Source: an uncultured Bacteroidota bacterium
GTDB lineage: Bacteria > Bacteroidota > Bacteroidia > Bacteroidales > B18-G4
NCBI GenBank assembly: GCA_963793485.1
Contig: CAWCAB010000003.1
Location: 198,419-262,418 of the forward strand
Length of the DNA stretch: 64,000 nucleotides
Direction of reading: 5' to 3'
Positions 1 to 64,000 of the stretch are shown here, in pieces (within the stretch, counting starts at the first letter, position 1; each line of letters opens with the position of its first letter). The notes under the pieces are model-generated. The model was not told where the DNA came from, searched no databases, and saw nothing but the letters and a program-made list of their open reading frames with translations. A program made the position numbers and the translations under genes.

Positions 1-2585
1 ATTCCGAGAGTGGTGATCAGTCCCATCTTGAATCCATCAAAGTCGCCCTGCTCCTGCATGTCGATGGTGATCTTTTCACCTACATCATACATCATATTCA
101 TGAGGTCAACAGCAAGGCGTTCGCCATGCAATGCATGACGGCGCTTTTTGTAGATTACCTCACGCTGGGCGTTCATCACATCATCATATTCGAGCAGCCT
201 CTTCCTGATGCCGAAGTTATTTTCTTCAACTTTTTTCTGTGCACGCTCTATCGATTTGGTGATCATGGAATGCTGGATCACTTCACCTTCTTTCAGACCG
301 AGCCTGTCCATAATGCGCGCGATCCTTTCGGAACCGAACATACGCATCAGATCGTCTTCAAGTGCAACGAAGAATTGCGAGCTACCCGGGTCTCCCTGTC
401 GCCCGGCACGTCCGCGCAACTGACGGTCTACACGCCTGGAATCATGCCTCTCTGTACCAACGATTGCAAGCCCGCCGGCTTCTTTTACCCCATCCTGGAG
501 TTTAATATCAGTACCACGGCCCGCCATGTTGGTGGCGATGGTCACCGAACCAGCCTTACCGGCCTCTGCAACCACATCAGCCTCTTTCTTATGGAGCTTG
601 GCATTCAGTACGTTGTGTTGTATTTTTCTTCTGGTCAGCATCCTGGAGAGGAGTTCGGATGTTTCCACTGAGGTTGTTCCAACAAGTACGGGGCGTCCCT
701 CCTTGACAAGCGTCTCACACTCCTCGATCACGGCATTGTATTTTTCCCGTTTGGTCTTGAAAACCATATCCTGCCTGTCGTCTCTAACGATTGGACGATT
801 GGTCGGGATCACTACGCAGTCGAGCTTATAGATGTCCCAGAACTCCCCGGCTTCTGTTTCAGCAGTACCTGTCATCCCGGCGAGCTTGTCATACATCCTG
901 AAGTAGTTCTGCAGGGTGATGGTAGCATAGGTTTGGGTGGCAGCTTCTACTTTCACATTTTCCTTCGCTTCCAGTGCCTGGTGGAGACCATCGGAGTAGC
1001 GGCGTCCTTCCATGATACGGCCGGTTTGCTCGTCCACGATCTTGATCTTGTTCTCCATGATCACGTACTCCACATCTATCTCGAAGAGGGCATAGGCTTT
1101 CAGCAGCTGGTTTACGGAGTGCACCCTTTCTGACTTCATAGAGTACTCCCTGATCATCTCACTCTTCTTTTCGAGCATTTTCTTTTCGTCAAGATCGGAT
1201 TTCTCCATCTCTGCAATTTCGCCTCCAATATCCGGCAGAAGATAAAAGTTTGGGTCTCCTGTTTCACTGGTAAAGATCTCAACCCCTTTTTCGCGGAGGT
1301 CGATGGAATTATTCTTTTCTTCGATCACGAAATAAAGCTCGTCATCCACAATGTGCATTTTTTTGCCTTGCTCAGCAAGAAAGAAGTTTTCAGTCTTCTG
1401 CATCTTAGCCCTTACACCAGGTTCCGAAAGGAACTTGATCAAAGCAGTGTTCTTGGGAAGCCCACGATGGGCCCTGAATAAAAGCTTGGCACCTTCTTTC
1501 TGACTCTCGTCATTATTTTCATCAGCCAGTAATTTTTTTGCTTCTGCCAGAATTTTGGTCACGTAATTCCGCTGCGCGCTGTAAAGCTTTTGCACCAGGG
1601 GTTTGAGTTCATGATATTCATGTTTGTCGCCCTGAGGAGTTGGTCCAGAAATGATAAGGGGCGTCCGGGCATCATCAATAAGTACGGAATCGACCTCATC
1701 TACTATGGTATAGTTATGTTTCCGCTGTACCAGCTCGTTCGGGTTGCCCGTCATATTGTCACGCAAATAGTCGAAGCCAAATTCATTGTTGGTGCCGAAG
1801 GTGATGTCGGCCAGGTAGGCCTGCCTCCGTGGTTCGGAGTTTGGATCATGCTTATCGATACAATCCACTTTTAAACCATGGAACTCATAGAGCACGCCCA
1901 TCCATTCGGAGTCACGTTTGGCCAGATAGTCGTTCACTGTTACTATGTGAACTCCTTTCCCGGAAAGAGCATTCAGGTAAACCGGGAGGGTAGCCACGAG
2001 GGTTTTCCCTTCACCGGTGGCCATCTCTGCGATCTTTCCCTGGTGGAGTACGATGCCACCGATGAGCTGTACATCATAGTGTACCATATCCCATTTGATC
2101 ATGCTTCCGCCGGCAGTCCATTCATTTTTGTAGATCGCTTTTTCGCCTACGATCTCCATCCCATCCCTGAAGGGATCGAGCTCTTTATCCATCTCAGTAG
2201 CTGTTACTTCAAGCTGCCCGTTTTCCTTAAATCGCCTCGCTGTTTCCTTGATCACGGCAAAGGCTTCCGGCAAGATCTCATTGAGAATGTCCTGGGTTTT
2301 CTCGTAGGTTTGCTTTTCAAGCTTATCTACCTGTTCCCACATCTTTTCCCGCTCCATGATGTCATCTTCCTGTTCAATTGAGGTTTTCAGATCGATAACA
2401 TTTTGTTCTTCCGCTTTGATATGCTCTGCTATCCTTTGCTTGAATTCCTGTGTTTTTCCTCTGAGATCATCATCACTCAGTGCGGTGATCTGTGGTTCAA
2501 CAGCTTTGATCTTATTCACTATCGGACCTATCTCTTTAATGTCACGATCCGATTTACTGCCCAGCACCTTACCTAATATGCCCAT
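1..2585 (-). CDS. secA: Preprotein translocase ATPase SecA (C-terminal end cut by left window edge)
   Basis: Not in the ORF track because it runs off the edge. Reverse translation from ATG at 2585 gives [28 protein letters not shown]. Further in it gives [32 protein letters not shown] and [16 protein letters not shown]. The plus-strand ORFs 126..2670 are antisense artefacts. Confidence 0.95.
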
Positions 2586-2770
2586 GAAAAATATTTTTAC
2601 TGCTTATTACAAAAACTATTCCGCCATTAAAGCATTTCGCTATGAAATAAGCCTATTATCTTTAGTCTAATTTGAGATATCAATAATCATACCCTATAGG
2701 GATAACGCCATTCTTCTGCCATTTCGGCAGATGGAAGCAAAATTAATCATTTTTGTGGTTCGGACATGCG

Positions 2771-2812
2771 GTGTGAGGTGTGGGGCCTGAGGCTTGGGGC
2801 CTGAGGTGAGTG
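2771..2812. repeat. G-rich heptamer tandem block (6 units)
   Basis: gtgtgag gtgtggg gcctgag gcttggg gcctgag gtgagtg read directly. Confidence 0.8.
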
Positions 2813-2830
2813 GCGCGTTTTCAGAAAGCT

Positions 2831-2865
2831 TCAAATATCAGATATCAGATGTCAAATATCAGATA
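2831..2865. repeat. Heptamer tandem block TCARATA (5 units) overlapping the stop of the MazG-like gene
   Basis: tcaaata tcagata tcagatg tcaaata tcagata. On the minus strand this is TGA every 7 nt. Confidence 0.85.
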
Positions 2866-3185
2866 TCCCTCTGCTTCCAAACCCTCTTCTTATTGATCTC
2901 TTCTTTCTTTCGAAAGGCTTCTTCCATATCGATACCGCTACGGTTGGCGATGGCGCATATGTATATGAGAATGTCAACCAGTTCTTCTCCAACATGAAAA
3001 GTCTCTGAATTATGATCAGTGCTGATGTTTTCAGCTTTCCGGATGGCTTTGAAGAGTTCCCCCATTTCTTCACCCATAAGGAGGCATTTTTCGAGGATGG
3101 TTTGACTGATGAAGCCTCTTTCATGTTCAAGTTCTGTGACATACGTTTGGAGGTTTGACAGCGTAGCTTCTGATAGTTCAGGCAT
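2859..3185 (-). CDS. MazG-type nucleoside triphosphate pyrophosphohydrolase (small all-alpha NTP-PPase)
   Basis: 108-aa ORF with the acidic helix motifs GEEMGEL and EELVDILIY, typical of the MazG/NTP-PPase fold. Confidence 0.75.
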   Translation of the reverse strand: MPELSEATLSNLQTYVTELEHERGFISQTILEKCLLMGEEMGELFKAIRKAENISTDHNSETFHVGEELVDILIYICAIANRSGIDMEEAFRKKEEINKKRVWKQRDI

Positions 3186-3228
3186 AAGGAATGGTTTTGT
3201 CCAAAATTATAAAAATCCAGACAACTCT

Positions 3229-3282
3229 AAATACTTCAAGTACTCTAAGTACTTTAAGTACTCCAGGCACTCCAAGTATTTT
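3229..3282. repeat. Nonamer tandem repeat AAGTACTYY (6 units)
   Basis: aaatacttc aagtactct aagtacttt aagtactcc aggcactcc aagtatttt. Abuts or overlaps the stop codon at 3281-3283. Confidence 0.85.
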
Positions 3283-4660
3283 AATGAATCACCTTCATCA
3301 CGGCCCTTTCCAACTCATCTCCCGGAGGAGGAGCGGGATATGCCGCGATATTTCCTTCGGTATTGATCAGAACATATAGCGGGAGGTTCCTGATATCATA
3401 GCTGTCAAGTACCGCGGGATCATTCCCGTAGTGTGCGAAGGTCCAATGGAATCCTCCTGAATTTGCCAGGGGGATATATGCTGCAGGGTCATCATCCATA
3501 GAAATGCTGATGATCTCCAGCCCTGACTTATAATAATTATAAAGTTCGGCGAGGCTTTCCAATGCGTTCTGAGTCCCTTTACTTTCACTCCTGTAAAATG
3601 CAAGCAGGATAGGTTTGCCTTTGATATTTCTGAGGTTAAAGGCCTGCCCTCCGATGCCAATCAGGATGATGTCCGGTGCTGGACTGCCGGGGGCGAGATG
3701 GTTCAGGCTTGTAAGCAGGTTTGCTGCAATACGCTTATGCATGGGGTCGTTTGTAGAAAGTTTGATGTCTTCTATCATAGCCAGTACCTGAGGTTTTTTG
3801 AAAGTCCCATTATAATACAGGCTCCGCAGGCCATGGATCAGTACCAGTTCCCTGAAACCCTCTTCCTGCAGATATGGTACTTTTTCGAGGGCACGCAAGA
3901 TCATTTGATTGCTGCTGCTGTCATTTACAGCAATGATCAGGTCTGAGATGGTGATCACATCCGGTGAGCTTGTCAGGAACTTTTCGAAAAACTCATCAAG
4001 AAAGAAGGTGTATTCAACATTATTATAGAGGACCGCTTTGCCAACGAAATATTCTTCAGCTAAGGCTCTTTTCCCTCTTAAGCGGGCGAACTGATAAACA
4101 TCGGCCAGCTTATAATGAATGTAATCAATAAAATAGGGATGATCAACGCCCTCAAAAGTTTGGTCAACCTGCTCGCGAAAATCAGTCACCCTGGCCTTAT
4201 CATGCAGCTTGACAATATGCTCAAAGTTTTCCATCACAAACTTATTGTACATGGCATTGAATTTCCAGATGAGTTGGTTGAGTTCATTTTCATCCTCTGT
4301 CTCTAAGCTATAATCCAGTCCTTGCCTGTCGAAATAAGATTCCAACTGGTTGGCCGGGTTATAGCTGATAATAAGTTGATAGGCATTTCCCGGCTCCAGA
4401 AAGATCTCGGCCCGCTGGTAATTGATATCGAGAAAAGCGGCGGTGGTTTCTTCCAGATCAAATTCAATTTTGAAGCTTCCGTCTTTGCTGACCGTGCTTT
4501 CACCCAGTTTTATTATCTTCTTTGAAATAAAATCATCAAAAGCCAGCAGCCTGACTACCTGCCTTTCGCCTTCTGATACCGTTCCGTGAATGCTGGTCTT
4601 CTGCGCAAAAATGGTGATGGGGAGGAATAAAAGTAGAAGGGCTATAGTATACTTTCTCAT
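3281..4660 (-). CDS. Secreted thioredoxin-fold (TlpA/AhpC-TSA-like) protein lacking the CxxC motif
   Basis: Signal peptide MRKYTIALLLLFLPITIFAQ from ATG 4660; the track start at 4681 is TTG. The C-terminal part (KGKPILLAFYRSESKGTQNALESLAELY...GLEIISISMDDD...LPLYVLINTEGNI) has a TlpA-like thioredoxin layout. Confidence 0.6.
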   Translation of the reverse strand: MRKYTIALLLLFLPITIFAQKTSIHGTVSEGERQVVRLLAFDDFISKKIIKLGESTVSKDGSFKIEFDLEETTAAFLDINYQRAEIFLEPGNAYQLIISYNPANQLESYFDRQGLDYSLETEDENELNQLIWKFNAMYNKFVMENFEHIVKLHDKARVTDFREQVDQTFEGVDHPYFIDYIHYKLADVYQFARLRGKRALAEEYFVGKAVLYNNVEYTFFLDEFFEKFLTSSPDVITISDLIIAVNDSSSNQMILRALEKVPYLQEEGFRELVLIHGLRSLYYNGTFKKPQVLAMIEDIKLSTNDPMHKRIAANLLTSLNHLAPGSPAPDIILIGIGGQAFNLRNIKGKPILLAFYRSESKGTQNALESLAELYNYYKSGLEIISISMDDDPAAYIPLANSGGFHWTFAHYGNDPAVLDSYDIRNLPLYVLINTEGNIAAYPAPPPGDELERAVMKVIH

Positions 4661-4740
4661 AGTAATGGATTTGGAAACCAAAGAATAAACGCCTCGAGAT
4701 AATCTTTATTATCGAAAAGATATTCTGGTAGTATTACTTA

Positions 4741-4827
4741 CCACCAAGACACCAAGGCACGAAGGTACACCAAGATCAGCATTTATAAACTCTTGGTGAT
4801 GCTTGGAGTCTTGGAGCCTTTGTGGTT
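4741..4827. repeat. Imperfect inverted pair of CACCAAGR / CTTGGNG short tandem units (8-9 bp)
   Basis: Left arm ccaccaagacaccaaggcacgaaggtacaccaaga. Right arm tcttggtgatgcttggagtcttggagcctttgtgg. Lies 7 nt downstream of the coaD stop. Confidence 0.7.
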
Positions 4828-4834
4828 CTTATTT

Positions 4835-5293
4835 TTAGAACTTCACTGCTTCTGGTACAAACTGGCTCGCATCACCTCCATTGCGGAGGATATCGCGGAC
4901 GATGGAGGAATTGATGGAAGTGTGCTCAGGGGCAGTAAGAAGGAATACGGTCTCAATATCCGGGTATAGTTTCTTATTCACCTGCCCAATACTGCGCTCA
5001 AATTCAAAGTCGGCAGAAGTACGCAATCCGCGCAGTATGAATTGGGCATTCACCTCTTTGCAGAAACCAACTGTCAGACCGGAATATTTTGCCACGCTCA
5101 CTTTAGCCTCATCAGCAAATACCTCCTCAATCCATTTCAGGCGCTGATCGATATCGAAATAGCTCTTCTTTTCAGCGTTTTCACCAATGGCAACAATGAT
5201 CTTATCAAAAACTTTGCATGCCCTTTTGATGATGGATTCGTGGCCAATCGTGATCGGATCGAATGATCCCGGGAAAACTGCTATTTTATTCAT
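4835..5293 (-). CDS. coaD: Phosphopantetheine adenylyltransferase
   Basis: N-terminus MNKIAVFPGSFDPITIGH (nucleotidyltransferase H/TxGH motif), 152 aa, full-length CoaD-like. Confidence 0.93.
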   Translation of the reverse strand: MNKIAVFPGSFDPITIGHESIIKRACKVFDKIIVAIGENAEKKSYFDIDQRLKWIEEVFADEAKVSVAKYSGLTVGFCKEVNAQFILRGLRTSADFEFERSIGQVNKKLYPDIETVFLLTAPEHTSINSSIVRDILRNGGDASQFVPEAVKF

Positions 5294-5313
5294 GATAGTA
5301 CTTTTTACTTAGA

Positions 5314-5418
5314 CTGATATACTTCGATTAAGCTTCTGATATCCGATATCTGATATCTGAAATTTGAACCTTTACGCCTTCCCCGTACCTCGTCCCGCGA
5401 ACCTCGTCCCACGTCAAA
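5314..5418. repeat. Mosaic heptamer array (15 units: TCTGATA block then CGTACCT/CGTCCCN block)
   Basis: tctgata tccgata tctgata tctgaaa ... ccttccc cgtacct cgtcccg cgaacct cgtccca cgtcaaa, all in one 7-bp phase. Confidence 0.85.
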
Positions 5419-5449
5419 TATAATACAAATTGTTTGGTTTTAATTATTA

Positions 5450-6079
5450 TTAAGGCGTATCTATCGCTTTCACAAGTACTTCCGAAATGGATCGGAAAGT
5501 CTTATTGCTCTTCTTTTTGGCTTTATCAAAGGGAACCCACTTTACTTTCTCAATTCCTTCTGCCAGCGCGGGGATCATCACCTGATTGCGCTTGCCTTTC
5601 ATCAGGAACCAGTGGGTTTTCTTGATGATGAGTTTTTTGTTCCGGCGGTAAAAATGATACGTGACGGATAGCTTCTTGATAATTTCCAGCTTCTGCAGCC
5701 CGGTTTCTTCCATCACCTCTCTCAGTGCGGTTTCCTTATTCTTTTCTCCGCTGTTTTTCTTCCCCTTGGGAAGATCCCACCTGCCATGCCGGAAGATCAT
5801 CAAAACCTCATCTTTCTTGCTGATCACAGCTCCGCCGGCAGCTTTGGTAAGCTTAAACCTTCCTATAAAGAACTTAAACAATTGATCAACATTTTTTTTG
5901 CGGTACACGATCAGGGTTCTGATCTTTTTCGCCTTGATAAAGTGTTCAAATTCAACGATCAAATGCACCATTCCCTGATAACGGTAGAACACTGTATTCT
6001 TATCCTTGATGGAGAAACTCATATTCTCAGTGAAAATAATGAGCTTGTCTTTAATGAAAACTTTGAAGTTTTGATGCAT
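5450..6079 (-). CDS. NUDIX hydrolase
   Basis: Nudix box GKKNSGEKNKETALREVMEETGL. The start is taken at ATG 6079 (MHQNFKV); the track start at 6130 is TTG and reads through a perfect hairpin. Confidence 0.8.
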   Translation of the reverse strand: MHQNFKVFIKDKLIIFTENMSFSIKDKNTVFYRYQGMVHLIVEFEHFIKAKKIRTLIVYRKKNVDQLFKFFIGRFKLTKAAGGAVISKKDEVLMIFRHGRWDLPKGKKNSGEKNKETALREVMEETGLQKLEIIKKLSVTYHFYRRNKKLIIKKTHWFLMKGKRNQVMIPALAEGIEKVKWVPFDKAKKKSNKTFRSISEVLVKAIDTP

Positions 6080-6083
6080 AAGC

Positions 6084-6116
6084 CCGACCTCACAGGTCCC
6101 CGACCTGTGAGGTCGG
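6084..6116. other. Perfect 15-bp GC-rich hairpin (ccgacctcacaggtc ccc gacctgtgaggtcgg) 4 nt upstream of the Nudix ATG
   Basis: Arms are exact reverse complements. There is no flanking T-run. The 13-nt core recurs at 10726-10755. Confidence 0.85.
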
Positions 6117-6179
6117 AAACTGAAGTGCAAATTACTAATTTATTTGGTAAATTGATTTGTCGTAAATATTTAAAGCCGG

Positions 6180-6242
6180 TTCGAGGTATGCGGTTTGAGG
6201 TACGAGGTACGGGGGACAGGGTAGTTTTGAGTTTTAAGTTGA
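6180..6242. repeat. Heptamer array (9 units; G-rich block is the reverse complement of the 5377-5418 family)
   Basis: ttcgagg tatgcgg tttgagg tacgagg tacgggg gacaggg tagtttt gagtttt aagttga. Confidence 0.8.
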
Positions 6243-6526
6243 TTCTCGATATACATTCTTCACTATTCACTTAAGATAGGAACTTGGAACTGCAAGCGTT
6301 GCTGGTTAGTTTTGAATTATAAGTTTTACTACTTTGTTAAGGAGCTCCTTATTACTGGGTATCCATTAGAATCAAACCTCACAATAACTATATATAGTTG
6401 AGATTAAGAGAGATAAAATTGACATCGGTCATTGGATTGCCTATATTGTAGCAATTAAATACCAGAATGCATGAATAGGTTATAGGTTTTAGTCAATCGA
6501 ATATCAAACTACAATTGGAGGAATTT

Positions 6527-9187
6527 ATGAAAAGATCAGTTATATATATCGTATTGAGCCTTTTCATCCAATGTACCATATCAGCTCAATCTGATGGGTC
6601 CTGCCTGCCGGATGGAATTACATTTTCAACCCAGGCTGAAATTGACAGTTTCCAAACGAACTATCCCAATTGTACTGAGATAGAAGGGGATGTGGCGATA
6701 TCGGGAATTGATATTACAAATTTGAATGGATTAAATGTTTTGATTTCTATTGGGGAAGACCTGTTAATATATGAGAATGATTCCCTTTTAAGCCTGTCAG
6801 GCCTAGATAATATAATTTCCATTGGAGGACAACTCTTAATAGGTTATGAGGATTATAATAACACAAGCCTGACAAGTCTGACAGGCTTAGAAAACTTAAC
6901 ATCCATTGGTGGAGATCTTTGGATTTCACACAATGACCTTTTGACGAACCTTACAGGACTGGACAATGTGAATTCAGTTGGTGGAAATATAAATATTACC
7001 GGTAACAATTCCCTGACAAAACTCACCGGATTAGGAAGTATTACTTCTGTAAATGGAGACCTTGTTGTTTCATATTCTGATGCCCTTACGGGTTTATCTG
7101 GCCTTGAGAATATTACTTCTGTGGATGGAGATCTTATTATTTCTTATTCTGACGCTCTTACGGATTTATCTGGTCTGGAGAATATTACTTCTGTAGCAGG
7201 GAACTTTAAAATCATCTTCAACGGATCTTTAACAGGTCTTTCGGGCCTTCAAAATATAGCTTTTATTGGAGGAGGTTTGAGCATTAATTACAATGCAGTC
7301 CTGACGAGCCTGACAACTCTCAGCAATTTGAGTGTTATAGGTGAAGAGATTCATATTTCTGCGAATAGTTCACTTCCTAACCTGGATGGTCTTGAAAATA
7401 TTACTTCGATATCCGGAAACCTGACGGTGGCGTGGAATAATGCGCTTAAAAATTTAACCGGACTTGCCAATTTGAGCTCAATTGGAGGAAGTATTTCTTT
7501 GTGGGGGAACGATTCTTTAACTAATCTGTCAGGTCTGAATAAAGTATCCTCCATTGGTGAAAACTTAACCGTTTCAAATACTGCCCTGATTAGTATATCA
7601 GGCTTGGGCAATGTAAGCTCCATTGGGGGGGGGCTATATATTTCATATAACGATTCCCTGCTCAACTTAAGCGGTTTGGACAATATTGTTTCATTGGGTG
7701 GTAGCTTAGTATTTGGAGGCAACGCTTCCCTGACAAATATAACAGCACTGGGAAACTTAACTTCCATTGGTGGTATGTTATCAATTGGCTTTGAGGGTGA
7801 TCTAGATGAACTTCATGGAAACCCTGTAATGGCAAATTTATCAGGACTGGAAAATATTACTTTCATCGGTGAAAGTCTTCATGTTTTAGATAACAATATA
7901 CTCACCAGTTTATCGGAATTAAGTAACATTACCTCCATAAACGGCGGCCTTTGGGTTGGAGAAAACCTTATACTGACAAACCTGACTGGATTGGATAATG
8001 TTACTTCCATTGCGGGTTACTTTTCAGTTCATGGCAACACTTCCCTGACAAGTCTGACAGGACTTAACAATATTACTTCTATCGGGGGGAGCCTAACTAT
8101 TTATAGGAACGATAACCTGATAAATATGATGGGATTGAATAGTGTGGATTCCATTGGTGGGCAAATTTACATTTCTGAGAATAATTCTTTACAAAATCTG
8201 ACAGGCTTGGAAAATTTGAATTACATGTTAGGGGCCCTCTCAATAGCTCTCAACAATTCCTTAGTAAGTTTATCGGGTCTTGATAATCTAAATGCAGATT
8301 CAATAACAAATTTAACTATCAGATATAATAGTAATTTAACTACTTGTGAGATTCAAGGTCTCTGCGATTATTTTGAAATGCCAAATGGGGTTGTGAATAT
8401 CTATGGTAATGCAACAGGTTGCAACGATCCGTCTGAAATTGCAAGCGCTTGTGGGATTACGTTGACTTGTTTACCATTCGGCAACTACTATTTTTCCTCC
8501 CAGGCACATATCGACAATTTCACGTCTAACTATGGCAATTGCACAGAACTCAAAGGAGGTGTAACTATTTCAGGGAATGATATCACAAATCTTGACGGTT
8601 TAAATAATGTGAATAGCATAGAAGGAGCCTTTGGGATACATGGCAATCCAAGGTTGGCAAACCTGGAAGGTCTGAGTAATGTTGTTTCCGTTGGATATTA
8701 TCTTATTGTTGAAAACAATGATTCTTTGCTAAGCCTATCAGGCCTGGATAGTATTGAGGCAACTTCTATCTATTACTTATATATTGAAAATAATCCTTCT
8801 CTATCAAGCTGTGAAGTACAAAGTATATGTGATTTCCTGGTTGACCCAAATGGATATGTAGCCATTCAAGATAATGCTTTAGGTTGTAATAGCCAGGAAG
8901 AGGTTGAAAAAGCCTGTAGTCCAGTTTCTGTTGATGAATTCCATCTTGCAGACGAACTAATCATTTACCCCAATCCCTCCTCCAATCAGATCACCATTGA
9001 ATTACCCAACACACCAAAAAGGAATTCATTCCTATCCATTTATAATATTAGCTCTCAGCAATTGATTACACGTCAGATAACGGAACAAAAAACACTTGTG
9101 GATGTATCCGGCTTACCCACTGGTTTCTATTTTGTAAAAGTAGCGGATGACAGAACGGTGATGGTGGGTAAAGTGGTAAAGAAATAA
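6527..9187 (+). CDS. Secreted leucine-rich-repeat / receptor-L-domain-like beta-helix protein with T9SS C-terminal sorting domain
   Basis: Signal peptide MKRSVIYIVLSLFIQCTISAQ from ATG 6527. Contains about 30 repeats of the pattern LxxLxGLxNLTSIGGxLxIxxNxxL. The C-terminus (IIYPNPSSNQITIEL...GFYFVKVADDRTVMVGKVVKK) is a type-A T9SS CTD. Confidence 0.85.
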   Translation: MKRSVIYIVLSLFIQCTISAQSDGSCLPDGITFSTQAEIDSFQTNYPNCTEIEGDVAISGIDITNLNGLNVLISIGEDLLIYENDSLLSLSGLDNIISIGGQLLIGYEDYNNTSLTSLTGLENLTSIGGDLWISHNDLLTNLTGLDNVNSVGGNINITGNNSLTKLTGLGSITSVNGDLVVSYSDALTGLSGLENITSVDGDLIISYSDALTDLSGLENITSVAGNFKIIFNGSLTGLSGLQNIAFIGGGLSINYNAVLTSLTTLSNLSVIGEEIHISANSSLPNLDGLENITSISGNLTVAWNNALKNLTGLANLSSIGGSISLWGNDSLTNLSGLNKVSSIGENLTVSNTALISISGLGNVSSIGGGLYISYNDSLLNLSGLDNIVSLGGSLVFGGNASLTNITALGNLTSIGGMLSIGFEGDLDELHGNPVMANLSGLENITFIGESLHVLDNNILTSLSELSNITSINGGLWVGENLILTNLTGLDNVTSIAGYFSVHGNTSLTSLTGLNNITSIGGSLTIYRNDNLINMMGLNSVDSIGGQIYISENNSLQNLTGLENLNYMLGALSIALNNSLVSLSGLDNLNADSITNLTIRYNSNLTTCEIQGLCDYFEMPNGVVNIYGNATGCNDPSEIASACGITLTCLPFGNYYFSSQAHIDNFTSNYGNCTELKGGVTISGNDITNLDGLNNVNSIEGAFGIHGNPRLANLEGLSNVVSVGYYLIVENNDSLLSLSGLDSIEATSIYYLYIENNPSLSSCEVQSICDFLVDPNGYVAIQDNALGCNSQEEVEKACSPVSVDEFHLADELIIYPNPSSNQITIELPNTPKRNSFLSIYNISSQQLITRQITEQKTLVDVSGLPTGFYFVKVADDRTVMVGKVVKK

Positions 9188-9215
9188 TTGATCATCTAAC
9201 TAAAAAAGATATATC

Positions 9216-10676
9216 ATGAAAAAATTATTACTTGTAGTAAGTCTGTTATTAATGAATTCATTCGTAAATGCACAATACCTTGTAAGTGCAACACAAGTTG
9301 CCTATATATTTGCCAGTGATGTTAAATGGAATTTAGAGAATCAGGGATTTGATACGGATTCAATGGAACTTAATAATATTAGGTTCTACAAAGTAACCTA
9401 TAATACCACCGATGTACATGGGGCACAAACAGTTGCAACCGGAGCCTTGTATGTTCCTCAAATTGAATGCGATACCTTGCCATTGGTCTCCTATCAGCAT
9501 GGGACAGTATTCCACAAAGAGCATGTTCCGTCCAATTGGTGGTCCTGGGTACCCCCTTACCTTTTTTCCGGGAATGGCTATATCACGACCCTGCCTGATT
9601 ATCTGGGTTTGGGGGATAATCCTGGCCTTCATCCTTATGTTCATTGGGAGTCAGAGGCAACAGCAAGCCTCGATCTGATTCGTGCGGCCAGGGAATTTTT
9701 GAATGCTGAACACCAGATCTGGGATAACAATCAGTTGTTTATAACCGGATATTCGCAAGGAGGCCATTCGACCATGGCAATACACAAATATGTTACAGTC
9801 AATAATTTGCAAGACGAATTTAACATTGTAGCATCAGCACCCATGTCAGGTCCATTTCCTCTTTATGATGCGCAATTTCCAGGGATGTTCGACGAAGACT
9901 CAAGCTATTACAGAGCAGAATTCATTCCTTATGCATTTGCCTCCTACCAGTTGGTTTACGGGAATTTATATACATTTTATAATGAGTACTATGATCCTCC
10001 TTATGACTCTATTATAGCCGACTGGTTGGCTTCGGGTACTCATGATGCTGATGAATGGGAAGCATTGATCCCTGAAAATTTTTATGACTTTATGCAGGAT
10101 TCTGTAGTTGACAACATGCTGAATGATCCGGATCATCCTGTTAATGTTAATTTACGGGAGAATGATCTGCACAACTGGATCCCTACTGAACCTGTTCACT
10201 TGTTGTATTGTGGAATGGATTCGATGGTTTACCCCGAAAATTCAATCATGACAAAGGACACAATGATGGCACTGGGAGCATTTGAGGTATTAGCAATAGA
10301 TATAGATCCTAACGGAACACATGAAACATGTAACCCTGATATGTATGTATTTGACTGGTTTAATAGTTTGAGTGTAGAATGTGAAATGGTATATGTATCA
10401 ATACCATCAATTAATGAACAGCCTGAAATAAGTTTGTATCCCAATCCATTCTCTACATTAACAACCATCGAATATGTAATTCAAGGCCCGGAAACTGCCG
10501 ATATTACTATTTTCAATCACCTAGGACAGATAGTTGAAAGCACCAGTCTGGGAAACGTTCAGCCTGGAAAACAACAGTATGTCTGGGATGCATCAGGAGT
10601 ACCTGCCGGAATATATTTTGTACAGCTAAGATCAGGGGAGGAAGTAGCTACAAGGAAGATTGTTAAAATGAAGTAA
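9216..10676 (+). CDS. Secreted alpha/beta-hydrolase (lipase-like) with T9SS C-terminal sorting domain
   Basis: Signal peptide MKKLLLVVSLLLMNSFVNAQ. Nucleophile elbow ITGYSQGGH. C-terminus LYPNPFSTLTTIEY...GIYFVQLRSGEEVATRKIVKMK. Confidence 0.75.
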   Translation: MKKLLLVVSLLLMNSFVNAQYLVSATQVAYIFASDVKWNLENQGFDTDSMELNNIRFYKVTYNTTDVHGAQTVATGALYVPQIECDTLPLVSYQHGTVFHKEHVPSNWWSWVPPYLFSGNGYITTLPDYLGLGDNPGLHPYVHWESEATASLDLIRAAREFLNAEHQIWDNNQLFITGYSQGGHSTMAIHKYVTVNNLQDEFNIVASAPMSGPFPLYDAQFPGMFDEDSSYYRAEFIPYAFASYQLVYGNLYTFYNEYYDPPYDSIIADWLASGTHDADEWEALIPENFYDFMQDSVVDNMLNDPDHPVNVNLRENDLHNWIPTEPVHLLYCGMDSMVYPENSIMTKDTMMALGAFEVLAIDIDPNGTHETCNPDMYVFDWFNSLSVECEMVYVSIPSINEQPEISLYPNPFSTLTTIEYVIQGPETADITIFNHLGQIVESTSLGNVQPGKQQYVWDASGVPAGIYFVQLRSGEEVATRKIVKMK

Positions 10677-10717
10677 GAAATAGTTGTTCGAATGGGTTTG
10701 TAATAAGGTTATCATAC

Positions 10718-10763
10718 AAAAAAAAGACCTCACAGGTCCGGGGACCTGTGAGGTCTTTTTTTT
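10718..10763 (+). terminator. Bidirectional-looking intrinsic terminator
   Basis: A8 - gacctcacaggtc cggg gacctgtgaggtc - T8, located 40 nt after the lipase stop. Confidence 0.85.
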
Positions 10764-10813
10764 ATCAATAATAGACTTGTGCGGCCTATTAATATTCTTT
10801 ATATTTTTGGTCC

Positions 10814-11461
10814 ATGATCTATAATGAAGAAACAGCCATAACAGTATCAGATTTCCTGTTGCAAATCAAAGCAATAAAACTGAATAATACCGATCCATTT
10901 ACCTGGGCTTCGGGCCTGAGGTCACCGATATATTGCGACAATCGGGTTACACTTTCTTATCCAAAAGTAAGGACCTATATGCGTCAGCAGTTTGTAAAGG
11001 CCATTCAGGAAACCTTTGGTGATGTAGATGTCATTGTAGGGGTTGCTACGGGTGGGATTGCCCAGGGTGCACTCATTGCACAGGAGATGGGACTCCCATT
11101 TGCGTATGTTCGTTCAACCAGCAAAGGCCACGGCCTGGAAAATATGATAGAAGGAGTTGTTGAAGCCGGACAATCAGTTGTAGTAGTAGAAGACCTGATC
11201 TCAACCGGTGGAAGTAGCCTCAAAGCCGTTAAAGCTCTTCGGGAGGCAAAATGCAATGTGAAAGGTATGGTGGCGATCTTTACTTACCAGCTACCTGCTG
11301 CTGCTGAAAGCTTTGAAAAAGAAAAATGCAAACTCGTTACCCTTGCCGACTATGAAACCATGATCGGAAGGGCCCTGGAGAATGAATATATTCAGGATTC
11401 CGACTTTAATTCTCTTTCTGTTTGGCGCCAGGATCCAAAGAAGTGGAGCGCACAATTTTAA
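10814..11461 (+). CDS. pyrE: Orotate phosphoribosyltransferase
   Basis: PRPP-binding loop VVVVEDLISTGGSSL; N-terminal FTWASGLRSPIYCDNR is typical of PyrE. Confidence 0.92.
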   Translation: MIYNEETAITVSDFLLQIKAIKLNNTDPFTWASGLRSPIYCDNRVTLSYPKVRTYMRQQFVKAIQETFGDVDVIVGVATGGIAQGALIAQEMGLPFAYVRSTSKGHGLENMIEGVVEAGQSVVVVEDLISTGGSSLKAVKALREAKCNVKGMVAIFTYQLPAAAESFEKEKCKLVTLADYETMIGRALENEYIQDSDFNSLSVWRQDPKKWSAQF

Positions 11462-11472
11462 CAAACCAAGTT

Positions 11473-11868
11473 ATGAATATCAAAAGCGAGCTTGTAATCG
11501 TCAATAAACCAGTTGGGCAGATCTTTGACTTCCTGACCGATTTCAATAATTTTGAAAAACTGATGCCTGAACAGGTAATCAAATGGGAATCTGACGAAAA
11601 ATCATGCAGGTTTACAGTGAAAGACATGGCCGAAATAGGCATGAGGATTGAGAATGTTGAGCCCAATAAAGCCATCTTCATCACTTCCGACGGAAAGGTC
11701 CCTTTTGATTTTAAATTAAAGGTCGATCTGGATGAAAAAGCAGAGAATCAGACTGCCGTTCAGATCATTTTTGATGGGAAAGTTGGTACCATGCTCGCCA
11801 TGATGGCCAAACGGCCACTCACCAACCTGGTGAATCATATGGTAGAAGCGATCCAGGAGCATGCGTAG
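11473..11868 (+). CDS. SRPBCC (START/Bet v1-like) family protein
   Basis: About 131 aa from ATG 11473 (MNIKSELVIVNKPVGQIFDFLTDFNNFEKLMP). The family call rests on overall pattern only. Confidence 0.55.
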   Translation: MNIKSELVIVNKPVGQIFDFLTDFNNFEKLMPEQVIKWESDEKSCRFTVKDMAEIGMRIENVEPNKAIFITSDGKVPFDFKLKVDLDEKAENQTAVQIIFDGKVGTMLAMMAKRPLTNLVNHMVEAIQEHA

Positions 11869-11877
11869 AAAAAGTTT

Positions 11878-12037
11878 CTGGTCGCTGGCTTCTTGTTACT
11901 GGTAACCAGTAGCCAGCCCGCCATCGCCAAGGCTTCGGCGCATGAAGTATCCAGTATCCAGGATCTAGTATCCAGTATCCAGGATCTAGTATCTAGTATC
12001 CAGTATCCAGTGACAAGTAACAAGTAACCAGCAGCAG
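11878..12037. repeat. Heptamer array filling a convergent spacer (about 23 units; core TATCCAG/GATCTAG with a 21-bp super-repeat)
   Basis: ctggtcg ctggctt cttgtta ctggtaa ccagtag ccagccc ... tatccag tatccag gatctag tatccag tatccag gatctag tatctag tatccag tatccag tgacaag taacaag taaccag. Confidence 0.9.
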
Positions 12038-12041
12038 TATA

Positions 12042-12791
12042 TTAAAAAAGATAAGCTATCTCCTTCAAATCACATTCAATCAAACCTTCTTCAGTTTCCA
12101 ATAATAACCTCCCAAATCCACTCACCCCGGTAATTTTAGCCGAAATTTGTTTCCCCTGGTATTCGTATTCACGCCATTCGGTCATTCCCAGTAAGTTCTG
12201 ATGGTATTCTGCTCTCAGGTGATCAAATGATACCTGTTTCAACTGCTCATATCTGCTCATCAAACATTCACATAGTCTCAAAGCCTCATCTTCTAATTCA
12301 TAAGTCTTCCCTGTGAGTTTCATTATAGAAACAGGATTTGGAATATCATCACTGAAGCTTTCCTGGTTTACATTCACCCCGATCCCGGCTATGACATGTT
12401 CAAAGTGGCTGCCCATAATCTCATTGTTGATCAGGATTCCACCTATCTTTTCCCTGCCAATATAGACATCATTCGGCCACTTAATATAAATATCTTCTTC
12501 CGGCAGGAGAATTTTAAGAAAATCAATGATCCCTAAGGCAACAGACATACTTATACTGAATTGATCGGCAACGTCCAGGAAATCAGGATAAAAGATCATT
12601 GTCATGAGGATATTCTTTCCGGGCTCGCTTTCCCAGGTGTTTTTGTCCTGGCCTTTTCCTGAAGTCTGATGGTCAGCAAGCACGACAGTACCTTCCACCG
12701 GCCGCTTATGCTGCAGCATCTCCTTCGCATAGCTATTCGTGGAGGAGACCTCAGAAATGTGGATGATATTACAATTTGTGTATGGATTCAT
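12042..12791 (-). CDS. birA: Biotin--[acetyl-CoA-carboxylase] ligase
   Basis: From ATG 12791 the sequence reads MNPYTNCNIIHISEVSSTNSYAKE...ADHQTSGKGQDKNTWES (GxGRxGRxW-type biotin loop region). The upstream 35 codons of the track ORF translate a palindromic repeat. Confidence 0.85.
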   Translation of the reverse strand: MNPYTNCNIIHISEVSSTNSYAKEMLQHKRPVEGTVVLADHQTSGKGQDKNTWESEPGKNILMTMIFYPDFLDVADQFSISMSVALGIIDFLKILLPEEDIYIKWPNDVYIGREKIGGILINNEIMGSHFEHVIAGIGVNVNQESFSDDIPNPVSIMKLTGKTYELEDEALRLCECLMSRYEQLKQVSFDHLRAEYHQNLLGMTEWREYEYQGKQISAKITGVSGFGRLLLETEEGLIECDLKEIAYLF

Positions 12792-12821
12792 CGTCTGTAA
12801 AGTTAGCATATAATGGTGATT

Positions 12822-12893
12822 CACCTCACCCCCTGGCCCCTTCTCCTTGAGGAGAGGGGGAAAAGGGGGACGGGGGGTTAAGGGGGTGAGGTG
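12822..12893. repeat. GC-rich nested palindromic element between divergent birA and rsfS
   Basis: Outer arms cacctcaccccct / agggggtgaggtg are exact complements. Inner arms are ccccttctcc ttga ggagaggggg. Confidence 0.8.
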
Positions 12894-12949
12894 CATAATT
12901 TGACTGAATTAACACCAATTTTCCGTACATTTGCAGCAAATTAGCATGC

Positions 12950-13324
12950 ATGACAAAAGACTTAGAAACAGATTCAAAGCAAGTGGTTGACGCTATCGTT
13001 TCGGCGATGGAGGATAAAAAGGGGATGGATATTACCTTTATTGATTTTAGTAAGGTATCTAATACTGTAGCCAGGTATTTTGTCATATGTCATGGGAGTA
13101 GCAATACACATGTTAAGTCGCTTGCCGACGGGGTAATTGATGGTGTAAGGAAAAAATTGGCCTCTAAACCATGGAATAAAGAAGGTTTTGAAAACGCGGA
13201 ATGGATTTTGCTGGACTATGCTGACGTAGTTGTGCACATATTCCAGGAAAACTCCCGTCAATTCTACAATCTGGAGGGTCTCTGGGCTGATATGGATGTT
13301 ACTCGGGTGGAAAGCAAGCAATAA
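12950..13324 (+). CDS. rsfS: Ribosome silencing factor RsfS (iojap family)
   Basis: 124 aa with ARYFVICHGSSNTHVKSLAD...WILLDYADVVVHIF, typical of RsfS. Confidence 0.9.
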   Translation: MTKDLETDSKQVVDAIVSAMEDKKGMDITFIDFSKVSNTVARYFVICHGSSNTHVKSLADGVIDGVRKKLASKPWNKEGFENAEWILLDYADVVVHIFQENSRQFYNLEGLWADMDVTRVESKQ

Positions 13325-13345
13325 TGATTACTTTTTAACGACAGA

Positions 13346-15460
13346 ATGGCAGATATAAAAAAAACAGATAAGGGGAAGAACCAATCGGGCCTCCCCAAGA
13401 TGAATAAAAAAGGCAAATTCAATTTCTATTGGATCTATGCCGCTATGTTTTTCATCATTTTCATTATATACATTTCAGATTTAGGTGGCGGTGCAAGGAA
13501 GACCAATGAATATGATCTTCGGATAATGCTTCAGAAGGGTGACGTTGAAAAAATCGACGTGATCAATAAGGAGAAGGCTGAGATATTTATCAAGAAAGAT
13601 GTCCTGGATAAGGATACAGCATATAATGATGTAAAACCATCCGGCTTTAGTCAGGGCGGACCTCAGTTTTACATGTATATTGATGGTGCTGATGAGTTTA
13701 AGACCTGGGTAGCTACAGCACAGGAGGGCTTTCCAGAAGCCGAAATGATTGTTCCTGAGCTGGATAACCGTACTAGCTGGATAGATAGCCTTAGCTGGCT
13801 GCTACCGATCCTCATCCTTGTGGTGATATGGATCGTGATCATGCGTATGATGGGACGTGGTGCCGGTGGAGGTGGGGGCCAGATATTTAACATCGGGAAG
13901 TCAAAGGCCCAGCTGTTCGATAAGAGCACAAGCGTAACCATAAACTTTAAAGACGTTGCCGGGCTGGAAGAGGCGAAGGTGGAGATTAAAGAAATTGTCG
14001 ACTTTCTGAAAAGCCCTGAGAAATACACTACCCTTGGCGGTAAGATACCTAAAGGTGCGCTGCTGGTAGGCCCTCCGGGAACCGGGAAAACACTATTGGC
14101 AAAGGCAGTTGCCGGTGAAGCAAAGGTGCCCTTTTTCAGCATTTCCGGATCAGATTTCGTGGAAATGTTTGTTGGTGTTGGCGCCTCCAGGGTGCGCGAC
14201 CTCTTCAAACAGGCCAAGGAAAAAGCTCCTTGTATCATCTTCATCGATGAGATTGATGCCATCGGCCGCGCCAGGGGAAAAAATGCCATGACCGGAGCCA
14301 ACGATGAACGTGAAAATACATTGAATCAGCTGCTCACTGAGATGGATGGCTTTTCAAGTAACACAGGTGTGATCATACTGGCAGCTACCAACCGGGCCGA
14401 CATTCTCGATCGTGCCCTGATGCGAGCAGGCCGTTTCGACAGGCAGATCCATGTTGAGCTTCCCGACCTGGAAGAGCGCAAAGCCATTTTTAAAGTGCAT
14501 ATGCGCCCGCTAAAAATGGATGATACAGTGAAGGTGGATTTTCTGGCAAAACAAACCCCCGGATTCTCGGGTGCCGATATAGCGAATGTGTGTAATGAAT
14601 CAGCGCTGATAGCGGCAAGAAATGGCCATAAAAGTGTTGAGAAGCAAGATTTTATGGATGCAATCGACAGGATCATTGGTGGCCTGGAGAAACGGAATAA
14701 GATCATCACTGCCAAAGAGAAAAAAGTCATTGCCTTTCATGAAGCCGGACATGCCTCAATCAGCTGGTTGCTCGAGCATGCACATCCACTGGTGAAGGTA
14801 ACTATCGTACCCCGCGGCAAAGCACTTGGTGCTGCGTGGTACCTGCCGGAAGAACGACAGATCACAACCTGGGAACAGATGTTTGATGAGATGACAGCCA
14901 CCCTTGGCGGACGTGCTTCGGAAGAAGTGATCTTCGGGAAAGTCTCCACAGGGGCTCTCAACGACCTGGAACGTGTAACCAAGCAGGCTTATAATATGGT
15001 TGTGTATTTCGGTTTGAATGAGAAGATCGGAAACATCAGTTATTATGATTCATCAGGTCAGCAGGAGTATTCATTTCATAAGCCTTATAGTGAAAAAACT
15101 GCCGAAACAATAGATGCTGAGATCAAGGTACTTGTAGAGAAAGCCTATAAGCGTGCTGTTGAACTCCTGAAAGAAAACAGAGAAGAACTTGAAGCACTGG
15201 CGACAAGGTTGCTCGATAAGGAAGTCATCTTTAGTGAGGACCTTGAAGAGGTATTCGGTGCCCGCCCATGGGATGAAGAGAAAAGGCCAGGAGAGAATGG
15301 GGACGGGGAACTTTTACCGAAGACCGAAGATCGAACAGATGAGGCCGGCGAAAAGCCTTCAACTAACAGCGATCAGCCAACAGCCAACAGCGACAAGAAA
15401 CCAGAAGAGAAATCTGACGATCTTATCCCTGACAAACCTGAAGATAAAGAGAAGAAATAA
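13346..15460 (+). CDS. ftsH: ATP-dependent zinc metalloprotease FtsH
   Basis: Walker A GPPGTGKT, Walker [12 protein letters not shown] region, zinc site HEAGHA. Has an acidic low-complexity C-terminal tail. Confidence 0.97.
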
Positions 15461-15466
15461 TCTACA

Positions 15467-16111
15467 ATGGACGATACTACTTCCAGAGAGAAAGTCCTGA
15501 AAAGTGTCAGGAATGCCTTGATGTCGAAACTCGATAATCCATACCAGGATGTTGACTTCGACTCGCCTGTATTTGAGCAGGTGAGCGATTCTCCGGAGAT
15601 CGTATTTGCCCAGGAGTTTATTAAAACTGCTGGAAAGTTTGTGTATTGCAGCGATGATAAAGAATTTGCAGAAACACTTGGATCGCTTATAACCCAGAAT
15701 CAATGGAAATCTGTTCATTGTCTGGATAAGGGATTGAGTGACTTACTATCCGGGGAAAGCATCATGGTAACAAATGATGAAAAAAGCTTTGCCAATATGA
15801 AAGCGGGCCTCACACCTTGTGAATACCTTATTGCAAGGCTTGGGAGCATCATGGTTTCCACTGCACATGCTTCAGGGCGAAGGATGAATGTGTTTCCTGA
15901 GATTCACCTGGTTTATGCAAAAGCATCACAACTGGTGCCAGATCTGAAAGATGCCCTGAAAGCTCTAAAAGAAAAGTACGGGCAGGATCTTCCGTCTATG
16001 ATTAATCTCATCACAGGTCCAAGCCGGACTGCCGACATTGAAAAAACACTGGTTATGGGTGCACATGGCCCAAAGGAAGTATATGTTTTCCTTGTTGATG
16101 ACCAAATTTAA
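15467..16111 (+). CDS. LUD domain (LutC/YkgG-like) protein
   Basis: The C-terminal ITGPSRTADIEKTLVMGAHGP pattern is typical of the LUD domain. Confidence 0.75.
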   Translation: MDDTTSREKVLKSVRNALMSKLDNPYQDVDFDSPVFEQVSDSPEIVFAQEFIKTAGKFVYCSDDKEFAETLGSLITQNQWKSVHCLDKGLSDLLSGESIMVTNDEKSFANMKAGLTPCEYLIARLGSIMVSTAHASGRRMNVFPEIHLVYAKASQLVPDLKDALKALKEKYGQDLPSMINLITGPSRTADIEKTLVMGAHGPKEVYVFLVDDQI

Positions 16112-16126
16112 ACCAAAACCCGGATT

Positions 16127-16948
16127 TTGAAGAACCTCATTGTCAGAACAATTACAGGCGGATTTTTTGTGGCATCCATCATCTTCAGTGCGATATATTC
16201 ACCGGCTGTGTTCTCCATACTCTTCCTTATGATGGCTCTTGTCGGGCTGTGGGAATTCCAACGTCTTGCTATTGATTGGGTGGGAAAGTTAAAATCCAGT
16301 CCCGGCATAATTGCAGGCGGCATCATTTACATCCTCTTTCCACTGTATTCCAGACATGAATACCCTGTAGAGATTTTTCTTGCTATTTTCCCGGTACTGA
16401 TCATGCTTACCGTTTACCATGCGTTATGGGAGGGCAATCTTCGAAAAACATATATAATAGGAAATCTGGCAGGTATATTTTTCGTAGTGATCCCAATGGG
16501 GATGCTCAATCTCTATCTGAACCCAACTGCAATTCCAGGTTTTCATACTCCCTGGCTCGTACTGGGTATGTTTGCGATCTTATGGACGCATGATACATTT
16601 GCTTACCTGACAGGAAGCATGTTTGGAAAACATGCATTGTATAAACGTATTTCCCCTAAGAAATCCTGGGAGGGAAGCATTGGAGGCTTTGGCTTCTCAA
16701 TCGTTGCTGCCTATATTATCTCCGTGTTTTCCCCCTTACTTCTCATGTACCAATGGATGAGCTTTGCCCTGGTGATTACGGTCTTTGGTACCATTGGTGA
16801 CCTGGCTGAATCATGGTTAAAGAGGAGGGCAGGAGTGAAGGATTCCGGCAGCTTGTTGCCAGGCCATGGAGGCATCCTTGATCGTTTCGACAGCATTATG
16901 CTGGTTTCACCAATAATATTTCTCTTAATTCTTTTGTATCTGATATGA
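16127..16948 (+). CDS. cdsA: Phosphatidate cytidylyltransferase
   Basis: Signature SPKKSWEGSIGG...GDLAESWLKRRAGVKDSGSLLPGHGGILDRFDS. TTG start as given in the track. Confidence 0.9.
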   Translation: MKNLIVRTITGGFFVASIIFSAIYSPAVFSILFLMMALVGLWEFQRLAIDWVGKLKSSPGIIAGGIIYILFPLYSRHEYPVEIFLAIFPVLIMLTVYHALWEGNLRKTYIIGNLAGIFFVVIPMGMLNLYLNPTAIPGFHTPWLVLGMFAILWTHDTFAYLTGSMFGKHALYKRISPKKSWEGSIGGFGFSIVAAYIISVFSPLLLMYQWMSFALVITVFGTIGDLAESWLKRRAGVKDSGSLLPGHGGILDRFDSIMLVSPIIFLLILLYLI

Positions 16949-17604
16949 AATTCCATATAGCAGGCATAATACCCATTTTGGTTTTACTCACAGGAGTGCT
17001 ATTCATATTCTTCCTGTTGAACTGGTTTTTTCCGGAGCAGACCTTCATACATTATATATTGTATGTTGCTGGATTAATATTCATGTTCTTCGTGATCAGA
17101 TTCTTTCGTTTCCCTGTCAGACAGTCTACGCAGGATGAAAATAATGTTTACAGCGGGGCTGATGGCAAGGTGGTAGCCATTGAGAAGCTTCACATTGATG
17201 AACATTTCAATAGCGAACGTATCCAGGTCTCAGTCTTCATGTCGGTATTTAATGTGCATATCAACTGGAGCCCATTTGGGGGCAAAGTTGTTTATCGCAA
17301 ACATCACCAGGGAAAACATATGGTTGCTTTCAATCCTAAATCCTCCTTGATTAACGAGCATACGAGCTGGGTGATCAGGGATGAAAAGGGTAGGGAGGTG
17401 ATGATGCGCCAGATTGCAGGTGCCGTCGCCCGCCGGATCATCTGTAAGCCTAAGGTAGGGCAGGTAGTGCTTAAGGGTGAAATGATCGGTATGATAAAAT
17501 TTGGAAGCAGGGTTGACCTGATACTACCTCCTGACGCAGAGGTCATGGTAAACATAGGAGATAAAGCAAAGGGAACACAAACCCTGATCGCAAAGCTGAA
17601 GTAA
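16945..17604 (+). CDS. psd: Phosphatidylserine decarboxylase family protein (short type)
   Basis: Self-cleavage-type motif FGSRVDLILP. 4-nt overlap with cdsA. Confidence 0.85.
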   Translation: MKFHIAGIIPILVLLTGVLFIFFLLNWFFPEQTFIHYILYVAGLIFMFFVIRFFRFPVRQSTQDENNVYSGADGKVVAIEKLHIDEHFNSERIQVSVFMSVFNVHINWSPFGGKVVYRKHHQGKHMVAFNPKSSLINEHTSWVIRDEKGREVMMRQIAGAVARRIICKPKVGQVVLKGEMIGMIKFGSRVDLILPPDAEVMVNIGDKAKGTQTLIAKLK

Positions 17605-17607
17605 TTC

Positions 17608-18303
17608 TTAGAATATATCTATAAGTTCATTCAAGCTTCTGATTTCATACGTCACTTTTTCCTTATGCACTTTGCCTTCTGGATTGAAGAAAACCTGGTC
17701 CATCCCTACATTGCGTGCACCAAGAACATCCACCTCTAAATCATCACCAATAATAATGCTTTCTGCTGCCATGCATCCGGCTTTCTCCATGGCAAAGTGA
17801 AAAATTTCCGGTTCGGGTTTCTTGATCCCGGCTTCCTCAGAAGTGGTTACAGTCTTAAAAAACCTGTCTAAACCGGCAATGTTAAATTTCTGCTCCTGCA
17901 CCTCCTGAAACCCATTTGTGATCAGGTGTAAAGGATATTTGGGGGCGAGATATTCAAGGCTTTCTATGGCACAAGGGAAAAGGAAAGCCTTATCGGGGTT
18001 TACGATCACATAATCTTTTGACATGCCAACGGCAATCTGCTGATTAGTAATACCAAAGTCGGCCAGTGTCATCTCAAAACGTTTGACGTTTAGCACCTCT
18101 TTGAGAATATCTCCCTTGCGGTACCAACTCCATAGAAGGTCATTATGCTTCTCATATTGCTTCCTGAAAACCTCCAGGGAGGGAACACCAAGGTCATCCA
18201 ATCCATATTTTGAAAACATCCTCTGAAAAGAATCATTAGCACTGGCATCAAAATCCCAGATCGTTCGGTCGAGGTCGAAGAAGATGGTGGTGTATTTATG
18301 CAT
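17608..18303 (-). CDS. HAD-IA family hydrolase (YjjG-like nucleotidase)
   Basis: Motif I IFFDLDRTIWDF and C-terminal IIIGDDLEVDVLGARNVGM. Confidence 0.75.
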   Translation of the reverse strand: MHKYTTIFFDLDRTIWDFDASANDSFQRMFSKYGLDDLGVPSLEVFRKQYEKHNDLLWSWYRKGDILKEVLNVKRFEMTLADFGITNQQIAVGMSKDYVIVNPDKAFLFPCAIESLEYLAPKYPLHLITNGFQEVQEQKFNIAGLDRFFKTVTTSEEAGIKKPEPEIFHFAMEKAGCMAAESIIIGDDLEVDVLGARNVGMDQVFFNPEGKVHKEKVTYEIRSLNELIDIF

Positions 18304-18352
18304 GGGTGCAAAGGTAAATAATTAAACCTTGAACCATTACTTGATAGTGTTT

Positions 18353-18389
18353 ATGGGGACTTGGGGCTAGGGGCTAGGTTCTGGGGACC
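18353..18389. repeat. G-rich heptamer block (5 units) abutting the stop of the four-helix-bundle gene
   Basis: atgggga cttgggg ctagggg ctaggtt ctgggga. Confidence 0.8.
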
Positions 18390-18748
18390 TATAATTGATT
18401 GTACCTGTATTGAATTAGTTTTTTGATTCTTTTTGAGAGAATTATCATGGAGATGGATAATGATTGATATTCTATAACGCTTATGTACCCTATGTCCTTA
18501 GCTATTTCGATTTGTGTTTTGAGTTCCGCCAGGGAGGCACTTGCAATACTGAAAAACTTAATGCTGACCTTTTCAAATATAGAATCTTCTCCTTCGGCAA
18601 GATTTGAAGGAATACTTATTGCCGAACGTCTTATCTGGTCTCTGAAGGAGAAATCTTTTGCCAAATCCCCCTGGTTTGTAAGATGATATATCCTCACAGC
18701 TAGCTTTTTAGATTCTATCCAAACTTCCATTTTATCATAATTACCCAT
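18389..18748 (-). CDS. Four-helix-bundle protein (23S rRNA intervening-sequence protein family)
   Basis: From ATG 18748 the sequence reads MGNYDKMEVWIESKKLAVRIYHLT...IRRSAISIPSNLAEGE...ASLAELKTQIEIAKDIGYI, the hallmark pattern of this family. Confidence 0.85.
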   Translation of the reverse strand: MGNYDKMEVWIESKKLAVRIYHLTNQGDLAKDFSFRDQIRRSAISIPSNLAEGEDSIFEKVSIKFFSIASASLAELKTQIEIAKDIGYISVIEYQSLSISMIILSKRIKKLIQYRYNQL

Positions 18749-18796
18749 TCCTATTAATACCAATATTCCTAAAATGTCACACCTGCGCACATTATT

Positions 18797-18831
18797 TCCT
18801 TGCCCCTAGTCCCCAGCTCCAAGCACCCTTA
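18797..18831. repeat. C-rich heptamer block (5 units), inverted relative to 18353-18389
   Basis: tccttgc ccctagt ccccagc tccaagc accctta. Confidence 0.75.
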
Positions 18832-18865
18832 TCGATCCTTTCGCATAAAAAAAATCAATCAAATC

Positions 18866-18897
18866 CTTGACTTCGCCTCAGATTTCGTTTATATTTG
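18866..18897 (+). promoter_or_regulatory. Bacteroidota-type promoter candidate (CTTG-N20-TATATTTG) for the SPFH gene
   Basis: Matches the TTTG / TAnnTTTG consensus spacing, 43 nt upstream of ATG 18940. The same CTTG-N20-TATATTTG string pattern occurs at 28124-28155. Confidence 0.45.
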
Positions 18898-18939
18898 TGA
18901 TATCAAAATAATATCAAAAAACTATTAATATAAATCTAA

Positions 18940-19797
18940 ATGAAAATGAAAGAAAAGAATTATTCTCCGATGAACGGCTACTTAGCCCTTGTCATTATCC
19001 TGGGCATGATTGGCTTTCCTGTTTACATGATGGTTTTTCTGGAAGCTTTCTGGTGGGCCATACTGGGTGGTCTGGGCGTCTTTGGTTTACCCGGACTTCT
19101 GGTTGTTAATCCGAATGAGTCGATGGTTATGGTACTGTTTGGTGCTTATAAAGGCACAGTAAAGAAGAATGGCTTTTTCTGGGTTAATCCATTTTTTACC
19201 CGCAAAAAGATTTCCCTGCGTGCCCGTAACCTCGACAGCACACCTATCAAGGTGAACGATAAGGTTGGTAATCCCATCATGATCGGGATCGTGCTGGTAT
19301 GGCGTGTTGAAGACACTTTTAATGCAGCCTTTGAGGTTGATGATTATGTCCACTTCGTGGATATTCAGACTGAGGCTGCAATCCGTAAGCTGGCTGGTCA
19401 CTACCCTTATGATAATTTCGATGATGAGATGGCAGAGATCACGCTTCGCTCGGGAGGGGAAGAGGTGAATCATGTGCTGGAACAAGAGATCCGTGAACGA
19501 TTGGGCATTGCCGGTATTCACGTGATAGAGGCAAGGATCAGTTACCTGGCCTACGCCTCAGAGATCGCCAGCGCTATGCTCCGCAGGCAGCAAGCTACTG
19601 CTATTGTGGCAGCCCGTATAAAGATCGTAGAGGGTGCGGTAAGCATGGTTGAGATGGCCCTTGAGCAGCTGAATGAGAAAAAAGTGATTGAAATGGATGA
19701 CGATAAGAAGGCCACGATGATCAGCAATCTCATGGTTGTCCTATGCTCAGATAAAGATGCTACGCCGGTTGTAAATACCGGTACGCTTCATCAATAA
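18940..19797 (+). CDS. SPFH / band 7 domain membrane protein
   Basis: N-terminal TM segments followed by an SPFH-like core (VMVLFGAYKGTVKKNGFFWVNPF...). Confidence 0.8.
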   Translation: MKMKEKNYSPMNGYLALVIILGMIGFPVYMMVFLEAFWWAILGGLGVFGLPGLLVVNPNESMVMVLFGAYKGTVKKNGFFWVNPFFTRKKISLRARNLDSTPIKVNDKVGNPIMIGIVLVWRVEDTFNAAFEVDDYVHFVDIQTEAAIRKLAGHYPYDNFDDEMAEITLRSGGEEVNHVLEQEIRERLGIAGIHVIEARISYLAYASEIASAMLRRQQATAIVAARIKIVEGAVSMVEMALEQLNEKKVIEMDDDKKATMISNLMVVLCSDKDATPVVNTGTLHQ

Positions 19798-19804
19798 ACA
19801 TTTC

Positions 19805-19847
19805 AAGGGTGGTATTAATAAAATTGACTTGTTATTAATCCACCCTT
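19805..19847 (+). other. 16-bp hairpin with a 1-nt bulge between the SPFH gene and the small RHH ORF
   Basis: aagggtggtattaataa (loop aattgacttg) ttattaatccaccctt. Confidence 0.7.
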
Positions 19848-19869
19848 CTATGGATACACATAACAATAG

Positions 19870-20019
19870 ATGGCACAAAAGAAACCATTTGTTTTAAGGC
19901 TGAACCCCGATACCCTGGAAAAGCTTGAAAAGTGGGCTGCGGATGATTTTCGCAGTATCAACGGGCAACTTGAGTGGATAATTGATAATGCACTAAAAAA
20001 GGCAGGAAGGAAGAAATAG
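19870..20019 (+). CDS. Small ribbon-helix-helix (Arc/MetJ-like) protein, 49 aa, below the ORF-track cutoff
   Basis: Hand translation gives MAQKKPFVLRLNPDTLEKLEKWAADDFRSINGQLEWIIDNALKKAGRKK. This is a beta-strand (FVLRL) plus two helices, typical of the RHH layout. Confidence 0.6.
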   Translation: MAQKKPFVLRLNPDTLEKLEKWAADDFRSINGQLEWIIDNALKKAGRKK

Positions 20020-20021
20020 AT

Positions 20022-20093
20022 GTAGCGATTGAATGATATTCGATTTCTGTAGTCCTTTGTTCAATTGCTACATCGTTCAACCATTCAATCGCT
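20022..20093. repeat. Inverted repeats filling the convergent spacer (gtagcgattgaatg / cattcaatcgct, plus a second near-copy gttcaattgctac)
   Basis: 12-nt exact inverted match 20024-20035 vs 20082-20093. The right arm contains the radical-SAM gene stop codon. Confidence 0.75.
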
Positions 20094-21032
20094 CAACTTG
20101 AAATTCTTACCCTGGTAAGAATTTCTGCTTTCCAGTTCAGCTTCTACCATTTCCACAATCTTTTCATTCCTCACCAAACCCCATCCGGGCCCGGCCTGGA
20201 AGCGAGGGGGAACTTCGCCGGCAAAGCGTTCAATAATGAAATTCGGGTTTAAATGTTCTATGAAGTCAACGATAAAGGAAATGTACTCTTCGAGTTCAAA
20301 AAATTGATATTCTTCCGGATTTTCCTTGTATTCCTTTTCCATCCGTGTGCCTTTGATGATCTGAAGCTGGTGGAATTTAATATTTGTCAAAGGTAGCTCT
20401 GAAAGTATGCCTGCTTCTGCCATCATTTCTTCCCGGCTTTCTCCTGGTAAACCGAATATAAGATGTGCCCCGCACTTCAGCCCCGCTGTGGCAGTTTTTT
20501 CTATGGCTTGTCTACTTTCTTCGTAGGTATGTCCACGATTGATCTTTTCAAGGGTTTTGTCATAGCATGACTCAATACCATATTCAATAATCACGTAGTG
20601 GGTTTTTGCCAGACGACTGAAATACTCAAGTTTTTCATCATCGATGCAATCTGGGCGTGTCCCGATAACCAGTCCTGCAATTTCAGGAAATAGAAGTGCC
20701 TGATCATAAATCTGCTTCAGCTCATCCAGGGATTTATATGTGTTGGAGTAGGGCTGGAAATAGGCCAGGTATTTACCCGGTTTCTTGTACCGCCAGGCGT
20801 GAAACGCCATGCCTTCACGGATCTGTTGCTCCACCGATTTGGATGGATCACAATAGGAAGGGTTGAATGCATCATTGTTACAGTAAGTACATCCGCCACG
20901 TCCTTTGCTGCCATCCCTGTTCGGGCAGGTGAAGCCTGCATCAATACTCAGCTTCTGCACCCTTTCCCCGAATACTTTTTTAAAGTAATTGGAGTAGGCA
21001 TTGAATCTCCTTGTATGTCCCCAGCTATACAT
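20085..21032 (-). CDS. Radical SAM protein, TIGR01212 (YhcC-like) family
   Basis: N-terminal FGERVQKLSIDAGFTCPNRDGSKGRGGCTYCNN matches the family signature. Confidence 0.85.
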   Translation of the reverse strand: MYSWGHTRRFNAYSNYFKKVFGERVQKLSIDAGFTCPNRDGSKGRGGCTYCNNDAFNPSYCDPSKSVEQQIREGMAFHAWRYKKPGKYLAYFQPYSNTYKSLDELKQIYDQALLFPEIAGLVIGTRPDCIDDEKLEYFSRLAKTHYVIIEYGIESCYDKTLEKINRGHTYEESRQAIEKTATAGLKCGAHLIFGLPGESREEMMAEAGILSELPLTNIKFHQLQIIKGTRMEKEYKENPEEYQFFELEEYISFIVDFIEHLNPNFIIERFAGEVPPRFQAGPGWGLVRNEKIVEMVEAELESRNSYQGKNFKLSD

Positions 21033-21097
21033 ATAAAATAGAAGAAGTAAAAGTATTAAGTATTTTCGTTTTTCGCTCCTCGATCTTCAGAAGCTTG

Positions 21098-21131
21098 AAA
21101 AAAAAAGCAGGACCTATGGCCCTGCTTTTTT
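21098..21131 (-). terminator. Intrinsic terminator after the POT transporter gene
   Basis: A9 - gcaggacc tat ggccctgc - T6. On the minus strand the hairpin is followed by T9. Confidence 0.75.
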
Positions 21132-21148
21132 ATGCTTGATGGTGTTTT

Positions 21149-22846
21149 CTATTCCGAACTTCCGGTTACCCTTTCGAGTCGTTTCATAATAGAGAATATG
21201 AATATCACTGAAAGGATACAGCAGACCACGAAGATCAGCCATACCTGCCAGAGTTCAATTCGTACCCACATCATACTACCTACAAACAGCAGTTTGTTAC
21301 CAATGGCGGTGGCAAAGAGCCAACCACCTTGCATGAGACCCTGGAACCTTGGCGGGGAAACCTTCGATACGAAGGATATCCCGATCGGGCTGAGGAAGAG
21401 CTCTGCAATGGTTAGGATCAGGTAAGTATTGATCAGCCAGTATGGAGAAACCCTGTATGGTGATGGGTCTCCCTGGAGATCAGCAGGTGAGTATCCTACT
21501 AGTGAGAGAGAAGCAAAGATCATGATAACGAAACCGAGTGTAGCGATGATCATACCAATTCCAATTTTTCTCGGGGTTGAAGGCTCTTTACCGCGTTTCT
21601 GCAACCAGGCAAAGAACGCGATGATGAGCGGTGTAAGGAATACGATGAAGACCGGGTTGAAGTGCTGGAAGATCTCAGGTTCGATACGATTCAACGGCTC
21701 AAATGAGTTGTAGAAATAATAGCTCAGGTAGCCACCCGCGATAACAAGACCCGCACCGATAATACGGTATAGCGACTGGATTTTCTTCCTTAATAAGAGG
21801 ATCAGACCTATGATAACTCCTAGTACAGAAAGGAATGATCGCAGGTCAAAGAAAATATTTGTAAACTGGTTGACTTCATTGGCGGTGTAGTCCCTGGCAA
21901 AGAATGAAAGCGTAAGCCCATTCTGGTGGAACGACATCCAGAAGAAGATCACCACGATAAATACAAGTCCGAGAGAGATAAGCCTTGGTTTTTCCTCCGA
22001 CCATGGCATCTTAACTGCCTGAGTTTTGTTGTCTTTTGCAGCCTGTGCGATCTTCCGCATATCTGGAAGCATTTTTTGGAAGAGGCTATAAACAAGCAAA
22101 CTGATCAGCATGGCAACTGCAGCAACACCAAAGGCATAGTTGTATCCAGTTGAAAAGACCTCCATGTAGGTGGCTGAGAATGAATCTAATCCACTAGAAA
22201 ACAATTCGGTTGTATTGTATCCCGGCACAATTGCTCCCTCTGCTACTTGTTGGAATTTGGTCATTTCGTCTCCGGAGAGGGTAATATCATTGTTGAATTT
22301 AGTCGCGTACTTCGCTACATCAGCATCATACAAAAGGCCCTGGCCTTTCATATACCAGTTACGGATTCCATTGGCTGCACTTGGTGCGAAGAATGCTCCC
22401 ACATTGATCCCCATATAGAAGATCATAAATGCTGAATCCCTGTATTTTTGGTACTTAGGATCGTCATACATCTGTCCAACGACTGCTTGCAGGTTTCCTT
22501 TGAACAAACCATTACCAAAAGCAATGATCATCAATGCTGAAAGTGTGATGCTCAGGCTGAGGCCTGGTGTAGCCATCAGAACGTAACCTGCAAACATGGT
22601 CACGATTCCAGCAAAAATGGTCGTTTTGTATTTCTGTGTCTTGTCAGCGATGAATCCACCAAGAACAGCAAGAGCATAAATGAAGAAATAGAACCAGCTG
22701 TAAAATTCACCGGCGGTATCTTCAGCTAAACCATAGCGAGCCTGTAGGAAAAATACCAGGCAAGCCATCATTGTGTAAAAACCGAAGCGCTCGCCCATGT
22801 TGGCAAAAAATGCCACATACAGCGCTCTGGGTTGTCCTTTTAACAT
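21149..22846 (-). CDS. Proton-dependent oligopeptide transporter (POT/PTR2 family MFS)
   Basis: N-terminal FFANMGERFGFYTMMACLVFFL (ExxERFxYY-type motif), 565 aa, many TM segments. Confidence 0.88.
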   Translation of the reverse strand: MLKGQPRALYVAFFANMGERFGFYTMMACLVFFLQARYGLAEDTAGEFYSWFYFFIYALAVLGGFIADKTQKYKTTIFAGIVTMFAGYVLMATPGLSLSITLSALMIIAFGNGLFKGNLQAVVGQMYDDPKYQKYRDSAFMIFYMGINVGAFFAPSAANGIRNWYMKGQGLLYDADVAKYATKFNNDITLSGDEMTKFQQVAEGAIVPGYNTTELFSSGLDSFSATYMEVFSTGYNYAFGVAAVAMLISLLVYSLFQKMLPDMRKIAQAAKDNKTQAVKMPWSEEKPRLISLGLVFIVVIFFWMSFHQNGLTLSFFARDYTANEVNQFTNIFFDLRSFLSVLGVIIGLILLLRKKIQSLYRIIGAGLVIAGGYLSYYFYNSFEPLNRIEPEIFQHFNPVFIVFLTPLIIAFFAWLQKRGKEPSTPRKIGIGMIIATLGFVIMIFASLSLVGYSPADLQGDPSPYRVSPYWLINTYLILTIAELFLSPIGISFVSKVSPPRFQGLMQGGWLFATAIGNKLLFVGSMMWVRIELWQVWLIFVVCCILSVIFIFSIMKRLERVTGSSE

Positions 22847-22951
22847 AGTATTAGTTTTTGGTTAATAATTATTTATATGTAGTTTCTTGTATTTATTTGC
22901 CCTGATAGCCTACAAAAATAAATAAAAATATGAGGTGTGCAAGGAATATTT

Positions 22952-23014
22952 CAGGTGCGGGGTATGGGGTGCGCGGGTCGCGGTTATTTTTGAATTTCGC
23001 GTCCCTCGTACCTG
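22952..23014. repeat. G-rich heptamer block with C-rich inverted partner
   Basis: caggtgc ggggtat ggggtgc gcgggtc gcggtta ... cgcgtccctcgtacctg. The reverse complement of the latter (caggtacgaggg) resembles the first unit. Confidence 0.65.
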
Positions 23015-23106
23015 ATAATAAAAGAGTTAATACCTTAGCGGAGGATAAAAAGATTTTTTTTGCGAGTGTTGTAATAATTTCACCAACCAATCGTCTTACT
23101 ATCGAC

Positions 23107-23622
23107 ATGACCAGCGAAGAATTCAAATCTGAAGTGCTGCCGATAAAGAACAAACTTTATCGATTTTCTCTGAGATTGCTTGGAGATGCAGATGAAGCAA
23201 AGGATATAGTGCAGGAGATTTTTCTTCGTCTATGGTCGAAGCGCGACAAACTGAGTGAGTACAGGAACATAGAAGCCTTTGCGATGACAATGACAAGGAA
23301 CCTTTGCCTGGATCAACTCAAATCACCTGCCGCCAGGAAAGAAAAAATAGATGATTCAAGAGATATGCCCGATCACAGTACACCATACACCAGGACAGAA
23401 ACCACGGACACTATCCGGCTGGTGAAGATGGCCATGGATGCCCTTCCTGAACAACAAAGGATGGTTATCCACCTGCGTGATATCGAAGAATGTGATTTTG
23501 ATGAGATTTCTGAAGTTACCGGGCTAAGTATGAACAATGTTCGTGTGACCCTGTCGCGGGCTAGAAAGAAAATCAGGGACACGCTGATCAAAATAAATAA
23601 TTATGAGTTCTCACAGAATTGA
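23107..23622 (+). CDS. ECF-type RNA polymerase sigma-70 factor
   Basis: From ATG 23107: region 2 DIVQEIFLRLW and region 4 LPEQQRMVIHLRDIEECDFDEISEVTGLSMNNVRVTLSRARKKI. Confidence 0.9.
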   Translation: MTSEEFKSEVLPIKNKLYRFSLRLLGDADEAKDIVQEIFLRLWSKRDKLSEYRNIEAFAMTMTRNLCLDQLKSPAARKEKIDDSRDMPDHSTPYTRTETTDTIRLVKMAMDALPEQQRMVIHLRDIEECDFDEISEVTGLSMNNVRVTLSRARKKIRDTLIKINNYEFSQN

Positions 23623-24166
23623 AAAACTACTGGAAAAGTACTTCGAGAGTGAAACCTCCCTTTCCGAAGAGCGGACACTAAGGGAGTTTTTCCGTGCGAA
23701 GGATATTCCCGTCCATCTGCAGGATCTCAAGGAGCAGTTTGAGCTTTACGAAAAAGAAGGGCAGATAGAATTACCCGATGACTTTGATGATGTCATCTTC
23801 AGGAAGATTGAACAAAAGGAACGAGGCCGGAAACAGTCCAGGCGCACTACCATATATTATATCAGTGGTGTTGCAGCTACAATATTGATCCTGGTCACTG
23901 TCTTTGTCCGTTTCGATTCTTTCCTTGGAACCCCGCCAAGCAATGACAGTGAGGCACAAATAGCCTTCAATGAAGCAAGCAGAATACTCTATTTTGTTTC
24001 AGACAAGTTCAATAAAGGAACTGATAACCTTGGAAAAGTTGCCCGCTTCGATGAGGGCATAAAAGATCTTAGCAGCGTAAAGAAATTTGATGAAGGGGTC
24101 AGCAAAGCTTCCCCGATATCGAGATTTAACCAGATAACTAAATTAATTACAAACCCCGCACCATGA
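23603..24166 (+). CDS. Putative anti-sigma factor (single-pass membrane protein)
   Basis: Overlaps the sigma gene end. One TM segment (TTIYYISGVAATILILVTVFV). The call rests on position only. Confidence 0.5.
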   Translation: MSSHRIEKLLEKYFESETSLSEERTLREFFRAKDIPVHLQDLKEQFELYEKEGQIELPDDFDDVIFRKIEQKERGRKQSRRTTIYYISGVAATILILVTVFVRFDSFLGTPPSNDSEAQIAFNEASRILYFVSDKFNKGTDNLGKVARFDEGIKDLSSVKKFDEGVSKASPISRFNQITKLITNPAP

Positions 24167-24188
24167 TAGGTGCATAATAGCTTAAAAA

Positions 24189-24731
24189 ATGAAAAAGTTA
24201 ATAATCGCATTATTCGCACTTGTACTTCTTGTCCCTTTAACACAGGCCCAGGAAAGTGTTACCCAGGAGTTGTATGAAAAATACAGCGGTACGGATGGCA
24301 TCACAACCGTCCACATTACCAAAGAACTCTTCGGAATGATCGCCCAGATGAACTTCGAAGGCGAAGAAGCAGAAGAGATGAATGAGATGAAAGATGCCAT
24401 GGCAGGCCTTGAGTTTATCAAGATCGTAATGTTTGAGAATGGATCTGATGACAACAAGGATTTTGCTGCCTTCAAAAAAGATTTGAAAGCCTTTAACCTT
24501 GACGGTTATTCAGAGCTCATGGTGGTAGATGATAAGGATGAAAAAATTCGCTTTGTAGCACTAAAAGATGGCGATATGATTAAGGAATTCCTTATCCTGA
24601 TCTCTTCACCAACACAGGTTGGATTTATCAGCATCTTCGGTGATATGGACATGGAAACCATTTCGAAAGTTTCACAGGGAATGGGCATCGAACAGATGGG
24701 TAAATTCGGTGGCGATAAAGATGATGACTAG
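24189..24731 (+). CDS. DUF4252-like secreted protein
   Basis: Signal peptide MKKLIIALFALVLLVPLTQAQ. Its position after the ECF sigma/anti-sigma pair and its sequence pattern are typical of DUF4252. Confidence 0.6.
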   Translation: MKKLIIALFALVLLVPLTQAQESVTQELYEKYSGTDGITTVHITKELFGMIAQMNFEGEEAEEMNEMKDAMAGLEFIKIVMFENGSDDNKDFAAFKKDLKAFNLDGYSELMVVDDKDEKIRFVALKDGDMIKEFLILISSPTQVGFISIFGDMDMETISKVSQGMGIEQMGKFGGDKDDD

Positions 24732-25281
24732 GAAGAATAATCTTTTAAAGCTATTTGCTATGAGAGCATTCACATTCATCCTGCTGTCAGTATTGATCTT
24801 GACTGCGCAGGCCCAGAAATCAACTGTAGAAAAGTTCGTTAAGAAACAGGCAAAGGCTGATGGTATCAGCATGCAGGAGATCGATCTGAAATCTGAAGAT
24901 TTTGCGGCCCAGTTTCAGGCAGAGGGCGAGGAGATCGAGAAAGCACTTGAACAACTGGATGTGATCAAGATCCTGTCGAGCGATTCAACTTCCACTGCCA
25001 GTGATCGTGAGAGCTTCATTTCTAAAGCCAAAATGGCACTTGGAGACGAAGCCTATGTAGAACTGGCCAGGGTGAGTTCTGATGATGGTGAAGACGTAGG
25101 ACTGTATGCCAATCAACTCGATAATGGAATAATCAGGGAGATGATTGTGCTGGTAGGCGAAAGCGAGTCTGTTGTCATGATCTATGTGAAGGGCAATATG
25201 GACTTCACCAGCCTGCTTTCATCGAAGATGTTTGCATCGATGATCGGGAGTAAAAAGGGCAAGGACTGCGAGCATGATTAA
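24721..25281 (+). CDS. Second DUF4252-like secreted protein
   Basis: Paralogous layout. The start is uncertain: ATG 24721/24724 overlaps the previous stop, or ATG 24760 gives MRAFTFILLSVLILTAQAQ. Confidence 0.55.
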   Translation: MMTRKNNLLKLFAMRAFTFILLSVLILTAQAQKSTVEKFVKKQAKADGISMQEIDLKSEDFAAQFQAEGEEIEKALEQLDVIKILSSDSTSTASDRESFISKAKMALGDEAYVELARVSSDDGEDVGLYANQLDNGIIREMIVLVGESESVVMIYVKGNMDFTSLLSSKMFASMIGSKKGKDCEHD

Positions 25282-25321
25282 CCAGCGGATTTAATCCGCT
25301 TCAATATATAATATCAATAAA

Positions 25322-25356
25322 GGTCTGGAACACTGGTTCCGGACCTTTTGTTTTTT
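25322..25356 (+). terminator. Intrinsic terminator of the ECF operon
   Basis: ggtctggaac actg gttccggacc followed by ttttgtttttt. Confidence 0.8.
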
Positions 25357-25429
25357 GCCAGCTCAAATATTCCACTCAGTTTTCCAAATTAATTTTTACT
25401 AATTTTGCCAGCTTATAAAACGTAACAAC

Positions 25430-28066
25430 ATGACGGAAATTCCCAGTAAATATGATCCTGCACGGGTGGAAGAAAAATGGTATTCATGCTGGATGGATAA
25501 AGGATATTTCAAATCTGAACCCGACGAGCGGGAGCCTTACACCATAGTTATTCCCCCACCGAACGTAACAGGTGTCCTGCACATGGGACACATGCTGAAC
25601 AATACACTTCAGGATGTACTCGTGCGCCGTGCACGCATGCAGGGATTCAATGCCGAATGGCTTCCCGGGACCGATCATGCATCTATTGCAACAGAAGCCA
25701 AGGTTGTTGCCTTGCTGAAAGAGAAGGGAATAGATAAATCAAAGCTCAATCGGGAAGAATTTCTTGATCATGCCTGGGAGTGGAAAGAAAAACATGGTGG
25801 GATTATCCTGGAGCAACTTAAGCGATTGGGTGCCTCCTGTGATTGGGACAGAACACGTTTTACTATGGATGAGGCTCTGTACGAGTCTGTGATCAAGACT
25901 TTTGTAGATCTTTATAAGAAGGGACTGATATACCGTGGAGTACGAATGGTAAACTGGGACCCAAAAGCCCTGACGGCTCTTTCCGATGAGGAAGTGATCC
26001 ATAAAGAATTGCAGTCAAAGCTATACTATTTACGCTACAAGATCGAGGGAACTGAAGACGAATGGGTTACTATTGCAACAACTCGTCCGGAAACGATACT
26101 TGGAGATACAGCTGTTTGTGTTAATCCGGCAGACGAGCGCTACACCCAGCTGAAAGGTAAAAATGTGATCATTCCACTGGTGAACAGGGTAGTGCCTGTG
26201 ATCTTTGATGACTATGTCGACACGGAATTCGGGACAGGATGCCTGAAGATCACACCGGCGCATGATATCAATGACTATGAGATCGGCATACGCCATAAAC
26301 TGAAAACCATCGATATCTTCATGGACGATGGTACTATGAGTGAAGCAGCAGAGCTGTACATTGGAAAAGATCGTTTTGATGTCAGGGAGGAGATCATGGT
26401 AGATCTGGAGGCCAATGGACACCTGGTGAAGGTTGAGGATTATGTGAATAAAGTTGGCTTTTCAGAGAGGACTGATGAGGTGATAGAGCCTAAACTGTCG
26501 CTGCAATGGTTCCTTAAAATGGAAAATATGGCTAAGCCTGCGCTGGATGTAGTGATGGATGATACCATACAGTTCCACCCGAAGAAATTTAAGAATACAT
26601 ATCGCCACTGGATGGAAAATGTCAGGGATTGGTGTATCTCAAGGCAACTCTGGTGGGGACAGCGGATACCGGCATATTATTATGATGGTGACGTATTTGT
26701 GGCTGAAACTGCTGAGGAGGCTCTTGCCCAGGTAAAAGAAGCAACTAAGAATGAAAATCTTACTGTTACTGACCTTCAGCAGGATGAAGATGTGCTGGAT
26801 ACCTGGTTCTCATCATGGCTATGGCCTATCTCTGTTTTTGATGGTATTCGCCAGCCTGATAATGATGATATAAAATATTACTACCCAACCAACGACCTCG
26901 TAACCGCACCTGAGATCCTCTTTTTCTGGGTGGCCAGGATGATTATGGCCGGGATTGAATACAGGAATGAAATTCCTTTTAAGAATGTGTATCTGACGGG
27001 TATTGTAAGGGATAAACAGGGAAGAAAAATGTCGAAGTCTCTTGGAAATTCACCCGATCCAATAGAACTTATCGAGAAATATGGTGCTGATGGTGTCAGG
27101 GTGGGCATGCTACTGACCTCGCCTGCAGGGAATGACCTTCCCTTCGATGAGGCATTATGCGAGCAAGGGAGGAATTTCAGTAACAAGATTTGGAATGCCC
27201 TCAGATTGGTTAAAGGATGGAAAGTGGATAAGGATCTGCCACAACCGGAGGCATCAAAAGTATCTATAGAATGGTTTGAGCACAGATTTAATCAGGCACT
27301 TAGTACAATCGAAGACCACTTCGCTAAATATCGTATTTCAGATGCGCTGATGGCAGTTTATAAACTGGTCTGGGATGATTTTTGCTCATGGTACCTGGAG
27401 ATGATCAAACCGGGATACCAGCTGGATATTGATGCGGCAACACTAAAAGCCACTATCACCTTTTTCGAGAAGCTGATGAAGGTGCTGCACCCTTTCATGC
27501 CGTTTATCTCAGAAGAAATCTGGCACCTCCTTGCTGACAGAAAAGAAAATGATTGCCTGATAGTTGCAGAAATGCCTACTTCAGTAAAACCTGATGAGGC
27601 TATTCTCAAGGAGTTTGAATTTGTTCGTGAGGTGATCATGGGTATCCGCAAGATTAGAATGGAAAAGAATATTCCCAACCGGGATGAGATTAGTTTGTTG
27701 ATCAAAAAAAATGAAGGGGAGGAACCGAAAACCTTCTTCGATCCTGTGGTGGCGAAACTATGTAAGCTCTCCAGTCTCGGATATACAGAGGAGAAAGAAG
27801 AAGGTGCCGTTTCTTTTATCATCCAATCCACTGAATTTTATGTTCCCCTTGAAGGCAATGTAGATATTGCTGCTGAAATCGAGAAACTTGAAACAGAACT
27901 GAAGTATGCCAAAGGCTTTTTGACCAGTGTTGAGAAGAAACTCAGCAACGATCGTTTCGTGAACCACGCACCTGAGCAGGTAGTTGAAAAAGAGAAACAG
28001 AAAAAAGCTGATACCGAGGCCAAAATCAGGGTGATTGAAGAACAAATTAATTCACTTCGCAAATAG
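25430..28066 (+). CDS. valS: Valine--tRNA ligase
   Basis: Class I motifs [16 protein letters not shown] (HIGH) and KMSKSLGN (KMSKS), 878 aa, C-terminal coiled coil. Confidence 0.97.
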
Positions 28067-28083
28067 CTTTCCAGGTATTATTA

Positions 28084-28145
28084 CGCGAATATTTGATTAT
28101 TTAACACGAATTTATTAAAAAAACTTGCGAATATATTATTGTTGT
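28084..28145 (+). promoter_or_regulatory. Three direct repeats CGAAT(A/T)T(T/A)T spaced exactly 21 bp
   Basis: The cgaat cores begin at 28086, 28107 and 28128. The third overlaps the -33 region of the promoter candidate. Confidence 0.4.
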
Positions 28146-28155
28146 AGTATATTTG
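28124..28155 (+). promoter_or_regulatory. Bacteroidota-type promoter candidate (CTTG-N20-TATATTTG)
   Basis: cttg at 28124-28127 and tatatttg at 28148-28155. No protein ORF lies downstream before the terminator. Confidence 0.4.
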
Positions 28156-28159
28156 TGAG

Positions 28160-28240
28160 TCTAAGAAGCCCGGATACTGAAAGCATTGCCAAATCTTATA
28201 CTCAGAAGCTGCCAGCAACTAACTAAGTCCGGGCTTTTTT
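28160..28240 (+). ncRNA. Candidate small RNA of about 80 nt (unclassified)
   Basis: Bounded by the promoter candidate and by a terminal stem aagcccgga (28166-28174) / tccgggctt (28228-28236) followed by T6. No ATG-initiated ORF on either strand. Confidence 0.35.
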
Positions 28241-28273
28241 CATATCCTTAATCAAATCTTATAATCATGAAAT

Positions 28274-28309
28274 AAAAAGGCTGCCTCTTTTGGGGCAGCT
28301 TTTTTGTTT
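28274..28309. terminator. Bidirectional intrinsic terminator between valS/sRNA and the DUF4159 gene
   Basis: aaaaa ggctgcc tcttttgg ggcagct tttttgttt. Confidence 0.75.
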
Positions 28310-28344
28310 GGTGTGAGGCTTGAGGTAGGTAATAGGTTTTGGCT
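28310..28344. repeat. G-rich heptamer block (5 units)
   Basis: ggtgtga ggcttga ggtaggt aataggt tttggct. Confidence 0.7.
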
Positions 28345-28361
28345 ATGCTGCGCGCATACTT

Positions 28362-29015
28362 TTATTCCGTAAAAACAAATTGAATAATATTTGCTCCCAT
28401 CTGGAGTGCTTTTAAGCGTGTTTCCTCTGAGTCCTTATGAACGGCTGCATTTTCCCATCCATCGCCCAGATCACACTCAAAGGTGTAAAAACAAACAAGT
28501 CTGCCTTCGTAGATTAATCCAAATCCTTGCGGGGCTTTATCATCATGCACATGAACCTTTGGGAGGCCATTTGGAAAAGAATATTTCTGATGATAGATGG
28601 GATGGTCGAAAGGGAGCTCCACAAAATCGAGTTCTGGAAAAACCTTTTTCATTTGTGGCCTGATAAACTTATCGAGTCCATAATTATCATCGATATGAAG
28701 AAAGCCGCCTGAGATCAGGTATTCCCTAAGGTTTTTTACCTCCTGGGGAGAAAAGATCACATTGCCATGTCCTGTCATGTGAATAAATGGGTAGTTGAAA
28801 ATATCCGGACTGCTTACCTCAACTGTGGCATAATCTTCCTCCAGCGTAGTGCCGAGATTGTTATTACAGAAAGAGATCAGGTTTGGCAGGGATGTCGGAT
28901 TGGCATACCAGTCGCCGCCGCCACTGTATTTAAGCAAAGCAATTTGCAACTGCGCCATAAGCGGTGCTGATGACGCAAGTAAGACAATAATGATCAGGAT
29001 AAATATTCTTTTCAT
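28362..29015 (-). CDS. DUF4159-like secreted protein
   Basis: Signal peptide followed by LQIALLKYSGGGDWYANPTSLPNL, the hallmark of DUF4159. Confidence 0.7.
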   Translation of the reverse strand: MKRIFILIIIVLLASSAPLMAQLQIALLKYSGGGDWYANPTSLPNLISFCNNNLGTTLEEDYATVEVSSPDIFNYPFIHMTGHGNVIFSPQEVKNLREYLISGGFLHIDDNYGLDKFIRPQMKKVFPELDFVELPFDHPIYHQKYSFPNGLPKVHVHDDKAPQGFGLIYEGRLVCFYTFECDLGDGWENAAVHKDSEETRLKALQMGANIIQFVFTE

Positions 29016-29044
29016 AAAGGATTAACGCAAAACAACCTTCAATG

Positions 29045-29093
29045 TTCTTATTTTTATTCTTATTCTTATTCCTTGTTCATTATTCATTATTCA
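29045..29093. repeat. AT-rich heptamer block (7 units) containing the rsmE stop
   Basis: ttcttat ttttatt cttattc ttattcc ttgttca ttattca ttattca. The minus strand reads tgaataa tgaataa tgaacaa. Confidence 0.8.
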
Positions 29094-29784
29094 TAAGCAC
29101 CACCGAGTGCACCGCCACTACTCCTGCTGTTTCTGTCCTTAGCCTGCTGTCCCCCAGACTAACAAGGACAAATCCATTTTTCTTTGCAAGTTCCACTTCC
29201 TCCGGACTGAAATCTCCTTCCGGGCCAATGAGGATAGTTGCATCTTTTCCCGGCTTGTATAAGGATTTCAAAGAAGGATGTTCCCCTTCTTCTACATAGG
29301 CAATGAATTTTTGTTCATTAGCCACCTTGCCTATGAGCTCATTAAAACTGGTTGCCTCATGCAAAACAGGATGGTATGCTTTGATGGATTGTTTTAGGGC
29401 TGCCGTGATTACCTTATTCAGGCGATCAATCTTCACTATTTTCCGTTCCGACCGCTGGCAGATTATCGGGCTGATCTCATCTATGCCTATCTCTGTTGCC
29501 TTCTCCAGGAACCACTCCAGGCGATTAATGTTTTTAGTGGGAGCGATGGCAATATGGACATGGTAGTCTCTTTTGCCATATTCTTCCTGAACTTTTACGA
29601 TCCTGACCTCACAGCGACGAGGATCCTCATTGATCAGTTCCCCGGTACACATCCTTCCCACTCCATCAGTCAGTTGGATGGTATCGCCGGTTTTCATGCG
29701 CAATACCCTGATGATATGCTTCGATTCCTGCTCTTCCAGTGTATGAAGCTCACCTTTCAGGTCTGGTGCGTAAAATAATTGCAT
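29080..29784 (-). CDS. rsmE: 16S rRNA (uracil1498-N3)-methyltransferase
   Basis: MQLFYAPDL...ESKHIIRVLRMKTGDTIQLTDGVG and C-terminal ILIGPEGDFSPEEV...LGDSRLRTETAG are typical of RsmE. Confidence 0.9.
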   Translation of the reverse strand: MQLFYAPDLKGELHTLEEQESKHIIRVLRMKTGDTIQLTDGVGRMCTGELINEDPRRCEVRIVKVQEEYGKRDYHVHIAIAPTKNINRLEWFLEKATEIGIDEISPIICQRSERKIVKIDRLNKVITAALKQSIKAYHPVLHEATSFNELIGKVANEQKFIAYVEEGEHPSLKSLYKPGKDATILIGPEGDFSPEEVELAKKNGFVLVSLGDSRLRTETAGVVAVHSVVLMNNE

Positions 29785-29798
29785 AATCTTAGATCTTC

Positions 29799-32700
29799 CT
29801 AATGAACAACAATCTTTTGTGTTACATTCAGTTCATTCGAAACAAAGCTGATGAAATAGATCCCCTGTGGGAGTCCTGTTGCATCAAAACGACTTATGTC
29901 GCTGTTGGCAGCGATCTTTTCTGCATGAACCAGCTGACCATTCACATTCTGCACTCTCATCTGTAAATCATCGTGCTTTTCGGGAAGAATGATGTTGAAA
30001 ATGCCTTCTGAAGGATTGGGATAAATGAACACCTCTCCTGCATCGGTGATCTGGTTGTTTATTCCTTCCGAATTGGAAATAGAGATATTGTCGATATAGA
30101 TATTGTTTCCGCGGAAAGCATAAGTTTCAAATGCAATCATAATGCCGGATTCTGAGGCGTAATCGCTCAGGTCAAGAAAAACACAGGCATTGCCAAATCC
30201 CGATCCACACCAGTCATCTTCTGTTTGCGGAGCAAAAAACGTTACTGATGGAGGAGCTGTTTCAAGGTCTTCGAACGCAGCAGAATACAGTCTTGTCCAA
30301 CTGCCACCACAGTTTGTGGAAACTTTTACTATTAGTGTATCCACAAAAGGATATTTGCTGGAATAGGCATGCTGAAAGAACAGGGCGGGTGAAATAGAAG
30401 TGCTAAGGTTCAGTGCAGGTGAGATCAGGATGTCGCGCGAGCCAAGGGTGTTATTGTCGAAAATATTCATCCATGCGGCCTTATTGCCTGGTGTATTGCC
30501 TTCCACCTCTGTGATGGCCCAGCCGATGTCGCTATTCGGATTTTCAGTAGTCCATCCTTTGTCATTGAGGGTTCCATCCTCAAAGTCTTCAGTGAATGGC
30601 AGCATTTTACCACCGATTGATATGTAATCGATTTTGCACAAGCTACTCTGACCGTTATTATTTTGGGCTGTGAGTGTAACGCAATATGCACCGGAGCTGT
30701 TGAACTTCACTTCCGGATGCTGAGAGATGGCACTTGTACCGTTCAGGAATGTTACATCATTCGGATCAAACTCCCATTGCCATGAATCCGGGCAATTGAG
30801 TGTGAGGTCGGTGAAGTTTATTTCATCAGTATTGCAAGGTGCCAGCTGATCTGCTTTGAAATTAACTTCCGGGAGGATATCTGTACTAACTGTAATATAG
30901 CCTGCCACATATGTTGAATCCTGCCCAAACTCGTTCCAAACCTTAAGAGCAACAGAGTAGGTGCCCGGTGTTGCGTAATTGATCCCCATCGGGTTCATAT
31001 CATTAGATGTTCCCGGCGTTCCCCCTTCAAAGGTCCATTCAAAGTAATGGGGTATCCCGGTTGACATATTATAATAATCGACATTGCAATTGGGCGGGAT
31101 AAGGTTTGCTGAACTTGAGAAAGCTGCTTCAGGAGCACCTGCCCACATATCAGATCCCCACAAACCACGCCCATAGGTTCCTGCCCTGATCGCATCCTTA
31201 CTGATGCTGTCAGGGTCATAGTAAATCTCGACCTCGCGAACAGAGGCATCGACAGGGAGCCCCTCATTGAACCAGATCCAGTCGGTCATGCCATATTCTT
31301 TGTAAAAAACACCGAGATCTGAGCTTACGTAAAGGCCTTCCTGGCTATTTTTATAATAGGCAATCGATGTTAAATTCACACTCGGCAGGTTGCCGGTGAT
31401 ATCAGTCCAACTGATACCTTTGTCAATGCTTTTATAGATATTGTTCCCGAGGGCAATATAAACAATGTTTTCATCGAAAGGATGAGCTTCAATATCTCCT
31501 GCCACTCCACCCTGAGGAAGGTTCGCGGAGATTTCCTCCCACACAGGATAACTGCTATATGCGTCATCAGTACGGTAAACTGCGCCATTGTATTTCCCGG
31601 CATACATTATGCTTGGATTGGCCGGCGACTGCTCAACAACGGCCATATTGTCGCCATTGCTGAAATCTGATACCTTTTTCCATGATATTTGTGCGCTGTT
31701 TGCCTTGACATTATTGCATCGCCAGATGTTCTTGTATCCGATGAACATGATGTTGGGATCATATTCATCCAGGATAAAAGGAGTGATCCATGCACCCTCT
31801 TCATTGATCCCGTAAATTCCATCCCTGCATACATCGGTCTGATAATTATTATTGTAGTAGCGAGCTACATTACCATAGTAAAGTGATGCATAACTGTAAT
31901 TTGCGTCAGTATAATCGATGATGCACTCAAATCCGTCACCGCCACGTGTAAAGTCCCAGTCGACGCCATTATAGGTCGAAGTCCCGTTATCCTGGTATCC
32001 ATTGATAACCAGGTCTTTTACACTTGCACTTTGTCCGATCTTGTATACCTGGCTAATGGCCATACCGTCGGTGATCACGGTCCAGTTGGTGCCTCCGTTG
32101 GCAGTGAAGTATATCCCACCATCATTTCCTGTATAAAGCCTACCATCGGCAGGGTTATATTCCAGCACATGCAGGTCGGCATGAACGGCAGGCACTCCGC
32201 AGTCGCCCCACCAGTGGGAACTGATATTCCAGGTCTGTCCGCCGTCTGTTGATTTGAAACAGTTTACTCCACCGGCAAAGATGGTATTTTCATCCGCTGG
32301 ATCTGCTGCCATGTCGAGGTCGTACCAGGCCTGTCCGCCACTGCCACCGTCGCAACCCCAGCTCATGATGTTGGGTGAGTTCGACATTTCTGTAAAGCTT
32401 TCACCTGCATCAGTGGATCTGTAGAGTGCCTTGAATTCGCTTCCACCGGTTGTAAGGAAATAAACCACCTCAGTATTGGCTGGAGTTACGGCGATCACGC
32501 CACGTGAACTTGTGGCAAGCCCATTGGTGATCTGTACCCAATTAGTGCCGCCATTTATTGTTTTGAAGAATGCGCCACTTTTGCTGGCAAACATGGTCTC
32601 TGGATCATCGGTTTTGAAGACGATCTCTTTGAAGTTTCCGCTGATCTGCTGTGTCCAGTTTTGTGCTCCATCAGTGGTCACATATATTCCTCCTCCTGTT

Positions 32701-33447
32701 GCGGCGTAAAGTTTATTGTGGTCACTGGGGTGGATGATCATCCTGCCCACGGTAGTGTTTCCCATGCCTGTGTTGGCCTCTGTCCAGTTTACTCCGCCGT
32801 CGGTTGACTTGAGTACTCCAATACCCAATGGCATCACCGGCATCGCGGTCGCCGGAACCCATATAAATTATCTCAGGATTGTCATAATCTACTGCAATGG
32901 AAGAAACACCAAGAGTTGGAAGGTCGTCACAATAACTTACCCATGTGATCCCGCCATCGTTAGTGATCCACAGGCCACCGGCAGGTGCCCCGGCAAAAAT
33001 GGTGTTTGGATCTGTGGGATGGAAAGCAATGGCATTCAGCCTTCCAAGTCCCTGGTATCCCTTGGCATTCGGAATATTGAATGGGCCCAGGTTTTCCCAC
33101 TCGCCTGCAGGTGATTTTGCAGCCGGGTTGTTATTCATGAACTTTTGGTATTCGGTCCAGAGATAATTTGATGGAAGTCGTTCCCCGTCAGGTTTGATGC
33201 GGAATTGCATCATATATTCCCAACGTTTGTAAGGCTTGAAACCGCTTCCCCTGGTGACCTCACGGCCATCCCAATAAGTATTGAAAGCATCCTGGACATC
33301 AAAGAAATTCACAGTTTCGTCCTGCATCATTTCTATCCAGTGTGGGTAGTTTTTATAATCAGGGTTGTTGTTGTCGGTAGTTCGCTGGGCCCAAATAGAA
33401 AGGCTTACCAGGACTGCCATGGCAGCAAGGAAGATAGATTTTTTCAT
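29799..33447 (-). pseudogene. Large secreted BNR/Asp-box beta-propeller + PKD-like + T9SS C-terminal-domain protein, split by a 1-nt frameshift (ORFs 32722..33447 and 29799..32843)
   Basis: The N-terminal ORF has signal peptide MKKSIFLAAMAVLVSLSIWAQ and reads ...GSGDRDAGDAIG. The second ORF continues IGVLKSTDGGVNW. Repeated S/TxDGGxxW motifs are present. The C-terminus IYPNPSEGIFNIIL...GIYFISFVSNELNVTQKIVVH is a T9SS CTD. Whether the shift is real or an assembly error is unknown. Confidence 0.8.
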
Positions 33448-33505
33448 TAGTTAATCAATTAGGTTTTAAGCAACAAATCTACAATAAATTAATTTCTAAG
33501 GAGAT

Positions 33506-33536
33506 AAAAAAAACCTCAGCAGAAGCTGAGGTTTTT
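33506..33536 (-). terminator. Intrinsic terminator of the cyd operon
   Basis: A8 - cctcagc agaa gctgagg - T5. On the minus strand the stem is followed by T8. Confidence 0.8.
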
Positions 33537-33543
33537 GATATTC

Positions 33544-33585
33544 TATACTCGTTATTCGATACTCGTTACTCGATATTCGGCACTC
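33544..33585. repeat. Heptamer block (6 units, 14-bp super-period)
   Basis: tatactc gttattc gatactc gttactc gatattc ggcactc. Confidence 0.8.
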
Positions 33586-33590
33586 AAGTT

Positions 33591-33707
33591 TTACTTAGCA
33601 GAGTTTGCTTTCTTTTCAAAGCGTTTAAGAGCTACAAGCACCAGGCGGTAGCTGATGAAGATCAGTACGGGCCAGATGATGAGCCATATTATTTCCATTG
33701 TATACAT
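33591..33707 (-). CDS. 38-aa single-TM ORF directly after cydB (CydX/CydS-like candidate), below the ORF-track cutoff
   Basis: Hand translation gives MYTMEIIWLIIWPVLIFISYRLVLVALKRFEKKANSAK. It starts 18 nt after the cydB stop on the same strand and lies upstream of the operon terminator. Confidence 0.5.
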   Translation of the reverse strand: MYTMEIIWLIIWPVLIFISYRLVLVALKRFEKKANSAK

Positions 33708-33725
33708 AGTATTGCTTTTTTCAGT

Positions 33726-34886
33726 TTAGTAAATGTGTTGATCCTCGTCTTCCATTTCCTCTGTCGTGATCTTCTTGTTGCTGATGGCTTTCCAGGCATA
33801 CCAGATGTAGGCCAGTACAAATGGAACCATTAATGAAACATAGCTCATGGCAGTAAGGGTGTAATGGCTGGATGATGCATTCTGAATAGTCAGTGAGCTC
33901 TGGATATCTGTGTAAGAAGGATAAAAAGCCGTATTGTTAAATCCTGCTACCAGAAACAATGCAAAGACTGTAAGGAATGTACCTATGCCTCCATGCCAGA
34001 TCACCTTGTCGTGGCATTTTTTATAATCCATAAGCGGACGAATGATACCCAGCAATACAGCCACAACACCAAGGGCAAAGAGAACCAGGACTACTGGCAT
34101 CTCCAATAGGTTGTGGAGGTATTTATAAGGTTCCATGCTTACTATTCCGCTTTCAGGATTGACAGCATAGCCACTCATGAGCAAGAGATTGGCGGCAAAG
34201 AAAAGGAAGAAGACCAGGAATGGTACTGCATTCATGATCAGCTTTTTCTTCAGCCTGGCGTTTATGTTCTCTTCGTCCACCGAATTCATAAAGTATTGCA
34301 CAGCCAGTACTCTTGCCAGGAAGAACACAGCAAGTCCGAGCGAGAGGTTAACAAAGGTTTCATACCTGGCGAAATTAAAGGCAAGTTCCAGTCCACGGTA
34401 TGGTGTTTCCCATTCCACCTGGTTCATCATGTTCAACTTGAAGGGTGAACCGGTGAAGAAAGTTGCCACAGCTGTTCCGATAAGCACAGTGCCTAAAAGT
34501 CCGTTCACAAACAGGAAGCCTTCATAGGTGCGTTTCCCAAGGAAGTTACCTGCCCTGGTCCTGTATTCATAGGCTACAGCCTGAATGATAAATGCGAATA
34601 ATATAAGCATCCATACCCAATAGGCACCACCGAAACTGGTGGCATAAAATAGTGGGAAGGATGCAAAGAAAGCCCCACCAAAAGTTACCAGGGTTGTGAA
34701 AGTAAATTCCCATTTACGGCCCAGGGCGTTCACCAGTATGGTTCTCTCAGTATCGGTTTTACCCAGGCAATAGATCATGGTCTGACCACCCTGAACAAAC
34801 ATCAGGAAAACCAGTATCGCAGCAAGGATGGACACGATGATCCACCAGTACTGCTGTAATGCTAATAATGATAGTGTTTCAAACAT
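33726..34886 (-). CDS. cydB: Cytochrome bd ubiquinol/menaquinol oxidase subunit II
   Basis: From ATG 34884-34886 (MFETLSLLALQQYWWIIVSILAAIL), 1 nt after the cydA stop. Multi-TM and CydB-like throughout. Confidence 0.9.
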   Translation of the reverse strand: MFETLSLLALQQYWWIIVSILAAILVFLMFVQGGQTMIYCLGKTDTERTILVNALGRKWEFTFTTLVTFGGAFFASFPLFYATSFGGAYWVWMLILFAFIIQAVAYEYRTRAGNFLGKRTYEGFLFVNGLLGTVLIGTAVATFFTGSPFKLNMMNQVEWETPYRGLELAFNFARYETFVNLSLGLAVFFLARVLAVQYFMNSVDEENINARLKKKLIMNAVPFLVFFLFFAANLLLMSGYAVNPESGIVSMEPYKYLHNLLEMPVVLVLFALGVVAVLLGIIRPLMDYKKCHDKVIWHGGIGTFLTVFALFLVAGFNNTAFYPSYTDIQSSLTIQNASSSHYTLTAMSYVSLMVPFVLAYIWYAWKAISNKKITTEEMEDEDQHIY

Positions 34887-34887
34887 C

Positions 34888-36495
34888 TTATTGTCCTCCT
34901 TCTTTAGGTCCTTTTTTAATAACACTTAACATGATCTTCACTTCTGCGATTAGCAGCACTGTGAAGGTCACAACGAAGAGCCAGAATGTGATCTGCACAT
35001 TGCTCGTTGCATTTTTTGTTACTGCTGATATGGTTGGCATCAGGTCCTGGATTACCCAGGGTTGCCGTCCCATTTCAGCCAGCAACCATCCGGCTTGCTG
35101 GGCTATATAAACCAGCGGGATGCCAAGCAGGGATACCCATAATATCCATTTTCTGCGTTCAAGCTTTCCATTAAGTACATTGATCAGCACAAGAATGAAA
35201 ATAAGCAGAAAATATCCGGCCAGGATGACCATGACATGGAATGAATAAAAAGAAATAGGCACACTTGGGATCAGATCCTTGGGGTTATCATAGTAACCAT
35301 AACCAAAATAGGCAAAGTAGTTGTCAACCCATTCAGGATCAGAAAAGAGTGCTTCCAGTGAATCGGCTTTTTCCACGTACGACAACCTGATCATTTCATT
35401 GGCCTTGCTGTTTTCAGCAATGTTCTTCGCTTCTTTATATTGGTATAGGGTAGTGATTGCGATGCGCCCTCTTTCCATTCGTTCAGGATATGAAAGGATG
35501 TCTTTCCCATTGTGATCCGTATAACCATTTACAAGGTCTTTGATCCCGGGCACATATGCACCTGCTTCAAGGAATGCCATATAGGATAGCATATCAGGAA
35601 TCTCAATAGAGAAGGCGAATTTTCTTTCATTGACGTTTGCTACATCAGGGTCAACTTTTTCCATAAATCCAATGGCTACCAGGGGTGCATTGGTTTGTCC
35701 TTCATACATCCCCTCCATGGCTGCAAACTTCATTGGTTGCACTTTGGCGATTTGTCTTGCAGACTCATCACCGGCATGAATGTTCATCAATGACATGACA
35801 AGCCCGAAGACTGCTGCAACGACCATACTCCTTTTAGCAAAAAGGCTATGACGCTTTTTCAGTAAGTACCAGGCACTGATGCCAATTACAAATATAGCAG
35901 CCAGCACATAGCCGGAGGTGATTGTATGCAGGAATTTATTGATGGCAACAGGGGAGAAGAGCACCTCCCAGAAGTTCACCATCTCATTCCTTGCTGTTAC
36001 AGGATTGAATTTCATCCCAACAGGATTTTGCATCCATGCATTGGCCACAAGTATCCACAAGGCCGAAAGGTTAGCCCCGAAGGCAACCAGCCAGGTGGAG
36101 GCGAGGTGGAATTTCTTTCCAACCTTGTTCCATCCAAAGAACATGATCGCTATGAAGGTGGACTCCATAAAGAAGGCCATGATCCCTTCGATGGCCAGAG
36201 GAGCGCCAAAGATGTCGCCCACAAACCATGAGTAGTTCGACCAGTTCGTTCCGAATTCAAATTCCAGGATAATCCCGGTGGCTACCCCAATGGCGAAGTT
36301 GATCCCAAATAATGTCATCCAGAATTTGGTGATCTTTTTCCACTCGGGATTGCCAGTCTTTACATAAATCGACTCCATTATGGCAATAATGAAAGTCAGG
36401 CCAAGGGTCAGCGGTACAAAGATCCAGTGGAACATGGCTGTCACTGCAAATTGTAATCGCGACCATTCAACCAATGCAAAATCAATGTTTTCCAT
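34888..36495 (-). CDS. cydA: Cytochrome bd oxidase subunit I
   Basis: N-terminus LSRLQFAVTAMFHWIFVPLTLGL and GRQPWVIQDLM near the C-terminus are typical of CydA. A long Q-loop insert is present. Confidence 0.95.
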   Translation of the reverse strand: MENIDFALVEWSRLQFAVTAMFHWIFVPLTLGLTFIIAIMESIYVKTGNPEWKKITKFWMTLFGINFAIGVATGIILEFEFGTNWSNYSWFVGDIFGAPLAIEGIMAFFMESTFIAIMFFGWNKVGKKFHLASTWLVAFGANLSALWILVANAWMQNPVGMKFNPVTARNEMVNFWEVLFSPVAINKFLHTITSGYVLAAIFVIGISAWYLLKKRHSLFAKRSMVVAAVFGLVMSLMNIHAGDESARQIAKVQPMKFAAMEGMYEGQTNAPLVAIGFMEKVDPDVANVNERKFAFSIEIPDMLSYMAFLEAGAYVPGIKDLVNGYTDHNGKDILSYPERMERGRIAITTLYQYKEAKNIAENSKANEMIRLSYVEKADSLEALFSDPEWVDNYFAYFGYGYYDNPKDLIPSVPISFYSFHVMVILAGYFLLIFILVLINVLNGKLERRKWILWVSLLGIPLVYIAQQAGWLLAEMGRQPWVIQDLMPTISAVTKNATSNVQITFWLFVVTFTVLLIAEVKIMLSVIKKGPKEGGQ

Positions 36496-36499
36496 AGTG

Positions 36500-36721
36500 T
36501 TAATTGGTTTTAGTTAGTTGTTCTATAACATGATCACTTCGTTCCTCATCGGATTCGAAGTTGGTGTTTAAAAAGTTGGGAAAGAAAAAAAACTTGAGTA
36601 TGGCAAACATAATGAACAGCTTGATCAAAATGATAATCCACAATCTCCTGCCGACAGGACTGAGGTTTCTGAAGCCGTCGTAGTAGAAATTAAAGACCCG
36701 TGCAAAGACGTTTTTCTTCAA
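36500..36721 (-). CDS. DUF4492-like small membrane protein preceding cydA
   Basis: MKKNVFARVFNFYYDGFRNLSPVGRRLWIIILIKLFIMF, with a TTG start. The position upstream of cydA is typical in Bacteroidota. Confidence 0.65.
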   Translation of the reverse strand: MKKNVFARVFNFYYDGFRNLSPVGRRLWIIILIKLFIMFAILKFFFFPNFLNTNFESDEERSDHVIEQLTKTN

Positions 36722-36740
36722 TAATCTGGTTTTTGTAGGC

Positions 36741-36748
36741 CAAATATA
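36741..36748 (-). promoter_or_regulatory. -7 box candidate (TATATTTG on minus strand) for the cyd operon
   Basis: TAnnTTTG match 20 nt upstream of the DUF4492 start. No clear -33 TTTG. Confidence 0.3.
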
Positions 36749-36841
36749 TAATAAAATAAGTATTCAGATACTTAATTGTTGAAATCTTCTGAAAATTGCT
36801 TTCGCAACTTATTTTATATGCAATAGGCCTTGAATTGCCGT

Positions 36842-37306
36842 TTAGTAGTCAAGTGTAAGGATGCCTCCACTGGTAAAATTGAAGAACTTATCCTTGTCGG
36901 CTACCAGCACTCCTTCCATGAGCATATCTTCTGTGATGCCCTTCACTTTCATGCATCCAGGGCAGGCCATTACGGTAACCCCTTTTTTGAGTAATTTGCC
37001 GATGAGCTCATCAGAAGGGGGGAAATGGTCTTCGAAAGTGACTGCTTCTCCATCTTTCAGTACGAGTTCGATGGCATTGATATCGAGATACACTGCTACA
37101 TCTTTTGTTTCAGCCATTTTGGTGGCCATCATCAGACCCATGAGTGCACGGTGTGCATCATCACTGCCATGCGTGATGTGCAGGAATACCCCGGTAGTTT
37201 TGTAATTCTGTGATTTTTTGGCCTTGTCAGCCTCTTCTTCAACATCCACATTAATGCAACTAACAGCTATTGCAGCAATAAGTAGCAAACTGAATACTTT
37301 TTTCAT
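36842..37306 (-). CDS. DsrE/DsrF-like fold lipoprotein with a CPGC motif
   Basis: Lipobox IAVSC. GVFLHITHGSDDAHRALMGLMMA and VMACPGCMKVKGI resemble the DsrE-like family. Confidence 0.5.
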   Translation of the reverse strand: MKKVFSLLLIAAIAVSCINVDVEEEADKAKKSQNYKTTGVFLHITHGSDDAHRALMGLMMATKMAETKDVAVYLDINAIELVLKDGEAVTFEDHFPPSDELIGKLLKKGVTVMACPGCMKVKGITEDMLMEGVLVADKDKFFNFTSGGILTLDY

Positions 37307-37317
37307 TTTATTGTTTT

Positions 37318-37704
37318 TTATTCGGTCGGTTCCCCGGCTTGTTTCTCTTTTTGGTCTTCGCTTTTTACTATTTTTATCTCACCAGTGCCATATCCTGAAT
37401 CAATGATGGCTGCCTTGAAATCATCGGCACTAACCTTTGCAGGATCGAATTTTACTTTGGCCTGTTCATATTCCAGTGATACCTTGGCATCAGATACACC
37501 TTCAAGCCCGCTAAGTGCTGAAGTGACTGTGTTTACACATCCATCGCAATGCATGCCGGTCACATCGATGATCGCTATTTCGATAAGCCCTTCCTGAGGG
37601 CCTGTTTCTTCTGTTGCGGCCTTAGTGTCTTGTTCAGGAGTTGTGGTATTATTACATGACGCAATGAAGATGGTCAGTACAAGGAGAAACGAGATTCTTT
37701 TCAT
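37318..37704 (-). CDS. Heavy-metal-associated (HMA) domain lipoprotein (periplasmic CopZ-like)
   Basis: Lipobox FIASC and metal-binding motif GMHCDGC within a ferredoxin-like HMA domain. Confidence 0.8.
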   Translation of the reverse strand: MKRISFLLVLTIFIASCNNTTTPEQDTKAATEETGPQEGLIEIAIIDVTGMHCDGCVNTVTSALSGLEGVSDAKVSLEYEQAKVKFDPAKVSADDFKAAIIDSGYGTGEIKIVKSEDQKEKQAGEPTE

Positions 37705-37982
37705 GATTAAGGGGTTTGTTTAGTGTGAAACAAATTTAATAAATATATACTGAAAAAGCTACCGAAAATTATTAACCGCCATTTATAAATTACCCTACCC
37801 CTGCACATCCTCCATACTTGAAAGGGGGAGAGGTGCTTCTGATTGAAGGATATGCTGGAAAGTGGCCTGTGGTGGTTGAGATCTTCACAGAAAAGGGAAG
37901 GATCTTTTGGAAGCTGGTAAAGGAGTAGTCACCAGAGCTCCCTCGCCTCTGCTAGGGATGACAGAATAGGTGAGAAAAGCAA

Positions 37983-38035
37983 AAGAAGGGCGCGGCGCAT
38001 AACTATGTTAATCATGGGAGCGCCGCACCCTTCTT
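37983..38035. other. Long GC-rich hairpin (15 of 16 bp paired, 21-nt loop) in a roughly 600-bp non-coding divergent region
   Basis: aagaagggcgcggcgc ... gcgccgcacccttctt. On the minus strand it is followed by ttgcttttctc. Confidence 0.7.
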
Positions 38036-38049
38036 TCTAACAATTTCAA

Positions 38050-38091
38050 AACCTGTAACCAACCCAACACTCAACATTCAACACTCAACAC
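38050..38091. repeat. Heptamer block TCAACAC (6 units)
   Basis: aacctgt aaccaac ccaacac tcaacat tcaacac tcaacac. Confidence 0.8.
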
Positions 38092-38299
38092 CTTTTTATA
38101 GGTTTAAGATCCAGTCAGCAGTTATTTAGTATGATTTTAAATATATATTCTGTTAGCTTTACATATGTATATTTTTATATTTTTGGAAACAGGTACTCGA
38201 TTGCCTTATTAAAGTCGGAAATTGGTACTTACTTGAGCGGGGAATTATGCTATTTTTTTGTTATTTTTGGTGAATATCATACCAAAACCACAGAATTAA

Positions 38300-39079
38300 A
38301 TGAAAAGAACATTTCTACTTCTATTATCCTTCTTCATGCTTTCAGCAGCGCAGGCTCAGTATCTCGAAGAGAATGAGCTTGTGGGCATCTATGAAAAACT
38401 GGATACAATCATTCCGGCCGACATTAAGTTTTATACCGAACAGGAAGAGCTGGTGTCCCTGGTATCATTAATCGACAAACCTACAGTGATCTGCCTGGTG
38501 TACTACACTTGTCCCGGGATTTGTAGTCCGCTGCTCGATGGTATGGCAGATGTGATCACAAAGATGGATATTGAACTCGGGAAAGACTACCAGGTGATCA
38601 CAGTTAGCTTTAACCCTGAAGAAACCCCTGAGTTGGCCCGCGACAAGAAAGTGAATTATGTTAAGCAGGTGAAGCGGGAGATCAATGAAGAAAACTGGAT
38701 GTGGCTAACGGGCGACAGTGCCAATATCTACGAGCTAACAAATGCAGTGGGTTACCACTTCATTAAGCAGGGTGTTGATTATATTCATGCGGCATCCATC
38801 ATTGTTGTCAGCCCTGATGCAAAGGTTACGCGATACCTGTATGGCACATATTTTCTTCCCTTCGACCTGAAAATGGCCGTTGCTGAGGCTTCTGCAGGAC
38901 GCTCAGGACCAACCATTAATAAGGTGTTGCGGTACTGTTTCTCATATGATCCCCAGGAAAAATCATATGTGCTGAACATCACAAAGATCACTGCCACGCT
39001 GATATTCTTCTTTGTTGGGGTGTTCTTTATTTACCTGCTATTCAGCAAGCGCAAGAAATTTAAGAAAAATTTTAAATAA
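38300..39079 (+). CDS. SCO1/SenC family copper chaperone
   Basis: Signal peptide, CxxxC motif YYTCPGICSP, downstream conserved His (DYIHAAS), C-terminal TM anchor. Confidence 0.8.
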   Translation: MKRTFLLLLSFFMLSAAQAQYLEENELVGIYEKLDTIIPADIKFYTEQEELVSLVSLIDKPTVICLVYYTCPGICSPLLDGMADVITKMDIELGKDYQVITVSFNPEETPELARDKKVNYVKQVKREINEENWMWLTGDSANIYELTNAVGYHFIKQGVDYIHAASIIVVSPDAKVTRYLYGTYFLPFDLKMAVAEASAGRSGPTINKVLRYCFSYDPQEKSYVLNITKITATLIFFFVGVFFIYLLFSKRKKFKKNFK

Positions 39080-39085
39080 ACAGAT

Positions 39086-40690
39086 ATGGACGTTGCAAGC
39101 CAAGAGCGTGAGTATGTGAGTTTTTTTAAAGTCAGGAAAGGTATTGCTTCCTGGATCTTTACACACGATCACAAACGAATCGCACTATTATATTTTTGGG
39201 GTGTGATCGGATTCTTTCTCGTTGCTTTCCTCCTTGGGATGGCGATGAGACTGGAGTTGATCGCTCCGGGTGAGACCATCATGACTGCTGAAATGTACAA
39301 TGGGGTTTTTACTCTTCACGGGGTGATCATGATATTCCTTTTTATTATTCCTGGAGTACCGGCTATTTTTGGGAATTTCATCCTGCCATTGATGTTGGGT
39401 GCCCCGGATGTGGCATTTCCACGATTAAACCTTGTTTCGTGGTGGCTCTATGTAATTGGTGGCCTCTTAGCACTGGGAACCCTTTTCTTTGGAGAAGGAC
39501 CACCTGATACTGGCTGGACTTTTTATGCTCCTTATAGTGTAAAAACCGGGACTAATGTGACCATTGCCGTACTGGCAGCATTTATTCTTGGTTTCTCATC
39601 CATCCTTACCGGGTTGAACTTTATTGTAACTATGCACAGGATGCGTTGTCCTGGTATGAGCTGGTTCAGAATGCCGCTTTTCCCATGGGCACTTTATGCT
39701 ACATCATGGATCCAGGTGCTGGCTACACCGGTCGTCGGCATAACCTTGCTTATGATTGTAGCAGAGCGGGCTCTTGGAGTAGGATTCTTTGACCCTGCTA
39801 TTGGAGGGGATCCGATCCTCTATCAGCACCTGTTCTGGATCTATTCACATCCGGCAGTATATATCATGATATTGCCCGCCATGGGGATCGTTTCTGATAT
39901 TCTTCCCACATTTACCAAGAAATCAATTTTTGGATATAAAGCAATTGTTTATTCAAGTTTAGCCATTGCATTTGTGGGTTATTTCGTTTGGGGGCACCAT
40001 ATGTATACTTCCGGTATGAGTGGCACAGCCCTTATCGTATTTTCATTGCTCACTTTCCTGGTGGCTGTTCCTTCCGGGGTGAAAGTCTTCAATTGGGTGG
40101 CCACCATGTATAAAGGCTCTATTGATCTTCAACCGCCACTATGGTATGCGCTGGCATTTATCTTCCAGTTCATGATAGGTGGCTTAACCGGCCTTGTTGT
40201 CGGGTCGATTGCTACAGATATTCATGTGCACGACACATATTTTGTTGTTGCCCACATCCACTACGTGATGTTTGGTGGCGCTGGATTTGCTTTCCTGGGT
40301 GCCCTTCACTATTGGTTTCCAAAGATCTGGGGCAGGATGTATAATAAGCGGGTAGCCAATATCGGCTTGCTTATATTCGCAATTGGATTTAATACACTCT
40401 ATTTTCCTTTATTTATTGTTGGATTAATGGGCATGCCCAGAAGATATTACGATTATCTTCCGGAATTTACCGGCCCCAATGTGATCTCTACTTTCGGTTC
40501 ATTTATCCTGGCCATTGGCCTTGTCATCATTATTACCAACCTCATCAGAGGAAAACTATATGGAGCCAAAGCACCTAAAAATCCATGGGGTGGCAAAACC
40601 CTTGAATGGGAAGCTGATTCACCCCCAAGCTTGTACAATTTTGACGAGACTCCTACTGTTACGGAGGGACCATACGTTTACAATAAATGA
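39086..40690 (+). CDS. ctaD: Cytochrome c oxidase subunit I
   Basis: 534 aa with GGDPILYQHLFWIYSHPAVYIMILP and HDTYFVVAHIHYVMFGG haem-copper oxidase signatures. Confidence 0.96.
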   Translation: MDVASQEREYVSFFKVRKGIASWIFTHDHKRIALLYFWGVIGFFLVAFLLGMAMRLELIAPGETIMTAEMYNGVFTLHGVIMIFLFIIPGVPAIFGNFILPLMLGAPDVAFPRLNLVSWWLYVIGGLLALGTLFFGEGPPDTGWTFYAPYSVKTGTNVTIAVLAAFILGFSSILTGLNFIVTMHRMRCPGMSWFRMPLFPWALYATSWIQVLATPVVGITLLMIVAERALGVGFFDPAIGGDPILYQHLFWIYSHPAVYIMILPAMGIVSDILPTFTKKSIFGYKAIVYSSLAIAFVGYFVWGHHMYTSGMSGTALIVFSLLTFLVAVPSGVKVFNWVATMYKGSIDLQPPLWYALAFIFQFMIGGLTGLVVGSIATDIHVHDTYFVVAHIHYVMFGGAGFAFLGALHYWFPKIWGRMYNKRVANIGLLIFAIGFNTLYFPLFIVGLMGMPRRYYDYLPEFTGPNVISTFGSFILAIGLVIIITNLIRGKLYGAKAPKNPWGGKTLEWEADSPPSLYNFDETPTVTEGPYVYNK

Positions 40691-40795
40691 AATGGCATAA
40701 GGCATAGGGAATAAGGCATAAGGAAAATGGAATGGACATGTGAAATGCAAATGCTAAATGATAAAAGCTAAATGCTCAATGATATATGAATATGG
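40691..40795. repeat. Heptamer array (15 units) filling the coxI-coxIII spacer
   Basis: aatggca taaggca tagggaa taaggca taaggaa aatggaa tggacat gtgaaat gcaaatg ctaaatg ataaaag ctaaatg ctcaatg atatatg aatatgg. Confidence 0.9.
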
Positions 40796-41418
40796 ACACA
40801 ACACATACTGACCACACAGCACCCATGCTGCATCGCGATGATGAAGGCTCGCGATTAGGCATGTGGCTCTTTCTGTTTACGGAGGTAATCCTGTTCGGGG
40901 GCTTGTTTGCGGTATATGCCGTTTACAGGTTTATGAATCCGGAAGCCTTTCATATCGCTTCCAGCCATTTAAATTTAACTCTCGGTGCGGTGAATACTGT
41001 AGTACTGCTAACGAGTAGCCTTACAGTGGCCCTTTCCATCTCTGCCATACAGTTGAACAGGCCTAAGCAGTCGTTGATCTTTCTCGGACTAACGGTAGTC
41101 TTTGCCCTCACCTTTATGGTAAATAAGTATTTTGAATGGGGAGCTAAAATTGAACACGGACTCTTTCCGGGTACTGATCATTTCTATGAGTTAAGCCATG
41201 GGGAGGCCATGTTCTATTATCTTTACTACTTCATGACAGGCTTGCACGGAGTACACGTGGTTGTTGGAACGGTATTGTTGATCATTATGGCCGTGAAGAT
41301 CTATCAAAAAAGACTTACGTCTACCAATTTCACCTTACTTGAAAACAGTGGCCTTTACTGGCACCTGGTGGATGTGATCTGGATCTTCCTTTTTCCTTTG
41401 TTGTATTTAATAAAATAA
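40786..41418 (+). CDS. ctaE: Cytochrome c oxidase subunit III
   Basis: 210 aa with LGMWLFLFTEVILFGGLF...YWHLVDVIWIFLFPLLY, typical of subunit III. The start is ATG 40786 or 40792 (same frame). Confidence 0.88.
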   Translation: MNMDTTHTDHTAPMLHRDDEGSRLGMWLFLFTEVILFGGLFAVYAVYRFMNPEAFHIASSHLNLTLGAVNTVVLLTSSLTVALSISAIQLNRPKQSLIFLGLTVVFALTFMVNKYFEWGAKIEHGLFPGTDHFYELSHGEAMFYYLYYFMTGLHGVHVVVGTVLLIIMAVKIYQKRLTSTNFTLLENSGLYWHLVDVIWIFLFPLLYLIK

Positions 41419-41425
41419 TGAAGCT

Positions 41426-41710
41426 ATGAGTGAACACGAAACACATGTAGTATCATATAAAAGCAATGTATTGATCTGGATCGATCTCCTGATCATGACC
41501 TTTGTGACCATTGAGATCGCACAATTCGATTTTCACGATCTCACCGTAGTTATTGCTTTGCTGGTAGCCAGCATAAAAACATACCTGGTAGGATATTACT
41601 TTATGCACCTGAAGTTCGAAAACCGGATGTTCAGGATATTTGTAGGGATCATGGCTTTTGTATTTATTTCTTTTATGGCCATTCTTTTCTTTGATTATTC
41701 ATTCAGATAG
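41426..41710 (+). CDS. Cytochrome c oxidase subunit IV family (prokaryotic)
   Basis: 94 aa with three TM segments. The position after subunit III and the pattern VASIKTYLVGYYFMHLKFE support the call. Confidence 0.65.
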   Translation: MSEHETHVVSYKSNVLIWIDLLIMTFVTIEIAQFDFHDLTVVIALLVASIKTYLVGYYFMHLKFENRMFRIFVGIMAFVFISFMAILFFDYSFR

Positions 41711-41721
41711 GAGGATAATTT

Positions 41722-42657
41722 ATGTTTACAGGCGCATCAAATTTTGTAGAAGGGGTTGACAATGCCTTTATGGTGATCATAGGGAGCTCAATTGTGCTGC
41801 TCTTACTGATCACTGCCGTGATGATATTTTTCATCATCAAGTATAATAAGAAACGGCATCCCAAAGCAGTTGATATTGAAGGAAGCAATACCCTTGAGTT
41901 TATCTGGACCCTGATCCCCACAGTACTCGTGTTGTTAATGTTCTGGTATGGGTATATCGGCTATGCCCCCATGAAGCAGGTTCCGGATGATGCTATAGAG
42001 ATTACTGTTACAGCCCGGATGTGGAGCTGGACTTTTGAATATGACAATGGACGCAAAAGTGATAAACTGGTCATTCCTCATAATAAACCTGTGAAGCTCG
42101 ACCTGGTCTCTGTGGATGTATTGCATAACCTGTATATCCCTGCTTTCAGGATCAAGGAGGATGTGGTCCCTGGAGGAGATAATTATATGTGGTTTATTGG
42201 CCAGAAGAAAGGTTCCTATGATATCCTTTGTGCTGAATATTGTGGACTGCGGCATTCCTATATGATCACCAAACTGGATGTAGTTTCCCCTGAAGAATAC
42301 GAGGAATGGTACACCCTGCCACCCGACAGCATGCTGAACCAGGTGGATGCATGGTATGACATTACCAGAGCCAATGGATGCATCGGTTGCCATTCTACTG
42401 ATGGATCAAAGCTGGTTGGGTCCTCATTAAAGGACCTTTATGGCGCTGAAAAAGTTATTCTTGTTGGTGGGGAAGAGAAAACCATCATTGTTGATAAACC
42501 TTATCTGCGCCGCTCAATATATGAACCTAATGCAGAGATCGTGAAGGGATATCCCGTTGGGATCATGCCCACCTATAAAGATCAGATCAGCGATGAGGAT
42601 GTAGAGAAGATTATCCTTTATATCAAATCATTATCGGATGCAGGCACAGAGGAGTAG
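41722..42657 (+). CDS. ctaC: Cytochrome c oxidase subunit II with fused C-terminal cytochrome c domain (caa3-type)
   Basis: Two N-terminal TM segments, CuA site CAEYCGLRHSYM, haem c site CIGCHS. Confidence 0.9.
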   Translation: MFTGASNFVEGVDNAFMVIIGSSIVLLLLITAVMIFFIIKYNKKRHPKAVDIEGSNTLEFIWTLIPTVLVLLMFWYGYIGYAPMKQVPDDAIEITVTARMWSWTFEYDNGRKSDKLVIPHNKPVKLDLVSVDVLHNLYIPAFRIKEDVVPGGDNYMWFIGQKKGSYDILCAEYCGLRHSYMITKLDVVSPEEYEEWYTLPPDSMLNQVDAWYDITRANGCIGCHSTDGSKLVGSSLKDLYGAEKVILVGGEEKTIIVDKPYLRRSIYEPNAEIVKGYPVGIMPTYKDQISDEDVEKIILYIKSLSDAGTEE

Positions 42658-43513
42658 GGGCGGAACCCTTACTGCCATCATTGAACTTTCAAAGATCAGG
42701 ATTACTATTGCCGTGACCCTGAGCACCCTTACAGGATATATTTTATTTGACGGTACCGTCGACATGATTGCCGTATGGGCATCACTTGGTGTGTTCTTGT
42801 TAGCTTCTTCATCAGCGGCGCTGAACCAGTACCAGGAACGTAATATCGATGCCATGATGACACGCACAGCAAGGCGACCTCTTCCTGCAGGAAAAATTAG
42901 CGTTTCCCTGGCTCTTATTGTCGTTGTGTTATTGTTCCTGGCGGGAAGTAGTATTCTTTTCTATAAGACAAATAATATTGCTCTGGGCCTGGGACTGCTT
43001 TCATTTGTCTGGTACAATGCCATCTATACGCCATTAAAATACAAAACCGTTTTTGCGCTGATCATCGGTTCTGTGATCGGCGCCCTGCCGCCCATTATTG
43101 GTTGGACAGCTGCCGGGGGCGATGTCTTTGGTACACCAGTATTGTTTCTTGCCTTCTTTATCTATATCTGGCAGGTTCCTCATTTTATTGTACTTCTGCT
43201 GTTGTATGGCGACGATTACAAAGAAGCTGACCTTCCGGTCTTAACCTCATACTATGACGAGTACAGCACGCGTAAGATCATTTTTGTCTGGATATTAGGT
43301 ACCATGATCACCGGAATGATGCTGCCCTTTATGTGTGGCATGCAGTATTGGCTATCCATCATATTGATGATGTTGCTTTCCGCCGGCCTCTTTGTTTCCA
43401 TGATCAGGCTCATTATTAGAAACAGGCCTTTCCACGTAAAACGGGCGTTTATTTTGATGAATGTGTACCTGGTGCTGATCCTCATACTTATTTCCATTGA
43501 TAAACTGGTCTGA
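42638..43513 (+). CDS. ctaB: Protohaem IX farnesyltransferase (haem O synthase)
   Basis: UbiA-family pattern NQYQERNIDAMMTRTARRPLPAGKIS, multi-TM. The start is uncertain; it overlaps the coxII end. Confidence 0.88.
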   Translation: MQAQRSRGGTLTAIIELSKIRITIAVTLSTLTGYILFDGTVDMIAVWASLGVFLLASSSAALNQYQERNIDAMMTRTARRPLPAGKISVSLALIVVVLLFLAGSSILFYKTNNIALGLGLLSFVWYNAIYTPLKYKTVFALIIGSVIGALPPIIGWTAAGGDVFGTPVLFLAFFIYIWQVPHFIVLLLLYGDDYKEADLPVLTSYYDEYSTRKIIFVWILGTMITGMMLPFMCGMQYWLSIILMMLLSAGLFVSMIRLIIRNRPFHVKRAFILMNVYLVLILILISIDKLV

Positions 43514-43713
43514 GGCGTGGGGTTTGGGGCGTGGGATGATGTTGAGTGATTAATTCTTGGTGAAACTTTGTGCCTTGGTGTCTTGGTGGCTGTTTTGATG
43601 ATTAATTATGGATTATGAGCTATGGATGAAATGGAACAAGGAATATGGAAAATGTAGAATGGGCAATGTAATAACCCCGTTCCTCGTCCCCCGTCCCCCA
43701 TCCCTCGCACCAA
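43511..43713. repeat. Mosaic heptamer array (about 29 units in 5 blocks) beginning with the ctaB stop codon
   Basis: tgaggcg tggggtt tggggcg tgggatg | atgttga gtgatta attcttg gtgaaac tttgtgc | cttggtg tcttggt ggctgtt | ttgatga ttaatta tggatta tgagcta tggatga aatggaa caaggaa tatggaa aatgtag aatgggc aatgtaa | taacccc gttcctc gtccccc gtccccc atccctc gcaccaa. Confidence 0.9.
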
Positions 43714-43747
43714 ATTAAATAAAGCCGTATCTTAGTAAAAAATACCC

Positions 43748-44515
43748 ATGATGAACTCAAATTTTGCTGTACTGATCGATGGCGATAACATCCCATCTGC
43801 CTATGTGAAGGAGATGATGGAAGAAATTGCCAAGTATGGAAACCCGACCATCAAGAGAATTTATGGTGACTGGACCAAGCCAACACTTGCAAAGTGGAAA
43901 AACATGCTGCTCGAGAACGCTATCACCCCTGTACAGCAATATGCTTACACAAAGGGGAAGAATGCCACGGATTCGGCCATGATCATAGATGCCATGGACA
44001 TTCTCTACTCCGGGAAGGTGGATGGATTTTGCATTGTCTCCAGCGACAGCGATTTCACCCGCCTTGCCACCAGATTGCGTGAAGCCGGAATGCAGGTAAT
44101 CGGCATAGGGGAGAAGAAAACTCCCAGCCCATTTATCGTGGCCTGCGATAAGTTCATTTATATCGAAATCCTTAAAACCCAATCCAAAAGTGATGAAGTG
44201 AATACCGATGAAAGTAAAGCGCAGGTTGAAGAAACCTACGACAAGATCACTCCCCAGGTGATCAGACTTATTTCATCAACCATATCTGACCTGGCCGATG
44301 AGGATGGCTGGGCCTTTCTGGGTGATGTGGGAAGCTTGCTGCAAAAGAAAATGCCCAGCTTCGACTCCAGAAATTATGGTTTTCAGAAGCTGACACCCCT
44401 GATCAACTCCACCAATCGTTTTGAAATTGAACAACGCGAAAGCCCCGGGAAGAAATATAAGCTGATCTATGTTAAGAACAGGGAACAACATCAGAAGAAG
44501 GATAAAAAACACTAA
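43748..44515 (+). CDS. NYN (LabA/DUF88-like) nuclease-fold domain protein with C-terminal OST-HTH/LOTUS domain
   Basis: N-terminal FAVLIDGDNIP...DSAMIIDAMDILYSGKVDGFCIVSSDSDFTRLATRLREAGMQVIGIG (NYN). C-terminal LADEDGWAFLGDVGSLLQKKMPSFDSRNYGFQKLTPLI (LOTUS-like). Confidence 0.8.
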   Translation: MMNSNFAVLIDGDNIPSAYVKEMMEEIAKYGNPTIKRIYGDWTKPTLAKWKNMLLENAITPVQQYAYTKGKNATDSAMIIDAMDILYSGKVDGFCIVSSDSDFTRLATRLREAGMQVIGIGEKKTPSPFIVACDKFIYIEILKTQSKSDEVNTDESKAQVEETYDKITPQVIRLISSTISDLADEDGWAFLGDVGSLLQKKMPSFDSRNYGFQKLTPLINSTNRFEIEQRESPGKKYKLIYVKNREQHQKKDKKH

Positions 44516-44520
44516 TTAAG

Positions 44521-44646
44521 TGTTGGGTGCTAGGTGCTGGGTGCTGGGTGCTGGGTGTCTGAGGATTTAATCTTGGTGAAACTTGGTTCCTTTGTGCCTT
44601 GGTGGTTGCTTTGATTAATGATGAAAATGGAGAATGGTTATTGAAT
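44521..44646. repeat. Mosaic heptamer array (18 units) with the same block order as 43511-43671
   Basis: tgttggg tgctagg tgctggg tgctggg tgctggg tgtctga ggattta atcttgg tgaaact tggttcc tttgtgc cttggtg gttgctt tgattaa tgatgaa aatggag aatggtt attgaat. Confidence 0.9.
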
Positions 44647-44742
44647 TTCTGCGTTCCATCTACTGCCTTTTTTTCTTAACTTTAATGCACGAATAAACTT
44701 TCACTGAATAGAGATACTTATGATTAATATTTCTGTGCAATT

Positions 44743-45273
44743 TTGGTATTTATATTCTCCTTAGGGGTAAGCCAGAGCCAAATCATTCCACCTTCATCCG
44801 ATGATCTTTCGGTTGTTTACTTTGTCAGGTTCTCTGGGGTAGGGTCAATGGTTAATTTTAGCTTTTATGATAGTACAAAGTTTATTGGAAAGATAAAAGG
44901 TGGGAAGTATATCCGGTATGAATGCCAAGCTGGAAAGCATCTTTTTCTGGCAAGGAGTGAAAATGATGATTTTCTTGAGGCAGAATTATCAGCGGGAAAA
45001 ATTTATTTTGTTGATGCCTACGGAGAAATGGGAGGTGTGAAAGCACGGGTACTTTTGGAAGCTGTGGATACTAAAAATCAAAAATGGATAAAAAAGATCC
45101 TCAAACTAATCAATAAAAAACCTGCTGTAGAATTCACGGCCGAAGAATTGTCTGAAGAAGAAGCAAAACAGAAGCAAAAAGCGAAAAAAGCATTTCAACG
45201 ATACCATGAAAAAAAGAAGGAGGGGAAAGAATTCCCTCAAATCACACCTGATATGTTTTACCTGCCAGATTAA
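44743..45273 (+). CDS. Hypothetical protein (DUF2846-like pattern), no ATG start
   Basis: VVYFVRFSGVGSMVNFSFYDSTKFIGKIKGGKYIRYECQAGKHLF...SAGKIYFVDAY followed by a Lys/Glu-rich tail. Only a TTG start is available in frame. Confidence 0.45.
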   Translation: MVFIFSLGVSQSQIIPPSSDDLSVVYFVRFSGVGSMVNFSFYDSTKFIGKIKGGKYIRYECQAGKHLFLARSENDDFLEAELSAGKIYFVDAYGEMGGVKARVLLEAVDTKNQKWIKKILKLINKKPAVEFTAEELSEEEAKQKQKAKKAFQRYHEKKKEGKEFPQITPDMFYLPD

Positions 45274-45362
45274 TGTAGCTAATAGCCAACAGCCTCCAGC
45301 TCCCAGCAATCAGCTCCCGACCAACAGCCCCAGACCTCACACCCCAGACCCCGTGCCCAGCT
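45272..45362. repeat. Heptamer array NNNNCAG (13 units) spanning a convergent spacer and the last 8 codons of the cytochrome c gene
   Basis: aatgtag ctaatag ccaacag cctccag ctcccag caatcag ctcccga ccaacag ccccaga cctcaca ccccaga ccccgtg cccagct. Confidence 0.9.
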
Positions 45363-46242
45363 TCCGAATCTTCATCACCAGCATCAACACATACCCAATC
45401 GCTAGCAATATCCCGCCGGTAACACCAAAGTAAGCTGCAAGAAGCCACAGCGGAACATGATCATTATCCTTCCATAGCTGGCGATCGTCATTCCAGTAGG
45501 TCTCTTTATGAATGCCCCAGGCTACTTCTTCACTTAACTCGGTAGTGTTGAATTCTGAATCTTCCACCCTGGCAACGAGCATCAGTTTTCCTTCTTCTCC
45601 CGGAATGCCTTTTGGGAAAGAAACGCTAACTGTGCCTTCCTCATTGGTATAGTTTCGGCTGCCGCCAATGAGCATATCAGCAAAATAACGCTTGATATAG
45701 AAATTCACTTTGATCTCTTTGGCCGGTGTTTTTTCTCCGTTTTCCAGGAGTTCATACACCTTTGCAGTGACAAACTTTGAGCTGTCGCCTTCATCAAACT
45801 CCAGCATGATGGTGGCATTTCTCTTGATCACGTCTTCTTTGGGCGTAGCAAAGGTGCGTATGTAATTAATCACATGCCATAGATCGGTTTCATCCATGTA
45901 ACTATAGCTTTGCATCTGCCCGCGGCCTTCCTTCAATTTATAAAGGATAGCACCATCGGTCTGATCGCTAAAGGCTTTAGTTGTCAGGTCAGCTGATGCG
46001 AGCAAGCCATCACCCAGGCCGGCTTCACCATGGCAGGCTTTACAGTTCATATCGTAAATAGCCTTTCCGGCATCCAGAGTTTCCTTGTTAACCTCAGTGG
46101 GATTTATGACATCATTGGCCTCTGTAGGCACATCCCATGGAGGGAACTCTGTTGATGCTAATAACAACAGGCTGCTGAAGATAAATGTGAGGGCTAGAAT
46201 TTTCTTTTTATTTACGTTCATGATCTTGTTTGTTTTGATCAT
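45337..46242 (-). CDS. Membrane-anchored monohaem cytochrome c with middle beta-rich domain
   Basis: Signal/anchor sequence, haem site CKACHGEAGLGDG with distal Met region (GRGQMQSY), C-terminal TM segment LWLLAAYFGVTGGILLAIGYVLMLV. ATGA overlap with the upstream NrfD-like gene. Confidence 0.75.
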   Translation of the reverse strand: MIKTNKIMNVNKKKILALTFIFSSLLLLASTEFPPWDVPTEANDVINPTEVNKETLDAGKAIYDMNCKACHGEAGLGDGLLASADLTTKAFSDQTDGAILYKLKEGRGQMQSYSYMDETDLWHVINYIRTFATPKEDVIKRNATIMLEFDEGDSSKFVTAKVYELLENGEKTPAKEIKVNFYIKRYFADMLIGGSRNYTNEEGTVSVSFPKGIPGEEGKLMLVARVEDSEFNTTELSEEVAWGIHKETYWNDDRQLWKDNDHVPLWLLAAYFGVTGGILLAIGYVLMLVMKIRKLGTGSGV

Positions 46243-47621
46243 TCTTTATCTTTTTTAATGTCGTCGAGAACCACCTTCTCATGAGGGTTCTTATGCCCGT
46301 TTTCCTTGGCCATCTCCCATATGGGAATGATAGGAAAGAACTTGGCAAACCAGGTGATGATCAACAGTACTATGGCCACGGTCATTGAGGTGATTGCGAT
46401 CTCATAATATGTCGGCACGTAATGTGTCCAGCTTTCCGGTACATTCTGTATGGGGAAAGTAGGAGTGAATAGTGTTGGTATCACGATCAGCATCCGCTTG
46501 GTCCATGCAAAGAAGATCACGAATAGGGAGATGATGAAGATCGGTAGTGGTTTCCTGAAAGGCTTGAAGATCAATAGAAATATCGGAAGGATAAGTCCAA
46601 ATATCTGTGTGGCCCAGAATAAACGGGCTTCATGACCCACAAAGAGGTCCATGATGTGTTGTCCGTCCAGCTTTTGCATTTTGTATCCTGGAACCAGGTA
46701 TTCATTGATATTGAAATACAGGTATACCAGGCCAGTGAGCACGAGCAGTCTGCCCATCATATCGAATTGCTTGTGGGTGATGTATTTTTTATATGCCGGT
46801 CTGCCTTTCACAAAGATGTACATCGCTGCGATCACGGCTGCAGCACCCACCATAAAAGCTCCGGCGACAAAATACGGCCCAAAGATAGTGCTGTCCCATC
46901 CGGCGCGGCTGTTTACGGCAAAGAGCCATGAGGTTACGGTATGTATGGCAAAGGCCACGGGCATGATCACGATACACATGATTCGTATTGCACGTTTGAG
47001 AAGTTTCCATTGCTCTGCTGTTCCTCTCCAGTTCAGGGCCAGTGCCGTGTACATTTTTCGCTGCCACTTTGGCTTGTCGGTGAGGGTATCGCGCATAATG
47101 GCGATGTCAGGGATCATTGGCAGGTAAAGCAATATGACACTGATGACCAGATATACATTTACAACAGTGATATCCCAAACTATCGGCGATTGTATTCTCC
47201 CGTGCAGGAAAACATTTAATACCCTGTCGGGGCGTCCCATGTCGACCACGATGGTTATGGCTGCTAATGCTACTGCAGCCACAGCGATGATCTCCGAGAT
47301 CCTGGTGATGGGTGCGGCCCATTCAATATTGAGCAGCTTGAGGATAGCTGTGACCAGCGAACCTACCAGGCTGACAGCCACCAGGAACACGAAGTGCCCG
47401 ATATACATACCCCAGGAGGAATAATCCCTCATGGCGGTGACACCCAGTCCGGTAAAAAGCTGGTAAATATAAGCCAGCACGCCAACGATGATTATGAATA
47501 CAAGTACCCTTGTCCATAGCTTGTTCCTGAACTTCTCATCCCTGAGGGGATTGATCAGGTCGCTAACAACCTCATTCAGGCTGCGGCCGGTTTTGGGTAT
47601 ATCTGTAGTTTCAGCAGACAT
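46239..47621 (-). CDS. NrfD/PsrC-family integral membrane quinol-interacting subunit
   Basis: 460 aa with about 10 TM segments. The N-terminal pattern (LWTRVLVFIIIVGVLAYIYQLFTGLGVTAMRDYSSWGMYIGHFVF) is typical of the NrfD family. Confidence 0.8.
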   Translation of the reverse strand: MSAETTDIPKTGRSLNEVVSDLINPLRDEKFRNKLWTRVLVFIIIVGVLAYIYQLFTGLGVTAMRDYSSWGMYIGHFVFLVAVSLVGSLVTAILKLLNIEWAAPITRISEIIAVAAVALAAITIVVDMGRPDRVLNVFLHGRIQSPIVWDITVVNVYLVISVILLYLPMIPDIAIMRDTLTDKPKWQRKMYTALALNWRGTAEQWKLLKRAIRIMCIVIMPVAFAIHTVTSWLFAVNSRAGWDSTIFGPYFVAGAFMVGAAAVIAAMYIFVKGRPAYKKYITHKQFDMMGRLLVLTGLVYLYFNINEYLVPGYKMQKLDGQHIMDLFVGHEARLFWATQIFGLILPIFLLIFKPFRKPLPIFIISLFVIFFAWTKRMLIVIPTLFTPTFPIQNVPESWTHYVPTYYEIAITSMTVAIVLLIITWFAKFFPIIPIWEMAKENGHKNPHEKVVLDDIKKDKE

Positions 47622-47632
47622 ATATTATATTT

Positions 47633-48631
47633 TTAGTGTGATGAATGTGAATCTTCTTCAGGTATGGCTCCGTGTCCTTTGTCCTCTTCCAGCCATATAT
47701 TCTCTTTCTGGAAGGGTGATCTCCGGTTTTTGGGTGGCAGGTAATATACCTGAGGCTTGGTGCCCAGTTCTTCGTGTTGAGTATATCCTGCGTTTTCTGT
47801 GATCAGTTCTTTGAAAGAAACAGTTTCACCCGTTGTACCATTGGTTACGGCATCTTCAAGCTTATCGCCGAAGTAGTATACCCCGTTAGGGCAGGCTGAG
47901 ACGCAGTAGGGGAGTTGTCCCTTACGCAGACGGTCAGCACTGAACAGGCACTTGGAGATGGTTCCCCGCTTTTGTGGTACGTTGAGCTCTACATCGTAAA
48001 CCCTTTCTTTTTCTTCTTCCGTCATGTCTGGCTCAAACCAGTTAAACACCCTGGCAGAATAAGGACATCCGGCAATACAGAAACGGCAACCGATGCAGCG
48101 GAGGTTGTCGATGAGCACAATGCCGTCTTTACGCTTAAAGGTGGCATTCACCGGACAGACCTTGGTGCAGGGTGGGTTGTCGCAGTGAAAGCAAGGCTTG
48201 GGCATGTAATAGGGTGCCGTATCTTCACTGTCCTGCATTTGCAATACGTTGATATGATGTTGCTCCGGACGGAGCTCATGCGCCCCCTGGCAGGCAGCCA
48301 TACATTTTCTGGCATTCTTGCAGCGGGAGAGGTCAATGACCATCACCCAGTGGTGCCCAACAAGTCCTTCGCGCCCACGCTTCTGATTGACACTCAACAG
48401 GCCGTCATAGCTTTCTTCAGTTACGTCTGCTGGCTGTAGCTTGCTGGAGTCAACTTCCACAAGAGTGCCGTCGGTGGTCATCACCTTTACCTTCTCGCCT
48501 TCCTCTACTGTATCACCGCTGCAGGCAGCGATGATCCCGGTCCCGGCTACCGCCCCTGCGCCGAGTACCAGCCCGGTACGTAAGAAATCTCTCCGTGAAG
48601 CTTTTTCGCTTGATTTTTCCTTTTTCTTCAT
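47633..48631 (-). CDS. Tat-exported 4Fe-4S ferredoxin-type subunit (NrfC/HybA/PsrB-like), probable lipoprotein
   Basis: Twin-arginine signal SRRDFLRTG, lipobox-like IAAC. Cys clusters CKNARKCMAAC, CFHCDNPPCTKVCP, CIGCRFCIAGCP, CVSACP. Confidence 0.85.
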   Translation of the reverse strand: MKKKEKSSEKASRRDFLRTGLVLGAGAVAGTGIIAACSGDTVEEGEKVKVMTTDGTLVEVDSSKLQPADVTEESYDGLLSVNQKRGREGLVGHHWVMVIDLSRCKNARKCMAACQGAHELRPEQHHINVLQMQDSEDTAPYYMPKPCFHCDNPPCTKVCPVNATFKRKDGIVLIDNLRCIGCRFCIAGCPYSARVFNWFEPDMTEEEKERVYDVELNVPQKRGTISKCLFSADRLRKGQLPYCVSACPNGVYYFGDKLEDAVTNGTTGETVSFKELITENAGYTQHEELGTKPQVYYLPPKNRRSPFQKENIWLEEDKGHGAIPEEDSHSSH

Positions 48632-48756
48632 GAATATGAATTCATTGATGTTTTACCAAAGGTAAAAATAAAAGGAATATTAATGACGGACAACAATTTA
48701 GGTATTGAAATACCTGAATATGATGTGATTTAAATGAGTTCTAAATAAGAGACATG

Positions 48757-49551
48757 CTACCAGCTTCCACCGGCACCACCGCCGCCAAAGCCGCCACCGC
48801 CGAAGCCACCGAAACTGCTTCCGCCGCCACTATAGCCTCCACCGGATGATCCGCCCCAGCTACTGCCGCTACTGCCACCCATCATACTGCCCAGCCATAA
48901 TGCTGTCCATGGCGACATGCTTTTGCTGCCCATGGTACGTGAACGGCGTGATAGCCTGCTGATAAAAATAAAGAAGAGAATAAAGACGAAGAATGGCAAA
49001 TATGCCCACCATTTGGCGCCTTTGCTTTTGCCATATTCGTCGGAGTTGTATTCACCGGCAGCCAGTTCCATGAGTACCGTTGTGGCGGCATCAAGCCCTG
49101 AATAGTAATCATTTTGCTTGAAGTAAGGGATCATTTCGAAGTCTTCGATCTGTCCTGCAGTGATATCGGGAATGGCCCCCGTTAAGCCGTAACCTACAGA
49201 AATAAAGACCTCGCCACGATTGTTGCCGATTTTAGGTTTTACCAGAATCACCAGTCCGTTACCCAATTCTTTTTGCCCAACGCCCCACTTATCACCAATA
49301 CCGCTTGCATAGGTTTCAGGGGTGTAGCCAAGAAGATCATCTGTGATTATGATCAGGATTTGATTGGAGGTGGTATCATTAAAGCGCACAAGCTTGTTCT
49401 CGAGCGCATTCATTTCTGCTGAAGTAAGTATGCCGGTATAATCAACCACCAGTCGTGGAGGTGTTGGCCGGTCAGGCAGGTCCTGTCCTTGCATGGAGGA
49501 AAATCCAAAAAGCAGAATGAAAAACGGGATTAAATATTTTATTGTTTTCAT
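48757..49551 (-). CDS. TPM domain protein (YgcG-like) with TM segment and Gly-rich tail
   Basis: Signal peptide, TPM pattern VVDYTGILTSAEMNALENKLVRFNDTTSNQILIIITDDL, C-terminal GGSSGGGYSGGGSSFGGFGGGGFGGGG. Confidence 0.8.
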   Translation of the reverse strand: MKTIKYLIPFFILLFGFSSMQGQDLPDRPTPPRLVVDYTGILTSAEMNALENKLVRFNDTTSNQILIIITDDLLGYTPETYASGIGDKWGVGQKELGNGLVILVKPKIGNNRGEVFISVGYGLTGAIPDITAGQIEDFEMIPYFKQNDYYSGLDAATTVLMELAAGEYNSDEYGKSKGAKWWAYLPFFVFILFFIFISRLSRRSRTMGSKSMSPWTALWLGSMMGGSSGSSWGGSSGGGYSGGGSSFGGFGGGGFGGGGAGGSW

Positions 49552-49559
49552 AGCCTTTC

Positions 49560-50006
49560 TTATTTGTCTCCAAAAGAGATCTCGTCCGACAATTCGTTTA
49601 CATCATCTGTCTGATAAGGAAAATGTTTTTTCAGATAATTCCCGGTCTTGGTGATCCCATCGACCAGGCCATCGGTGAACTTCTCTTCCCTGAAAGCATC
49701 CAGCATTTCGGTCTTGAGTTTGTCCCAGAAGTCATCGGGAACCACCTCATTGATGCCTTCATCACCTATCACGGCAAACTTGCGGTTCTTCACTGCCAGG
49801 TAGAACAATACCCCATTTCGCAATTCAGTTTTATGGATCTTGAGCTTTTCAAATACTTTCAGTGCCCTGTCCATTACATCTCCCTTGCATTTGGAGTCGA
49901 TATGGACCCTGATTTCACCGCTGGTATCCAGTTCGGCATTCATGATGGCCTGTTTGATATCATCACGCTGCTCGCGCGAGAAAAAATCCTGTGCTGATTT
50001 TGACAT
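49560..50006 (-). CDS. TPM domain protein (cytoplasmic-type, TLP18.3/Psb32-like)
   Basis: FFSREQRDDIKQAIMNAELDTSGEIRVHI...NGVLFYLAVKNRKFAVIGDEGI. Confidence 0.75.
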   Translation of the reverse strand: MSKSAQDFFSREQRDDIKQAIMNAELDTSGEIRVHIDSKCKGDVMDRALKVFEKLKIHKTELRNGVLFYLAVKNRKFAVIGDEGINEVVPDDFWDKLKTEMLDAFREEKFTDGLVDGITKTGNYLKKHFPYQTDDVNELSDEISFGDK

Positions 50007-50017
50007 GGGTTTTTGTT

Positions 50018-50629
50018 TTAGTCGAGATAATCACCAACATCGGGTGCTTCTTCGGCGCCTTCTTTTGCTTCGAAATAAGCTTTTTGCTCAAAGCCGAACC
50101 ACGAGGCCAGCATGCGTGGGAAGAATCTCCTGATGTAGGTATTGTAATCCCTTGTGGCTTCGTTGAACTTCCGTCTTGCATTACTGATACGGTTCTCGGT
50201 GCCTTCCAACTGCCTCTGCAGGTCCATATAATTCTGATTTGCCTTCAGGTCAGGATATTTTTCAACCACAACAAGTAGTTTCGACAAAGCACTTGTCAGG
50301 CCTTCCTGTGCCTGCTGGAACTGCTGTATGCTCTGTGCATTCAGGTTCGTAGGGTCAACAGTAACTGATGTGGCTTTTGCCCGTGCCTCAACCACTTCGG
50401 TAAGTGTTTCTTGCTCATATTCAGCATAGGAACGCACTGTTTTTACCAGGTTGGGGATGAGATCGGCACGGCGCTGGTAGTCGTTCTCCACCTGTGACCA
50501 TTTTTCTGTTACGCCTTCATCCAGGCGGACCATCTTGTTATAGGTGGATATTCCGGAGAATAATATCACCAGGCCAATGATCAGAATAAGTCCGACGACA
50601 ATGATTGCAATTAATGCTTTGGGTTTCAT
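50018..50629 (-). CDS. LemA family protein
   Basis: N-terminal TM segment followed by YNKMVRLDEGVTEKWSQVENDYQRRADLIPNLV, typical of LemA. It is first in the LemA-TPM-TPM operon. Confidence 0.88.
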   Translation of the reverse strand: MKPKALIAIIVVGLILIIGLVILFSGISTYNKMVRLDEGVTEKWSQVENDYQRRADLIPNLVKTVRSYAEYEQETLTEVVEARAKATSVTVDPTNLNAQSIQQFQQAQEGLTSALSKLLVVVEKYPDLKANQNYMDLQRQLEGTENRISNARRKFNEATRDYNTYIRRFFPRMLASWFGFEQKAYFEAKEGAEEAPDVGDYLD

Positions 50630-50647
50630 ATGTACTTGGTTTTAAAA

Positions 50648-52552
50648 TTAGTCTATCAGGTCAATACTTCTTTTTACAAAATCTGTCAAAGCCTTGCCTT
50701 TTAACATATTCTGTGAAAGCAGTGCCAGGTCGTAAGCCTGTTTAATCACATTATCCTGTGTCTCATCTTTCTTTTCGCTCAGGATCTTTGTCATGATGGG
50801 ATGATTGGCATTCACCACCAGGTTATACTGGTCGGGGAAGTTTTCCATGCCCATCATGCCGCCACCAAGGGCCGACATATCTTTCATCCTTCGCATGAAC
50901 TCAGGCTTGGTGATCATGAAAGGTACGTCATTTTCGCTTAAATTCTCAAATACAACGCTAAATTGTTCCTTATTTATGTTCCTTTCTATCACCGGCTTAA
51001 GTGATTCTTTCTCCTTATCATCAAGCTTTGAAGGAGTCTCTTCATCTTTATTGATCAGTTTTTCAACAGTATCGGAATCTACCCGGGTAAACTTTGTAGT
51101 ATTCTCTTTTTGCTCCATGGTGTTGATGAAGTGGCTGTCGAGAATGCCATCAAATACAACGATATCATATCCTTTTTCTCTGCTAGCCTCAATGTAGCTG
51201 TATTGCTCATCTATATTGCTGGTATAAAGAATGATGAGGTTTTTATCCTTATCAGTCTGCTGCTTTTTAATATGTTTTTCATATTCTTCAATGGTGAAGT
51301 ACTTGCCTTCAGTATTCTTATAGAGCATGAATTTCTTTGCCCTTTCGAAAAACTTTTCCTCACTGATCATCCCGTACTGGATAAACACCCTGATGTCGTC
51401 CCATTTCTTTTCAAAGCCTTCACGGTCTTTTTTGAAAAGTTCTTCCAGTTTATCAGCTACCTTACGCAGGATATAGCCTGAGATCTTTTTCACGCTGGCA
51501 TCGCTTTGCAGGTAGGAGCGGGATACGTTCAGCGGGATATCCGGTGAATCGATCACTCCGTGCAGTAGGGTCAGGAAATCAGGTACAATGCCTTCAACAG
51601 AATCGGTCACAAAAACCTGATTACAATATAGCTGTATCTTGTCTTTTTGTATCTCTACATTCTTTTTCACTTTTGGGAAATAGAGTATTCCGGTCAGGTT
51701 AAATGGGTAATCCACGTTGAGATGGATCTGGAAGAGTGGCTCCTCAAATGTCATGGGATAAAGTTCCCGATAGAATGTTTTATAATCCTCATCTGTGCAA
51801 TCGCCTGGTTTCTTCTTCCAGAGAGGATCGGTATTGTTGATGATCCTTGGCTTTACAACTTCGATGGTTTTGTCTTTCCCTTCTTCATCCTTTTCGCCTT
51901 CAACAGTTTCAGTCACCTTTTCTGTTCCAAATTGTATAGGTACCGGCAGGAATTTGCTGTACTTAGTCAGCAGACCCATGATACGTGATTCTTCCATGAA
52001 TTCTTTTGAATCTTCATCCAGGTAGACGATCACTTCCGTACCGCGATCTTCCTTATCGGTTTCTGTAATGGTATATTCAGGACTGCCATCGCATTCCCAT
52101 TGCATGGCTTTAGTCTGCCCGCCTTTCTTATAGGTCTTGGTGCGAAGCACAACCTTGTCGGCAACCATAAAGGCCGAATAAAATCCCAAACCAAAGTGTC
52201 CTATGATAGCATTCTTTTCTGCTTCGGTCTTGGTCTTGAATTTCTTTACAAATTCTTCAGCGCTTGAAAAAGCGATCTGGTTGATATATTTATCGATCTC
52301 TTCCGCATTCATCCCGATACCCCTGTCCTTTACGGTAAGCGTGCCGGCTGCTTTATCGAGGATGACCTCAACTGTCAGGTCGCCCAACTCACCACTATAT
52401 TTGCCCACAGAGGAAAGGGTCTTCAACTTTTGTGTGGCATCAACGGCATTGGATACGAGTTCTCTCAGGAATATCTCATGATCTGAGTATAGGAACTTCT
52501 TGATGATGGGAAAAATGTTTTCTGTCTGTACGTTTATCTGTCCTTTTTGCAT
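50648..52552 (-). CDS. htpG: Molecular chaperone HtpG (Hsp90)
   Basis: N-terminus FLRELVSNAVDA and IGHFGLGFYSAFMVADKV (GHKL ATPase), 634 aa. Confidence 0.96.
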   Translation of the reverse strand: MQKGQINVQTENIFPIIKKFLYSDHEIFLRELVSNAVDATQKLKTLSSVGKYSGELGDLTVEVILDKAAGTLTVKDRGIGMNAEEIDKYINQIAFSSAEEFVKKFKTKTEAEKNAIIGHFGLGFYSAFMVADKVVLRTKTYKKGGQTKAMQWECDGSPEYTITETDKEDRGTEVIVYLDEDSKEFMEESRIMGLLTKYSKFLPVPIQFGTEKVTETVEGEKDEEGKDKTIEVVKPRIINNTDPLWKKKPGDCTDEDYKTFYRELYPMTFEEPLFQIHLNVDYPFNLTGILYFPKVKKNVEIQKDKIQLYCNQVFVTDSVEGIVPDFLTLLHGVIDSPDIPLNVSRSYLQSDASVKKISGYILRKVADKLEELFKKDREGFEKKWDDIRVFIQYGMISEEKFFERAKKFMLYKNTEGKYFTIEEYEKHIKKQQTDKDKNLIILYTSNIDEQYSYIEASREKGYDIVVFDGILDSHFINTMEQKENTTKFTRVDSDTVEKLINKDEETPSKLDDKEKESLKPVIERNINKEQFSVVFENLSENDVPFMITKPEFMRRMKDMSALGGGMMGMENFPDQYNLVVNANHPIMTKILSEKKDETQDNVIKQAYDLALLSQNMLKGKALTDFVKRSIDLID

Positions 52553-52649
52553 GTTATATCGTTTGTTTTGTTGTCCGTAAGAGCAAAATCAAAGTATGTG
52601 CCAATGCCCTGTTTCTGCCATTTTGACGCGTTTTGTATATTTACCGGCC

Positions 52650-53324
52650 ATGGGAACGCTAATAAATGTCGCAGCTGTCATCATAGGCAGTCTGATCGGA
52701 TTGTTGATCAACAGGAAATTACCGCAGAAGATCATTACAATTATCTTCCAGGTGATGGGACTGTTCACTCTGGTATTGGGTATCAGCATGTCGCTCAAAA
52801 CAGAGCACTACCTGGTGGTGATCGGAAGCCTCGTTTCCGGAGCAGTGATTGGGGAGTGGATTGACCTTGATAAATATATGAAGCGCTGGAGTGAGAAGTT
52901 GAAGAAGCGCCTGAAAATGGGAAATGAAAAGTTTTCTGATGGCATGATCACGGCTTTCCTGCTTTATTGTATGGGGGCGATGACGATACTGGGAGCTATA
53001 GAAGAAGGTGTTGAAGGTAGCTACGACATACTTTTGATGAAATCACTCATGGATGGAGTTTCCTCCATTGCCCTGGCCTCTGCACTGGGAATAGGGGTGA
53101 TGTTTTCAGCCATCCCATTGCTGGTATACCAGGGCGGTCTCACACTTTTCTCTTCATTTATCGGTGAACACTTTACCGAAGTGATCATCAATGACCTGAG
53201 CGCAACAGGTGGCATCTTGCTCATAGGATTAGGGGTGAATATCCTGGAGATCAAAAGCCTGAAGATACTTAACATGATCCCGGCCCTGGTAATCGTTGTG
53301 ATCCTGTCTTACCTCGTATATTGA
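52650..53324 (+). CDS. DUF554 family membrane protein
   Basis: From ATG 52650 the sequence reads MGTLINVAAVIIGSLIGLLINRKLPQK, typical of DUF554. Confidence 0.75.
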   Translation: MGTLINVAAVIIGSLIGLLINRKLPQKIITIIFQVMGLFTLVLGISMSLKTEHYLVVIGSLVSGAVIGEWIDLDKYMKRWSEKLKKRLKMGNEKFSDGMITAFLLYCMGAMTILGAIEEGVEGSYDILLMKSLMDGVSSIALASALGIGVMFSAIPLLVYQGGLTLFSSFIGEHFTEVIINDLSATGGILLIGLGVNILEIKSLKILNMIPALVIVVILSYLVY

Positions 53325-53331
53325 CAGGCCA

Positions 53332-55377
53332 TTATATCTTTACCAGCTTGCAGCTCGTCGAATGCTGACCATCCGATATGCGTACAACATAGGTTCCCTT
53401 TTTCAGATGCCCTATATTCATCTCATGATCTTGCCCGGCAGGGAAATACTGGCAATGTACAAGCTCTGATACGGTATTGAAGATATCCACGCTTATTGCA
53501 CTGGCAGGTGCAGGGGATATTTGCAGCCGAACTTGTTCATGGGCCGGATTGGGAAATAATGAAGCATGAAGTCCTGGCATCAATTTGCTGTTAACGATAA
53601 AGTCTTCATGAATACTCTCTGTGCCTGGAGATTCTTCTTTAGTATTGCAGGAGAAGTGGAGATCGGGATCGACTTTTATACTGAGCACAGATCCATAAAC
53701 GGCTGAAAAGCCTTCCCTCAGCATCGCTAAACCCGAGGCTTTAATATCGAGGAAGCCTCCGGGATGCACCGTCACATCACCCCTGGGCCGTAAAGGGGTC
53801 ACATAGTTGCCGGCCGCCACCTTTTTGCCAAGCAAGCTCCAGTTTCCGATCACATTCACATGCTGAAAGTAAGTGTCGGTGAGCATCACCTCATTCACAA
53901 TGTCTTCAAGGATATCATCAGGCAGTACATCATGCCAGGAAGTTTGTTCAGGTTCTATACATACATCAAACATGGAATTGCCATTACGCATATCAAGCGC
54001 ACTATAATAAGGTATATAGGTGGGGTCAGTGAAGCGCTCAAACTCGATTGTCGGATAATACAATGGGGTGATACCGGGCACGAGAAGCTGTAGCCACCAG
54101 TAGCTTGCTTGCTTGATGATTGGCGACATAGTGGTGAGATCCCTGGGGAGCCAGGAGCCTGATAAGCTTTCTGCCTGGGTAAGGTCGAAGGTTTTTACAG
54201 TCCCATTTAGTGGTCCCAGATGGTAAGTAACCTTATACCAACCTCCTGAGTTTGGATTTGGGTTATTATTAGAGAAAGAAACTCCTATGTTTCTGGTATA
54301 GTGAGGATAACCATCACCATTCATGCTATTCAATTCATTGAAAAATGCCTGATGAACCCCTCCACCGGGATCGTAGGCATTGTATATAAGCAACTGACGG
54401 GCGGCCTCATTGCTGAGGGCATGCTTTGCAAACTCATCATCGGACTCGTTGGCCTTTTTAAAGTTTTGAAGTGGCTCCGAAACAATGGCTCCCTGGTGAG
54501 GGGAATCAATTGCAATAAATGTATGTACAGGTAGAGGGCTCCCGGAACGCTCGGCCTTGGCAAGCGCATAGCGCGAAATGATACCTCCCATGCTAACCCC
54601 GCCTGCAACAATGAGTTCATCACCATATATGGAAGAGATATACTTCACTGCGGAGGCAAATACAGCAGCATTGTTCTTAATGTCCTGTGTCCCGAAATAA
54701 TTGTCGAGCAGGTACACATCATAGCCATTGCTGTTAAAACATGCAATCAGCTCAGAAGCGGCTTCATAGTACATCTCTTGCCCATTGGTATTGTAGGCAT
54801 CGAAACCTTCAGAGAACACAAGGGCATTCAGGCTATTCGGGTCATTACCGGCCCACTTTCGGAGTGTATTACCGGCATTGTCCTTAAATAACTTTTGTGA
54901 AGAGGGGATGACTTTCACCTTGTATTCCCTCATGCGTATGGTGGCATCGAAAAATGTGACCCTTACCACAAGTTTGTACTCACCGATATTGGGAAATGCT
55001 CCTGAAGAATTATACCAGACAATGTCCTGTTTGGCGCTTCCATTATAAATAGTAGTAAAGCCATTATCATTGATATTTACCTCTACCTTCAGCATGAAGA
55101 GCAAGGCCGCTGCAGGGCTGAATCGGGTAGTGAAATTGATATAATGATTGCCCTGCTGTACATAAATAGGGATGACATCTGCATTTAGCAAACAAAGGTG
55201 CACTCCCTGAATAATGTTGGATTTCTCTTCCCATTCGTAAAATTCAGGGTCGTTGGGCGTATTGCCTGTAACAACATAGGCTGTAGATTGTGCTTTCCAG
55301 TCGTCACAGATCTGGGCGTTCGCTGAAATAGCAATAATCAGTAGGTTGAGCAGTAAGTTTAGTAATCGTTTCATCAT
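53332..55377 (-). CDS. Secreted alpha/beta-hydrolase (lipase/esterase-like) with T9SS C-terminal sorting domain
   Basis: Signal peptide, nucleophile elbow AGGVSMGGIISRYA, C-terminus LFPNPAHEQVRLQISP...GTYVVRISDGQHSTSCKLVKI. Confidence 0.7.
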   Translation of the reverse strand: MMKRLLNLLLNLLIIAISANAQICDDWKAQSTAYVVTGNTPNDPEFYEWEEKSNIIQGVHLCLLNADVIPIYVQQGNHYINFTTRFSPAAALLFMLKVEVNINDNGFTTIYNGSAKQDIVWYNSSGAFPNIGEYKLVVRVTFFDATIRMREYKVKVIPSSQKLFKDNAGNTLRKWAGNDPNSLNALVFSEGFDAYNTNGQEMYYEAASELIACFNSNGYDVYLLDNYFGTQDIKNNAAVFASAVKYISSIYGDELIVAGGVSMGGIISRYALAKAERSGSPLPVHTFIAIDSPHQGAIVSEPLQNFKKANESDDEFAKHALSNEAARQLLIYNAYDPGGGVHQAFFNELNSMNGDGYPHYTRNIGVSFSNNNPNPNSGGWYKVTYHLGPLNGTVKTFDLTQAESLSGSWLPRDLTTMSPIIKQASYWWLQLLVPGITPLYYPTIEFERFTDPTYIPYYSALDMRNGNSMFDVCIEPEQTSWHDVLPDDILEDIVNEVMLTDTYFQHVNVIGNWSLLGKKVAAGNYVTPLRPRGDVTVHPGGFLDIKASGLAMLREGFSAVYGSVLSIKVDPDLHFSCNTKEESPGTESIHEDFIVNSKLMPGLHASLFPNPAHEQVRLQISPAPASAISVDIFNTVSELVHCQYFPAGQDHEMNIGHLKKGTYVVRISDGQHSTSCKLVKI

Positions 55378-55383
55378 AGTAGT

Positions 55384-56034
55384 TTACAGTTTTAGTCCGA
55401 GTTGAATACTGATGTCGAAGCTGGGGAACCATTTGGCACCGGATTCGAAATCTTTATCATATGGGAACTCATGCTGGCCGGGATCATCCCCCTTTTTGTT
55501 TTCACTCCAGCTGCTGATATAACGTACACCAAACCCCAGAGCAGGATCGAAGTAGAGAGGGCCGGCAATACGGAACTGATACCCGGCCATGGCATGAGCG
55601 CTTAACATATTTCGGTGTACCTGGTATGTGTTCGGTACACCATTTTGGTATGTTTCGTACATATCCGATCGCGTATACTGGTAAGCCAGCCGGGGGCCGA
55701 GATGGAATCCGCTGAATGGATGCTTCCCGGGAATGAGATAGAAACTATAGTCAGCCGACACCATAAAACCCACTGTCTTTTCCGTCTCAATCTTTGTATA
55801 AGCTTCACCACACGACTTGCATGGGAAGATATACATGACATCGGTACTCAGGCTCTGATCACTCCCAACCATCAGTTCAACACCAAGCCCGACACCCATG
55901 CTGGTAGTTACCTGATCACCCAGAAGGCTGATCACATCATACTTGATGATACAAGCATTCTTTCTGACATCCTGCGAGAGCAGTAAATTACCGGATATGT
56001 AGAACATTGTGATAAAAATTAAATACTTTTTCAT
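55384..56034 (-). CDS. Probable outer-membrane beta-barrel protein (DUF3575/porin-like)
   Basis: Signal peptide, alternating aromatic/Gly strands, C-terminal ...FDISIQLGLKL. The family assignment is tentative. Confidence 0.4.
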   Translation of the reverse strand: MKKYLIFITMFYISGNLLLSQDVRKNACIIKYDVISLLGDQVTTSMGVGLGVELMVGSDQSLSTDVMYIFPCKSCGEAYTKIETEKTVGFMVSADYSFYLIPGKHPFSGFHLGPRLAYQYTRSDMYETYQNGVPNTYQVHRNMLSAHAMAGYQFRIAGPLYFDPALGFGVRYISSWSENKKGDDPGQHEFPYDKDFESGAKWFPSFDISIQLGLKL

Positions 56035-56054
56035 GGGGTTTGGTTTAAGGGGAC

Positions 56055-57263
56055 TTAATTGCCCTGTGAATCTTTAAGCAATGTGATTCTGGTTTCAAGT
56101 GTTACTATTTTTTCCTCTTGCCGGATGACGTATAAGGTCAGTTCCTCGATCTTTTTCAGCAGGAGGCTTTCCATTTTACCTACTTCCAGCCCGGTCTTTA
56201 GCAGGGCATCAGCCGCCGGCATATCCGGCAGATGGCCATGCTCAGCGATATATGATTCTAATTGCGGTATGGGCATGAGGGTATAGGCCTCATCAAAAAC
56301 ATAATCAGGCCAGTCTTCGCTGATCTTTACAATAACTTCTTCGGTGATGATGGCTCCATTAACGGCCAGTTTGTAGCCGTAGGTATCACTGGTGCCGATG
56401 CCAACCTGCCCTTCAAGCCGGTAAATGTTATTCCCGCTGATGGTCCAGTCATTGTCGTTCATCAAAGATGGATCGGACCAAAAGGCATTTCCGTACTTAT
56501 CGGAGCGCATTATCCATCCCTCAATATTTTCTTTATATGTCTCTCTGTCGAAGATTGTAAGATGCCTGGAAAAAATGCTTCCCTGCACTTCCAGGTCATA
56601 GGATGGGTAGAGGGTTTTTATGCCAACACGGCCGTCATTAAATATGTAATTATTTTCGCTGAGAAATAGCAACCCGCAATCGTCCATGCTTCTGAGCCCA
56701 TGCCCCTTATTGCCCAGGTAAAAGTCGATCATTCTGAAGTCCTCCTGTTCAACAAAAAGCCCGGCAAATTCTCCATGATCTGCATGTACATGCAGCCTGG
56801 CTTCGGGATTGGTCACATTGCCGATACCAACCTTGCCGGTGGTGTACTTCGATGGTGATTTGCTTACAAACAGGGTAGGATAGATGCTGTTGAAGCCTAT
56901 CATCAGGCTGTTTTCAATGTTGTTGATCATGCGATCACCTGATGTTTGTCCGTAGCCTTTGCCAATGATCATAGCCCCATCCACAAGGCTGTTTGCATTG
57001 TTTCCAAATATCATGGCCTGTATACCATCGGCTTTGATCCAGTTGCCTATGCTTGTCGATTGTTGCCCGTTGGCTATGGCTTCAAGGCCGGAGGCAAATG
57101 CTGCCTGTCCGGCGGCCACGGAATTAAGCCCAATGGCACTTGATGAAAGGTGCGGGTTTGATTGTGTGTTTCGGCAGTTTGTGCATTGAGCCATTATACT
57201 ACCCGGCAGGATGAATGCTGTGTTCATCACCATAAAAAGAATGATTGTAATTGAACGTTTCAT
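56055..57263 (-). CDS. Secreted tail-fibre-like / YadA-head-like repeat protein with C-terminal coiled coil
   Basis: Signal peptide and SSAIGLNSVAAGQAAFASGLEAIANGQQSTSIG head-type repeats. The C-terminus WPDYVFDEAYTLMPIPQLESYIAEHGHLPDMP...LLKKIEELTLYVIRQEEKI is a module I recall seeing in Bacteroidota tail-fibre-like proteins. Confidence 0.5.
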   Translation of the reverse strand: MKRSITIILFMVMNTAFILPGSIMAQCTNCRNTQSNPHLSSSAIGLNSVAAGQAAFASGLEAIANGQQSTSIGNWIKADGIQAMIFGNNANSLVDGAMIIGKGYGQTSGDRMINNIENSLMIGFNSIYPTLFVSKSPSKYTTGKVGIGNVTNPEARLHVHADHGEFAGLFVEQEDFRMIDFYLGNKGHGLRSMDDCGLLFLSENNYIFNDGRVGIKTLYPSYDLEVQGSIFSRHLTIFDRETYKENIEGWIMRSDKYGNAFWSDPSLMNDNDWTISGNNIYRLEGQVGIGTSDTYGYKLAVNGAIITEEVIVKISEDWPDYVFDEAYTLMPIPQLESYIAEHGHLPDMPAADALLKTGLEVGKMESLLLKKIEELTLYVIRQEEKIVTLETRITLLKDSQGN

Positions 57264-57414
57264 AATAGATCGTTTAGTTTATTAGAAAATCTTGAGTTGC
57301 GGAGACTGTGTCCTTAATTATTAATACCAGATTTCGAAAAATGTCCACACCCTGAACCGAATTTTTTTTAATTTAGCATCTCACAATGTTAAATATGATC
57401 CAAACCCAAATATT

Positions 57415-58431
57415 ATGCAGGATATAGATTGGGGAAGTCTCCCTTTCGGCTATTTTAAGACCGAGTATAATGTCAGGTGCTACCACCGTAACGGTGAGTG
57501 GGGTGAGGTGGAAGTCTCCTCCTCCGAGTATATCAATATTCATATGGCAGCCACATGTCTTCACTACGGCCAGGAGGCCTTTGAGGGTATGAAGGTGTTC
57601 CGCGGAGTGGATGGCAAGATACGTGTATTTCGCTGGGAAGAGAATGCCAAACGCATGCAGCGCTCGGCAGAAGGAGTGATGATGGCGGAACCTACACAGG
57701 AGCTATTCAAAGAGATGATGATCAAGGTGGTGAAGATGAACGAAAAGTACATCCCTCCATTTGGTACCGGGGCTGCTTTATACCTGCGTCCATTACTAAT
57801 TGGTACCGGGCCTCAGGTGGGTGTGAAGCCAGCTGAGGAATATATGTTCATGATCTTTGTTGGGCCTGTTGGTCCATACTTCAAAGAAGGTTTCCATCCC
57901 GTCAGGATGCAGATCGTACGGGATTATGATCGTTGTGCTCCGTTGGGAACGGGTCATATCAAGGTAGGTGGTAACTATGCTGCCAGCCTCAAGCCTGCCG
58001 CACGTGCCAAGGAAGAGGGATTCGCATCCGTAATCTTCCTCGAAGCCAAGGAAAAGAAATATATCGATGAAGCCGGGCCTGCCAATTTTTTCGGTATAAA
58101 AGGAAATAAATATATCACTCCTGATTCACATACCATCCTCCCATCCATTACCAATATGAGTTTACGCCAGCTGGCTAAAGATATGGGGCTTGAGGTGGAA
58201 CTGCGCCATGTATTGGTAGATGAACTGGGTGATTTCGATGAGGCTGGTGCTTGTGGTACTGCTGCCATCATTTCTCCCATCCGTGAGATCTACGACAGGG
58301 AAACAGGTCAAAGCTTTACCTATGGTGATGGCGAGGCCGGGCCTGTCTCTACCAAGCTGTATAATAAGCTACGTGCCATACAATACGGTGAAGAACCGGA
58401 TCCATATGACTGGACAATGATCATCGAATAG
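57415..58431 (+). CDS. ilvE: Branched-chain amino acid aminotransferase (class IV)
   Basis: LHYGQEAFEGMKVFR, GTGAALYLRPLLIG and GHIKVGGNYAASL are typical of IlvE. Confidence 0.92.
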   Translation: MQDIDWGSLPFGYFKTEYNVRCYHRNGEWGEVEVSSSEYINIHMAATCLHYGQEAFEGMKVFRGVDGKIRVFRWEENAKRMQRSAEGVMMAEPTQELFKEMMIKVVKMNEKYIPPFGTGAALYLRPLLIGTGPQVGVKPAEEYMFMIFVGPVGPYFKEGFHPVRMQIVRDYDRCAPLGTGHIKVGGNYAASLKPAARAKEEGFASVIFLEAKEKKYIDEAGPANFFGIKGNKYITPDSHTILPSITNMSLRQLAKDMGLEVELRHVLVDELGDFDEAGACGTAAIISPIREIYDRETGQSFTYGDGEAGPVSTKLYNKLRAIQYGEEPDPYDWTMIIE

Positions 58432-58437
58432 AGTGGA

Positions 58438-59262
58438 TTAGCAGACTCCTGCTTTCTTAAGAATTTCTTCCATCTGTTGCTGAAGCCTTAGGGTTTCTAC
58501 CCTTGCTATGGCAGCAAAGTCATCTGCTTTCCCGGCATAGATGATACCCCTCGAAGAATTTACAAGAAGTCCGCAGTCTTTGTTCAGGCCATGCTCAGCT
58601 ACCTCTTCCAGGCTGCCACCCTGTGCACCTACCCCCGGGACGAGAAGAAAATGTTCGGGTACAATTTTACGGATGCCGGCAAGCATCTCGGCCCTGGTAG
58701 CTCCTACAACATACATAGTATTGTCAGCATCACCCCATTCTTTTGATTTTTCCAGTACACGCTCATAAACAAGCTTACCGTTTCCTGTTTTGATCATCTG
58801 GAAGTCATCGCTTCCCTTGTTGGAGGTCAATGCGAGCAGGACGATCCACTTCCCTTCAATATCCATGAAGGGGCCGACAGAGTCCTGACCCATATAGGGT
58901 GCTACGGTGATCCCATCAAAATCGAGTACCTCCAGAAAAGCTTTGGCATATCTGCCTGATGTATTTCCAATATCACCACGCTTGGCGTCGGCAATGGTGA
59001 AAACATCTTTTTCCTTCAGGTAGGCGATGGTTTTCTCGAGTGCCTCCCATCCCTTTGTTCCATATGCCTCATAAAAGGCAATGTTGGGCTTGTATGCTGC
59101 CACCAGATCGTGGGTGGCGTCAATAATGGCCTTGTTGAAGGCAAAAATGGGGTCGTTCTCAGTAAGGAGGTGTTCAGGAATCTTTTCCAGATCGGTATCC
59201 AGTCCGATGCAAAGAAAGCTTCTTTTTTTCTTGATGAGGGAGATAAGGTCCTGGCGTGTCAT
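58438..59262 (-). CDS. pyrF: Orotidine 5'-phosphate decarboxylase (type 2)
   Basis: [29 protein letters not shown] and [11 protein letters not shown] motifs. Confidence 0.92.
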
Positions 59263-59267
59263 ATGAT

Positions 59268-60341
59268 TTATTTGTCAAATTCCTGTTTCAGTCGTTCTGC
59301 ATTCTCGGCCAGCTGAAGCTTGTCGATCAGCTCCTGTACATTGCCATTGATGATATCCTGCAGATTATAAAGTGTGAGATTGATCCTGTGGTCAGTGACC
59401 CTTCCCTGTGGCCAGTTATAGGTCCTGATCTTGGCTGAACGGTCACCCGAGCTCACCATAGTCTTCCTTTGTGAAGAGATCTCATCAAGGTACTTCTTGT
59501 ATTCCATCTCATATAACCTGGTTCTCAGTACCTTCATAGCCTTCTCATGGTTCTTGATCTGTGATTTCTGGTCCTGGCAAGTCACCACGGTATTAGTAGG
59601 AATATGTGTAAGCCTGACCGCAGAATAAGTTGTATTTACAGATTGTCCCCCCGGCCCGGAAGAACAATAGGTATCTCGCCTGATATCTTCTGGTTTGACC
59701 TCAATATCGAACTCATCTGCCTCTGGCAAAACCACAACTGATGCTGCTGAAGTGTGCACCCTTCCCTGGGTCTCAGTTTTCGGCACCCGTTGCACACGGT
59801 GCACCCCTGATTCATACTTCATCTGCCCGTAAACATTATCTCCGCTGATCTCAAATATAATCTCCTTAAAACCACCAGCGGTACCTTCAGTCATGCTCAC
59901 CTCTTCAATCTTCCACTTCTTTACTTCGCAAAACTTAACATACATCCTGTATAGGTCACCCGCAAAGATACTGGCTTCATCACCACCTGATCCAGCCCTG
60001 ATCTCCACCATGGAATTCTTATCATCCTGGGGGTCTTTCGGGATCAACATAAAGCGGATATCTTCTTCCATCTTGTCTCTTTTCTCAATCAGTTCATTCA
60101 GTTCCAGCTTCGCCATCTCCCGAAATTCCTCATCCTTTTCGGTCTTCAATACTTCTTTGGTAGAGTTGATATTGGCGATCACATTGGCATATACCTTATA
60201 TGCTTCAACGATGGGTTGCAATTCTTTGTAATCTTTGTTTAGCTGAATGAACCTCTTCATGTCCGACATGACGTCCGGATGTGTCATCTGCTCTCCAATG
60301 TCCTTCCAACTCTTGTATATGCCTTCTAGTTTGTCAATCAT
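59268..60341 (-). CDS. prfA: Peptide chain release factor 1
   Basis: GGQ motif [12 protein letters not shown] and RF1-type region [18 protein letters not shown]. Uninterrupted ORF. Confidence 0.93.
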
Positions 60342-60361
60342 TTGTTTCTTCTTTCAGTTTG

Positions 60362-60369
60362 CAAAGGTA
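60362..60369 (-). promoter_or_regulatory. -7 box candidate (TACCTTTG on minus strand) for prfA
   Basis: TAnnTTTG match 20 nt upstream of ATG 60341, with gTTG 18 nt further upstream. Confidence 0.35.
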
Positions 60370-60433
60370 TGATAAATTCATATGGGACAACCCCCTGAGA
60401 GGATGCCATCATCATGGTATAAATAAGATTTCG

Positions 60434-61603
60434 CTAATAGAAAAATGTTCCCTGCTTGCTCTCGATGGTCACTTTGGGCCCATCACTTTTCTCAACGTGC
60501 CCAACTACCCTGGCATCAATGTTAAACGAGCCAGCGATCGAAATAATGTCTTTTGCGATCTTCTCAGGAACATATAACTCGAATCGATGCCCCATGTTAA
60601 AGACCTGGTACATTTCCTTCCAGTCGGTGCCAGATTCCTCCTGGATCATCCTGAACAGAGGAGGGATGGGGAAGAGATTGTTTTTTACCACATGAAGGTC
60701 ATCAATAAAATGCAGCACCTTGGTCTGTGCTCCGCCACTACAGTGAACCATTCCATGTATCTGCTCTCTGTACTCATTCAAGACTTCTTTGATCACCGGA
60801 GCATATGTCCGGGTGGGGGAGAGCACAAGTTTGCCAGTATCCACTCCAGGTACTTCAGTAGGGTCAGTCAGCGATCTAGTGCCCGAAAGAACAAGTTCTT
60901 TCGGAATCTGGGGATCGAAGGTTTCGGGATACTTTTTAGCATAATTCTTTTTGAAGACATCATGCCTGGCGCTGGTGAGGCCATTTGAGCCCATGCCCCC
61001 ATTATATTCGCTTTCATAAGTAGCCTGTCCGAAAGATGATAAGCCTACGATCACATCACCGGCCCTGATGTTCTTGTTTGTGATCACTTCATCTCTTCGG
61101 ATCCGGGCTGTAACGGTAGAATCAACGATGATGGTCCTGACCAGGTCTCCAACGTCAGCAGTTTCCCCTCCGGTAGCATATATTCCAATGCCAAGCTCGC
61201 GCATGCTGGCCATAAATTCTTCAGTACCATTGATGATGGCAGAGATGACTTCACCGGGGATCAGCATTTTGTTGCGACCAATGGTGGAGGAGAGGAGAAT
61301 ATTATTGGTAACACCCACGCAAAGAAGGTCGTCGAGGTTCATCACGATGGCATCCTGTGCTATCCCTTTCCACACCGAAATGTCAGCTGTTTCTTTCCAG
61401 TACATGTAGGCCAGGGCGGATTTGGTGCCAGCACCGTCGGCATGCATGATGGTGCAATAATCATCACTACCATGAAGTATATCAGGAATGATCTTACAAA
61501 AGGCTTTAGGGAAAAGGCCCTTGTCGACAGATTTGATGGCTTTGTGCACATCCTCTTTGGAGGCTGATACACCACGCTGGTCGTATCTTTTGTTCACGCT
61601 CAC
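60434..61603 (-). CDS. purM: Phosphoribosylformylglycinamidine cyclo-ligase (AIR synthase, long Bacteroidota type)
   Basis: YDQRGVSASKEDVHKAI...IMHADGAGTKSALAY and the overall AIR-synthase-related layout. Confidence 0.85.
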   Translation of the reverse strand: MSVNKRYDQRGVSASKEDVHKAIKSVDKGLFPKAFCKIIPDILHGSDDYCTIMHADGAGTKSALAYMYWKETADISVWKGIAQDAIVMNLDDLLCVGVTNNILLSSTIGRNKMLIPGEVISAIINGTEEFMASMRELGIGIYATGGETADVGDLVRTIIVDSTVTARIRRDEVITNKNIRAGDVIVGLSSFGQATYESEYNGGMGSNGLTSARHDVFKKNYAKKYPETFDPQIPKELVLSGTRSLTDPTEVPGVDTGKLVLSPTRTYAPVIKEVLNEYREQIHGMVHCSGGAQTKVLHFIDDLHVVKNNLFPIPPLFRMIQEESGTDWKEMYQVFNMGHRFELYVPEKIAKDIISIAGSFNIDARVVGHVEKSDGPKVTIESKQGTFFY

Positions 61604-61612
61604 GCTTCCTGC

Positions 61613-64000
61613 TTATTCCTTGTATTTGAAGGTGATCTCTTTTGCTGCTTCATTCACTGTGTAGGTACCTATACGCGTCAGCGTTTCCCTGCCAATAACC
61701 ATGGGGTTGGTTTGCCTGTGCATTACGATGAATTTCACGTCATTGATGGTCTTGCTGCCAATCCTCAGTTCGTCAATATTGAAAGCACTATTATTCCTGA
61801 TAGAGTTGTTGGCCAGGATCTCATTGGGATCCCCTTCAAAATCATCCTTGTCGATGATGCCATCGTTCAGCATTTGCAATGCTTTCTCCAGGGAAACCTG
61901 GGCAGTTGACCTATCCTCGAAGACGAATTCATCCGTGAAACCGTTTATGGTCACAGGCATGATGAAAAATCCTGTATTTGGCTGAACGCTAAATCTCACC
62001 ACATCATCATCAGGATTGATCTGGATAGCTACCTCACCTGGCTCTTCGCTGATCTGGGTTCTAGGCACATAATCTTTTCTCAGGACACTAAAATCAGTTC
62101 TCCTGTTAAGCTGGTGGGCAATCTCCTGTATCTCTACTGATGGGAGGGCAGCTATATATTCTTCCGAAAGCACGTCACCTTCTTTGAAATCATATCCATC
62201 TCGGGTCATGTCTTTGAGAATCTTGCGTGGAACGCGCTCACCATAACCTTTGGCTACCAGTCTTTCAGCATCTATACCCCTGAGGATGAGGTAGTCAACT
62301 ACCGACTGCGCCCTTTTTTGTGATAGAATATCGTTTCGTTCGTAGCTGTCACGTGAATCGGTATGTGAAGCAAGCTCAACAACCAGTCTTGGGTTTTCAT
62401 CCAGGGTAGTGATGAGGCCCTGCAGTGAATCTTCATACTGAGGTTTGAGGTCCCACTTGGCAAGATCGTAAAGAATCTCCGGCAGCACGATGGGTTCTTC
62501 CGGAATAGGTTTTAAAAGAAAGTCCTGCGTGAAATCTTTCCCGGCTTCATGTCCTACAGTGGTCACGGTTGCTTTGCTGTTGAAATAGTCAGGTTTGCTC
62601 ACCTCTATTTCATAGGTAGTATTTTGCAATACCTGCGACTTCCCGAAGTTAAATACCCCGGCTTCTGTCGTCCTTGTCGAGACAGAAGTGCCATCGGAAC
62701 CCACCAGGCTTACGTTGGCATCCATCACAAACTGCAATGTCATCTCGTCCGTCACTACACCCGCAATGGTGAATTCCACAGGAGGAACGATGAAGGAGTA
62801 AATATCTTCCATGCCTTTCCGGCCACGTCGGTCGCTGCTGAAGAAGCCTTTTTCCTCCTCCGGATGAAAAACGATCCCAAAATCGTTGAACTCTGAATTC
62901 ATGGGAGGCTTGATGTTTTCGGGCACACTCCAGCTTCCTTCTTCGTTAATGGTAGTTACGAATATATCCAATCCTCCCATGCCAATATGGCCATCGGAAG
63001 CGAAATAGAGTACAGTGTCTGAGCGCAGGTAAGGGAACATCTCATTTCCCGGGGTGTTAATTACCGGCCCCAGGTTGAATGGCCTGCTGAACTCATCCTG
63101 TCTGGAGTCGCGGAAGGCCACCCAGATATCATTACCACCAAATCCGCCTTCTCGGTCAGAGGTAAAATAGATGATCAACTCATTCTCGCTGATTGCAGGA
63201 TGGCCAAAAGCATCGGATGAGTCATTACTTAACTTGACCATTTGCGGTTCGCTCCATATCCTTCCTGTACGGTCGGAAGTGTATATCTGGCAACCATTTA
63301 TCTTTTTCTCTTCATTCGGACAGCGTGTAAAATAAAGAGTTGAGTACCTGCTGTTCATTATGCCGGCCCCCTCATTGGCTTCGCTATTGACCCCTTTTTC
63401 ACCCTTGTCGAGCAGGCTGGGCTCGGCCCATTCTTCTTTCCTGTCGATACGGCTTGTGAAGAAGTCGCTGAAATTCATGTCAGTCCATTCATCAGTCTTT
63501 TTGCCTGTTGACCCTTCACGAGTAGAAGTAAAGATCAATTCATTGAAGTTATCATTGGCATAGGTGGGACAGAAGTCTGATTGCCGGCTGCTGATTTTCT
63601 TTATGTATTCAACTTCGTATTTGCTAGGGTATTCGAGCCACTCCTGGATGAGTGCTATGGATTCAACTCCTGCAGGGCCCCTGGGGTCGTCAGGAACTGC
63701 CTCGGCATAGAGATTATAATATTCAAGAGCTTCATCATGAAAGCCCTCTGATTTCATGATGTCGGCATAGTATAGCAAGATAATAGGTTCTTTCTTGTCG
63801 TAACCGGTTTTGCTAAGCCGCTTATACTGGGCTTTGGCAGCTTTAGGATTTCCGGTAAGCCTGTAGCATTCAGCCATCCTGAAGGCTACCCGGTCCTTTT
63901 CTGCTTTATTGTTCTTGATCTTTCCCTGGGCCTTTTTATAGCGTTCAATGGCCACTACATATTTTTTGTCTTCATATGCTTCGTCGCCTGCGCGGGCAAA
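61613..64000 (-). CDS. OmpA-family outer-membrane protein with TPR + PD40 beta-propeller + CarbopepD_reg-like + OmpA_C architecture (PorE-like) and an extra C-terminal retropepsin-like domain; N-terminus beyond right edge
   Basis: The frame stays open to position 64000 (the track start at 63955 is an internal GTG). It has TPR helices, PD40-like repeats (LYFTSDREGGFGGNDIW, LYFASDGHIGMGGLDIF), the OmpA_C pattern LASHTDSRDSYERNDILSQKRAQSVVDYL...NRRTDF, and then 129 extra residues. Confidence 0.8.
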   Translation of the reverse strand, partial: FARAGDEAYEDKKYVVAIERYKKAQGKIKNNKAEKDRVAFRMAECYRLTGNPKAAKAQYKRLSKTGYDKKEPIILLYYADIMKSEGFHDEALEYYNLYAEAVPDDPRGPAGVESIALIQEWLEYPSKYEVEYIKKISSRQSDFCPTYANDNFNELIFTSTREGSTGKKTDEWTDMNFSDFFTSRIDRKEEWAEPSLLDKGEKGVNSEANEGAGIMNSRYSTLYFTRCPNEEKKINGCQIYTSDRTGRIWSEPQMVKLSNDSSDAFGHPAISENELIIYFTSDREGGFGGNDIWVAFRDSRQDEFSRPFNLGPVINTPGNEMFPYLRSDTVLYFASDGHIGMGGLDIFVTTINEEGSWSVPENIKPPMNSEFNDFGIVFHPEEEKGFFSSDRRGRKGMEDIYSFIVPPVEFTIAGVVTDEMTLQFVMDANVSLVGSDGTSVSTRTTEAGVFNFGKSQVLQNTTYEIEVSKPDYFNSKATVTTVGHEAGKDFTQDFLLKPIPEEPIVLPEILYDLAKWDLKPQYEDSLQGLITTLDENPRLVVELASHTDSRDSYERNDILSQKRAQSVVDYLILRGIDAERLVAKGYGERVPRKILKDMTRDGYDFKEGDVLSEEYIAALPSVEIQEIAHQLNRRTDFSVLRKDYVPRTQISEEPGEVAIQINPDDDVVRFSVQPNTGFFIMPVTINGFTDEFVFEDRSTAQVSLEKALQMLNDGIIDKDDFEGDPNEILANNSIRNNSAFNIDELRIGSKTINDVKFIVMHRQTNPMVIGRETLTRIGTYTVNEAAKEITFKYKE

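Follow-up and report, generated by a model that had tools for sequence, protein, structure and literature searches.

The spacers of this uncultured Bacteroidales genome carry tandem arrays of 7-nt units, a phenomenon of the heptanucleotide STRR/LSSR kind known from Calothrix/Nostoc and Xanthomonas. They are probably STRR-type simple-sequence arrays, produced by slippage and acting as spacer filler, with a G/C-rich inverted subset that includes an IVS-like cassette. The clearest G/C-rich inverted pair is the bracket around a four-helix-bundle gene (S23p, PF05635/TIGR02436). The analysis covers 64 kb of this Bacteroidales MAG, hereafter the window.

Periodicity and location of the arrays

Against 200 dinucleotide-preserving shuffles, the intergenic DNA of the window (5.6 kb) has an autocorrelation excess at lag 7 (z = 14.0), lag 14 (z = 8.1) and lag 21 (z = 4.4). 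This establishes as real the 7-bp arrays that a sequence-only reading of the same DNA had described. The coding DNA (58 kb) carries a signal at multiples of 3 only, with lag 7 depleted (z = -3.3). A lag-k array detector found 16 lag-7 arrays (574 bp) between genes, where any other lag gave 0-4 arrays, and five (116 bp) in the tenfold larger coding sequence, three of them at the extreme 3' ends of genes. TRF recovered arrays of period 7 (or 14/21) at most spacers listed in the earlier reading, and 16 of its 18 intervals peak at lag 7 (shuffle p ≤ 0.003, interval by interval). The exceptions are the variants it had singled out as 8-9-bp, a 9-mer array at 3229-3282 and an inverted pair of 8-mers at 4741-4827. 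The G/C hairpin at 12822-12893 peaks at lag 8. The features are as follows, with a strand where one is assigned.

2767..2806: G-rich heptamers (consensus TGAGGCG), between the stop of MazG and the TAnnTTTG box of SecA (2745)
2825..2867: TCAGATA array, running across the stop of MazG (2859-2861); copied in inverted orientation at 5335-5373 (39 nt, 87% complementary)
3224..3282: 9-mer array (ACTCCAAGT), touching the stop of a Trx-like gene; missing in L082, a relative at 92% identity with a spacer of equal length
4741..4827: two inverted 8-mer arrays (CACCAAGN / CTTGGTGN), a 29-pair hairpin 3' of a CoaD-like gene; belongs to a dispersed ~59-nt element present in three copies
5335..5373: TCTGATA array; one unit more in L081, a GATATC-type unit retained in L084
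5377..5418: C-rich heptamer block, CGTCCCT, inverted partner of 6180-6221 with the NUDIX gene between; 7-nt and 19-nt indels against L081
6180..6242: G-rich heptamer block (TACGAGG), then AGTTTTG block, in the divergent spacer upstream of the NUDIX gene
11878..12037: composite array (CTGGTTG-type, AGTATCC ×9, AGTAACA) that fills the spacer separating two convergent stops
12822..12893: C-rich/G-rich inverted pair, hairpin, in the BirA|RsfS divergent spacer
15316..15391, + strand: heptamer blocks ACCGAAG and AACAGCC, within the final ~140 nt of the FtsH coding sequence
18353..18389: cassette arm downstream of the four-helix-bundle gene; G-rich on the + strand, C-rich in gene sense
18389..18748, - strand: four-helix-bundle / 23S-rRNA-IVS protein gene (S23p; PF05635, TIGR02436), 119 aa, true start ATG at 18748
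18797..18831: second cassette arm, upstream of the four-helix-bundle gene
22952..23014: G-rich block, then C-rich block; inverted pair, no ORF enclosed
28310..28344: weak G-rich heptamer block, adjoining a canonical terminator hairpin (28280-28299)
29045..29094: TTATTCA / TTCTTA array, overlapping the stop of gene 29080-29784
33538..33585: TACTCGT array, adjoining a bidirectional terminator hairpin (33509-33536)
38050..38091: array of CAACACT, upstream of the conserved promoter region of SCO1/cox; at this position L001 has CCGGTNN arrays
40691..40789, + strand: GGCATAA block, then AAATGCT block, occupying the entire coxI-coxIII junction
43511..43713: composite of G-rich block, CTTGGTG element, AATGGAA block and C-rich block, between the CyoE stop and the conserved NYN-proximal 25 nt
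44520..44646: composite of GTGCTGG ×5, CTTGGTG element and AATGGAT block; direct copy of the 43511-43670 architecture
45272..45362: C-rich blocks of CAGCTAA and CCCCGAC types, spanning two convergent stop codons and encoding an extended C-terminal tail of cytochrome c

The 14 gene ends first counted within 0-9 nt of an array become 11 stops and one start, with another stop at 10 nt. In tandem spacers the array is closer to the stop than to the start in seven of nine cases, as proposed. Maintenance at gene 3' ends as a rule, however, is not supported: five divergent start|start spacers carry arrays, and across 86 pooled loci the stop is only weakly preferred (30 vs 22, not significant). The arrays are confined to the signal-free part of the spacer, which reaches from the upstream stop or terminator to the 20-180 nt next to the promoter of the following gene, and these stay conserved. 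TAnnTTTG boxes lie mostly between array and start codon, and some arrays extend past the stop codon into the sequence coding for the C-terminus. The stop-hugging is more readily accounted for if the promoter-proximal part of the spacer, which is kept conserved, excludes arrays.

The 64 kb hold at least ~15 unrelated unit types, and each relative has different ones. Unit families recur, as had been noted: 18 unit pairs lie within one mismatch, against 7.0 ± 2.6 expected for random heptamers. The exact 20-nt inverted match of 4741-4760 with 43570-43589 was confirmed and reaches 35 nt at 91%. Neighbouring spacers resemble each other in direct (p = 0.011) and inverted orientation (p = 0.022). In the G/C-rich family, 11 of 13 transitions switch between the G-rich and the C-rich type (p = 0.011), and each inverted pair is predicted to form a 19-27 bp stem (MFE and centroid folds). 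The imperfect inverted pairing described earlier applies to this family and not to the AT-rich arrays, which lack partners except for the inverted TCAGATA/TCTGATA pair (2825-2867 / 5335-5373).

Turnover between relatives

The same junctions also bear arrays in relatives, where the flanks are ~95% identical and the arrays vary by 7-nt steps or by exchange of the unit. Compared with L081 (neighbouring protein 92% identical, flanks ~95%), the array indels measure 7, 7 (split by the aligner into 1+6) and 19 nt. Unit-step indels between close relatives fit the slippage origin suggested before. The coxI-coxIII junction is 95 nt long in the window and 66 nt in L001, with one block in common and one replaced (L001 units GAACATG/GAAATGT), and in most relatives it spans 10-25 nt without repeats. 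Ordinary promoter spacers align normally between the window and L001. The CyoE-NYN spacer of L086 is array-free and 95 nt long, versus 234 nt in the window, and the last ~25 nt are conserved between them. Even where protein identity is 92%, the Trx-MazG spacer cannot be aligned, and neither L083 nor L084 retains the brackets around NUDIX and CoaD-MazG.

Across 1.4 Mb of relatives, lag 7 is the commonest intergenic period (80 arrays vs 11-48 at other lags). The density, 2.8 arrays per kb intergenic in the window, is 0.58 in this group, and the distribution over the lineage is sporadic. No strain-level length polymorphism is documented for this organism (L084 equals L085, and L089 equals the window). 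An origin as assembly or sequencing artefacts is effectively refuted. Tandem repeats can be mis-assembled, and L096-L103 differ in length, to which short-read collapse of repeats could contribute. However, the arrays are shorter than the reads, and the independent Logan assembly L089 matches 15389-19699 at 99.98% without an indel, a 4.3 kb stretch that includes two arrays. Furthermore, the same phenomenon appears in many independent MAGs, with contigs of 598 kb and 835 kb among them, as well as in finished plasmids of cyanobacteria.

Known heptamer systems and possible roles

STRR sequences, tandem heptanucleotides of heterocystous cyanobacteria, were reportedly described from Calothrix PCC 7601 by Mazel et al. 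in 1990, and heptanucleotide LSSRs are said to have been reported by Mrázek et al. in 2007. The STRR-like character first proposed for the window agrees in every anatomical feature. The arrays are likewise tandem heptanucleotides with several unit families per genome, intergenic and dispersed; the unit at 18353-18389, GGGGACT, is the exact complement of the STRR1 unit CCCCAGT, and two blocks are one mismatch from CAACAGT. Unlike STRR, the arrays here belong to an uncultured Bacteroidales, the majority of their units bear no relation to STRR1-3, and several units follow one another inside one spacer.

The heptameric intergenic repeats GGGAATC of Xanthomonas and GGGGA(C/T)T of Nostoc (Rehm et al. 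2015, PMC4692102) are also ~90% intergenic, far nearer the end of the upstream ORF than the next start, and conserved in position but variable in length and sequence among related species. Slippage was proposed as their origin, and those of Xanthomonas form inverted pairs. Both kinds are scarce between divergent genes, although the window has more arrays in such spacers. One dominant G-rich unit with G4 potential prevails there, whereas here the units are many and mostly without G4 motifs. TAACTGA direct repeats occur in Beggiatoaceae, cyanobacteria and five Bacteroidetes, together with 'other heptamer direct repeats' (MacGregor 2015, PMC4679880). The earlier statement that no such system was described in Bacteroidota must be corrected to this extent. 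Both systems comprise intergenic heptamer direct repeats and have relatives without arrays at the same junction; in Gramella and Aequorivita the TAACTGA spacers also hold the 'other heptamer direct repeats'. However, the TAACTGA system has one defined unit, mostly 'forward' and directly upstream of starts, whereas the window arrays are diverse and mostly stop-proximal.

Regulator binding has been proposed for the TAACTGA repeats that precede start codons in Beggiatoaceae (PMC4679880), and a G-quadruplex role for GGGNATC/GGGGAYT repeats (PMC4692102). That the window arrays are bound by a sequence-specific protein or an RNA-binding regulator, or act as G-quadruplex elements, would fit the excess of related units, the TCAGATA/TCTGATA units one mismatch off TAACTGA, and the presence of a G-rich family. 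We regard it as highly improbable, given the many unrelated units that differ in each relative, the arrays not being start-proximal, and a single canonical G4 motif inside an array (12822-12893). It is also very unlikely that the arrays serve as functional 3'-end elements of RNA, be it as terminators, 3' stabilisers or translational insulators, and are maintained at gene ends in that role. The 11 nearby stop codons point in this direction, as do good folds at 4682-4834, 11869-12041 and 12800-12949, and the 8-mer hairpin 3' of CoaD, which is kept in L081 and L084. Nevertheless, roughly half of the spacers with arrays do not fold better than their shuffles, and array-free spacers have the stronger folds on average (median z -1.6, vs -0.85 with arrays), which lends no support to the structural role first suggested. 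The suggested terminator role fares no better, as canonical hairpin-plus-T terminators adjoin the arrays and are not formed by them. Arrays also occupy divergent spacers and one operon junction, the orientation of G-rich and C-rich strands relative to the upstream gene is mixed, the sequences are unconserved between relatives, and the pooled stop preference is not significant. An Rfam search of the arrays gave no match.

The S23p cassette

Between the HAD-hydrolase and Band_7 genes, a synteny common to four genomes, 18353-18831 is ordered as G-array, promoter-like box, S23p gene and C-array. The conserved box, GTGTGACATTTT…GTATTAATAG, lies between the arm 18797..18831 and the ATG, and because it separates the two, the upstream arm may be outside the gene's own mRNA. 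Predicted folds pair the two arms of S23p cassettes, with 25 array-to-array pairs in the window. The unit varies from genome to genome, though the arms stay complementary: inverted-alignment scores are 13-31 versus shuffle maxima of 11-15 (window, L090, L092, L062, L094 and L096), while direct-orientation scores are at background in the same genomes and L093 is borderline. In L092 the segment between the arms is flipped, gene included, and the arms are unmoved, with the G-rich arm still next to HAD and the C-rich arm next to Band_7. For the co-variation of the arms, gene conversion between inverted repeats can suffice, and selection on an RNA stem is not required.

Inverted heptamer arrays flank S23p-type genes in seven of nine independent contexts, among them Nostoc and Stanieria plasmids. 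Among the cyanobacterial S23p genes, one has direct flanking arrays and another a one-sided array. The design matches the anatomy of a 23S rRNA intervening sequence (IVS), but outside rRNA. IVS elements of Leptospira and Coxiella hold an S23p/four-helix-bundle ORF within terminal inverted repeats; in Coxiella, these form a 28-bp stem, tandem heptamers upstream of S23p, in the 5' part, vary in number between strains, and RNase III cuts at the first repeat (PMC4990558). In contrast, the window cassette has its own promoter-like box and heptamers in both arms, and is known here from sequence and predicted folds.

All arrays, inverted pairs included, could instead be neutral slippage junk with local inverted and direct duplication, the small S23p gene inserting into, or surviving in, repeat-rich spacers. 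The rapid unit turnover (as in the Trx-MazG spacer), the likeness of neighbouring spacers in either orientation, the unconserved NUDIX and CoaD-MazG brackets, the direct arrays at one S23p gene and the lack of a general excess in folding energy are consistent with this. We consider it rather unlikely, because of the inverted arms in most S23p contexts with direct scores at background, and the IVS design shared by a characterised element. Moreover, the cassette arms are kept at 69-72% protein identity, where other arrays are replaced, and the Nostoc plasmids have a background of merely 14 and 8 lag-7 arrays per 50 kb, yet both S23p gene ends lie 2-34 nt from an array.

On the preferred reading, of slippage-made arrays with an IVS-like subset, the arrays would arise and be resized through replication slippage in 7-nt registers and spread locally via recombination or template switching. 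Most single arrays would have no function of their own, their stop-hugging being a by-product of tolerated sites, and the G/C-rich pairs would form their predicted stems either as ORF-less hairpins or as gene brackets. The cassette arms may recombine with one another at the DNA level and, upon read-through transcription, could become a substrate of RNase III, as true IVS elements are. The S23p gene otherwise resides inside ribosomal-RNA intervening sequences, and this cassette is a lead worth following.

Heptamer periodicity in the spacers

The intergenic heptamer arrays of the window are real. Self-identity at lags 7, 14 and 21 reached z = 14.0, 8.1 and 4.4 in 5.6 kb of intergenic DNA compared with dinucleotide-preserving shuffles, where the intergenic/coding split comes from a crude gene map of the longest non-overlapping ORFs. 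Coding DNA (58 kb) carried a period-3 signal only and was slightly depleted at lag 7. A lag-k detector returned 16 intergenic arrays at lag 7 (574 bp) versus five coding ones (116 bp, in ten times more DNA), three of the five at extreme gene 3' ends. Each of the other lags from 4 to 13 gave zero to four intergenic arrays.

The arrays occupy 18 window spacers. A lag-7 peak was recovered in 16 of the 18 intervals listed by the sequence-only reading (p ≤ 0.003); the exceptions are its 8-bp and 9-bp variants, found as flagged. By Tandem Repeats Finder, most of the named spacers contain arrays of period 7 (or 14/21), and inspection of the sequences agreed. The interval 12822-12893 is a G/C hairpin. 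The proposed recurrence of unit families also held, with 18 unit pairs within one mismatch versus 7.0 ± 2.6 expected, and the 20-nt inverted match is genuine, extending to 35 nt at 91%. An independent assembly matches 4.3 kb of the window, two arrays included, at 99.98% and with no indels. Independent assemblies are identical and without length polymorphism between them, and two metagenome scans for strain-level polymorphism of the source organism found none.

The known units of the short tandemly repeated repetitive (STRR) sequences of cyanobacteria are CCCCA(A/G)T, TT(G/T)GTCA and CAACAGT. Among 28 window blocks one matches exactly (at 18353) and three with one mismatch, with about 1.5 near matches estimated by chance; TTGGTCA had neither an exact nor a one-mismatch match in these blocks. 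The suggested STRR-like anatomy stands: 7-nt units arranged head to tail, mostly intergenic and dispersed, conserved in position and variable in length. Strictly, an STRR host is a heterocystous cyanobacterium, whereas the window belongs to the Bacteroidales. The arrays also match the heptameric repeats of Xanthomonas and Nostoc in the overall phenomenon. Those are about 90% intergenic, lie near the end of the upstream ORF and are rare between divergent genes; their position is kept while length and sequence vary, and slippage is their proposed origin (PMC4692102). The window arrays are a Bacteroidales instance of known STRR-type repeats. That such repeats lacked any description in Bacteroidota was not quite right, as MacGregor noted heptamer arrays in five Bacteroidetes (PMC4679880). 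The TAACTGA system, with its TAACTGA unit directly upstream of starts in forward orientation, differs from the window, which has no TAACTGA consensus; the nearest window units, TCAGATA/TCTGATA, are one mismatch off.

Arrays occur in tandem, convergent and five divergent spacers of the window. In tandem spacers they lie nearer the stop in seven of nine cases. For the window arrays in general, the median distance to a start codon is about 40 nt and that to a stop codon 0 nt. Gene ends do lie near arrays, as claimed; our recount placed 11 stop codons and a single start codon at 0-9 nt from an array, instead of 14 gene ends. As a general rule in the relatives, stop-hugging was rejected, being a weak, non-significant trend (medians of 10 nt versus 43 nt; 30 versus 22 arrays). 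TAnnTTTG is the Bacteroidota -7 motif, and exact boxes in the window lie mostly between array and start codon. The closeness to stops most plausibly reflects arrays being kept out of promoter-proximal DNA, and the mechanism with the best support is slippage that fills spacer DNA free of constraint.

Spread and turnover among relatives

The gene content of the window is ordinary (SecA, MazG-like, thioredoxin-like, CoaD-like, NUDIX, two T9SS-tailed proteins, BirA, RsfS, FtsH, the cox operon, CyoE, NYN-LOTUS and others), and T9SS sorting domains are present. One T9SS-tailed protein, encoded at 6776-8232, has leucine-rich repeats with 72-nt (24-aa) coding periodicity, which is ordinary for such repeats and unrelated to the heptamers. 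The nearest genomes are uncultured MAGs labelled Bacteroidales/Lentimicrobiaceae, the best being locus L001 (CoxI 88% identity). Clear lag-7 excess was seen in few of 80 related loci (L001, L064, L013, L017 and L062), where units differ by locus and often several follow one another. In the pooled relatives (1.4 Mb), lag 7 is nevertheless the commonest intergenic period: it accounts for 80 arrays, and other lags for 11-48. Per kb of intergenic sequence the window has 2.8 arrays and the pooled relatives 0.58, roughly a fivefold difference; 45 of the 86 loci lack arrays altogether. The trait is therefore lineage-sporadic, on top of a general heptamer bias.

At orthologous junctions the spacer position is kept while array length and sequence vary, as seen between the window and L001, L081/L082, L083, L084 and L086. 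In the close relatives L081/L082, with 92% identity in a neighbouring protein, the array flanks share about 95% identity with those of the window. Within arrays there are indels of 7, 7 and 19 nt; the 7-nt ones are the expected unit steps, one of them split 1+6 by the aligner. The 9-mer spacer could not be aligned between them, though of equal length. L084 (69% identity) retains, at the junction between NUDIX and CoaD, the block order and even a GATATC-type unit; the units of L083 at this place are different.

Ordinary promoter spacers of the window can be aligned with those of L001 base by base. The coxI-coxIII junction arrays of the window and L001 measure 95 nt and 66 nt, respectively; one block is related (AAATGNN) and the other replaced. 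Upstream of SCO1 both have arrays at the matching place with unrelated units. In most other relatives the coxI-coxIII junction is 10-25 nt long and repeat-free, therefore the array invaded this operon junction in the sub-lineage of the window. Another Bacteroidia MAG (L010, 11543-11740) has a coxI-coxIII spacer of about 190 nt with GACAAAG/GACAAGG-type heptamers, an independent invasion of that junction.

The CyoE-NYN spacer is 95 nt long and array-free in L086, and its last ~25 nt match the window, where about 200 nt of arrays are wedged between the stop codon and this preserved start-proximal segment. Gene content from CyoE to cytochrome c (window 43514-45336) varies among relatives: a 20-nt spacer in L001, NYN only in L086, NYN plus a DUF2846-like gene in the window. 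On either side of the window NYN, the spacers repeat a single composite in direct orientation (alignment score 32). NYN-LOTUS as an array-bounded mobile cassette was rejected, given its ~80% protein conservation across Bacteroidota and its presence at the same site in L086 without arrays.

Arrays also reach into coding ends. Cytochrome c of the window ends in …KIRKLGTGSGV* (45337-45362), with the extra residues encoded by a C-rich array, whereas the relatives terminate earlier (…KIYKAG* in L001, …KIRKAGSN* in L086). In FtsH, heptamer and 21-nt periodic blocks (ACCGAAG, AACAGCC; 15316-15397) lie within the last ~140 nt of the CDS, and the C-terminal tail therefore seems array-built.

Inverted pairs and predicted RNA structure

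A role of the arrays as terminators or 3'-end structures, which the sequence-only reading had raised as a possibility, was not borne out. Array spacers are no more structured than array-free ones (median folding z -0.85, n = 18, versus -1.6, n = 10), and about half of them fold like shuffles, with z near 0, which argues against generally structured RNA. Rfam searches of the window at gathering thresholds returned no family and no rRNA. The arrays lack the G+C-rich hairpin and T run of an intrinsic terminator at a gene 3' end; terminator-like hairpins with T runs, at 28280-28299 and 33509-33536, adjoin arrays and lie outside them. A perfect 22-bp palindrome at 10718-10763 (AAAAAAAAGACCTCACAGGTCC / GGACCTGTGAGGTCTTTTTTTT), in an array-free spacer, has the look of a classic bidirectional terminator; part of it recurs at 6068-6099. 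A non-coding stretch of 345 nt (37705-38050), which precedes the CAACACT array, ends in a GC-rich hairpin (GAAGGGCGCGGCGC…GCGCCGCACCCTTC) and may represent an unannotated small RNA or what is left of a gene. A G-quadruplex role was also rejected: arrays with at least four runs of G3+ and short loops, as in Rehm 2015, do not characterize the window, where a canonical motif lies within an array only at 12856-12886. Inspection of unit compositions gave mixed orientation, against a Rho-utilisation-type C-rich bias downstream of genes.

The suggested arrangement in inverted pairs fared better for the G/C-rich subset. G-rich and C-rich blocks alternate at 11 of 13 transitions along the window (p = 0.011), and both the MFE and the centroid folds predict 19-27 base pairs for each pair. 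Three pairs enclose no ORF (12822/12860, 22952/22998, 43511/43675); in other pairs the enclosed gene is NUDIX, DUF2846 or the one at 18389-18748. Brackets around ordinary transcription units (NUDIX; CoaD-Trx-MazG) at first ranked 3 and 8 of 528, but their complementarity is lost in L083 and L084 and the spacers are similar directly too, so the idea was not generalised and is retained for the gene at 18389-18748 only. Neighbouring spacers are alike in both direct and inverted orientation, which points to local spreading and not to a designed arrangement. Following CoaD, the inverted CTTGGTG 8-mers are predicted to fold into a 29-pair hairpin that is conserved, with little covariation. It is part of a dispersed element of ~59 nt, made up of CTTGGTGN octamers, of which the window has three copies (4784-4842, 43548-43606, 44564-44622). 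This element is clade-confined, its exact core occurring only in L081 and L082 among 103 fetched loci.

Inverted arrays around S23p genes

The gene at 18389-18748 (minus strand) encodes an S23p/four-helix-bundle or 23S rRNA intervening sequence (IVS) protein (PF05635, E = 3.4e-28; TIGR02436, 95 bits versus a cutoff of 24). The cassette (18353-18831) lies between HAD-hydrolase and Band_7 genes and is syntenic in L090, L092 and L093; a recent insertion of the S23p gene, or of NUDIX, was rejected, given synteny in relatives. Each syntenic genome has a G-rich array upstream and a complementary C-rich array downstream of the S23p gene, with units that differ between genomes and match within them (GGGGACT/AGCCCCT, GGGTGCA/TGCACCC, GGGTGCT/CAGCACC). 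In silico, the window arms form 25 array-to-array pairs in the MFE fold and 22 in the centroid. Between upstream array and ATG, a promoter-like box, GTGTGACAwTTT…(12-20 nt)…GTATTAATAG, is conserved in Bacteroidia S23p genes.

Promoter-like box at S23p genes
Window, 18749-18796, minus strand
L090, 2930-3000
L092, 2910-3000
L093, 430-514
L094, 2430-2500

In L092 the S23p gene and its box are flipped relative to both neighbours, while the arms stay put (G-rich on the HAD side, C-rich on the Band_7 side), the outcome expected of recombination between inverted arms.

Nine independent S23p contexts, drawn from the window, L062, L090, L092, L093, L094, L096 and L104-L108, comprise seven inverted, one direct and one one-sided arrangement, and inverted-alignment scores exceeded all shuffles in seven of the nine. 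The inverted ones range from Bacteroidales to plasmids of Nostoc and Stanieria. Contexts unrelated to that of the window include L062, L094, next to EpsH, and L096-L103. A tblastn search of plasmids for S23p gave only cyanobacterial matches. Inverted arms were found in Nostoc edaphicum (TAGGGAG ×8 / TCCCTAC ×5), Nostoc ATCC 53789 and Stanieria, long direct arrays in Pseudanabaena, and an array on one side only in Calothrix. Lag-7 arrays number only 14 and 8 per 50 kb in the two Nostoc plasmids; the ones next to S23p rank among the strongest, and ORF-less inverted pairs with the same unit lie nearby. Every inverted period-7 bracket around an ORF of at least 60 aa held a PF05635 gene, in a scan of all loci, some of them fetched for that gene itself; in the 1.4 Mb fetched for CoxI, no other gene type was so bracketed.

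S23p genes are also wedged into other operons (L105, which is Nostoc edaphicum pNe_5, L106, L107 and L096), between RNR alpha/beta (on the opposite strand), toxin-secretion genes, cas6/cas4 and lexA/imuB, positions typical of selfish insertion. In L096-L103, with the S23p gene between lexA and imuB, the upstream array measures 77, 278 and 292 nt depending on the sample, lengths that short-read collapse may affect. In L096/L098 (3626-4330) a GxxExxY gene (TIGR04256, PDDEXK_3) sits between imuB and dnaE2 with inverted flanks (CACCACAGAGGCACGGAGG… upstream, …CTCTGTGTCTCTGTGGTG downstream). Members of this family have been reported from rRNA IVS as well.

With 23S rRNA IVS the cassette shares the S23p ORF and enclosing terminal inverted repeats with a predicted stem; it differs in lying outside 23S rRNA, residence in which (in helix 25 or 45) defines such elements. 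The Coxiella IVS, which the cassette resembles, has a 28-bp stem formed by terminal inverted repeats, is cut by RNase III at the first repeat, and carries strain-variable tandem heptamers upstream of S23p (PMC4990558). A search of the literature, incomplete in coverage, found no work linking free-standing S23p genes to heptamer arrays.

We tentatively propose, as a possible if rather doubtful reading, that a good share of the classic unexplained heptamer arrays are the arms, some of them orphaned, of a single family of stem-loop cassettes resembling IVS. It would embrace cyanobacterial STRRs, the inverted heptamer pairs of Xanthomonas and the G/C-rich window pairs. The full form would carry the four-helix-bundle gene (S23p, TIGR02436) and insert between or inside operons, as at the RNR subunits, cas6/cas4 and lexA/imuB. 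RNase III would cut the arms out of the host transcript, recombination between arms could invert the enclosed segment, and slippage would lengthen and shorten them; pairs that lack an ORF, and solo arrays, would represent decayed forms.

Among the long simple-sequence repeats of prokaryotes, heptanucleotides are the most common type, and STRRs have served as fingerprinting targets since 1990. The window presents this phenomenon at high density in a Bacteroidales lineage with relatives at graded divergence, in which its dynamics (unit-step indels, unit replacement, invasion of operon junctions, extension of coding ends) can be read directly. The more useful outcome is the occurrence of S23p genes with inverted heptamer flanks in Bacteroidales, other phyla and cyanobacterial plasmids. 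This tie of the inverted G/C-rich subset to S23p across phyla is the part worth following, as it yields a testable model for two old puzzles: an IVS-like cassette with RNase III processing and invertible arms.
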